From the IMG/VR virus record IMGVR_UViG_3300044941_000515, positions 1-36,821 of that record: a stretch of 36,821 nucleotides of DNA; one strand, written 5' to 3'. The notes below the pieces were generated by a model. It saw nothing but the letters and a program-made list of their open reading frames with translations, made no database searches and was not told the DNA's origin. This DNA comes from a virus (taxonomy: Duplodnaviria > Caudoviricetes). The translations under genes and the position numbers were made by a program. Within the stretch, counting starts at the first letter, position 1; each line of letters begins with the position of its first letter. Shown here in pieces: positions 1-36,821 of the stretch.

Positions 1-198
1 TCAGCCGTCAGAGGCGTTGGCCTTCGCGCCCTTGCGGCCTTGCTCGATGCCGGCGCGGTAGGCCGCTTCCAGCGCATCCCGCAGTTCAAGCACTGAGACT
101 TCATGAAAGTCCAGACTGTCGCGACGGCGGGATTCCAGCGTTTCGATCCGCAGGTGCTGCTGTGCGATGCGGGTCAGGCGTGTGTCGAGGTGTTTCAT
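1..198 (-). CDS. Small conserved phage protein, DUF6900-like
   Basis: 65 aa with IAQQHLRIETLESRRRDSLDFHEVSV...ALEAAYRAG, which resembles DUF6900. Preceded by the repeated motif. Confidence 0.75.
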   Translation of the reverse strand: MKHLDTRLTRIAQQHLRIETLESRRRDSLDFHEVSVLELRDALEAAYRAGIEQGRKGAKANASDG

Positions 199-227
199 GT
201 CTTGTGGGCTGATGGCGTGGAGTGCTG

Positions 228-258
228 CATGAACGCGCTGTTCGGGAAAGAAGCCAAG
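228..258 (-). promoter_or_regulatory. Repeated 31-bp upstream motif, copy 1
   Basis: Minus strand CTTGGCTTC-TTTCCC-GAACAGCGCGTTCATG, 29 nt upstream of the ATG at 198. Confidence 0.8.
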
Positions 259-276
259 TCGAATTGGCTTCTTTTT
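248..276. terminator. Hairpin, possible bidirectional intrinsic terminator, overlapping motif copy 1
   Basis: AAGAAGCCAA-GTCGAA-TTGGCTTCTT (10-bp stem) with T-runs on both strands, just downstream of ORF 289..648. Confidence 0.55.
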
Positions 277-288
277 CGGGGATTTCGG

Positions 289-648
289 CTATCCGAGGCG
301 CGCGACGTAGCGGGCGAAGTCGCCGCCCGAGGGATCGACGTAGAGGTAGGGGCGACCGGGCGCGTGAACTTCGACACAGAGCACGCCGTCGGCGATGTTG
401 CCGCCCTTGCCTCGGAGCCATTCTCGAGAGAGATAGAGGTGTCGCGCGAAAGTGTCGAACTCGGCGGGCGTCATTTCGACCGTTTCGGTGATGAATATGC
501 GCGCGTTGCCGCTGGCGCACATCTCTTCGAGGCTCTCGGGCTTGCGTGCGAAGGGGAGTCGCACGCCGAGTTCTTCGACATGCAGCGTTTCGCCGCCGAA
601 CACCAGCGTGCGGGGCGTGCGTTCAATGGTGATGGTCATGGTGGGCAT
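289..648 (-). CDS. Hypothetical phage protein (C-terminal VDPSGGDFARY, weakly DUF6329-like)
   Basis: 119 aa with globular composition, GGAG RBS and upstream motif. Confidence 0.75.
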   Translation of the reverse strand: MPTMTITIERTPRTLVFGGETLHVEELGVRLPFARKPESLEEMCASGNARIFITETVEMTPAEFDTFARHLYLSREWLRGKGGNIADGVLCVEVHAPGRPYLYVDPSGGDFARYVARLG

Positions 649-686
649 GGGAGTTCTCCGTGTGGGCGTCGGCGATTCGACGCGAC

Positions 687-717
687 CATGAACGCGCTGT
701 GTGCGATGGAAGCCAAG
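687..717 (-). promoter_or_regulatory. Repeated 31-bp upstream motif, copy 2
   Basis: Minus strand CTTGGCTTC-CATCGC-ACACAGCGCGTTCATG, 38 nt upstream of the ATG at 648. Confidence 0.8.
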
Positions 718-759
718 CGCCGCGAGCGCGTAGATCGTCGCCGTACAGGTGGGTGTATC

Positions 760-786
760 GCGCCCCGCGCACGCGGCACGGGGCGC
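760..786. terminator. GC-rich hairpin downstream of ORF 796..1056
   Basis: GCGCCCCG...CGGGGCGC 8-bp stem; no clear U-tract. Confidence 0.3.
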
Positions 787-795
787 ATGCCGGCA

Positions 796-1056
796 TCAGC
801 GGCGGCTCTTTCCCACGATTAGGTCGTAGGCATCCCCCAATCGCGCCAACTGGTCGAGACGGACTTGCGGGCAGAGGCGATCTTCGACAGCGACGATGGC
901 ATCGCGCAGCACGTCGCCGCGCTCCGCCAGCGATTGCGCCTTTTCAAGACGCTGCAGTTGAAGCTCGATGTCCGAGCGCGTGGCGGCGAGTGCATCGATC
1001 AGCGCGCGCAAATGGCGCTCGCCTTCGTCCTGGGCGGCGGGTCTGTCATCGTTCAT
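796..1056 (-). CDS. Hypothetical helical/coiled-coil protein
   Basis: Start at MNDDRPAAQ (ATG 1056) chosen from the GGAG RBS and upstream motif; 86 aa. Confidence 0.65.
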   Translation of the reverse strand: MNDDRPAAQDEGERHLRALIDALAATRSDIELQLQRLEKAQSLAERGDVLRDAIVAVEDRLCPQVRLDQLARLGDAYDLIVGKSRR

Positions 1057-1080
1057 GGGCGTCTCCGTGGTGTGTGGCCG

Positions 1081-1111
1081 CATGAACGCGCTGTCGCCGC
1101 GACGAGCCAAG
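1081..1111 (-). promoter_or_regulatory. Repeated 31-bp upstream motif, copy 3
   Basis: Minus strand CTTGGCTCG-TCGCGG-CGACAGCGCGTTCATG, 24 nt upstream of the ATG at 1056. Confidence 0.75.
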
Positions 1112-1188
1112 CGCGAAGTGATGTCGCGCTGCGACAACCGGACACCCGTCGTAGAGGGTTCAACCTGCGTATTGACTTCGCGTAGGCA

Positions 1189-3675
1189 CTACGCCAACCG
1201 GCGCAGACTGACACGCTCGATGCGGCCGGCGAACGCGGCGTCGGCGGCGATGCGCAGCGCGGTGTTCGCGTTCGCGGTGAGCATTTCGACGAAGGCGCCA
1301 TTCGCGTTGCGCGTCGCGCCATCGATGGGTGCGACGCCCGCGAGGCCGACGCGTACCGAACCCGCCGTGACCTGGGACAACACCAGTTCGGTGCGGTACA
1401 CGCCGCCATCGACGAACGCGAACATCTGCATGAGATCGGAAGCGGTACCGGCGACCTTGACCGCGGCGCTGCCGGCGATCGACCAGCCGGCGCCGAGCGT
1501 CCACGCCGCCTGGGTGTCGAAGTCCGCATTCGCGAGCTTCTCGCCGCATTCGCAGGCGATCGTCCGGATGTGCCGCTGGCGGGACACGAGTACGCCGCGG
1601 CGACTGTCGACCTCGACGCGGACGGTGGCGTCATTGGCCAGCAGCACCTCGACCGTATGACTCGTCCCGACGATGCCCGTCGTCTCGTGCAGCACCGTCC
1701 CGCTGAGCGCGTGAAGGACGCGCACGGTCGTCGTCGTGCCCGGCTCCGGGCCGATGCTGCCGGCCTCATGCTCGATCAGACGATCACCCTGCAGCACGCG
1801 ATCGCGGTGCGCCCAGGCGAGGTCGAGTCGCGCGAACGCCGCCTGCGGCCACGCGGCACCGTTGATCCGCAACCGGCCCGGCGGATAGGGCCGGGCGTGG
1901 CGCGCGTCGAGTCGCACCTGTGCGATCGGCGCGAGTGCGGGATCGAGCGTGCCCTGTTGCGTGCGCGTAAGCAGTTTCGCCTGGACGGTGTCCCCGGCGA
2001 GGTACTCGGTCGGATCGGCGCCGACATAGGTGTCCGTGAACCACACCCGCACACCCGCCGCGTGCGGCGTCGGCACGGTATCGACGCAACCGCGTGCGAT
2101 CGTCAGGGTACCGACGACCGGATCGATGGCATCGATGCGAACGAGTTCTTCGTCGATCAACGCTTCGCTGCCGGCGGCGACCAGATCCAGGTCGCGCAGG
2201 TCCGCCAGCATCGCCACCGTGTCGGTCGGCCCCAGCGCACCCGCGAGGGTCGCCGTGGCCGAGAAGTCCCCGCCCGCGACCTCGACGAAGTCGCCCGCGC
2301 CGGTGCGCGTGACGAGCGAGTAGCCGTAGGCCGGCCCGTTCGGGCGTGCGCCGAGCGCGACCACGAATCCCGCATCGTCCTCGATCTGCGCCAGATCGGC
2401 CGGACGCAAGCGGCCGGCGAGATCGCGATACGTCGCCTCGACCAGGCGCTGCGCCGGCACCGGCAGTGGGCGCGTGTCCGGCGGCGTCCACGGGCCGATC
2501 ACCGGCCGCAGGTACGTGGTCGCCGCCATGCCGTCGATGTCCTGCACCAGCGTGAGCGCGAGCGCGCCGTCCGTGCGCGTGCCCTCGTCCACTTCCAGCA
2601 CCCGCACCGGCATGCGCTGCACGCCCTTGCGCCGCCAGGACAGCGCGAGCACGTCGCCGCGCTTCACGCCCCACCAGCGACGGTCGACGGTGAGCTTGAT
2701 CCGCTGCAGCAGGCTGCTGGCGGCGCTGGTTTCCCGTGCGGCGACGCGCTCGCACAGACTGCGGTTCCACAGACCTGGCAGCGTACGCCGATCGGCGACG
2801 ACGCGGCCCTGCGCCTGGACGTTCGCCATGTTCTGGAAGGTCGCGGCGAGTTCGAGGTTCGTCACGCAGTCGCGACCAAGCACAGTGACTTCGTTCACCG
2901 AACCATCGAGCAACGGCGTCTGCCAGCTCTCCAACGCGAGCACGCTGGTTTCGTCGAGCAGCGGCAACGTGGCGACATCGTAGTCGGGTCGGAACAACCG
3001 GTACACGAACTGGCCGCGCATCGGATCGAACGCCCACAGTCCACCGACGTGTGTGTTCACCGTCTGCAGAAAATTCCCGATCGAGTCCCCGCGTCGCCAA
3101 CCGAGACACAAGCCGAATTGCTCATCGTGCAACTGCTCGGCTGCGCTCAGAAAACTATCGCCATCGATCAACGCCGGATCGAGCCCGCAGCCCCACACCG
3201 TGTCGGTGAGGCACTGGTAGTGGATGTGCGCGGCGTTCATGCCGCGACCGATGCGCGCGAGCTGCGGCTGCCACACCGGCGTCGACCAGCCCTGCACGAA
3301 GCGTCCCCAGCGCTTGGCCCACAGCTTCAGATAGGGGTTCATCGCCCCGACCATTCCGCGGTACAGCGTGGTGCAGAGCCCGCGCGCGGCGGGCCACGGC
3401 CCCGGCACCTGCTGCTGCAGGTAGGGCACCGGCATCTGGTCCGGCTCGCCCATGCGGATCTGCAGCGTGCCGACGAGGCCGCCTTCCTTCTTGTCGCCGC
3501 CGAACAGTTGCGGCAAGTTGATCGCCAACGTGCCGCTGCCGGCGCGTTCGCCCTCGAACACCGTCTGCCCGCCGACCTTCACGCCCGCGAGGTAGTCGTT
3601 CGGGCCGATCGACTCGCCCATGTACAGGTACATGAAGTGCCGGAAGCCGATCGTCGGCTTGCTCGACTTACCCAC
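1189..3675 (-). CDS. Tail tip / central fibre (host-specificity) protein with a C-terminal beta-sandwich (CBM-like) domain
   Basis: 828 aa. MGKSSKPTIGFRHFM start, LFGGDKKEGG, MNPYLK, MNAAHIHYQCLTD-WG, ARGCVDTVP and RPYPPG motifs are typical of D3112/YuA-type tail proteins. Last gene of the tail module. Confidence 0.85.
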   Translation of the reverse strand: MGKSSKPTIGFRHFMYLYMGESIGPNDYLAGVKVGGQTVFEGERAGSGTLAINLPQLFGGDKKEGGLVGTLQIRMGEPDQMPVPYLQQQVPGPWPAARGLCTTLYRGMVGAMNPYLKLWAKRWGRFVQGWSTPVWQPQLARIGRGMNAAHIHYQCLTDTVWGCGLDPALIDGDSFLSAAEQLHDEQFGLCLGWRRGDSIGNFLQTVNTHVGGLWAFDPMRGQFVYRLFRPDYDVATLPLLDETSVLALESWQTPLLDGSVNEVTVLGRDCVTNLELAATFQNMANVQAQGRVVADRRTLPGLWNRSLCERVAARETSAASSLLQRIKLTVDRRWWGVKRGDVLALSWRRKGVQRMPVRVLEVDEGTRTDGALALTLVQDIDGMAATTYLRPVIGPWTPPDTRPLPVPAQRLVEATYRDLAGRLRPADLAQIEDDAGFVVALGARPNGPAYGYSLVTRTGAGDFVEVAGGDFSATATLAGALGPTDTVAMLADLRDLDLVAAGSEALIDEELVRIDAIDPVVGTLTIARGCVDTVPTPHAAGVRVWFTDTYVGADPTEYLAGDTVQAKLLTRTQQGTLDPALAPIAQVRLDARHARPYPPGRLRINGAAWPQAAFARLDLAWAHRDRVLQGDRLIEHEAGSIGPEPGTTTTVRVLHALSGTVLHETTGIVGTSHTVEVLLANDATVRVEVDSRRGVLVSRQRHIRTIACECGEKLANADFDTQAAWTLGAGWSIAGSAAVKVAGTASDLMQMFAFVDGGVYRTELVLSQVTAGSVRVGLAGVAPIDGATRNANGAFVEMLTANANTALRIAADAAFAGRIERVSLRRLA

Positions 3676-3949
3676 GGCGGCGGTTCCAGGCGCGCAGGCG
3701 CTGCAGGCGGGTGTACCGCGGCGGCGAGACCACGATCGGGCGCAGCGTCGGGATCACGATCGGACGTCGCCGCCAATGCCCGCGCACGAGGGCGCGCAGA
3801 TCCAGGCGCCATAGCGCGTGGAAGAGGCCTGCCGCGATGCCGAAGGCACCGAACGGGCGTTCGCCCGTGACCCACAGCCAGACCCCGGAGAGGATCGAGA
3901 CCACACAGGCGCACACGATCCAGACGCGATACATCGACTCACTTCGCAT
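3668..3949 (-). CDS. Small membrane protein, holin candidate
   Basis: 93 aa with two hydrophobic segments and an Arg-rich C-terminus; overlaps both neighbours. Confidence 0.5.
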   Translation of the reverse strand: MRSESMYRVWIVCACVVSILSGVWLWVTGERPFGAFGIAAGLFHALWRLDLRALVRGHWRRRPIVIPTLRPIVVSPPRYTRLQRLRAWNRRRG

Positions 3950-4208
3950 CGCGCGCCGCCTCTTCGACCAACGCCCGCTCGTCGCGCGCGATCTCGATCA
4001 CGCGGACGACGAAGGGATCGTCGTGCAGGTGGGGGTGGTCGTCGACGGCGATGCCGTCCTCGCACAGCGCGCGCAGATCGATGGCGTGCTGGCGGCACCA
4101 CGCCCGAATGCCCGGCGTGCAGAGCGGCCCGCCGGCCGGATCGATCGCGCGCACGTGCCGAAGGTGAATGCGCAGGCCGCGATTCGAAGGCATGCCGTTC
4201 GATGGCAT
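3939..4208 (-). CDS. Small tail assembly protein
   Basis: IHLRHVR...LCTPGIRAWCRQHAIDLRALCEDGI resembles the small gene preceding the tail-tip gene in D3112-like tails. Start is 4208 or 4193. Confidence 0.7.
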   Translation of the reverse strand: MPSNGMPSNRGLRIHLRHVRAIDPAGGPLCTPGIRAWCRQHAIDLRALCEDGIAVDDHPHLHDDPFVVRVIEIARDERALVEEAARDAK

Positions 4209-4210
4209 GG

Positions 4211-4438
4211 TCACTTCCCACCACTGGCCTTGATCGGCGTGGTGCGCAGATCGCCGTAGGCGAGGACATTGGGATCGTCCACCCACACCTCGCCGAAGAT
4301 CACCATCACCTCGCGACCTTCTTCGGCGGTTGGCACCGAGAAGTCGGCGAGCGACGGCGGCTTGGTCGATTGCGGCTTGGGCCGCATCGCGATGCTGATG
4401 GCGATGGAGAGAATCAGCACGAAGACGTAGACCCACAT
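4211..4438 (-). CDS. Small virion structural / tail assembly protein
   Basis: 75 aa with a hydrophobic N-terminus then PTAEEGREVMVIFGEVWV..PNVLAYGDL, typical of this tail type. Confidence 0.8.
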   Translation of the reverse strand: MWVYVFVLILSIAISIAMRPKPQSTKPPSLADFSVPTAEEGREVMVIFGEVWVDDPNVLAYGDLRTTPIKASGGK

Positions 4439-4534
4439 CGTGGACGGGTTCCTGGGGTGCGAGGTACGCGATGCGGGACGCGCGCAGCCGCCGTCCGGCG
4501 CGGTGGCGCCGGGCGGTGCGTGGGAGGGGGCGCA

Positions 4535-5332
4535 TCAGAAGACCGGATCGCTACCGAAGGGATTGCGCATGCCCTTCAGGGTCGGCTGGCCGCCGTAGTT
4601 CAGTTCATTGCGGAATTTGGGGCAGCCGTTCGGCCCCAGCGTGCGATCGCAGCCGGGGAACGCGACGACGCGCGCATCCTGCGCGAGTGCGGCCGGGGTG
4701 AGCAGGCGCAACGTGGCGCCCACGTGGCTGACCACGAAACGGCGTTCGACGCCGAGTGTCGCCGTCCACTGCAGCACGCCGCCGTCGAAGTGGCCGTCGT
4801 CGAATGCATCGAACGCGGCCGACGACACGGTGTAGCCGGTCGCATCGCTCAGGATCGCGGGGACGGCATGCGCGTCCGGATCGGCGTTGCACAGCCCCAA
4901 CCCCTGGCTGTAGAGCACCAGTGGACAGTTCGACTGCCAGCTACGGCGCAGGCCGAGGGTCTCGACGGCGGCGGCGAGCGACTCGCAGCGCAGCTTGGCG
5001 ACGCTGTGGGTTTCGTCCAGATTGGCGACATGCCCGGTCCAGCCCAGCCGCACCTGACCGTCGCGCACCCGCACCCGCTTGAGGTCCAGGCGCAGGCGCA
5101 GCCCCGGCGGCACCGGGCGGAACAGGTTCAGCAACGGCAGGTCGAGCGGCACGGTGATCTGCAGCGCGTTTTTCGCATCCTCCGCCGACTGCACGATCTT
5201 CTCGCGCGTCAGCGTGATCGGGGCGTAACGCTGGCCTTCGACGATCGCTTCGCGTTTGGCGTCGGTGTAGCGCCAGTGGTGCAGTCCGATCGAAAAGTCG
5301 TACAGCTCGATCTCGCGCGAGAGCAGGCTCAT
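4535..5332 (-). CDS. Tail hub protein (DUF2163 / phage BR0599 family)
   Basis: 265 aa with Cys motifs CPLVLY...LC and PGCDR...CPKFRNELNYGG. Confidence 0.85.
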   Translation of the reverse strand: MSLLSREIELYDFSIGLHHWRYTDAKREAIVEGQRYAPITLTREKIVQSAEDAKNALQITVPLDLPLLNLFRPVPPGLRLRLDLKRVRVRDGQVRLGWTGHVANLDETHSVAKLRCESLAAAVETLGLRRSWQSNCPLVLYSQGLGLCNADPDAHAVPAILSDATGYTVSSAAFDAFDDGHFDGGVLQWTATLGVERRFVVSHVGATLRLLTPAALAQDARVVAFPGCDRTLGPNGCPKFRNELNYGGQPTLKGMRNPFGSDPVF

Positions 5333-5342
5333 GCGTGCGGAC

Positions 5343-7058
5343 TCAGGGTTCTTCCGCCGGAATCCCGGCGAAGGACACAGCGCAGTCGAGCAGACCGTCG
5401 CTGTCGGCGTGGTGGCGCAGCTCGACTGTGTCGCCCGCTAGCGTGACCAGCGCCAGCCAGCTCACCAGGCGGACCTGTTCGGGGCGGACCACACGCCCCA
5501 GCGCGATGTCGATCCTCAGACGTTCCGCAGCATCTCCATTGGCGAGCGTGATCTCGTTCGACGCTTCGATGGCGCGGTACAACACCGCGCCATCGACCAG
5601 TTCGATGCGGACATGGCGACGGCCGGCCTGCTGGCGCAGACTGCGACTGACGCCGCAGGCGGCGACGGTGAGCGTGAGCGCGGTCTCGCCGATCGTCTCG
5701 GTCACGTCGAGATCGTCGGTCCAGGTCGGCAGCCACAGCGCCTCCGCCCGGCCCTGCAAGCCATAGAGCAGACCGCGGTGTGCGGCGCGTTCGGCGCGGC
5801 CGAACAATCGCCAGGCGTGCGACTGCGTGGTCCACACCAGGCCCGACGCATCGTCGACCTGCGTGCGGCCGACGTCGCCATCGAGCAGATCGAAGCGACG
5901 GGCCAGGATCGCGCTCGGGTCACGGGTTTCGTCCGGGCGGTGTTCGAGCACGGGGAAGCCGCGATAGCGCGTCGCCGGCAGTGCAGGCCGCCAGTCGCAG
6001 GGTTCGGTCGCCTCGAAGCGCAGTTGCGTGGACATCAGCCGGTCGGTGTGGCGCCGTAACTCCGGCGCGTCGGTCAGGCGCGCGGTGCGGCACGGGATCA
6101 GGCGTGTGCCGACCGGCCACGCGCGGCGCGTCGGCGCGCGCAGCGTCATGCGACCGTTCGCGATCTGCGCGACTTCGACCAGTTCGTAGGTCGCCACGTC
6201 CCGCCAGAGCATGGCGAGGCTACCGACCGCGAAATCGAGGCCCGCGGTGTCGACCGGGATCTCGGTCACACCCGCGGCGAGCGGCGCACGAAGGTGCGTC
6301 GTGTCGACGAACACAGGCAGCGCCCACACCCGCGCCGTCCAGTCGAACAGCGCGTACTCCACCCAGCGGCGTTCGACGCGATCGGCGAGCACCGCGAACT
6401 CCCACGACCGATGCGGCGCCTCGCGCAGCGGCGTGCGGGTGACGGTGCCGGCGATGGCGATCTGGACATCGGTGAGCCAGGCGAGCGTTTCGGTCAGCGG
6501 CTCGGACCAGTTGGGCGGCAGCGTCCATGCCTGCAGGCGCAGGCCGTCGATCCGGATCGACCACGTCGCGCCGTCGGCGAAGGACAGCCCCGCCACCGCG
6601 TCGATCACCGGCGGGCCGTCGAGGCCCACGGTGAGGGTCAGCACCCGCTCCTGCAATGGACGCAGCGCCAGCGGCAACGCCCCCGGCGCGGCAAGCGTGC
6701 TGCCGGCATCGCCCTCCAGGCGCAATGCGGTCAGCGTCTGCGGGACTGTGCGCCAGGCATTCCACACCGCGATCTCGCGGGTCAGCTCGGAGACGACGTT
6801 CCCAAGCCGAAGCGCGGTCGGCAGGACGTGGACGCGGTCGAACAGGTCCTCCGCGAAACGGTGCGCGAGGCGCCCGGTCGCGGGCCAGCGCAGCGCGGCC
6901 GGCGCCCGAAACACCCCTGCCCGCGCGACGATGCGCTCGCGACGGTACGCGGCCGGGGCGAACGCGGCCTCGCCGAGCGCATTCAACTCGGTCGAGAGCG
7001 CAGGATTGATCGCGCCGAACGCCCGCAGCGTCGGCGCGATGCCGGTCAAGGCCGCCAT
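5343..7058 (-). CDS. Virion structural (distal tail-type) protein
   Basis: Start MAALTG at 7058 overlaps the upstream stop (TGATG). VWNAW, PNWSEPLTETLAWLTDV and WLPTW motifs; 571 aa. Confidence 0.8.
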   Translation of the reverse strand: MAALTGIAPTLRAFGAINPALSTELNALGEAAFAPAAYRRERIVARAGVFRAPAALRWPATGRLAHRFAEDLFDRVHVLPTALRLGNVVSELTREIAVWNAWRTVPQTLTALRLEGDAGSTLAAPGALPLALRPLQERVLTLTVGLDGPPVIDAVAGLSFADGATWSIRIDGLRLQAWTLPPNWSEPLTETLAWLTDVQIAIAGTVTRTPLREAPHRSWEFAVLADRVERRWVEYALFDWTARVWALPVFVDTTHLRAPLAAGVTEIPVDTAGLDFAVGSLAMLWRDVATYELVEVAQIANGRMTLRAPTRRAWPVGTRLIPCRTARLTDAPELRRHTDRLMSTQLRFEATEPCDWRPALPATRYRGFPVLEHRPDETRDPSAILARRFDLLDGDVGRTQVDDASGLVWTTQSHAWRLFGRAERAAHRGLLYGLQGRAEALWLPTWTDDLDVTETIGETALTLTVAACGVSRSLRQQAGRRHVRIELVDGAVLYRAIEASNEITLANGDAAERLRIDIALGRVVRPEQVRLVSWLALVTLAGDTVELRHHADSDGLLDCAVSFAGIPAEEP

Positions 7059-7978
7059 CAGGGCACGTCCCGCAGCGCGACGCCGAAGGTGCCGGAATGC
7101 TGTGCGCCGATCGGCCAGCCGGCGCCATTGCGCTGCACCGGGTGAACCGCGTGCAACGGATACGCCCACCAGCGTTCGGGGCCGTAGAGCAGCGGTTGGC
7201 TCAGATCGAGGTGATCGAGCCGGCAGTAACGCGCGTGCGCGAACGTGGCGACGATGGTCTGCCCTTGCGCCTGGCGCGCGAGCAGCACGTCGATCGGCAG
7301 CAGCACGGTCGCCTGATTGAAGGTGGATGGCAGCGCGTGCAACAAGCCGGCCTTGTGCGAGACGCCGAGCAGTTCGCCCGGCGCGCCACCGTTGGCGGTG
7401 CGCCAGCCCGCCGCGCCTTCCAGCCCACAGTGGATGAACGACGAGTGATAGCTGCCGGCCGCGCTCGCGAAGAAGAACCCGAGCCCGAGTCCGTCGTAAG
7501 GCAACGCACCGAGATCCGTGCCGCTGTTGGCGGCGATGAACACGCGACAGGTCGCCGAGGTGCCGAGGACATCGCCGCGGAACGACCCGCTGCACCACAG
7601 GCCGGTACCGCCGATCTGCGGCATCGAGGACACGCCCCAATTGAGATGCTGGTGGCGATCGACGTTGTAGCGCAGCACGCAGTAGATCTCGTCCGGCGCG
7701 TCGAACGCGTGCAGCACGTAGACGGCCGGCCACTGGATCGGCGCGTTGGCGAAGGACAACAGCTTCACCGACTGCGGGCAGGCGCCGGTCAGCGCCGCAC
7801 CCGCCTGACCGGTTCCGGCCTGCAGGCGCAGTTCCGTCGCCGTCGCGGTCAGTTGCACGAAGGCGACGCCCTTGCTGAGGATGCCGCTCGCGAGCGTCCA
7901 GCCGCGCGCGGTCAGCGTCGTCTCGATAGCGGCCTTCAGGGCCGCGAAACTCGCGACCTGACCGGAGACAGTCGCCAT
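7058..7978 (-). CDS. Virion structural protein
   Basis: Coupled start at 7978; ends HSGTFGVALRDVP, like D3112-type post-tape-measure proteins. Confidence 0.75.
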   Translation of the reverse strand: MATVSGQVASFAALKAAIETTLTARGWTLASGILSKGVAFVQLTATATELRLQAGTGQAGAALTGACPQSVKLLSFANAPIQWPAVYVLHAFDAPDEIYCVLRYNVDRHQHLNWGVSSMPQIGGTGLWCSGSFRGDVLGTSATCRVFIAANSGTDLGALPYDGLGLGFFFASAAGSYHSSFIHCGLEGAAGWRTANGGAPGELLGVSHKAGLLHALPSTFNQATVLLPIDVLLARQAQGQTIVATFAHARYCRLDHLDLSQPLLYGPERWWAYPLHAVHPVQRNGAGWPIGAQHSGTFGVALRDVP

Positions 7979-9003
7979 CAGCTCATCTCCACCGCGACGT
8001 AATCGCGCCACGTCGTGCGCGCGCCGTCCTGCAGCACCACGAACGCGCGGCCGTTCACCGCGCGGATCGCATCGACCGCCTGGCGCACGCTCATGCCCGT
8101 TTGATCGATGACCGCGCTGCCCTCGAGCTGCAGCACGTTCTCGGAGGCGTTGTTGTAGCCGGAGACCATGCTCACGCCATCGAGCACGCCGTAGAGATTG
8201 CCGCTGCTGGGATAGGCGCGTGCATCGTTGTCGTAGGCGCCGAATTGCATCTCGTACAGTTCCAGCGGCTGCGGTTGGTGCAGGGTGCCGGCCGGCACGA
8301 GGCAGCGATACCCGCTGCCATTGCGACCGACGTAGTCACCGGCCAGTCCGGCGTAGGTGACCTCGGTGCCCTGGCCGTTGCCGAACGGCGAGATCTGCAC
8401 CTTCTTCCAGGTCCCGCCAGCATCGCGCAGGAACAGGAAGCCATCGTTGTAGCCAGCCTCGCTGCTCCCCTTGCGGCCCTTGTAGGGGAACCAGTGCAAG
8501 TCGCTGTAGCGTTTGGTCTCGCGGCCGTCGAAGTGCCCCGCCACGATCAGCGGCGAAGGAAACTCCCTCGGCCGGGCATACGCCAGCGCCTTGCCGACGT
8601 AGAGGTGCGCGTAGATCGGCGAGCCGACCTTGAGCGCGCCCACGATCCGGCGCGGATTGGCGGTCAGGAAGTAGCTCACCGCCTGGTTGTGACCCGGCAC
8701 GCCCGAAGTCTTGATCCCGGGCTGCGCCTCGAACGGCGCGGCGGGAACGTAGCCGGTCATCGTCGCGGCGAGCAGGTTGTAGTAATCCGCCGCGATGTTC
8801 TGGTACGCCTTGAAGCCGACCGTGATCTCCTCCTCGCCCGTGGTGCCGGTCGAACGCAGGATCAGTTCGCGTTCGGGAATCGAGGCGTCGAAACGCAGCG
8901 TCGTCCAGCCGGCGCTTTCGGCCAGCGCGCGCAGGACATCGAGCAATTGCAGGTGGGCGTCCGGGCCTGCGCCCCTGACCACGGTGTCGATCGCATACGC
9001 CAT
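7978..9003 (-). CDS. Virion structural protein
   Basis: Start MAYAID at 9003 is coupled to the tape measure stop. FEAQPG, YARPREFPSPL and LYGVLDGV..VSGYNNASEN motifs. Confidence 0.78.
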   Translation of the reverse strand: MAYAIDTVVRGAGPDAHLQLLDVLRALAESAGWTTLRFDASIPERELILRSTGTTGEEEITVGFKAYQNIAADYYNLLAATMTGYVPAAPFEAQPGIKTSGVPGHNQAVSYFLTANPRRIVGALKVGSPIYAHLYVGKALAYARPREFPSPLIVAGHFDGRETKRYSDLHWFPYKGRKGSSEAGYNDGFLFLRDAGGTWKKVQISPFGNGQGTEVTYAGLAGDYVGRNGSGYRCLVPAGTLHQPQPLELYEMQFGAYDNDARAYPSSGNLYGVLDGVSMVSGYNNASENVLQLEGSAVIDQTGMSVRQAVDAIRAVNGRAFVVLQDGARTTWRDYVAVEMS

Positions 9004-12000
9004 CAGCCACCGATCCTTTGGCGCAGGAAACTGCCGTTGCGGTCGATCACGTTGAGGATGGTCTGCTCCAGGCCCCGGCTCTGCGCCATCGACTCGGCGA
9101 GCGCATCGGTGTTGATCGCATTGATCAGGCGCAGATTGAGTTGCGGGTTCAGACCCGCTGCCGCGCGCGCCAGGCCGCCCTCGGCAAAGTGCATGCGCGG
9201 TGCGCGGGGCAGCGACACGGACGGTGGTGCGGCATGCGCGAATCGCCGCGCGTGCCACGCCTCCAGCGCCGGCATGCCGCGGCGGTTGAAGTCTTCGAGG
9301 AAGGGCAACGCACCGGGCTGGCGCACGACAGCGGCCCGCGTGACGAACTCGAAATCCGACAGCCACGCCGGGATGCTGTCGGAGGTCGTCGTGCCCGGTC
9401 CGCGCACATGGCCGCCGGTGGCGTACCCGCCCCCGCCATTGAAGGTCGCCTGCGCGATCAGGCCGGCGATGGTCGCGCCCTGGGCGATGGCACCCGCGAT
9501 GAACGGAATGTTCTGCGGGAAGCCGACCTTGCTCGCTTCGGCCACGTTGTTGGCGAGCGCGAGCGCTGCCTGCGCGATCGCGAATGCCTTCGACAAGGCG
9601 AACAGGGCGCGATAGGTCGCGCTCTGCTCGCCGCCGAAGGATTTGGCGATGTCGGCGAGCTGGCCGAAGGTCGCGGACGCGCCGGCGAGCAGCACCTGCG
9701 TCTGCGCCGATTGCAGTTGCGCGAGCGCGGCCTGGTGCTGGCGCTCTATCGTTTCTTCCTGCGCATCCCACTGCGCGTTCAGATCGGCGCGCTGCGAGCG
9801 GAACTGCGCGAGCAGCGCAAGTTGTTCGGCGTGCCAGGCTTCGAGCCGCGTGCGCGACTGTTCGATCTGCGCGAGATCGCCGCCGGTCTGCCCGAGATCC
9901 GGTGTCGCACCGGGCACGCGGTCGAGCGCCGCATCGGGCTTCCGGAAGCTCGTCTGCGCCACGCGCGCCATCGCCGTGTCGAACGCGGCCTTGGTCGCGA
10001 TCCCGCCCCGCAGCGCGTCATTCAGCAGTTGGACCTGCGTGCGCGCCTCTTCCAGCGCGACCTCGGCCGGTGTGCGCAGACTGGTGCGCAGTGCCTCATA
10101 GGCGCGAGTCGTTTTTTCGAGTTCGGCCTTGCGTTCACGCTCGGCTTCGGCTGCCGCGCGGGCGGTGTCGAGCGCTTCCCCTTCGGCGATGAGCTGCGCC
10201 TTCAGCGCGGGTGCGAGCGTCTTCAGCGCACCCTGCGTGGTCTCGTAGCGCAGGCGCGCGGCCTCACCGGCGCGGGTCTGTCCGGCTTCGACCTCGCCCA
10301 GCAGCGCGATCTCGCGCCGCAGCGATTCCAGTTCGCGTTCGGCGGACTCGCGCGCGCGGTCGGCGTCGGTGGCCTTCGGCTTCGGTGCGCGCGGTCCCTT
10401 CGGCGCCTTGAACTGCTCCTCGATCTGCGCACGGCGCGTCTTCTCGAACGCCGCGAGCGATGCGCCCTCGACCTGGGTGACGCCGCCCGCACGCAGCGCG
10501 GCGATGTCGCGCTCGAGTTCGCGCAACTGCTGCGCCTTGGCGACGGCACGATCCTGGCCGAGCGCCGCCTGCGCGCGACCGAGGGCGTTGATCGCGTTGG
10601 TTTGCTTCGCCTGCGTCGCCGCCTGTGCATCGGCCTTCGCCTGTTCGGCGTTCGCCTCACGCTGGAGGGTCGCCTGCTCCTGGCGCAGCGCCAGGATGCG
10701 TTGCTTGGTGTCGGCATCGACCTCGGGGCTGGCCAGCACGCCATCGAGGGTGGCGATGCCGCCGAGTTCACGCCACTCGTTGCCGATGCGATCAAGTTCG
10801 TCGGTGGTCTTCTCCAGCCGGAACGCCAGATCGTCGCGGCCGATGTTGCGGATCGTCTGCCACACACCGCTGATGATCTTGCCGAGATTCCTCCACGCGC
10901 GTTCGAGCGAACCGGCGCGGGCATAGGCCTCCTGCACGCGCTGCTCGTGGGCCTGGGCGAAGGTCTCGATCGCGAGGCGTGCCGCATCGTGTGCGCGCCC
11001 CTGCGCTTCGAGCGCGCGCACATGCTGGTACACCTCGACCGAGAGGAACCGGTACTGCTGATTGAGTTCGAGCAGTTGCGCGGACGGCGCGCGCGCCAGC
11101 GCGATCACCTTCTGGGTCGTGTCCTCGATCGACGCGCCGGTGAGGGTCGAGAGATTGACCGCCGCGCTCGCCGCGAGTGCGAGCGTATCGCCCGCGACGG
11201 TGCCTGCGGCGGCCATCGCCGTCAGTGCGGCCTCGGCGTTGCCATACTCCCCTGTCGCGCCTCCGACGCTGTCCTTCACCACGCGCAGCTGGCCGGCGGT
11301 GGTCGCAGCGGCGTTGCCGCTGGCGATGAGCGCGCGCTCGTAGGCCTGCGTCTCGCGGTAGCCGGAGAGCGTCGCGGCGCCGACAGTGCCGATCACCGCC
11401 GCGACCAGGGCGAGGCCCGCGACCATCGGCGTGATCGCACCGAGCAGCGCGCGTGCGGCGGGCACAATGCCGCCGAAGGAGTCCTTCAACTGACCGCCCT
11501 GCTGGATCGCGACCAGCCACGGTTTCTGGCCGCCAGCCAGCGAGGTGAAGATATCCGTGATCTGCGCCGGCAGCTGCCGCATCGCCTGCCGGGTCTGACC
11601 GACGGAGATCCCGTACTGGTCCACGGCCCGGCGACCAACGTCGGTCGCGCGCGCGGCGGTGACGGTCGCGGTGGCAAGCCCGGTGCGGGTCGTCGCCAGG
11701 CGCGTTTCGAGCGCGTCGGCGCGGCGGTTGATCTCCAGCATCCGCAGTTCGGCGTCCCGGCGCAGCGCCTGGGCCTGACCCAGGGCGGCGGTGCGTTCGG
11801 CCGGCGTGCGCAACTGCTCCGGCGTCGCCGCGCTGAACACGGCGGTGGACGCGGCGCGCCGTTCGGCGATGCGCGCCTGCTCGACCGCCTGCTGGCGCAG
11901 CGCGGCGGCGTTGCGGGCCGCGGCGTCGGCTTCCAGGCGGGTGCGTCGCTCGACCTCGGCAGTGATCGCGCGCTGCGCGGCGAGCACGGGCGCCGCCTGC

Positions 12001-12149
12001 GCATCGACGGTCACCGCCCGGCCGGCGGCGCGCACCTGGCCGAGCGCGCGGTCGACCTGGGCCAGCGCGCTCTGCAGGCGGCCGAGACTGGTCTCGGCCT
12101 GCGCGGAATCGCCGCGGACCTTCAGATTGAGAACGAAATCCTGATTCAT
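9003..12149 (-). CDS. Tail length tape measure protein
   Basis: 1048 aa, Ala-rich helical. Lambda-type N-terminal motif QLPAQITDIFTSLAGGQKPWLVAIQQGGQLKDSFGG; C-terminal YATGGHVRGPGTTTSDSIPAWLSD. Confidence 0.95.
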   Translation of the reverse strand: MNQDFVLNLKVRGDSAQAETSLGRLQSALAQVDRALGQVRAAGRAVTVDAQAAPVLAAQRAITAEVERRTRLEADAAARNAAALRQQAVEQARIAERRAASTAVFSAATPEQLRTPAERTAALGQAQALRRDAELRMLEINRRADALETRLATTRTGLATATVTAARATDVGRRAVDQYGISVGQTRQAMRQLPAQITDIFTSLAGGQKPWLVAIQQGGQLKDSFGGIVPAARALLGAITPMVAGLALVAAVIGTVGAATLSGYRETQAYERALIASGNAAATTAGQLRVVKDSVGGATGEYGNAEAALTAMAAAGTVAGDTLALAASAAVNLSTLTGASIEDTTQKVIALARAPSAQLLELNQQYRFLSVEVYQHVRALEAQGRAHDAARLAIETFAQAHEQRVQEAYARAGSLERAWRNLGKIISGVWQTIRNIGRDDLAFRLEKTTDELDRIGNEWRELGGIATLDGVLASPEVDADTKQRILALRQEQATLQREANAEQAKADAQAATQAKQTNAINALGRAQAALGQDRAVAKAQQLRELERDIAALRAGGVTQVEGASLAAFEKTRRAQIEEQFKAPKGPRAPKPKATDADRARESAERELESLRREIALLGEVEAGQTRAGEAARLRYETTQGALKTLAPALKAQLIAEGEALDTARAAAEAERERKAELEKTTRAYEALRTSLRTPAEVALEEARTQVQLLNDALRGGIATKAAFDTAMARVAQTSFRKPDAALDRVPGATPDLGQTGGDLAQIEQSRTRLEAWHAEQLALLAQFRSQRADLNAQWDAQEETIERQHQAALAQLQSAQTQVLLAGASATFGQLADIAKSFGGEQSATYRALFALSKAFAIAQAALALANNVAEASKVGFPQNIPFIAGAIAQGATIAGLIAQATFNGGGGYATGGHVRGPGTTTSDSIPAWLSDFEFVTRAAVVRQPGALPFLEDFNRRGMPALEAWHARRFAHAAPPSVSLPRAPRMHFAEGGLARAAAGLNPQLNLRLINAINTDALAESMAQSRGLEQTILNVIDRNGSFLRQRIGG

Positions 12150-12159
12150 GGAACCTCGT

Positions 12160-12432
12160 TCACGAACGGCCGCGCAGGGACTTCACGCGCGCCTCGGCCG
12201 CCTCCCCGCCCCACACGGCGGTGGCCACGTCCTCGATGAAGTCCGCGCGGCGGTGGCGTTCGCCACGGTCGACGGCCTCGAAGGTCGCGAGGAGCTGGCG
12301 CTCGGTCATGCGGCCGAGTCGGACAAGGTCGCCGTAGCCGGCGGCGGCGAGTCGGGCGAAGAGATCGCCCCAGCGGAGGCGCCGGCCGCGAGCAGTTGGG
12401 CCTCGCGCAGTTCCGCCAGCACCTCGCGCACG
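12160..12432 (-). CDS. Tail assembly chaperone gpT-like segment (reached by -1 frameshift, or a separate ORF from ATG 12309)
   Basis: Open -1 frame overlapping the gpG-like gene and ending just before the tape measure gene; slippery T TTT TTC at 12438..12432. Confidence 0.6.
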   Translation of the reverse strand, partial: RARGAGGTARGPTARGRRLRWGDLFARLAAAGYGDLVRLGRMTERQLLATFEAVDRGERHRRADFIEDVATAVWGGEAAEARVKSLRGRS

Positions 12433-12797
12433 AAAAAAGCGGCGTTCACCGCGAACCAGGTCGCGAGGTACAGCTCCAATTCGTCGGGCGCGAGCGTCTC
12501 GAGCCACGCGGCGTCGACATCGCCGGCCTGCGCCGCAATCGCGGGAATCACCGCACGGTGGCGACCGAACAGTCGGCGCACCTGCGCGTACCGCAGCGCG
12601 CCGTCGTCGCTGGCGGCGATCAGATCGGCGATGAAGGCGGACGCGCGATCGGCGACGTCCAGCCCCTCGAAGAAACCGTACTCGCGGAGAACGATCGTGC
12701 GACCGCCGAGCACGAGCGTGCGATCCGGATGCAGGATCGCGAGGTCGTCTGCGGCGGCGGTCTCAGACGCAGGCGCGGCGGGCAGTTTCGTGGCCAT
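12306..12797 (-). CDS. Tail assembly chaperone gpG-like (DUF6631-like)
   Basis: Lies between the major tail and tape measure genes; DDLAILHPDR...REYGFFEGL...WFAVNAAFF. Confidence 0.8.
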   Translation of the reverse strand: MATKLPAAPASETAAADDLAILHPDRTLVLGGRTIVLREYGFFEGLDVADRASAFIADLIAASDDGALRYAQVRRLFGRHRAVIPAIAAQAGDVDAAWLETLAPDELELYLATWFAVNAAFFVREVLAELREAQLLAAGASAGAISSPDSPPPATATLSDSAA

Positions 12798-13552
12798 CAG
12801 ACCACCTCCGGCAGATCGAGCCGGCCGAAGCCGCCGAGCAGCGGGTCGGCCGCCGCTTCGGCATCGAACAGCACCGAGGCGGTCAGCTCGAACTGGCCGA
12901 ACGACTCGTGGATCAGGCCGAGGTTGCTCACCGGATTGAACTGCACGCGGTACAGGCGCACCTGTACCGGCGCGTTGTCGATCGAGTTGGTGCCGTCCAG
13001 ATACAGGAAGCGTTCGGGCGCCGACGTAGTGAGCATCGCCACGCTGGTGCGCGCGCCATAGCGGTAGGCCGCGCGCAGCGGTTGGACGAACGTCGCGAGG
13101 TTCAGCAGCTTGATCAGGCCCGCGCGAATGCTCTCGATCCGGTAGTGGGTGTTCGCCACCAGCGTGGCCGGCGCCGCGTTGCCGTCGGTCAACACGAACT
13201 GGCTGATCGTGGTGTGGTCGAGCGCGATCACGTCGTTCGGGGCAAGCCCCGCCGGAAACGCTTCACCCGTGACAGTGCCCGCAGCGATCGACGCCTTGCT
13301 CGCGTAGAGGCCGAGCAGCAGGTTGTCGATGTCGGCCCAGTTGATCGCGACGGTGAGTTCGGCCTCCTTGCCCTTCTGCAGCACGGCGGAGGTCAGGCGA
13401 TTGCCCGAGTACGATTCCTTGCGGGTCTCGGTCTCGGTCTTGAGGGTCAGGTCGCACTTGGGGGCATCGCCGACCCAGCGCAGCGCGCCGGGTCGACCGC
13501 CGGGCAGGCGGTTGCCCAGATAGAGTTTTCCCTGGAACGAAAAATCCTGCAT
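12797..13552 (-). CDS. Major tail tube protein
   Basis: 251 aa. FSFQGKLYLG, KESYSGNRL and V+LYRVQFNP motifs; position upstream of the chaperones. Confidence 0.85.
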   Translation of the reverse strand: MQDFSFQGKLYLGNRLPGGRPGALRWVGDAPKCDLTLKTETETRKESYSGNRLTSAVLQKGKEAELTVAINWADIDNLLLGLYASKASIAAGTVTGEAFPAGLAPNDVIALDHTTISQFVLTDGNAAPATLVANTHYRIESIRAGLIKLLNLATFVQPLRAAYRYGARTSVAMLTTSAPERFLYLDGTNSIDNAPVQVRLYRVQFNPVSNLGLIHESFGQFELTASVLFDAEAAADPLLGGFGRLDLPEVV

Positions 13553-13869
13553 CAGACGCTCCTGGCCGTCGTGTCGACGGCCGGTTCGGTGGGGGAAAGA
13601 TCGACCGCGACGCGCGCGCGGCGGTCATGACGTGGCGAGATCGCCTCGGTCGCCGATGCTTCGCTTCCCGTCCCATCGGCGACGGCAACGGGGGCGTCGG
13701 CGCCGGACGCGATCGGTGCGTCCGTGAGCGCGGGCGGCGGCGTGGTCAGGCCCCACGCCTCGAGCACGGCGGCATCGGCGTCGTTGACACTGAGTTCGAG
13801 GCCTTCCGGCGGCGGGTCGTAGGCGATGCCTTCGTGGGTGTGCGGGTGGTACAGGCGGATGGTTTTCAT
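13552..13869 (-). CDS. Small hypothetical virion-associated protein
   Basis: IRLYHPHTHEGIAY N-terminus followed by an Ala/Pro-rich tail; coupled to both neighbours. Confidence 0.65.
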   Translation of the reverse strand: MKTIRLYHPHTHEGIAYDPPPEGLELSVNDADAAVLEAWGLTTPPPALTDAPIASGADAPVAVADGTGSEASATEAISPRHDRRARVAVDLSPTEPAVDTTARSV

Positions 13870-14498
13870 GTGCGTGGTGCGTTGGGGGAAGAAGGGGCGG
13901 ACGCCCCGGCGGCGAGCCGCAGGAGACGTTCGGATTCGGCGGCGAGCACGCCGCGGGCGTAATCGACCAACCGCTCGGGGCGGCGGCCTTTGGCGAGCAT
14001 TTGCGCGGCGGTGGCGCCGTACTCGGCGACCAGCGGCTGGCGTTGTTTGCCGGCATAGCGGCCCTGCTGCATCGGGCGCTTGGGGCCTTCGCGGCGGAAC
14101 ACCTGCGCGTTGCGATTCACGCCCACGCCGAGGAAGGCGTGTTCGCGCAGGCTGCGTTTGCCGCGAAAAATGGCGGCGGTGACGCCACGCGAGGTCGGAC
14201 GCGCGGCGAAATTCCGCAGGCCGATCCCACGAAAGCGCCCCACCAGGCGCACGCCGTCGTCGGTGGTGCGCGATGACAGGTCTTGCGTGAGGCGGCGCGC
14301 GCCGATCTGGTACTCGGCCTGGATGTCGCGGCGAGCCTGCACCGGCAGACGCCGAGACAAGGTGCCGATCGCGCGCGCGTGCAGGGTCGGCAGGTGCGAG
14401 GCCAGCACGCTCAGATTGCGGGAGGCGGACAGCAGGCCGTCGAGATCGGCGTGCAGCGCGAACGCGCCGCCACCGACCTGCGTGGAGGTCGTGGTCAT
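13866..14498 (-). CDS. Tail completion protein, lambda gpZ-like
   Basis: Basic protein of about 210 aa from MTTTSTQV (ATG 14498); AFL...VFRREG motif; neck-region position. Confidence 0.65.
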   Translation of the reverse strand: MTTTSTQVGGGAFALHADLDGLLSASRNLSVLASHLPTLHARAIGTLSRRLPVQARRDIQAEYQIGARRLTQDLSSRTTDDGVRLVGRFRGIGLRNFAARPTSRGVTAAIFRGKRSLREHAFLGVGVNRNAQVFRREGPKRPMQQGRYAGKQRQPLVAEYGATAAQMLAKGRRPERLVDYARGVLAAESERLLRLAAGASAPSSPNAPRT

Positions 14499-14517
14499 GG
14501 GGAGGAATGAAAATTCG

Positions 14518-15150
14518 ATGGAAACAGCGAACGCGTCCGCTTCCGCGGAGGTTCGAGGTGGGTTACAACAGATCCCTGCCCTGGCCAGGAAAGGACGCAT
14601 GCCCGCACCGATTCGCGACAAGACCGCGGTACCGCCATTGCCCCCGCTGCCGCGCCATCTGGTCCGGTTGCACAAGGCGCTGGTGTGGTGGTGCAACGTC
14701 GTCGTGACCGATCCGCTGGGACGGCTGCGGTGGATCTACCGCTACATGAACATCTACAACCGCTTCATCTCGACCCTCGCGGTGTGTCGAAGAGGCTGCA
14801 GTGCGTGCTGCCACATCGACGTGGATCTCACCGAAACCGAGGCGGTCCTCATCGCACGTCATACCGGGCGCGACTACACGAAGCGGGCCATCCATACGCA
14901 TGGCCACACTTCGCCATGTCCGTTTCTGGGGGCGCAGGGCGAATGCACGATTTACTCGGTGCGCCCGTTCAACTGCCGCACCTTCCATGCGCTGGACGAT
15001 CCGAAGTACTGCGCGACCGGAGAGGATCACGCCGTCTATGGCCTCCCCTCCTTCGATTACACGTCGAAAATCCTGTTTTCGCTGGCGCAGGCCATCCGCC
15101 ACATTGACGGCCATCGCCCCCGGCGCGACATCCGGGATTTCTTCTCGTGA
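14518..15150 (+). CDS. YkgJ / CxxxCxxCC Zn- or Fe-S-cluster protein (moron); start uncertain (14518 or 14599)
   Basis: CRRGCSACCH ... CPFL....CTIYSVRPFNCRTF signature; antisense to the late operon. Confidence 0.85.
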   Translation: METANASASAEVRGGLQQIPALARKGRMPAPIRDKTAVPPLPPLPRHLVRLHKALVWWCNVVVTDPLGRLRWIYRYMNIYNRFISTLAVCRRGCSACCHIDVDLTETEAVLIARHTGRDYTKRAIHTHGHTSPCPFLGAQGECTIYSVRPFNCRTFHALDDPKYCATGEDHAVYGLPSFDYTSKILFSLAQAIRHIDGHRPRRDIRDFFS

Positions 15151-15162
15151 GCGGATCGGTCG

Positions 15163-15600
15163 TTACCGCGGCGAACGTCGGTACCGCGTCCCGAACAGCA
15201 CCTGCGCCGCCATCGCGGCCAGGCCATCCGGCCGGTCGAGCAGCACCGATTCCTGGAACTGCAGCGGCAGTCCGAGCGGCGCTTGCGCGTAACCATCCAG
15301 CGCATCCTCGATGTCGGCGATCGTCTCGACGATGCGCTGCTGCGCGTTGTCGATCCGCACCGGCACGAGCGCCTCGACGACGAACGTGAAGCCGCGTTCG
15401 CCGACACTGCGCGCATCGTCGGGATACAGGGTGGTCAGCGGATACAGCGTCAGGCGCGGCGCATCGCTCGGGTCGAAGGGCGCCGGCTCCAGGCGCACGT
15501 CGCGACCGGCGTCGGTGCGGTAGTCGTTCGCCCGACGCACCGTGCGCAGGCGCGCCTGCACCAGCTCAAGGATCGCCCACGGGATCGGCATCTCACCCAT
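15163..15600 (-). CDS. Tail terminator / neck protein (putative)
   Basis: RL..VRRANDYRTDAG motif; follows the head-tail joining gene. Confidence 0.65.
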   Translation of the reverse strand: MGEMPIPWAILELVQARLRTVRRANDYRTDAGRDVRLEPAPFDPSDAPRLTLYPLTTLYPDDARSVGERGFTFVVEALVPVRIDNAQQRIVETIADIEDALDGYAQAPLGLPLQFQESVLLDRPDGLAAMAAQVLFGTRYRRSPR

Positions 15601-15898
15601 GCAGCACCGTTTCGGTCACGAAGCCGTCGTCGACGACGATGCGCTCGATCCGGAAACGGCCGCCTGGCACGTGCAGGACATCGCCCGCACGCGGTCGCCA
15701 CTCGGGATTGCGGAACTTCACGGTGGTGACGCGGGCGAAGCCTTGGCTGTAGTCGCCCAGCTCGGCGACGTTGTAGGTGATCACCACGCGCACCGGCACC
15801 GGCGGCCGGCGACCGCGGCGCACAATGGCCGGCTCGCCGAATACCGCGAACAGCGCGTCGTGCGCGGCCTCGAAGGCCGGATCGAGCGGACTGCTCAC
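15593..15898 (-). CDS. Head-tail joining protein (gpFII-like)
   Basis: 101 aa, beta-rich, PRAGDVL...RFRIERIVVDDG; position. Confidence 0.7.
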   Translation of the reverse strand: MSSPLDPAFEAAHDALFAVFGEPAIVRRGRRPPVPVRVVITYNVAELGDYSQGFARVTTVKFRNPEWRPRAGDVLHVPGGRFRIERIVVDDGFVTETVLHG

Positions 15899-16419
15899 GC
15901 TAGATCCCGCGCGGCGTACCGCAGGTTCTCGGCGATCCGCCGCGTCCAGCCGCGACCGAACGCGACGAAGCGGTCGTGCTCGGCGTAGAGGTCCAGACGC
16001 AGCGCAAGCAGCCGCTCGATCAGCGACGCCTCATCGGCCGAACGCAGGGCCGCAAGCGTCACCGGCCCGAGTTGCCCATCGATCCGCACACCGGCCAACC
16101 GCTGCAGCCAGCGCACCGTGCGTCCGACGCCGTGGTTCACCGCGGCGTCGAGCGCCTGGAATGCGAGTGCGGGCGGCAACGCATCGCCCTGCAGCGGCGT
16201 CCAGAAGTCGCGCCGGTATAGCGCGATCGCCTCCGTCCGCGTGAGCTTGCCGATGGCGAGCGTCGGATACGTGCGCTGGCTGATGCCCCAGCGCGTGCGA
16301 CCGCCGGGATCGCGCGGATCGTCGGCATCGCCGCCCTCGTGGATCAGCACCCGGTCGATCGCGCGGACAAAGCGATCCCCGGCCGGCGGCATTGCCGCCA
16401 GCGTGTCGTGGTCGTTCAT
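15895..16419 (-). CDS. Endolysin, glycoside hydrolase family 108 with C-terminal peptidoglycan-binding region
   Basis: HEGG..DDPRDPGGRTRWGI, DAAVNHG, DGQLGPVTL and FGRGWTRR motifs. Confidence 0.92.
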   Translation of the reverse strand: MNDHDTLAAMPPAGDRFVRAIDRVLIHEGGDADDPRDPGGRTRWGISQRTYPTLAIGKLTRTEAIALYRRDFWTPLQGDALPPALAFQALDAAVNHGVGRTVRWLQRLAGVRIDGQLGPVTLAALRSADEASLIERLLALRLDLYAEHDRFVAFGRGWTRRIAENLRYAARDLA

Positions 16420-16428
16420 GGGCGTGCC

Positions 16429-17439
16429 TCAGTTGATCGAGAGCTTGACCAGCACGCTCGGCCGCAGGCACATCGGCAGCGGATTGGACTGCGTGTGCAG
16501 GTCGGTGCCGCGCTCGAACTTGCGCGGATCGAGCTTGGCGTACACCGGCCGGCCGAGCGTGTTGACCGTCTCGTTGAAGTCGGCCGGCGCGTTGTAGGTG
16601 CCGAAGGTGTTGAGGGTGCCGATCGGGAAGGCATGCGCCTCGCCCGGTGCGATGAACCGGCGCACGGTCCCTTCCAGGTCCGACGCCTTGCCGCGGTACT
16701 CCTCGAACACCAGACCGCCGAAGCTGAAGCCCTTGCGCACGTCGTTGATCAGCACCGCGCCCTGCTGCCACTGCGCGTAGGCCGTCTTGACGTCCTTGTG
16801 CGAGGTGAGCGCGGCGAAGAATTCCTGCGAGCACAGCACGCGCGCGCCGGTCATGAACTCACCGAGCAGGCCCTCCTCGATCAGCGCCAACGTCTCGATG
16901 CACTTTTGTTTGACGTCGGTGCCGTTGTTCGGGTTGTCGATCTGGAAGGGCACGTGCTGCTGCGCGATCCGGAACTCCTCGAACAGGTCGTAGAGCACGC
17001 TGCCGTCCGAGTCGAGGATCTGGCCCTTGAGCGCGCCCATGCGCAGGTGCTCAAGCGTGATCGCATGCTTGTTGCGCATGGTCTCCAGGCGCTCGGCGAT
17101 CACGCCCGCGACCGATTCGAGTTCGGTCTCCGAGCCGAACGCGCGCAGGCCGGAGACTTCCTCGGGCAGGACCACGTCGTCGTGCGGAATGTGCGGCGCG
17201 ACGAACGAGCGCACGCGGCGCTTGTCGTGCGCGGCGAGCGTGCCGGGCGAGCCCGGGGGCCGGGTCGGCAGCAGGGTCAGCACGCCGGCCTTCTCCTCGA
17301 CGAGGATCTGGCGCGAGCGCACCGGCTTCTCGGGGAACAGGTCCAGTTCCTGCAGCCGGCCGTAGCGGTTCGGAATCAGGTTGATGGCCGCGGTGAGCGC
17401 GGCCATCGAGAACGCGGGATTAGCGAAGGGATTCAGCAT
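16429..17439 (-). CDS. Major capsid protein (lambda gpE-like)
   Basis: Start MLNPFANPAFSMAALTAAIN (ATG 17439); TLEHLRMGALKG and QSNPLPMCLRP motifs; 336 aa. Confidence 0.93.
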   Translation of the reverse strand: MLNPFANPAFSMAALTAAINLIPNRYGRLQELDLFPEKPVRSRQILVEEKAGVLTLLPTRPPGSPGTLAAHDKRRVRSFVAPHIPHDDVVLPEEVSGLRAFGSETELESVAGVIAERLETMRNKHAITLEHLRMGALKGQILDSDGSVLYDLFEEFRIAQQHVPFQIDNPNNGTDVKQKCIETLALIEEGLLGEFMTGARVLCSQEFFAALTSHKDVKTAYAQWQQGAVLINDVRKGFSFGGLVFEEYRGKASDLEGTVRRFIAPGEAHAFPIGTLNTFGTYNAPADFNETVNTLGRPVYAKLDPRKFERGTDLHTQSNPLPMCLRPSVLVKLSIN

Positions 17440-17830
17440 GGGAGGCGGCGACCTGGGGGAATTGACGGACGAGGACGCCGAGCGCCGCCAGCTGCGCGAG
17501 GGCAGCTGCGGTCTGTTCGGCGGTGAGGGTGGGGGCGAAGACCAGCGCGCCGCCAAAGACGATGGCGTGACGCGAGACGATCACGCTGCGGCGGCGTTCG
17601 GTCGCGGTCGTGGTGATCGCTTCGATCAGGACACCGGCGGCGATCTCGCGGCCGTCGTTCGCGGCGGGATCGAGGGCGACGATCTCGCGGGTCGCGGTCA
17701 CGCGACCGACGACGGCGCCGAGCGCGAGGGTCTGGCCCGCGGCGACGACGACTTCGTCGCGGGAGTACAGATTCGGGGCTTCGTACTTGAGCAGGTCGGC
17801 GAGGTTGACGGGTTCGTGCAGCACAGGCAT
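17420..17830 (-). CDS. Head decoration protein (gpD-like)
   Basis: LADLLKYEAPNLYSRD, LALGAVVG and DG.EIAAGVL motifs; lies between protease and capsid. Confidence 0.88.
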   Translation of the reverse strand: MPVLHEPVNLADLLKYEAPNLYSRDEVVVAAGQTLALGAVVGRVTATREIVALDPAANDGREIAAGVLIEAITTTATERRRSVIVSRHAIVFGGALVFAPTLTAEQTAAALAQLAALGVLVRQFPQVAASHAESLR

Positions 17831-17833
17831 GGC

Positions 17834-18193
17834 TCAGGCTCCTTGCGGGGTCGTCGACGCGATGCGCTTGCGCACCGCATCGAGGACCGGGTTGGTGGTG
17901 GTCGCCGCCGCAGGCGCCGCGTTCGCGAGGTGGTGCGAGGCGATCTCGACCTGGTCGGCGCGGGCTTGCAGCAACACCTGGCGGACCTGGGCGGCGCTCA
18001 TGCGCGCGGCGAGGAACTCGGTGGTGCGTTCCGGGCAACCGGCGAGCAGGCACAGCTCGGCGATGGCGACGGCCTCTGCCTGCGGATCGGTGGAAGGCGG
18101 CGCGACGGACGCGGTCGGCGCCGGCACAGCGGCCGGTGCGGGCGCGGCAGGGGGCGTGGACGGCGCGGGCGCCGTCGCAGTGGATTCGGTCAT
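17834..18193 (-). CDS. Nested scaffolding protein (Nu3-like), in frame within the protease gene
   Basis: Internal ATG (MTESTATAP) with GGAG 6 nt upstream, after a Pro-rich linker; same arrangement as lambda C/Nu3. Confidence 0.6.
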   Translation of the reverse strand: MTESTATAPAPSTPPAAPAPAAVPAPTASVAPPSTDPQAEAVAIAELCLLAGCPERTTEFLAARMSAAQVRQVLLQARADQVEIASHHLANAAPAAATTTNPVLDAVRKRIASTTPQGA

Positions 18194-19117
18194 GGACAAC
18201 TCCGTGGGGGGTGGGAGCGCAAGGCGCGCGGGTAATGCGAGCGGTGGGTTGGAACCGGGCGGACGCCCGCGCCTGCCGAGGGCGGTGGCGAAGTCGGCGA
18301 GGGTGGCGTCGAGCGACGCGACGCCATCGGCGAGGCCCGCAGCGAGCGCGTCCTCGCCGAAGAACAGCGCCGCTTCGGTCGCGCGCACGGCGTTGGCGTC
18401 GAGGCCGCGCATGGCGGCGACGTGCGCGACGAACAGGGCGTAGAGGCGATCGATTTCGGATTGCAGCGCGTCGGTCGCCTGCGGCGTCAGCGGCGCGTGT
18501 GGGGTGGCGTCGTTCTTGTGTGCGCCGGCATACAGCGCGGTCACGCTGAGACCGTTCTGCGCGTTGCGCACCGACTGGTCGATGTGCAGCGCGATCACGC
18601 CGATCGAGCCGACGCCGCCGGTGGTCGCGAGCGTCACGCGCTGCGCAGCGCAAGCGAGCGCATAGCCGGCGGAGAACGCGCTGTCGCCGGCATGCGCCCA
18701 CACCGGCTTTCGTGCGCTCGCCTCACGAATGCGTGCGCCCAACTCGAACACGCCGCCGGCTTCACCGCCGGGCGAGTCGATATCGAGCAGGATGCCCGCG
18801 ACCTCCGGGGCCGCGAGCGCCGCGTCGAGATCGGCCGCAATGCGCGTGTAGGACGTGAGGCCCGACATCGCATCGAGTCCGATCGCGCGGCGCACCAGCG
18901 TGCCGTGGATCGGAATGATCGCGATGCCGGGCGCCGTCGGCACGGGGTCCGACGCCATCGGCGCGTCCGCCGGCAGCACGAGTCCGATGGAAGCCGTCTC
19001 GATCGGTGCCAGACCGATGCGCGGACCGAGCACGGCGAGAATCGTGTCGAGTTTGGCGCGCGCGATCAGCAGCGGCGTCCCGTAGAGACGGGACGCCAGG
19101 TGGACGAGAGCAGTCAT
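17834..19117 (-). CDS. Prohead protease, S49 family (gpC-like)
   Basis: Start MTALVHLASRLYGTPLL is coupled to the portal stop. LDIDSPGGEAGG, AFSAGYALA and GSIGV motifs. Confidence 0.93.
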   Translation of the reverse strand: MTALVHLASRLYGTPLLIARAKLDTILAVLGPRIGLAPIETASIGLVLPADAPMASDPVPTAPGIAIIPIHGTLVRRAIGLDAMSGLTSYTRIAADLDAALAAPEVAGILLDIDSPGGEAGGVFELGARIREASARKPVWAHAGDSAFSAGYALACAAQRVTLATTGGVGSIGVIALHIDQSVRNAQNGLSVTALYAGAHKNDATPHAPLTPQATDALQSEIDRLYALFVAHVAAMRGLDANAVRATEAALFFGEDALAAGLADGVASLDATLADFATALGRRGRPPGSNPPLALPARLALPPPTELSMTESTATAPAPSTPPAAPAPAAVPAPTASVAPPSTDPQAEAVAIAELCLLAGCPERTTEFLAARMSAAQVRQVLLQARADQVEIASHHLANAAPAAATTTNPVLDAVRKRIASTTPQGA

Positions 19118-20598
19118 CAATTCGCCTGGGAAGAAGGAGTCGCCGCCGCTTGCGCGGGGTGGTCGTAACGGGGATCGGAGTCGAAGCGCAGGCCGAGCGC
19201 GTCGGCGCGTGCGTTGTCGGCGGCGATCTCGCGGTCGATGTCCTCGGCGTCGTAGCCGAAGCTGGAGATCGCTTCCGAGCGCGACAGCAGGCCGCCGCGG
19301 ATCGCCGCGATCATCGCGTCGAACTCCTTCTTCGGATCGACCCACTGCCAGCCCTGCGCGATCCACTTCACCGCGAGGTATTGGCGACGACGCGCGATGC
19401 CGCCGCGCGCGTAACCGGGCAGTACCAGCGCGCCTTCGAGCACGGCCTGCGTCATCCACGCGCGCCACAGCGGGCGGCACAATTGATGCACGATCACGCC
19501 GTGCTGGATCGCCTCGCAGCGGCGCCGGAATTCCAGCAGGCCGGCACGGATGGAGGAGTAATTCACCTGCGTCAGATCGCCGGTGAGCATCTCGTAGGTG
19601 ATGCCCATCGCCGCGGCGACGGCGCGGAACTGTTGGCGCATGAACTCCGCGTAGCTCGAGCCCACGTCCGCCGGCTGCGAGAACTTCACGTCCTCGCCCG
19701 GCTCCAGGAACTGCATCGTCCCCGGCTCCAGGCTCGCCATCGCGACGCCCTGCGCATCGGCTTCGCCTTCGCCGAGCAAGGGGTCTTCCGGGCCGCCGCG
19801 GGTGATGAAGCCCGCGAACATCGCCGCGGTCTTCTTGCGCACCAGCTCTGCATCGTCGTACTGGTCGAGTTCGTGCAGCTTCACCAGCGCCCGCGCCAGC
19901 CACGGCTCGCCGCGAATCTGACCGGGGCGCAACGGGCGGAACAGGTGCAGGATTTCGTTCGCCGGCACACGCACCGTGTCCAGGCCACCGTGCGCGGACA
20001 TCGGCGCGAGCATCCCGTCGCCGGGATGGCTCTTGTAGAGGTGGTAGGCGACGCGCACACCGATGCCGTTGAACTCGATGCCGGCGCGGATCACGTTGCC
20101 GTTGGGCAGTTCGCGGTTCAGCGTCGCCGGAAGGTGTTCGGGTTCGAGCAGTTGCAGTTGCAGGCCGACCGACAGCCGATCCTCCGGCCGCCGGTAGCGC
20201 AGCCGCACCAGGCACTCGCCCCCTTCGAGCATCGCCCGGCAGGCCAAGCCCTGCAGCCCGTACAGATCCGTCAGCCCGGCGGCATCCGCCTCCTCGCACC
20301 AGTCGCGCCATAGCGCCTGCACCGCCTCGCGCTGGGCGAGATCGGCGAGCATCGACTGCGGCTTGATCCCGGTGCCGATGGCGTTGGCGACGAAGGCTTC
20401 GACGCCGGTCGCCGCCCAGGCGTTGCGACGCACCAGGTCGCGGCTCTTGGCGCGCAACTCGTCCTGCGCGTAGGCGAGCGCCGCGACCGCGCCGGGATTG
20501 CCGACCTGCCAGAAGCGCGCACGACGTCCGCCGCCGACGCCATCGTAGGTGGGCGACGCGCCGAACATCCGGGCGCGCAGCCGCGACCACCAGCTCAT
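19117..20598 (-). CDS. Portal protein, lambda family
   Basis: LRAKSRDLVRRN, RPGQIRGEPW, TGDLTQVNYSSIRAG and WVDPKKE motifs; start MSWWSRL. Confidence 0.95.
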   Translation of the reverse strand: MSWWSRLRARMFGASPTYDGVGGGRRARFWQVGNPGAVAALAYAQDELRAKSRDLVRRNAWAATGVEAFVANAIGTGIKPQSMLADLAQREAVQALWRDWCEEADAAGLTDLYGLQGLACRAMLEGGECLVRLRYRRPEDRLSVGLQLQLLEPEHLPATLNRELPNGNVIRAGIEFNGIGVRVAYHLYKSHPGDGMLAPMSAHGGLDTVRVPANEILHLFRPLRPGQIRGEPWLARALVKLHELDQYDDAELVRKKTAAMFAGFITRGGPEDPLLGEGEADAQGVAMASLEPGTMQFLEPGEDVKFSQPADVGSSYAEFMRQQFRAVAAAMGITYEMLTGDLTQVNYSSIRAGLLEFRRRCEAIQHGVIVHQLCRPLWRAWMTQAVLEGALVLPGYARGGIARRRQYLAVKWIAQGWQWVDPKKEFDAMIAAIRGGLLSRSEAISSFGYDAEDIDREIAADNARADALGLRFDSDPRYDHPAQAAATPSSQAN

Positions 20599-20602
20599 GC
20601 GA

Positions 20603-20824
20603 TCACGTGCCCTTGTCGGTGTTGACGACGACACGGCGCGGGCGACGACGCGCAGTCCCTGCCGCAACCGCCTGCTCTTCGAGACCGCGTCGCACGACGC
20701 CGATGGCCGCGATCAGGTCATCGACCGAGCGGTACTCGACGGTGCGGTCGCCGAAGGTGACGCGCTGCTCGCCGGTCGTGAGCGCGCGTTCGAGCGCCGC
20801 GAGGTGTTCGGGGGTGTAGGCCAT
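20603..20824 (-). CDS. Head completion protein, gpW-like
   Basis: 73 aa, LERALTTGEQRVTFGDRTVEYRS; lies between TerL and portal. Confidence 0.88.
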   Translation of the reverse strand: MAYTPEHLAALERALTTGEQRVTFGDRTVEYRSVDDLIAAIGVVRRGLEEQAVAAGTARRRPRRVVVNTDKGT

Positions 20825-20845
20825 GCGGTGTTGACTCGATGGAGT

Positions 20846-22807
20846 TCAGCGGTGGAGCCAGCGGCTCTTGACCACACGCCGACGATTCGGGCGCGTAGAT
20901 GCGGAAAGGCCACCGTTGTCGGTGGCCTCCTCGGGTCCGGTGGCGGTGGCGATGGGCGGTGGATCGTTCGTCCGGGCAATGCCGAGCGAGCGTTCCAGTT
21001 CGCGCCAGTGACGATCCTCGAAACGGTCCAGCCCGGCCGCCGCCGCTGCGGCGCGCGCGTACACGTAGCAATCGAGCGCCTCGTTGCGCTCGCGCAGCTT
21101 CTGCCACTCGCGGACCGCATAACCGCTCCGGTCCCGTCGCGTGATCAACTGCTCCGCGCACAACTGCTGCAGGAACTCGGCGTCGACCTTCGGCAGGTGG
21201 ATGTAGCCCGCCGGATACACCGGCGTCAGGCCGTCCTCCGCCACGTCGGCGTGCAGGCGCAGGTGCTGGTACAGCGCCTGCTTGGCGATGCCGACCACCA
21301 CCGTGTACACCTTCACGCCGCGGCGCAGCTTCTTGCCGGCGACGGTGACGTCCACCGCCGTCGGCGTCCCGATCAGCGCCGCGCCGCGTGCCGCGCCCTT
21401 GACCGCCATGACCCGGCTGTCACGGCAGGCGCGCACAAAGGCATACACGGCCTGCGTCGCGAAGCCGGTATCGATGGCGAAGCGCGCCAGCGGCAACTGC
21501 GCGCCACCCGCGTGCGTCCAGGTCTCCGCGAGCAGTGCGCGCAACTGCGTCCACACCGCGTCGCGCGCGGTATCGCCCATCAACACGCGGTGCTCGACCA
21601 GCCACGCCGTCTTGCCCCGACCGAAGGCCCACACCGAGACTTCGATGCGGTCCTTCTGCACGTCCGCGCCGCCGACCAGCAGCAGGCCGCCGCGCGGCAC
21701 GCTGCCGATCCGGTAGTCCTCGCGCCGTTCCAGCAACTGCTGCCAGTCCGGCGCCTCGCCCTCCTCGACCCAGGTCTCGCCCAGTTCGGTGTTCTTGAAG
21801 GTCTTGATCGCCGACGCCGAGCCGGTGACCTTGTCGATCGCGCTCTCCCACGCCGCGGCGATCTCGCGCCAACTGCGCCAGCCCACCGGGCTGTACAACG
21901 ACGACAGGTGAAACCCGGCGGTCCGGCCGTTGCCCGGTGCGGTCGCCCGCCACTGGCCGTGTTCGAGCATCCACGTCTTGTGGTGCTCGGCGATCGGCTG
22001 CTCGCACGACTTGCAGACATAGGTCGCCGTCTCCGGTCGGCCGCGCTCCCAGCGCAATTGCTCGAATCGGAACCACTGCGCATGCGCGCAGTGCGGGCAC
22101 GGCACGAAGTAGCGTCGTTGATCGCTCGCTTCGTACTCGCGCTCGATGCTGCTGGCGCCCGCAATCGTCGGCGTCGAAACGATGAAGATCTTGCGGCGGG
22201 TGAAGGTGCGCGTGCGCGCCTCCGCCAGCGAGATCGCATCGCCTTCGCCCTCGACATCGAGCGGATAGCCGTCGACCTCGTCGAGAAACAGATATCGCAC
22301 CGGCATCGAGCGCAAACCGACCGCGCTGTTGGCGCCGGTCATCACCAGCACGCCGCCGCGGAACTCCTTGGCGAGGATGGTGTTGCCCGCATCCCGCGAG
22401 CGCGCCGGTGCGATCAACGCCGCCAGCACCGGCGACTCCTCGATCAGCGGATCGATCCGCTGTTTCGAGTTGCGCTTGGCCATTTCCACGGTCGGCCACA
22501 CCGCCATCATCGGGCCCGGCGCGTGGTGGATCACGTAGCCGATCCAGCAACTGCCGCACTCGGTACCGCCGACCTGCGCGCCCTTCATGAAGACCACGCG
22601 CTCGATCGGCGAAACCGGCGAGAGACAGTCCATGATCTCGCGCAAGTACGGCGTGCGCGTGGTGCGCCAGCGGCCGGGTTCGGCCGAGGCCTTGCTCGAC
22701 AGTATCCGGTGCTGGTCGGCCCAGGTGGAGACCGACAGCAGCGGATCGGGGGTCAGGCCCTCGTGCCAGGCGCGCTCGATCTCGTGCGCGCCTTCGTAAT
22801 CGAGCAT
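20846..22807 (-). CDS. Terminase large subunit, lambda gpA family
   Basis: RTPYLREIMD, Walker A-like KGAQVGGTE, Walker B YLFLDEVD, CPHC/CKSC Zn motif and RNEALDC. Confidence 0.96.
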   Translation of the reverse strand: MLDYEGAHEIERAWHEGLTPDPLLSVSTWADQHRILSSKASAEPGRWRTTRTPYLREIMDCLSPVSPIERVVFMKGAQVGGTECGSCWIGYVIHHAPGPMMAVWPTVEMAKRNSKQRIDPLIEESPVLAALIAPARSRDAGNTILAKEFRGGVLVMTGANSAVGLRSMPVRYLFLDEVDGYPLDVEGEGDAISLAEARTRTFTRRKIFIVSTPTIAGASSIEREYEASDQRRYFVPCPHCAHAQWFRFEQLRWERGRPETATYVCKSCEQPIAEHHKTWMLEHGQWRATAPGNGRTAGFHLSSLYSPVGWRSWREIAAAWESAIDKVTGSASAIKTFKNTELGETWVEEGEAPDWQQLLERREDYRIGSVPRGGLLLVGGADVQKDRIEVSVWAFGRGKTAWLVEHRVLMGDTARDAVWTQLRALLAETWTHAGGAQLPLARFAIDTGFATQAVYAFVRACRDSRVMAVKGAARGAALIGTPTAVDVTVAGKKLRRGVKVYTVVVGIAKQALYQHLRLHADVAEDGLTPVYPAGYIHLPKVDAEFLQQLCAEQLITRRDRSGYAVREWQKLRERNEALDCYVYARAAAAAAGLDRFEDRHWRELERSLGIARTNDPPPIATATGPEEATDNGGLSASTRPNRRRVVKSRWLHR

Positions 22808-22841
22808 GCCTGAATCCGGTGAAATGATGGCGTTCGCCGCG

Positions 22842-22872
22842 CTTGGCTTCTGTGCGGAACAGCGCGTTCATG
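22842..22872 (+). promoter_or_regulatory. Repeated 31-bp upstream motif, copy 4
   Basis: CTTGGCTTC-TGTGCG-GAACAGCGCGTTCATG, 35 nt upstream of the ATG at 22908. Confidence 0.8.
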
Positions 22873-22907
22873 CGGTCCCCGGCCAGACGGCCATCGAGGA
22901 CACCGCC

Positions 22908-23234
22908 ATGCACGACGCGCTCCACACCGATCTCCTGCTCGTCCGCCAGCGCATCGAGTCGCTGTACGACGCTTATCCCGACGACGAGGAGTTCCAGAAC
23001 GGCCTGAACTTCGCGGTCAGCGGCATCGAGCAGGCGCTCGGCGCGGCCGGCGGCGAACCCGACGCCGTCCTGCACCCCGGCGACCACCTCGACGGCATCG
23101 AGAGCCTGCTCGCCGAAATGCACATCCGCCTCGAAACGCGCAGCGAGGAGGCCAACGATGACCCCGCGCAGCACGGGCGCCTCGCCATGATCGAGCACCT
23201 CCTGCAACAGGCCTGCGCGCTGCTCGTGGGCTAA
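22908..23234 (+). CDS. Acidic helical hypothetical protein inserted antisense between terS and terL
   Basis: GAGGA RBS before ATG 22908; 108 aa with 21 Asp/Glu versus 5 Arg and no Lys. Confidence 0.75.
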   Translation: MHDALHTDLLLVRQRIESLYDAYPDDEEFQNGLNFAVSGIEQALGAAGGEPDAVLHPGDHLDGIESLLAEMHIRLETRSEEANDDPAQHGRLAMIEHLLQQACALLVG

Positions 23235-23782
23235 TTCACCTTCACGCGCACTTCGCCCAACTCGGCGAGGTGCGCGCGGACCGCCGCTTCCAACGCCAGA
23301 TGCATCGCATGCGGATCGACCGCGAGCGTCGCCGCCATCTGCGCCGACACCCGCGCGGGCCAGTTCAACCACGCATCGCGCTCGTCGCGCGCCAGCTTGA
23401 ACACATGCGCCACGACCTGCGAACGCTCGACCAGTTCGCCCTTCAGGCGCGCGAGGCGCACCTTGTTGGTCTGCGCTTTCACCACCTCGTTGACGGTGCG
23501 CGCCTGCAACAGCGAGGCACCGCCCGCCGGCAGCGTCGCCGTGCCCGCGTCGCGACCCGTGTCGCGCCCGATGTCGGCCGCCTCCGGCACCGTCACGCGC
23601 GGTGCGCGCGCCTGCGTGCCGCTGCGTGCCGGCGCGGAATTGCGCGCCCACTCCGCATCGGCCTTCGCCGCATCGATGGTGCCGTCGGCCTCCGGCGCGA
23701 TGCGCCCGGCCCGGATCGCCTTGTGGACCGCGGTGTCGGTAACGCCGCGATGGCGCGCATACGCGCGGATCGAAATTCCCAT
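23231..23782 (-). CDS. Terminase small subunit (Nu1-like)
   Basis: N-terminal wHTH MGISIRAYARHRGVTDTAVHKAI, coiled coil LARLKGELV and RDAWLNWPAR; upstream of TerL. Confidence 0.8.
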   Translation of the reverse strand: MGISIRAYARHRGVTDTAVHKAIRAGRIAPEADGTIDAAKADAEWARNSAPARSGTQARAPRVTVPEAADIGRDTGRDAGTATLPAGGASLLQARTVNEVVKAQTNKVRLARLKGELVERSQVVAHVFKLARDERDAWLNWPARVSAQMAATLAVDPHAMHLALEAAVRAHLAELGEVRVKVN

Positions 23783-23801
23783 CCGAATGTTTGATTGACG
23801 A

Positions 23802-23832
23802 GTTGACTTTCGGCGCGAACAGCGCGCCAGGC
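23802..23832 (+). promoter_or_regulatory. Degenerate copy of the repeated motif (copy 5)
   Basis: GTTGACTTT-CGGCGC-GAACAGCGCGCCAGG: same spacing, TTGACT instead of TTGGCT, right half-site lost. Confidence 0.5.
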
Positions 23833-23882
23833 GACGGCTTCCCGTCCGTTGGCTTAACACCACTCGCATGCGCGACATCGGG

Positions 23883-23913
23883 CTTGGCTTCGGTGGGGAA
23901 CAGCGCGTTCATC
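23883..23913 (+). promoter_or_regulatory. Repeated 31-bp upstream motif, copy 6
   Basis: CTTGGCTTC-GGTGGG-GAACAGCGCGTTCATC, followed by an A/C-rich leader, AGGAG and ATG 23962. Confidence 0.8.
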
Positions 23914-23961
23914 ACGCCGCGCCAACCACATCCCACACCACACGCAAACAGGAGCACCGCA

Positions 23962-24540
23962 ATGAACACCGCCGCCACCGCCAAGCCGATCACGCTCAAC
24001 GACAATCAGATCGCCGTGCTGACTCACGCCATCGACCACACGCAGGGCAAGGTCGAATGGTTCCCCGACACCATCAAGGGCGGCGCGCGCAAGAAGGTCA
24101 TCGAGGGCCTCTTCACCCGCGCGATGATCATCGGCAGCAACGGCGACTGGATCGTCACCGACGCCGCCTACGAGGCGCTGGGCCGCCCGCGCCCCGACCA
24201 GACCGCCGCCACCGAAACGGCGACGCCGGCCGGCAAGAAGGCCACGAAGGCCGCACGCAAGGCCAAGGCCGCGCCGAAGACCGAAGCCTCGGGAGAAGGC
24301 GAACAGGCCGCGCCGCGCACCCGCGAGAACAGCAAGCAGGCGCAGGTGATCGCGATGCTCAAGCGACCCGAGGGCGCCACCATCGCGCAGATCTGCGAAG
24401 CGACGAACTGGCAGGCTCACACGGTGCGCGGCACCTTCGCCGGGGCCTTCAAGAAGAAGCTCGGTCTGACCGTCACCTCCGACAAGGCCGAAGGCGGCGT
24501 GCGCGTCTACCGCATCGTCGAGGCCGCGCCGACGGCGTGA
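23962..24540 (+). CDS. DUF3489 domain protein (winged-helix-like, putative DNA-binding)
   Basis: C-terminal RENSKQAQVIAMLKRPEGATIAQICEATNWQAHTVRG...KKKLGL...RVYRI signature; strong RBS. Confidence 0.9.
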   Translation: MNTAATAKPITLNDNQIAVLTHAIDHTQGKVEWFPDTIKGGARKKVIEGLFTRAMIIGSNGDWIVTDAAYEALGRPRPDQTAATETATPAGKKATKAARKAKAAPKTEASGEGEQAAPRTRENSKQAQVIAMLKRPEGATIAQICEATNWQAHTVRGTFAGAFKKKLGLTVTSDKAEGGVRVYRIVEAAPTA

Positions 24541-24563
24541 TGTCGCAGCGCAACGCAGCCTGA

Positions 24564-24593
24564 CGCAATGCCGCGCCGATGCGCGGCATTGCG
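24564..24593. terminator. Perfect 13-bp hairpin after the DUF3489 gene
   Basis: CGCAATGCCGCGC-CGAT-GCGCGGCATTGCG; no U-tract, so terminator function is uncertain. Confidence 0.45.
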
Positions 24594-24661
24594 CACCGAC
24601 AATCGATGCGCGACGCACCTCGCGAAAGAGCAAAAAACAAGCCGAAAAGCGCGATCTTTCG

Positions 24662-24692
24662 CTTGGCTTCCATCGCGAACAGCGCGTTCATG
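24662..24692 (+). promoter_or_regulatory. Repeated 31-bp upstream motif, copy 7
   Basis: CTTGGCTTC-CATCGC-GAACAGCGCGTTCATG, preceded by A-tracts and followed by a CACACACCACAC leader. Confidence 0.8.
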
Positions 24693-24725
24693 TCCGCACA
24701 CACACCACACGACAGACCGCACAGC

Positions 24726-25103
24726 ATGAGCACGAACACGAACACCGCCATCCCCGCCACGCAAAACGAAAGCTGGGGTTTCTGGGGCACGATGCACGGC
24801 TACGCCAGCGTCGCATGGCCGCTCGCCATGACCGCCATCGCCGAGGCCACTGGCGAGTCGCTGGAGGATGTGCGCGCCTTTCTCGACAGCAAAGCCGGAC
24901 GGCACTTCGCCGATGAAGTCTGCGGCCATCAGTACCACGGTCAGGCGCTGCCCGATGCGATCACGACCACCGTCGCGGCATGGATGCGCATGACCATCAA
25001 GCGGCGCACCGCCATCGACTACGGCATCCCGCAGGGATTGCCCTACCTCACCGGTTTCGTGATTCACGCCGCGATCCACGACGAGACCGCCGAGCGCGGT
25101 TGA
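24726..25103 (+). CDS. Hypothetical phage protein
   Basis: 125 aa from MSTNTNT; WGFWGTM, FLDSKAGRHFADEV and YGIPQGLPYLTGFV motifs. Confidence 0.8.
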   Translation: MSTNTNTAIPATQNESWGFWGTMHGYASVAWPLAMTAIAEATGESLEDVRAFLDSKAGRHFADEVCGHQYHGQALPDAITTTVAAWMRMTIKRRTAIDYGIPQGLPYLTGFVIHAAIHDETAERG

Positions 25104-25150
25104 CCGCGCCTCGACGATTGAACCCTCACCCACCACCACTGGAGTTTCCG

Positions 25151-25369
25151 ATGTCCTCCTCGATCGATTTCTACCTCAAGCAACTCGCGCCGCTGGTCGG
25201 CGGCACCATCACCGCACTCGCCCGCAGCGGCGCCAGCGACGATCCCCTCGACGAAGAGTTGTACGGTTTCGTCGTCAAGTGCCGCGACGGCAAGGAACGC
25301 ACGCTCATCCTGCTCAGCGACGACGAGGGCAACGGCCCCGGCAGCTTCATGTTCAACGAAGACGCCTGA
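25151..25369 (+). CDS. Small acidic hypothetical protein
   Basis: GGAG RBS before ATG 25151; 72 aa ending SDDEGNGPGSFMFNEDA. Confidence 0.75.
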   Translation: MSSSIDFYLKQLAPLVGGTITALARSGASDDPLDEELYGFVVKCRDGKERTLILLSDDEGNGPGSFMFNEDA

Positions 25370-25427
25370 CCGCACCGGGATCAGGCCGCGCCCGGTCCCT
25401 TCCTCGAACGCCACCACGGAGCAGGCC

Positions 25428-25613
25428 ATGCACGAATGGCAGATCCACGTCACCGGCGTCGGCTGCATCGGCACCGTCCACGAACGCAACGACACCCTCG
25501 CGCGCTGCGCCGCCCTCAGCCGGTACGGCGAGGACGGGCCGCGCGCGAACGCCGATGCACGCATGTCGAAACGCATCTACGAAGACGACGACTTCAGCGT
25601 CGCGAAGCTATGA
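25428..25613 (+). CDS. Small hypothetical protein
   Basis: 61 aa with GGAG RBS; co-oriented with the upstream cluster. Confidence 0.65.
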   Translation: MHEWQIHVTGVGCIGTVHERNDTLARCAALSRYGEDGPRANADARMSKRIYEDDDFSVAKL

Positions 25614-25635
25614 CGCATCCACCGAACGGCCCCTC

Positions 25636-25664
25636 TGCGGGATCGGGCATCGCCCGGTCCCGCA
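25636..25664. terminator. Hairpin between convergent genes
   Basis: TGCGGGATCGGGC-ATC-GCCCGGTCCCGCA (13-bp stem, one G-U pair). Confidence 0.45.
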
Positions 25665-25676
25665 TTGCGCACCACC

Positions 25677-26816
25677 TCAGCGATCCGACAACGTCTCCAT
25701 CAACGCCCGGATGACTTCCGCGCCGAGGATCGGGACGATCGCATTGCCGGCGGCGCGCAGTCGAGGAATGCGCGCGGGTATCCCATCAGCCAGAAGACGA
25801 ATTCCGGTGCGAGGGACCCGGCGCGCCTTGCCGTCGTGGCCGACGATCCACTCGACGTCGTCCCAAGCGCCGCGCTCACGTCCATCGCGATCCCGCGCAG
25901 CAATGGTTCGTGCCTGCGCGTGCCGCTGCGCGAGGTCTGGCCGCCGCTCGCGCAGGCGCTCGTCGGGGTCGGATACAGCCCCAGCGCGATCTGTCGGATC
26001 GCCACCAGCCCCGCCGAATTCCCCGCCCCGTTGTAGCCGTCCTTCGGCGGCGCCAGACTCGTCGGCGTCGGCCACAGCGCCAGCGTCTGCGCCGCCAGAT
26101 CCGGCGAGCGGTCGCGCTCGACTTCCCGGCGCGCGCCTTCCGGCGTGCGGATCGACTTGTCCGCCGACGCCGTCGGCGTCGCCCACAGCGCCCGCACCGT
26201 CGCGTACACCTGACGCGGCAGCAGATCCTTCCGCGACGCGCCATCCTTCCTCGGCGCCAGCGACGTCCCCCACGAATCCTTGTAGTCGCGCGTCGTCGGT
26301 GTAAGCCACAAACCACAGTCGATCGCGTCGATGGGGCGCATTGACGGCACAAGCCGGAACAACCGCCGCTTCGCAGGTGTAGCCGAGACTCGCCAGATCA
26401 GCGAACACTCCGTCGAGCCAACCCTGGCCAGTCGCCGCTGCAACCTGCTCACCCACGAGTGCGGCGGGGCGACGCTCTCGGACGAGCCGAAACACGTCGG
26501 GCCATAGATGCCGTGGATCGTTGGTCCCACCGCGCTTGCCCGCGACCGAGAACGGCTGGCACGGGCACGAGGCGCTCCACAGTTCGGCGTCGTCCGGCCA
26601 CCCGGCGAGCCGGGCGGCGTAGGCCCAGCCGCCGACGCCCGCGAACAGGTGGACCTGCCGGTACCCCGCGAGGTCGTTCGCGTCGAGGTCACGGATGTCG
26701 CGCCCGTCGACGCGCCCCGACGCAATCAGGCCGGCAGCGATCTGGTGGTTGAGCCATGTGCAGAGGTAAGGTTCGATTTCGTTGTAGAAGGCCGGCGCGT
26801 GCGGTGCCGGGGTCAT
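25677..26816 (-). CDS. DNA (cytosine-5) methyltransferase, main (alpha-like) chain
   Basis: Motif I HLFAGVGGW, catalytic IV SCPCQPFS, VI GEQV, VIII PHRRDRLWFVA and X GNAIVP. No motif IX in this frame. Confidence 0.9.
   Translation of the reverse strand: MTPAPHAPAFYNEIEPYLCTWLNHQIAAGLIASGRVDGRDIRDLDANDLAGYRQVHLFAGVGGWAYAARLAGWPDDAELWSASCPCQPFSVAGKRGGTNDPRHLWPDVFRLVRERRPAALVGEQVAAATGQGWLDGVFADLASLGYTCEAAVVPACAVNAPHRRDRLWFVAYTDDARLQGFVGDVAGAEEGWRVAEGSAAASGVRDGAGAVGDADGVGGQVDPHAGRRAPGSRARPLAGSGGADAGAVADADESGAAEGRLQRGGEFGGAGGDPTDRAGAVSDPDERLRERRPDLAQRHAQARTIAARDRDGRERGAWDDVEWIVGHDGKARRVPRTGIRLLADGIPARIPRLRAAGNAIVPILGAEVIRALMETLSDR
25700..26725 (-). CDS. Overlapping alternative-frame ORF, putative second (beta-like) chain of the C5 methyltransferase; start uncertain (an ATG lies at 26341)
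   Basis: Four L(W/Y)xTPT repeats and motif IX-like GSLAPEFVFWLMGYP, nested wholly within the MTase gene in another frame. Confidence 0.7.
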   Translation of the reverse strand: MRRGASTGATSVTSTRTTSRGTGRSTCSRASAAGPTPPGSPGGRTTPNCGAPRARASRSRSRASAVGPTIHGIYGPTCFGSSESVAPPHSWVSRLQRRLARVGSTECSLIWRVSATPAKRRLFRLVPSMRPIDAIDCGLWLTPTTRDYKDSWGTSLAPRKDGASRKDLLPRQVYATVRALWATPTASADKSIRTPEGARREVERDRSPDLAAQTLALWPTPTSLAPPKDGYNGAGNSAGLVAIRQIALGLYPTPTSACASGGQTSRSGTRRHEPLLRGIAMDVSAALGTTSSGSSATTARRAGSLAPEFVFWLMGYPRAFLDCAPPAMRSSRSSARKSSGR

Positions 26817-28063
26817 GCCAGGACATCCGCCGCATCGTCGAATGCGACGCCATCGGCCTCGCGCACTGCAGATTCACCGCTCCAGGTCTGCCAGCGGCGC
26901 ACGATCACGTCGCAGTATTTCGGATCGAGTTCCATCAGCCGCGCGCGCCGGCCACTCTTGTGCGCGGCGATGAGCGTCGTGCCCGATCCGCCGAAGCTGT
27001 CGAGCACCACATCGCCCGGCCGACTGGAGTTGCGGATGCACCGCTCCACCAGTTCCACCGGCTTCATCGTCGGATGCAGATCGTTGCGCTGCGGCTTCTT
27101 GATCTGCCACACATCGCCCTGGTCGCGATCGCCGCACCAGTGACGCTGCGCGCCTTCCGGCCAGCCGTACAGAATCGGCTCGAACTGGCGCTGGTAGTCG
27201 GCGCGTCCGAGCGTGAACGTGTTCTTCGCCCAGATCACGAACGTCGACCAGTGACCGCCCGCGTCGCGAAACGCGGCCTGCAGCGTGTCGAGTTCGCCCG
27301 AGGACATGGCGATGTAGATCGCGCCGCGGCAGTGCGCCACGATCGGCGTCAACGCCGTGAGCAGGAAATCGTAGAAGCCCTCGCCGAGATTGTCGTTGAG
27401 GATCGGACGCTGCGTGCCGCGCAGCTTGTCCTTCGCGCTGTTGGCGTAATCGACGTTGTAGGGCGGATCGATGAAGACCATGTCCGCGCGCTCGCCTTCC
27501 AGCAGCCGCACGTAGTTCTCCGGATCGGTGGCGTCGCCGCACAGCACGCGGTGTTCGCCCAGCACCCACACATCGCCGGGACGCGACACCACGGCGACCG
27601 CCTCTTCGGGCACGTCGTCGTCATCAACCTCACCGGCCTGGTCGGTCTCCTCACCGGCCAGCAGTTCGGCGAGTGCGTCCGGATCGAAGCCGGTCAGGTC
27701 CAGATCGAAGCCGTCGGCCTGCAACGCTTCCAGTTCGGTGCGCAGCATGGCGTCGTCCCAGCCTGCGTTCTCGGCGATGCGGTTGTCCGCGAGCACCAGC
27801 GCGCGACGCTGGGTCGGCGAGAGATGATCGAGCACGACCACCGGCACCGTCTCCAGCCCGAGCTTGCGCGCCGCCAACAGGCGACCGTGACCGGCCACCA
27901 GCACGCCATCGGCACCGACGAGACACGGGTTCGTAAACCCAAATTCGACGATGCTGGCCGCGATCTGCGCGACCTGCTCGTCCGAGTGCGTGCGTGCGTT
28001 GCGCGCATAGGGCAACAGCCGCGCGAGCGGCCAGTGCGCGATCTTCTCCGCGACCCAGCTCAT
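26813..28063 (-). CDS. ParB-like N-domain fused to an amino-DNA methyltransferase (beta class, DPPY)
   Basis: PYARNARTHS...IVEFGF...AGHGRLLAA, IDPPY, HPTMKPVELV and LDSFGGSGTT; start is coupled to the upstream stop. Confidence 0.92.
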   Translation of the reverse strand: MSWVAEKIAHWPLARLLPYARNARTHSDEQVAQIAASIVEFGFTNPCLVGADGVLVAGHGRLLAARKLGLETVPVVVLDHLSPTQRRALVLADNRIAENAGWDDAMLRTELEALQADGFDLDLTGFDPDALAELLAGEETDQAGEVDDDDVPEEAVAVVSRPGDVWVLGEHRVLCGDATDPENYVRLLEGERADMVFIDPPYNVDYANSAKDKLRGTQRPILNDNLGEGFYDFLLTALTPIVAHCRGAIYIAMSSGELDTLQAAFRDAGGHWSTFVIWAKNTFTLGRADYQRQFEPILYGWPEGAQRHWCGDRDQGDVWQIKKPQRNDLHPTMKPVELVERCIRNSSRPGDVVLDSFGGSGTTLIAAHKSGRRARLMELDPKYCDVIVRRWQTWSGESAVREADGVAFDDAADVLA

Positions 28064-29535
28064 GCCGCCACCTGCCCGCTGCCGCGGCGTTCCGCGGCGA
28101 CCACATCGAAGGGTTGGCCGGTCGCTTCCAGCGTGATCGGCAGACCCGGCAGTTGCTGGCGGATGCGTTCGATGGCGACATCGACGTACTCGGCCGCAAT
28201 CTCTACCGCGCGACAGACGCGCCCGGTGCGTTCGCAGGCGATCAACGTGCTGCCGCTGCCGCCGAAGGGTTCGTACACCACCTCGCCCGCATCCGAGTAC
28301 GCCTCGATCACGAACGTCGGCAGCGCGACCGGGAACACCGCCGGATGGTCGATGCCCCGGCCGAGCTTGCCCTTGTGGCGCATGACGCGAATAACAGAAT
28401 CCGGAATCCGCATGGCCTGCGTCGGCTGGTGTTCGTGCGACCACGCCAGCGCGCCGCCATCCCGACCGCGCAGCGCGGTGGACGAACCATCGGCGCGCAG
28501 GTGAATGTCCTGCCCGGCGAATTTGCACGGCACGGTCTTGTTCGCCTTGCGGTTGCTGCGGTTGAAGTGGAAGACGAACTCGAAGCTGGGCGCGAGGCGT
28601 CCACGCCAATCGCCCGGCAGGCCCGGCCCCTGGTCCCAGACGTACCAGCCGAACCGCCGCCAGCCCTGCGCGCGCATCCACGCGGTCCAGCCGTCCCAGT
28701 ACGGCTGCACTTCGTTGTCGTCGTGGACGAGACCGAGGTTGACCAGCAACTGCGCGTCGTCGCGCAATGCATCGTCGGCGGCAGCGAACACGCCGCGCAT
28801 CAGCGCGTCCCAGTCGCCGATGCTGCTGGCGTAGTCGCGCTGCCGGGCGTAGGGCGGCGAGGTGATGCACAGATGCGCGGTCTCGCCGCGCATCAGCGCC
28901 GCGACCACGGCCGGATCGATGGCGTCGCCGCAGATCAGCCGGTGCCTGCCGATGATCCAGACATCGCCCGCGCGCGACACCGACGCCCTCAATGGTGCGG
29001 GATCGTCGTCGTCACCATCTTCGTCGCTGTCCTCCAGCGCGTCGGCGTCGGCACCTTCGTCGTTCGCTGCTTCCGCAGCAGGTGACACAGGTTCTGCATC
29101 GCTGCTCGCCGCGTCGCCGTCTTCCACCAGGTCGAGCAGGCGCTCGATCTCGCTGGCGGAGAAGCCGGTCAGGTCCAGGTCGAAGCCCGCGTCCGAGAGG
29201 TCCGCGAGTTCCAGCACGAGCAGCGCGTCGTCCCACCCTGCGTTGAGTGCGATGCGGTTGTCGTTGATGATCAGCGCGCGCTTCTGCGTCGCGTCCAGGT
29301 GCGCCAGTTCGATCACCGGTACTTCGGTCATGCCGAGCCGGCGTGCGGCGAGCAGCCGGCCGTGGCCGGCGATCACGCCGTTGTCGCCATCGACCAGGAT
29401 CGGCGAGGTCCAGCCGAATTCCACGATGCTCGCGGCGATCTGCGCGATCTGCGCGTCGCTGTGCGTTCTCGGATTTTTCGCGTAGGGAATCAGCGCCTCG
29501 ACCCGGCGGGTCTCGACGGTGAGGGCGTGGGGCAT
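28060..29535 (-). CDS. ParB-like N-domain fused to an amino-DNA methyltransferase (beta class, SPPY)
   Basis: PYAKNPRTHS...IVEFGW...AGHGRLLAA, acidic linker, TSPPY, HPAVFP and YEPFGGSGST; start MPHALTV. Confidence 0.92.
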   Translation of the reverse strand: MPHALTVETRRVEALIPYAKNPRTHSDAQIAQIAASIVEFGWTSPILVDGDNGVIAGHGRLLAARRLGMTEVPVIELAHLDATQKRALIINDNRIALNAGWDDALLVLELADLSDAGFDLDLTGFSASEIERLLDLVEDGDAASSDAEPVSPAAEAANDEGADADALEDSDEDGDDDDPAPLRASVSRAGDVWIIGRHRLICGDAIDPAVVAALMRGETAHLCITSPPYARQRDYASSIGDWDALMRGVFAAADDALRDDAQLLVNLGLVHDDNEVQPYWDGWTAWMRAQGWRRFGWYVWDQGPGLPGDWRGRLAPSFEFVFHFNRSNRKANKTVPCKFAGQDIHLRADGSSTALRGRDGGALAWSHEHQPTQAMRIPDSVIRVMRHKGKLGRGIDHPAVFPVALPTFVIEAYSDAGEVVYEPFGGSGSTLIACERTGRVCRAVEIAAEYVDVAIERIRQQLPGLPITLEATGQPFDVVAAERRGSGQVAA

Positions 29536-29633
29536 CGTGGGCTCGGAAAAAGAAACCCACCGACCAGCGCGTCCGGGAACAGGGGGGACGAACGCGCTGG
29601 CCGATGGGCTGGAGAGAAGTGGAAGAGCGTCGC

Positions 29634-29697
29634 GGTGCAAACGCTGGGTTGCACCGCAAACCTGCAAACCCGCAAACCGGCGCAAACCTCGGTTTGC
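29634..29697. repeat. GCAAACC repeat cluster next to the cos-like site
   Basis: Direct GCAAACC at 29656, 29664, 29672 and 29682, inverted copy at 29691, and GCAAAC at 29637. Confidence 0.8.
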
Positions 29698-29707
29698 AGC
29701 CAGACGG

Positions 29708-29764
29708 TAGCGAGGTTCCGCGGCTCTGCCGCCCGCTCTAGGCGGGGCGCAGGGAGGACCCGTA
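29708..29764 (-). other. Lambda-like cohesive end site (cosQ + cosN)
   Basis: Minus strand TACGGGTCCT-N20-GGGCGGCAGAGC-CGCGG-AACC-TCGCTA versus lambda TACGGGTCCT-N23-GGGCGGCGACCT-CGCGG-GTTT-TCGCTA; consistent with the gpA-family terminase. Confidence 0.75.
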
Positions 29765-29932
29765 GACCCTGTGGGTCTACAACTGACCTCGTGGGTCGCC
29801 ATCATGTCCGAAGCGTGCTGCTTCAGGACGCATGACCACCGTGGCACAAAAGATACCCTGCAATCGGGGTGAGTATTTCATGGATTTTCGCGGGGTTTTA
29901 CGATCCGGCGCGCGTGCTTACGTTCGATTGCG

Positions 29933-30349
29933 TCACGTCGCGTCATGCTGCGTAATCGCCTCCACGATGCGTGGTGGCTGGCCGTTGAGCTGCACCACGA
30001 TCAACGTGAGCGCGTGCCGCCAACGCCGCCACGCGGTGGGCTTGGAGCATTGGTGCGCTTCACAGATCGCTCGCCACGGCACGTAGCGGGCGCGCGCCCA
30101 CACCAGCTTGCGCTGCTCCACGCTCAGCCATTGCAGCCACTGCGTGGTCTCGGCCAGGCGATCGACGGCCGCGGGTGTCGCCGGGAAGCGCAGCACGATC
30201 CGCTCGTCCGCGTAGCCTTCCCACGACTGGCGCGCGATCTCGGGCCACAGGCTGACGTAGCCGGCCACGCGCGCGGCGGGCAAACGGTACGACGTCGCTG
30301 CGGCTTCGTGGAAGCGGTGCTCGACTTCGTCGAACGTCCACACGGTCAT
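29933..30349 (-). CDS. Putative late transcription regulator (DUF6362-like, C-terminal sigma region 4-like HTH)
   Basis: WL....QRKLVWARARYVPWRAICE...SKPTAWRRW; Q-like position immediately before cos and the late genes. Confidence 0.7.
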   Translation of the reverse strand: MTVWTFDEVEHRFHEAAATSYRLPAARVAGYVSLWPEIARQSWEGYADERIVLRFPATPAAVDRLAETTQWLQWLSVEQRKLVWARARYVPWRAICEAHQCSKPTAWRRWRHALTLIVVQLNGQPPRIVEAITQHDAT

Positions 30350-30813
30350 GCCGATCGCTCCTGCGCGATGGCCCAGTGCAGCAGCGCGAGCGCATCCGCT
30401 TCGTTGTCGTCGACGGGCGCGTAGCCCCAGCCCCACACCGCGGCGAGCATCGCGTCCTTGTTCGCGTTGCCCTTGCCGGTCGCGTGCTTCTTGATCGTGC
30501 CGACAGGCACGCCCTGGTACGGGATCTGGCGTTGCTCGCACCAGGCCGAAAGCTGGCCGAGGAAGCCGCCGTAAGCGTGTGCCGCGTCCGTGGACGCATG
30601 CCGACGCACTTCCTCAAAAACGAGGTGCTGCAGTCCGCTTGAGAGCGTCTGCAGTTCGTCGAGCCAGCGAACGAAGCGCAGGAAGCGCATGCCGCCGCCC
30701 TCGAAGCGTTGCGGCTTGAAGGATTGGGTGCCGCTCACGATGCGGCGATCGGGGCTGCGCAGCGCCCAGCCCGTGGTGGTGCCGAGGTCGAGAGCGAGGA
30801 GAGTTTGCGTCAT
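30346..30813 (-). CDS. RuvC-like Holliday junction resolvase
   Basis: LALDLGTTTGWA, FEEV, KKHATGKGNANK and DNEADALA catalytic pattern. Confidence 0.85.
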   Translation of the reverse strand: MTQTLLALDLGTTTGWALRSPDRRIVSGTQSFKPQRFEGGGMRFLRFVRWLDELQTLSSGLQHLVFEEVRRHASTDAAHAYGGFLGQLSAWCEQRQIPYQGVPVGTIKKHATGKGNANKDAMLAAVWGWGYAPVDDNEADALALLHWAIAQERSA

Positions 30814-30836
30814 GGTCAGGGTTCCATTGGGAGTGC

Positions 30837-30928
30837 CTGACGCAGCCGACTCAGTTCATGGTTATTCCCTATACGTGCGTGCGTGCGCATGCGTGGGCGT
30901 AAATCATGGGCCGTGTCGGCTGCGTCAG
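30837..30928. repeat. Long inverted repeat enclosing an alternating purine/pyrimidine tract (candidate replication origin)
   Basis: CTGACGCAGCCGAC (30837-30850) pairs perfectly with GTCGGCTGCGTCAG (30915-30928); imperfect pairing continues inward. Confidence 0.7.
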
Positions 30929-30933
30929 ATGAG

Positions 30934-33225
30934 TCAGTCGGCGTCGGCATAAGGCGTGTATCCGGATCTCGGTGTGACCTTCACACCGATCCCCTGGAAC
31001 CCCCGGACGCCGAGCGGGTTGCGCCATTTCTCGATGCCGCGGGTGATGAGCAGATCGGAGAAACGACGCTGCGAGCCGACGAACTCGCCCGCAGCCTCGG
31101 CCCAGGTCTTCCAGTCGTTGAACAATTCGCCCGTCAGCGCCTTGGCGTTGGCGTCGCGGACGCAGCGCTCGTCGATCCAGCGTCCGAGCGCGTCCTCGGC
31201 CTCGAAATACTCTTCCGTCGCGGAGACCACGCTCGCGGGCGGCTGCAGCCCGATGCGTTGCCATTGCAGGCCACCGGCCAGCGCCCAGGCGAGGATGCCG
31301 TCGCGCTCGGCCAGCAGCGTCTCGGTCAGTTTCGGATCGCGACGCGCGGGCGGGATCGTCACCGTGAACGGGATCAGGTGCATGCGCCGCTTCATCGCCT
31401 CATCGACGTTGCGGATCGCCGGTTTGTGGTTGCCCGCGATGACGAGCTTGAACTGCGGGGTGTACTCGAAGAAGTCCTGGCGCATGAAGCGTGCCGAGAC
31501 CTTGTCGCCACCGGTAATGGCCTTGACCTTCGATTCGTTCCAGCGCCGGCCCTGTTCGGTTTCGACCGAGGCGACGAAGCGTGCGCCGCGCAGGCCCGCC
31601 AGATCCGTCGGGTGGCGATCGCCGCGCGCCTCCATGAACGTGTCCATCGGTGCGTTGGTCGCTTAGTCGCCGAGGATCGTCGCCAACACGTTCACGAACA
31701 CCGACTTGCCGTTCGCGCCGGTGCCGTAGAGGAAGAACAGCGCGTGCGCGCTGGTCGCGCCGGTGAGACAGTAACCGGCCATCCGCTGCAGGTACGCCTG
31801 CAACTCCACATCGCCGCCGGTCACATCGCCGAGGAACGCGCGCCAGCGGGGACAGTCGCCGCGCGGCGTGGCCGTCGCCAGGCGCGTGTGGTGTTCGCCA
31901 CGGTCGTGCGGACGCAATCGCCCGCTGCGCAGGTCGACGATGCCGCTGGGCGTGTTCAACGCGTATGGGTTCGCATCCCACACCTCCGCCGTCGCCGCGT
32001 GCCGGCGATCGGTGCGCGAGAGCCGCTCCACGCCGCCGACGGTGCCGCTGGCGGCGAGTTTCGCGGCGAGGCGGTGCGAATCGGCCTTCAGCGCCGCCTC
32101 GCGACACACCGCGCGCACTAGGTGCTGGACCAGGAGGGTTTCGTCGGCCTGCCAGCGGCGCCCGTCCCACAGCAGCCATTTGCCCCAGGCCGCGCAGTAG
32201 CGCCAGTCCTCGGCGTAGCGGGTGGTGAAGGACAGCGCGAGCGCGTCGTCGGTCGCCCAGACCGAGGCTTCCTGCGTCGGCGTGGCGGTCGCGGGCTTGA
32301 TACACATGCGCGGGCCTGACGCGATGAAGCCGGCGACGTCGAACCCGTCGGCCAGTGCGTCGGCGGCGTCCCAACCCTCGGGCCGGTCGTCGGGCGGGAG
32401 CAGGATGTCGCAGGACGTCGCGCCGATGGCGAGCGCCGCCTGTGCCGCCGCCGTCGCGTACTCCCAGCCCGGCACGTCCTTGTCCGGCCACAGCAGCAGC
32501 GCCTTGCCGGCCAGCAGCGACCAGTCGGTCTTGTCGACCGGCGCGTTCGCACCGTGCATCGCGGTGGTCGCGACGATACCCGCGTCGATCAGCGCCTGGG
32601 CGCACTTCTCGCCCTCGACCAGGACAACGGTGTCCGCGGTCGTGATGCCCGGCTGGTGGTACAGCGGACGCGGTTCAGGCGGCGCCATCTTCCGGCGCTT
32701 CGCATCCCACGGCCGAAATTCCTTCTTGCCGCCGGGAGGATCGTAGCGGTACACCACGGCGATCAACTGGCCGTCGGCGTCGAGGTAGTCCCACTTCGCC
32801 GTCGCGGGGCCGAGGTCGTCCATCGGCGGGGCCTTTTTCGGCTTCGTGATCGGTATCGCGGACGTACGTCCGAGCAAGCGACCTGCCTCCTCCAGCACGC
32901 GCGGAAACTCGGCGTGTACATCGATGCGGAAGTGCGACGCGACCAGGTCGAAGATGTCACCGCCGTTGCCATCGGCGCGGTCGGTCCACAGGCCCGCCTT
33001 CTCGCCGGTGAGCACTACTTCGAGGCTGTCGCCGGGGCTGCCCAGCGCATCGCCGATGACGAACTTGCCGCGGCGCACCTTGCCGGCCGGGAACAGCGAC
33101 GTCAGCACTGCGTCCAGACGCGCGATCAGCTCGACGCGGATCGCCTCGCGCGATTCGTCCGGCGAGTGCGTGGGCGCGGGCTTGGCAGGCTCGGCATCGT
33201 TGAAGTCGAGCCAGTCATTCGCCAT
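30934..33225 (-). pseudogene. P4-family primase-helicase (TOPRIM + D5_N + SF3 helicase) with an in-frame TAA at 31665..31663
   Basis: VEGEKCA and WPDKD TOPRIM motifs, Walker A YGTGANGKS, then ...LGD*ATNAPMDTF... continuing in the same frame into KAITGGD and GNHKP motifs. Confidence 0.88.
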
Positions 33226-33451
33226 CGATAGGCTCCCTCGCAGGTGCGATCACGGTCGCATGGCGATCGCGCCACCGCTCCAGTTCGCTCAGGCGGAACC
33301 GGACCAGATGGCCGATCCGGTAGTGCGGCACGCCGCGCGAGCGGCGCTGAACCTTGTTGTTGAGCCACTGCATCGGAATGCACAGCGCCTGATGCGCGGT
33401 ACGCGCGCCGACCATCGGCTCGGCGTGCGGTGGAAGGTGTTCGGGGGTCAT
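33215..33451 (-). CDS. Small excisionase-like DNA-binding protein
   Basis: 78 aa from ATG 33451; VPHYRIGHLVRFRLSELERW wing motif. Confidence 0.75.
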   Translation of the reverse strand: MTPEHLPPHAEPMVGARTAHQALCIPMQWLNNKVQRRSRGVPHYRIGHLVRFRLSELERWRDRHATVIAPAREPIDGE

Positions 33452-34182
33452 CGGGAACTCCAGCAACGGTCTTGCCAGGCGCAGAACCGGCACTCGAAAT
33501 GGGTGGGATCGGAGAATCTGCGCGGCAATAGCTCGCCGGCATCGGTGGCGACCACGATCTGCACCGCGCGATCGGACATGCGCTGCGCGAGTTGGCCGTC
33601 GAAGGGCACGCGCTCGGCGTAGACCTCCATCGTGTCGGCGTTGATCGCTGTGAACAGCGCGGGATTCGCGTGCAGGTCGAGATAGGCCTGATACATCGCG
33701 ACCTGCGCGGCATACACCGGCTTCGCGACGGCGAGCTTGTTCTTCTCCAGTTCGCGCCAGGCCTTCGCGCCGAGGAATTTGCACTCCCAGAGCGCCGGGT
33801 AGTCGTAGCCCTCGGGGCCGCCGACGAAAACGCCGTCGACGTGCCCCTTGAGCCGCCCATCGAGCGCGGAAAAGCCGAACTGCGTGCCGTCGTCTTGCCG
33901 CGTGCGCAGATCGAACCCAGCGCCGCGCAGCCACGCGACCATGCTGTCTTCGAGCACGTGACCACGCTCGAAGATCCGCAGCATGCGGCCGTCGGTGTCG
34001 CGACCGGGATCGACCGGCGCGTCGGCATACTCGTACTGCAGCGCACGCGAACAGGCCACGCCCAGGCGAGAGGCGCCGAGATAGGTGCGCCGGGGCTCGG
34101 CCGCGCGCGCCTGCTGCAAACCGATATCGATCAACGCTTCGAGGCGTCCGGACTCGGTCGACGATGAGTTGAAATCGAGCAT
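33448..34182 (-). CDS. PD-(D/E)XK (Cas4-like) exonuclease
   Basis: YLGASRLG..C, GHVDG, LWECK, YAAQVAMYQ and C-terminal CRFCAWQDRC. Confidence 0.85.
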   Translation of the reverse strand: MLDFNSSSTESGRLEALIDIGLQQARAAEPRRTYLGASRLGVACSRALQYEYADAPVDPGRDTDGRMLRIFERGHVLEDSMVAWLRGAGFDLRTRQDDGTQFGFSALDGRLKGHVDGVFVGGPEGYDYPALWECKFLGAKAWRELEKNKLAVAKPVYAAQVAMYQAYLDLHANPALFTAINADTMEVYAERVPFDGQLAQRMSDRAVQIVVATDAGELLPRRFSDPTHFECRFCAWQDRCWSSR

Positions 34183-34191
34183 CGATCGGCC

Positions 34192-34611
34192 TCAGAAGGG
34201 AATTTCGCTGTCTTCGAAATCGTCCAGCGGCGGCAGTCCGCGCAGCGCGCGCGACTGCTGGTGCTGCTGGCGTTCGTAGGCGTGGATCACCGCGTCGATG
34301 ACGTGCAGCGCCTGCCGCTGCGAGTACTGCGCCAGCGGCACGGCGAAGCCGACCGCGTCGGCGGCGTTGCCGAGCGCGAGCAGGCAGGCGCGCTGGGCAT
34401 CGGGGGACAAGGGCAGAGTCACGGGAACAAGCTCCTCCAGCGCCGCCGGTTGGTGCCGGCGGCGGGTGTCGTAGAGTTGGTGGAAGGCGTCCTGGCAGCG
34501 GCGCGAGCAGAAGGCCCAGCGGTGCGGGTAACGCCGTGGATCGATGGGCGGGTGTCTCAGGTCAAGGTGACCGAACCCGCGCGCCGGTTGGCCGCAGGCC
34601 CAACACCGCAC
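34192..34611 (-). CDS. DUF6511-like protein with an N-terminal Zn-finger and an SSB-like acidic C-terminal tail
   Basis: CWAC...FCSRRCQ; ends DDFEDSEIPF. Confidence 0.7.
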   Translation of the reverse strand: MRCWACGQPARGFGHLDLRHPPIDPRRYPHRWAFCSRRCQDAFHQLYDTRRRHQPAALEELVPVTLPLSPDAQRACLLALGNAADAVGFAVPLAQYSQRQALHVIDAVIHAYERQQHQQSRALRGLPPLDDFEDSEIPF

Positions 34612-34620
34612 GGGCGCGCC

Positions 34621-35214
34621 TTACTGCGCCCACGTCGGGCGGCCGGTCGGTGCCGCCGGCCCGGCGTGCCTCGCAGCAGGCGCGGCCACACGCGCCGCCG
34701 CACCGGCCGCGGGCGGCGCGCCCGGCGGATAGTCGGGCTGGCCGGGTTCCACTGCCTGTTTGATGATGTTCTTCGGGTCCCCCCGCCCGTCGCGCTCGAC
34801 GTCGATCTTCGCGACGAAGGCGATGCCCTCCAGTTCGTGGAAGCCCTGGATGCGGCGCGCGGCGGCGGCCTGCGGACTGTTGTCCTCCGGTCGCACGTTG
34901 CGCGCGGAGTTGAGTAGCGCGCGCAGGAAGCTGCGGCCCATGCCGGTCCAGGTCGGCCCCTTCGGGCTGTACAGGCCGACGTTGCTCCACAGTTTCCGTT
35001 TCGCGAATGGGCCTTCGAGCACGACGAACTCGCAGGCCAGATAGATCGCGCCGGTCTCGTCGCTGCGCGTGGCCCAGCCGCCGGTCCAGCCTTGCGACGG
35101 GTCGTTGTAGCCGCCGGGCTTGATCGTCATCCGCACCCAGGCGACGGTGCCCTTCGGGATGAGATCGAAGGTCTGCTGCTGTTCGGCATCGTTGAAATCG
35201 TTCCAGACGGTCAT
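34621..35214 (-). CDS. Putative phage single-stranded DNA-binding protein
   Basis: DFNDAEQQQTFDLIPKGT and YLACEFVVLEGPFAKRKLW, with a Pro/Ala-rich tail; directly follows the Sak4-like ATPase. Confidence 0.65.
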   Translation of the reverse strand: MTVWNDFNDAEQQQTFDLIPKGTVAWVRMTIKPGGYNDPSQGWTGGWATRSDETGAIYLACEFVVLEGPFAKRKLWSNVGLYSPKGPTWTGMGRSFLRALLNSARNVRPEDNSPQAAAARRIQGFHELEGIAFVAKIDVERDGRGDPKNIIKQAVEPGQPDYPPGAPPAAGAAARVAAPAARHAGPAAPTGRPTWAQ

Positions 35215-36095
35215 GCGGTCTCCTGCGCGGCGGTGGCCGCGTGCGAAGTAGTGGTCGTGGGCGCGGGGCGCGTGAAGTCGAGCCGTTCGAGCGCGGGGCG
35301 CGCGCTGCCGGCGATCTTCTGCATCAGGCGGCCGAGGTGCGGTTCCTCGATCAGGTCCAGGCGACCGGAACGGTCCTTGGCCGGGTAGCCCCACGGATTG
35401 AGGGTGTGGCAGACGAAGGCGCGGTACGCCGTGCCGTCATCCGCGGCGATATCGGTCATCGTGACGACCTCGTCGACGATGCCCGGCAGTTCGAGGCCGG
35501 TCTTGCTGCCGTCGATCTGCAGTTGCAGGATCCGGCGGCCGAAGTCGTCGATCTTCTCCTCGAGGATGCCGACGAACCACACGCTCTTGCCGCGCGTGTG
35601 CTGCAGGTGGGTGAGCCACGCGATCATCTCCTGGCCCATGAGGCCGTAGGCGCCGCGCATGTCCGGCTTGCCGGTCTTGTCGGAGTACGCCTGCGGCTGG
35701 CCCTTGCTCCACTGCAGGCACAACCGGCCGGCGACAGTGATCGAGTCGACGAACAACGTGTGGTACTTCGCCAACTGCGCCGGATCGCCGTAGCGTGCGC
35801 AGGCGGCGTCGTAATGCGCTTGGCTGTAGGCCTGGTCGTCGCGCAGCGCCGGGTTCGGGCCGCCGATGTACACGGCCAGGTCGCGGCACTCGCTCCAGGT
35901 CCTCGGGCGCAGGCTGTCGCCGGCCCAGTCCTCGACCGCGAGGTCGCCCGCCTCCAGATCAAGGAACAGGGTCGAGCCCGCGTCGAGCGTCCACAGTTGC
36001 GAGGTCTTGCCGATGCCGGATTTGCCGATCAGCACGCCCTTCACGCCGCGGCGCTCGGACATGCGCTGATCGGCGCCGATGATGGGAAGGGGCAT
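35211..36095 (-). CDS. AAA_24 / Sak4-like ATP-binding recombination protein
   Basis: Walker A GKSGIGKT, LFLDLEAG, Walker B LFVDSIT and AKDRSGRL. Confidence 0.88.
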   Translation of the reverse strand: MPLPIIGADQRMSERRGVKGVLIGKSGIGKTSQLWTLDAGSTLFLDLEAGDLAVEDWAGDSLRPRTWSECRDLAVYIGGPNPALRDDQAYSQAHYDAACARYGDPAQLAKYHTLFVDSITVAGRLCLQWSKGQPQAYSDKTGKPDMRGAYGLMGQEMIAWLTHLQHTRGKSVWFVGILEEKIDDFGRRILQLQIDGSKTGLELPGIVDEVVTMTDIAADDGTAYRAFVCHTLNPWGYPAKDRSGRLDLIEEPHLGRLMQKIAGSARPALERLDFTRPAPTTTTSHAATAAQETA

Positions 36096-36096
36096 G

Positions 36097-36576
36097 TCAG
36101 GTCTCCTCGTTCGGCGTCAGCCGGTACGTCGGCTTGCCGGGCTTGACGGTGCGCGCGGCCTCGAACTGCGAGCGCAGCGTCGACGGCCAGTTCTGGAAGC
36201 GCGACTCAGAAATGCTGTAGCTCACGTCGATGAATTCCTCGACGGACTCGCCCGCGGCATCGATGCGCTTGGCGATCGTCGCCAGTTGCGTCTGGTCCCA
36301 GGTCACGCGCTTGGAGACATCCACGGTCAGGCGCATCTCGCCGTCGGCAACGTGGACCACGCCGAAGTCCTTGCCGCCGTCGTTGCGCGCGCTGCGGATG
36401 CGGTCGCCGTAGGTCTGCTCCAGCGCGGCGTCGAAGCGGGCCTTGACCTGCTTCAGCCAGTCGCCGGCCTGCTCCAGTTGCTTCGCGAGCAGGAGTTTCT
36501 GCTGGGGAGAGAGCGCCGCCAGTTGGGCGACGGTGAGTTCGGCGAGTTCCGCCGGCAGGAGGGTGAGGTCGGTCAT
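36097..36576 (-). CDS. Conserved hypothetical phage protein
   Basis: GAGGA RBS before ATG 36576; KRVTWDQ..L and ARTVKPGKPTY motifs. Confidence 0.8.
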   Translation of the reverse strand: MTDLTLLPAELAELTVAQLAALSPQQKLLLAKQLEQAGDWLKQVKARFDAALEQTYGDRIRSARNDGGKDFGVVHVADGEMRLTVDVSKRVTWDQTQLATIAKRIDAAGESVEEFIDVSYSISESRFQNWPSTLRSQFEAARTVKPGKPTYRLTPNEET

Positions 36577-36587
36577 GATCGTCGTCC

Positions 36588-36821
36588 TCACGCGAACGCG
36601 CGTTCGCCGGTGCCGCGGCGCAGCGCCTGGCGTTCATAGGCCTCGACGTCCTCGCGACGGTAACTGACGCGATTGCCGAGCTTCAGGTAGACGGGGCCGA
36701 TCCCCATCCGGCGCCACTGCTGCAGGGTGCGGTGGGAGATGTCCCAGCGCCGGGCGAGCTGGTTCTCATCGAAGGCGCGAGCGTCGTCGGAGACGCCTTG
36801 CGCGGAAGTGCGGTCTTGCAT
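36588..36821 (-). CDS. AlpA/excisionase-like helix-turn-helix DNA-binding protein
   Basis: LARRWDISHRTLQQWR..GIGPVYLKLGNRVSYRREDVEAYE. Confidence 0.88.
   Translation of the reverse strand: MQDRTSAQGVSDDARAFDENQLARRWDISHRTLQQWRRMGIGPVYLKLGNRVSYRREDVEAYERQALRRGTGERAFA

Follow-up and report, generated by a model that had tools for sequence, protein, structure and literature searches.

A repeated putative promoter of non-canonical sigma-70 type ahead of accessory-gene cassettes and the serine integrase operon of lambda-GpA-type temperate phages

The DNA analysed here, referred to as the window (a 36,821-nt stretch, IMGVR_UViG_3300044941_000515 positions 1 to 36,821), is a fragment of a lambda-GpA-type temperate phage in which a 31-bp motif recurs ahead of small genes. 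On balance, and judging from sequence patterns, we favour the reading that the motif is a sigma-70-type promoter of non-canonical make-up; host RNA polymerase would read it, probably with the help of the phage, and it would drive an integration- or lysogeny-phase gene set, its copies also marking the points of cassette exchange. The components of this reading differ in strength: the motif is very probably a promoter, host polymerase is likely to be its reader, integration or lysogeny timing is fairly probable, and the need for a phage helper is an even call. The genes switched on together would be the small accessory cassettes in the window and, in complete relatives, the DUF2924-serine integrase operon.

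All six full copies reported in an earlier, sequence-only reading were recovered by mismatch search and matrix, together with one half copy (Table 1). Copies 1, 2, 4, 6 and 7 carry at most three mismatches each (0.00 expected, 100 shuffles), and copy 3, despite its four, scores 31 bits by the matrix, the top score over 30 simulated windows being 10.3. The half copy retains TTGACT and ACAGCGC and has lost the right-hand (−10) part. Each full copy is aimed at a small ORF, and re-measuring the gaps to the ATG for copies 1, 2, 3, 4, 6 and 7 (29, 38, 24, 35, 48 and 33 nt) returned the same range of 24–48 nt as before. Also borne out were the −35-like TTGGCT (TTGACT in the degenerate copy), the palindrome GAAC-N5-GTTC intact in copies 1, 4, 6 and 7, and the A-tracts upstream of copies 1 and 7. 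Hairpins had been placed before copies 1, 2 and 7; those of copies 2 and 7 stand (z −2.5 and −2.6 relative to shuffled sequence), that of copy 1 does not (z −0.5), and copy 6 also has one (z −2.6). None of the hairpins upstream of window copies qualifies as a U-tailed terminator, and across the family a hairpin is seen in 6 of 27 gene families, which speaks against its being a fixed cassette part. The leaders, described as usually A/C-rich and unstructured, fold in copies 2 and 4 (−11.7 and −12.4 kcal/mol).

Searches of the cargo proteins against Pfam, NCBIfam and PADLOC gave no family beyond DUF6900, DUF3489 and phrog_8020, and DUF3489 and DUF6362 had no match among PDB sequences. Neither the window nor 40 kb of the closest named relative matched an Rfam family. 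A standard sigma-70 promoter scan returned 0 sites in both regions scanned, and a single weak site resembling a terminator was seen on the minus strand.

Table 1. Motif copies, cargo genes and neighbouring features in the window.
Feature	Position	Strand	Remarks
Motif copy 1	228..258	-	Predicted −35 257-252, −10 234-229, +1 near 222 (A/C, not pyrimidine/purine); A-tract upstream
DUF6900 protein, 65 aa, copy 1 cargo	1..198	-	PF21841, E 1.8e-23
Motif copy 2	687..717	-	+1 predicted near 681; a hairpin lacking a U-tail lies 40-75 nt upstream
119-aa protein without known family, copy 2 cargo	289..648	-	Motif precedes gene in 9/9 relatives
Motif copy 3	1081..1111	-	4 mismatches; copy 3-to-copy 2 unit absent motif-to-motif in 7 relatives
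86-aa protein without known family, copy 3 cargo	796..1056	-	
Motif copy 4	22842..22872	+	Lies in an antisense terS-terL insert; +1 predicted near 22878 (C/C, no pyrimidine/purine step)
108-aa protein without known family, copy 4 cargo	22908..23234	+	Entire insert including motif missing from 7 relatives
Terminase small subunit (terS)	23231..23782	-	In 61/64 relatives a full motif diverges from its start
Half copy	23802..23832	+	~20 nt from terS start; found in 15/64 terS regions
Motif copy 6	23883..23913	+	Diverges from terS; predicted +1 near 23919
DUF3489 protein, 192 aa, copy 6 cargo	23962..24540	+	PF11994, E 3.9e-34
GC-rich hairpin, DUF3489-copy 7 gap	24553..24595	+	Without U-tail
Motif copy 7	24662..24692	+	A-tracts upstream; one extra unit here in four relatives
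125-aa phrog_8020 protein, copy 7 cargo	24726..25103	+	E 3.8e-41
72-aa protein	25151..25369	+	Probably co-transcribed from copy 7 (inferred)
61-aa protein	25428..25613	+	Probably co-transcribed from copy 7 (inferred)
Sak4-like ssDNA annealing protein	35211..36095	-	phrog_124, E 7.7e-39

When related phages were scanned and the downstream genes tabulated, the motif proved to be family-wide (601 distinct sites, 27 downstream gene families) and tied to gene starts and their orientation. An ORF starts within 75 nt downstream at 575 of the 601 sites, at 25–39 nt in 483 of these, as compared to 137 of 583 sites read the other way, and an ATG with an SD-like sequence follows the motif at 490/601 sites versus 33/600 random positions. 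In five host genomes the matches are nearly prophage-confined (31 of 37), and the divergence of the full motif from terS indicates that it would function without an upstream co-directional gene. That the cassettes are modular promoter-leader-gene units, separate from the late operon, is supported: in 14 phage regions, 0 copies precede any of the 13 kinds of gene checked (structural, replication or repressor). Likewise, 0 of 6 HTH_3 repressor genes have the motif within 160 nt. That the motif heads no core phage gene holds within the window and fails in relatives, where the integration module, missing from this contig, carries it; nor is it limited to accessory genes, as it heads the DUF2924-serine integrase operon at 33 of 35 loci of complete relatives. 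Of 301 genomes sampled in the phylum, 65 contain DUF2924, and an unseeded motif search of 82 regions upstream of it found the same skeleton in different letters; neither of two Wolbachia WO DUF2924 genes has the motif upstream. Our literature search found no description of the motif in the papers covered.

The geometry is that of a promoter: A-tracts at −42/−52, TTGGCT at −35, a 17-bp spacer, G−14, T−7 and a pyrimidine/purine start. The spacing, described earlier as invariant, is fixed in 231 of 232 copies. The features shared with sigma-70 promoters are a TTGACA-like −35, the 17-bp spacer, T−7 and a start 7 nt further; A−11 occurs in 1 of 575 sites, and in a broad set of 44 A−11 occurs in 1 and T−12 in 0. 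The start would lie at motif position 37, where, weighted by family, the base at −1 is a pyrimidine at a frequency of 0.99 and the Y/R step reaches 0.84, compared to 0.26 elsewhere in the leader; in the window the step is present in 4 of 6 copies only. The fraction of A is 0.49 at −40 to −44 and 0.52 at −51 to −53, versus 0.16–0.20, and is raised in 26 of 27 families (the windows having been picked after the profile was seen), in agreement with the alpha-CTD sites at −42 and −52 given in PMC4496709. The predicted contacts are alpha-CTD at −42/−52, sigma region 4 at −35, region 3 at G−14 and the T−7 pocket. The ACAGCGC spacer bases are near-invariant (95–100%). Read as codons, the motif has CTT at 574 of 575 sites and CAT at 515, with CAC at none, although these codons are rare in phage genes, so the constraint acts on DNA, and protein coding was rejected as its source. 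In 6 of 7 cases the repressor-divergent operon of these phages has a normal TTGACA/A−11/T−7 promoter.

Against the predicted start stands another Y/R peak (0.77), located 3 nt further downstream; with a 20-bp spacer it would have A−11 at 534 of 575 sites but T−7 at just 36. Several other assignments were discarded. A MerR-like 19–20-bp spacer fails, with A−11 and T−7 together in 0 and 36 of 575. RpoH, RpoN and LexA sites misfit in spacing or bases when their consensus sequences were compared by eye. Among eight sequencing runs, all compared as assembled contigs and several probably DNA, contig ends at 24673–24675 fall within the repeat and hence are not start-site evidence.

The timing argument turns on the integrase operon. 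At 33/33 loci where the motif precedes DUF2924 it lies within an open frame, f48, a conserved gene of 60–70 aa encoding a helix protein that has no family match in Pfam, NCBIfam or PHROG. A model of the f48-integrase complex, run on proteins of a relative (L369), scored 0.67 versus 0.00 for the best of three controls, with contact agreement between runs of at least 89% and partner pLDDT of at least 65; 116 of 157 solved pairs attain the mark for complex models, against 2 of 215 mismatched ones. The model places f48 on the integrase C-terminal helices in the coiled-coil region (residues 360–428), and f48 would be a candidate recombination directionality factor (RDF). SPbeta SprB and phiC31 gp3 are RDFs of serine integrases; f48 is likewise small and modelled onto the C-terminal coiled-coil region, and differs in falling outside the families searched. 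A caveat on the score is that the model sets helix on helix and may owe its result to likeness to solved integrase-RDF complexes. Lambda pI is positioned inside xis, and by the same logic a transcript starting inside f48 may supply integrase without its directionality factor, to the extent that the modelled binding holds. The position of the motif inside this predicted directionality-factor gene points to integration and lysogeny; f48 has an upstream region of its own, so the timing is read from layout.

A more specific version of the favoured reading, which we put forward tentatively as rather improbable, makes the motif a new class of promoter, with host sigma-70 polymerase docked through UP, −35, G−14 and T−7 and, for want of A−11, not melting the DNA until a phage factor arrives, giving a lysogeny switch that ties expression of integrase without its RDF to the swappable array, with f48 as an RDF family. 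The RdgC/TBP-fold phrog_37634 protein is one conceivable opening factor; a small conserved protein is another. T−7 can, however, outweigh A−11 in opening kinetics (PMC4496709), so a helper may be unnecessary. Host sigma-70 polymerase could then act alone on a deliberately weak or supercoiling-dependent promoter, with integrase and morons on in the lysogen; no phage protein strictly tracks the motif and every other sigma-70 contact is present. We consider this unlikely, given that near-invariant ACAGCGC exceeds what sigma-70 is known to read, that A−11 is avoided and not drifting (in the broad set as well), and that the recurrent half copy in terS regions, with −35 and ACAGCGC and no −10, suggests a binding protein.

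Distinctly less probable is an early-lytic set, close to the sequence-only idea of host takeover or anti-defence, in which repressor-controlled phrog_37634/f64 would switch on excision, replication and such functions at induction. The phrog_37634 and f64 pair does follow a canonical promoter that lies opposite the repressor. A winged helix of OmpR/PhoB type is predicted for f64 (Z 8.2, rmsd 2.6, 86 aligned) and an RdgC/CENP-N/TBP-like fold, not that of a sigma factor, for phrog_37634, and 29 of 34 genomes with phrog_37634 also carry DUF2924. Furthermore, the integrase operon of G009a and of G010 continues directly into early replication genes, so an induction-phase promoter would fit too. Against this, the motif transcript would leave out the modelled directionality factor, f48; f64 has better targets than the motif in the lineage-specific direct repeats that precede the replication operon; the pair was not found in genome G016, where 3/3 elements examined bear the motif; and none of 15 cargo proteins has a PADLOC match. 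The motif is constant across Beta/Gamma phages while repressors differ and f64 is 18–31% identical between phages, which favours a conserved host reader. AcaML1 gp6 as a phrog_37634/f64 fusion rests on profile hits, direct BLAST to the pair having given no support.

It is very improbable that the promoter is private to an ECF-like sigma factor, whether an alternative one or one encoded by the phage. The information content of the motif is high, CGTT resembles ECF −10 boxes, and ECF factors can read non-A at −11, as in the sigma-L consensus (bioRxiv 10.1101/381020); but no sigma family was found among 104 proteins scanned (44, 30 and 30, part of the relatives' ORFs), the −35 is TTGACA-like, CGTT is lost in distant variants (CCTTAT, ATTGCT, GGTACT), and the near-confinement of host-genome matches to prophages implies that no host regulon shares the motif. 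Finally, a LexA-like dyad operator, RNA hairpin or mere recombination site with no promoter role is hardly credible: the dyad is intact at 400 of 575 sites and junctions do fall at the motif, yet compensatory changes number 3 in 308 departures (no pairing selection, contrary to the palindrome's proposed operator role), the outer dyad bases vary more than the loop, distant variants lack the dyad, Rfam is silent, lone copies persist without exchange, and the UP, −35, T−7 and start-site signals are left unexplained.

The promoter reading is compatible with a second role of the repeats as recombination points, and this earlier suggestion is supported by unit junctions that fall at the motif in 7 relatives (units gained or lost motif-to-motif) and in two assembled runs. 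Cassettes are highly likely to be exchanged by homologous recombination at motif copies, with the Sak4-like protein as a candidate catalyst. Single copies persist where no exchange happens (DUF2924). Back-joints of the kind that excised mini-circles would give have a short side of only 31–34 nt, and the repeat itself accounts for them.

Among known systems, the PeSL (promoter-early stem-loop) cassettes of the T4-type phages RB49/phi1 (Arbiol et al. 2010, PMC2839356) share a repeated promoter with an A/T-rich upstream region, small unknown genes after it, and recombination between neighbouring copies that adds or deletes a unit, leaving one chimeric copy. PeSLs are described there as very strong sigma-70 consensus promoters, always with a terminator stem-loop, in virulent phages, whereas our motif is without T−12/A−11 or a fixed stem-loop, occurs in temperate phages and heads the integrase operon as well. 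The lambda CII regulon (pI, pRE, paQ) would be similar, to the extent that f48 acts as modelled, in that one promoter class serves integrase without its directionality factor and promoters against lytic genes (PMC5300877). In contrast to CII promoters, the motif occurs with a serine not a tyrosine integrase, with many swappable cargo genes, with no CII-like gene identified and with none of the six repressor genes behind it. The CII box consists of TTGC-N6-TTGC repeats, which the motif lacks. In Cluster K mycobacteriophages the start-associated sequences SAS/ESAS likewise form a conserved repeat, set in a defined orientation ahead of small non-structural genes, but SAS sits at the ribosome-binding site and ESAS is a variable-spacer inverted repeat (Pope et al. 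2011, PMC3203893); our motif lies 24–48 nt before the start, its spacer is fixed and its geometry is that of a promoter. The morons of lambdoid phages (criteria in PMC5567305) are similarly autonomous promoter-gene inserts amid late genes, like the terS-terL unit, whereas the units here have one common conserved promoter and no intrinsic terminators.

This phage family is very common and barely studied, and our literature search found no description of its gene control. The motif allows start sites, operons and cassette boundaries to be predicted in no fewer than 27 unknown gene families, and is a natural test case for the opening of a promoter that lacks A−11. With f48 as their candidate directionality factor, a large group of serine integrases could become reversible genome-engineering tools. 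If true, the helper-opened promoter would be a lysogeny switch for one of the commonest proteobacterial prophage families, with f48 as a new RDF family.

The 31-bp motif is real and is common to the whole phage family. The six copies lie where the sequence-only reading had placed them (five within three mismatches, none expected by chance), and in a matrix scan the copy at 1081-1111 scores 31 bits, as compared to a maximum of 10.3 among simulated sequences. The seventh, described as degenerate, is indeed a half copy, and the claimed distance of 24-48 nt from motif to next ATG holds across the six copies, which together head eight small proteins; family names are available for DUF6900, DUF3489 and phrog_8020 only. 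As for the hairpins said to precede copies 1, 2 and 7, we find them at copies 2 and 7 and not at copy 1; another is present upstream of copy 6, and none of those before copies 2, 6 and 7 has a U-tail. The 36.8-kb phage fragment, which is the entire record, is cut off such that the repressor and integrase modules are missing.

Database scans located the exact motif at no fewer than 128 viral loci and at least 127 genome loci; among the matches listed, hosts that carry a name belong mainly to Burkholderiales, Rhodocyclales and Lysobacterales, with Methylococcus and Thermithiobacillus in addition. A scan of five host genomes in full gave 37 matches, of which 31 fall within annotated prophages, the reversed-pattern control yielding none; four of the six remaining matches were inspected, and two of these face the start of a DUF2924- or DUF3489-like gene. 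AcaML1, a phage already described, contains four copies of the motif. Product names in its record (JX507079.1) seem shifted in the gp23-gp34 region, gp23 matching the terminase small subunit. The GMI1000 megaplasmid (NC_003296.1, L436) carries a decayed prophage remnant with broken core genes that retains five copies.

Throughout 14 phage regions the motif precedes all eight DUF2924 genes, and was not found before the tail fibre, major tail, capsid, SppA, portal, terL, terS, methylase, DUF6362, RuvC, phrog_37634, repressor or HTH_17 genes (two HTH_17 genes are without upstream sequence). In a protein-anchored set it is present at 33 of 35 DUF2924 loci. Similarly, with one of 80 DUF3489 loci excluded at a contig edge, it lies within 130 nt in 74 of 79 and within 450 nt in four more. 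DUF2924 comes first in its operon, which further encodes a large serine recombinase together with a small recombinase subunit.

By its geometry the motif looks like a promoter. An ORF starts within 75 nt downstream at 575 of the 601 distinct sites with full flanks (27 gene families), as compared to 137 of 583 when read the other way, and half-to-half spacing is invariant in 231 of 232 copies (loci L256-L405). Family-weighted frequencies are 0.99 for a pyrimidine at position 36 and 0.84 for a pyrimidine/purine (Y/R) step at 36/37, the latter versus 0.26 elsewhere in the leader. Taking position 37 as +1 places TTGGCT at -35 to -30, followed by a 17 bp spacer, with G at -14 in 574 and T at -7 in 569 of 575 sites. 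A second Y/R peak (0.77) at 39/40 counts against this start, which in the window falls on a Y/R step in only four of six copies. The A fraction reaches 0.49 at -40 to -44 and 0.52 at -51 to -53, as compared to 0.16-0.20, and is raised in 26 of 27 families, these A-tract windows having been picked post hoc from a profile already viewed; according to an excerpt of PMC4496709, two alpha-CTDs bind DNA at matching positions. An RNA element is unlikely, since in 61 of the 64 distinct terS regions a full copy is directed away from terS, where no upstream transcript could include it; fixation of the rare codons CTT, GTT and CAT within the motif argues that it is constrained as DNA.

Judged by its letters, the motif is different from a standard promoter. 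A-11, thought to start promoter opening (PMC4496709, in excerpt), is present at a single one of the 575 sites; the site matrix, while seeded with the motif, would still admit a change at -11. When 82 regions preceding DUF2924 genes, drawn mostly from a phylum-wide genome sample, were searched without a seed, the same skeleton emerged in other letters (e.g. CTGGATAA...GCCCTTATG), with A-11 once and T-12 never among 44 hand-picked credible regions. In about a dozen of the 82 the alignment settled on another stretch, DUF3489 being the immediate upstream neighbour of DUF2924, and in several such operons a motif variant is situated further upstream; two Wolbachia regions gave no motif in this search. 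In six of seven cases the same phages have an ordinary TTGACA/A-11/T-7 promoter at the operon that diverges from the repressor. The GAAC-N5-GTTC palindrome, which the earlier reading had singled out, is not the selected feature: compensatory changes account for 3 of 308 departures.

What, then, reads the motif? The conserved host polymerase is the likelier reader. The phage candidates are phrog_37634 and f64, a gene pair that sits behind a canonical promoter; both are predicted DNA-binding proteins, and they appear fused in AcaML1 gp6. The phrog_37634 model (pLDDT 91.7) has a fold like RdgC, CENP-N/L and TBP, and that of f64 (pLDDT 88.4) combines a zinc ribbon with a winged helix of the OmpR/PhoB type. 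A weak match of phrog_37634 to lambda RexA was also seen. DUF2924 is present in 29 of 34 genomes with phrog_37634, and phrog_37634 in only 29 of 65 with DUF2924, kin not being independent in these counts; genome G016 carries the motif in 3/3 elements inspected, yet the pair was not found in it. Between phages bearing the same motif, f64 is only 18-31% identical. Upstream of HTH_17, ahead of the early replication operon of G002, G004-G007, G009 and G010, there are lineage-specific direct repeats of 9-11 nt, spaced by 12-34 nt (23 in several), which are likely activator sites and suit f64 better than the motif does. It is this variability of f64, the better fit of the repeats to it and the loose tracking of the motif by phrog_37634 that favour host polymerase. 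Reading by an ECF factor is a weaker rival: such factors can accept a non-A at -11 (bioRxiv 10.1101/381020, in excerpt), and no sigma family was detected among 104 proteins scanned. Over-conservation of ACAGCGC, together with a half copy 19-30 nt from the terS start that one clade retains (15 of 64 terS regions), suggests that a further protein may bind the motif. A link of the methyltransferases to its GCGC/CATG bases is possible.

Features of the window and of its relatives (L, loci; G, genomes)
Feature	Location	Remarks
Motif copies 1, 2, 3	228-258, 687-717, 1081-1111 (-)	
Motif copies 4, 6, 7	22842-22872, 23883-23913, 24662-24692 (+)	
Half copy	23802-23832	without the -10 part
Structural genes		lambda-type GpA terminase, portal, capsid, tail
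Other named genes		three methyltransferases, DUF6362, RuvC, primase, Cas4-like nuclease, Sak4, HTH_17
Antisense moron	14599-15150 (+)	lies amid genes for tail completion; has a CxxCxxCC domain; no motif upstream; other inserts or none in relatives
Methyltransferases	25677-29535	two ParB-N6/N4 and a C5-like region; adjoin cassette block
DUF6362	29933-30349	C-terminal helix-turn-helix-like stretch; placed where late activators usually lie; no sequence match in PDB
P4-type primase	30934-33225	two ORFs, 520 and 237 aa (frameshift or assembly error); single, 773-775 aa, in G002 and G006
Imm11 immunity gene and XVIPCD-domain protein	L341:1-3484; G006 region 57450-60933	between HTH_17 and regulatory module in closest relatives
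phrog_37634 with f64 (jointly)	L398:2669-3904; L394:3203-4165	conserved pair; opposite repressor
f48	L369:7717-7935	unannotated helix protein before DUF2924; 42 homologues; alignment A6
DUF6900 gene of AcaML1	JX507079.1:21967-22209	without annotation

Seven relatives (G001, G002, G003, L145/L146 taken as one contig, L159, L028 and L007) have a single motif copy, flanked upstream like copy 3 of the window and downstream like copy 2, while G006 retains both; in two runs, contigs jump from 700/701 to 1120. G002, L259, L264 and L265 have an additional unit at copy 7. Homologous exchange between motif copies, mediated by Sak4, would produce such arrangements. The unit between terS and terL, missing together with its motif in seven relatives, came as an insert, as its breakpoints lie off the motif. 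Cassette shuffling is what the motif shares with the PeSL cassettes of T4-type phages, whereas it fails their defining consensus -10 and stem-loop (PMC2839356, in excerpt). With lambda pI it would share integrase control, if the f48 model holds, although it fails the defining repressor promoter of that system. An SAS was rejected on comparison with the SAS features excerpted from PMC3203893. Our literature search, supplements being outside it, found no description of the motif; the excerpts of PMC4520260, PMC5567305, PMC12924245 and PMC3826726 contain nothing on it.

At DUF2924 the motif lies in frame within the f48 ORF (60-70 aa), and the frame across it is open in 33/33 cases, as compared to 10-83% in other large families. 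R17, E20 and G28 are invariant across 43 f48 sequences. Protein family searches gave no match to known families; the f48 profile also drew weak matches to DUF6900 proteins. A co-fold of f48 and the integrase of L369, a relative, scored 0.67, while none of three controls exceeded 0.00, with at least 89% contact agreement between runs and partner pLDDT of at least 65. Of solved pairs 116 of 157 attain this mark, and of mismatched pairs 2 of 215. The modelled interface sets the conserved f48 helix 17-33 against integrase residues 360-428, the coiled-coil region bound by known directionality factors; likeness to solved complexes may therefore contribute to the score. On this model, f48 is a candidate new directionality-factor family.

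Were f48 the directionality factor, transcription starting at the motif would yield integrase without it, in the manner of lambda pI. The pI promoter of lambda is situated inside xis. As an excerpt of PMC5300877 has it, pI gives int alone. An induction-phase promoter, the alternative reading, would also agree with G009a and G010, in which the integrase operon is collinear with the replication operon. We assign the regulon to integration and lysogeny mainly because the motif transcript would omit f48, if f48 is a directionality factor.
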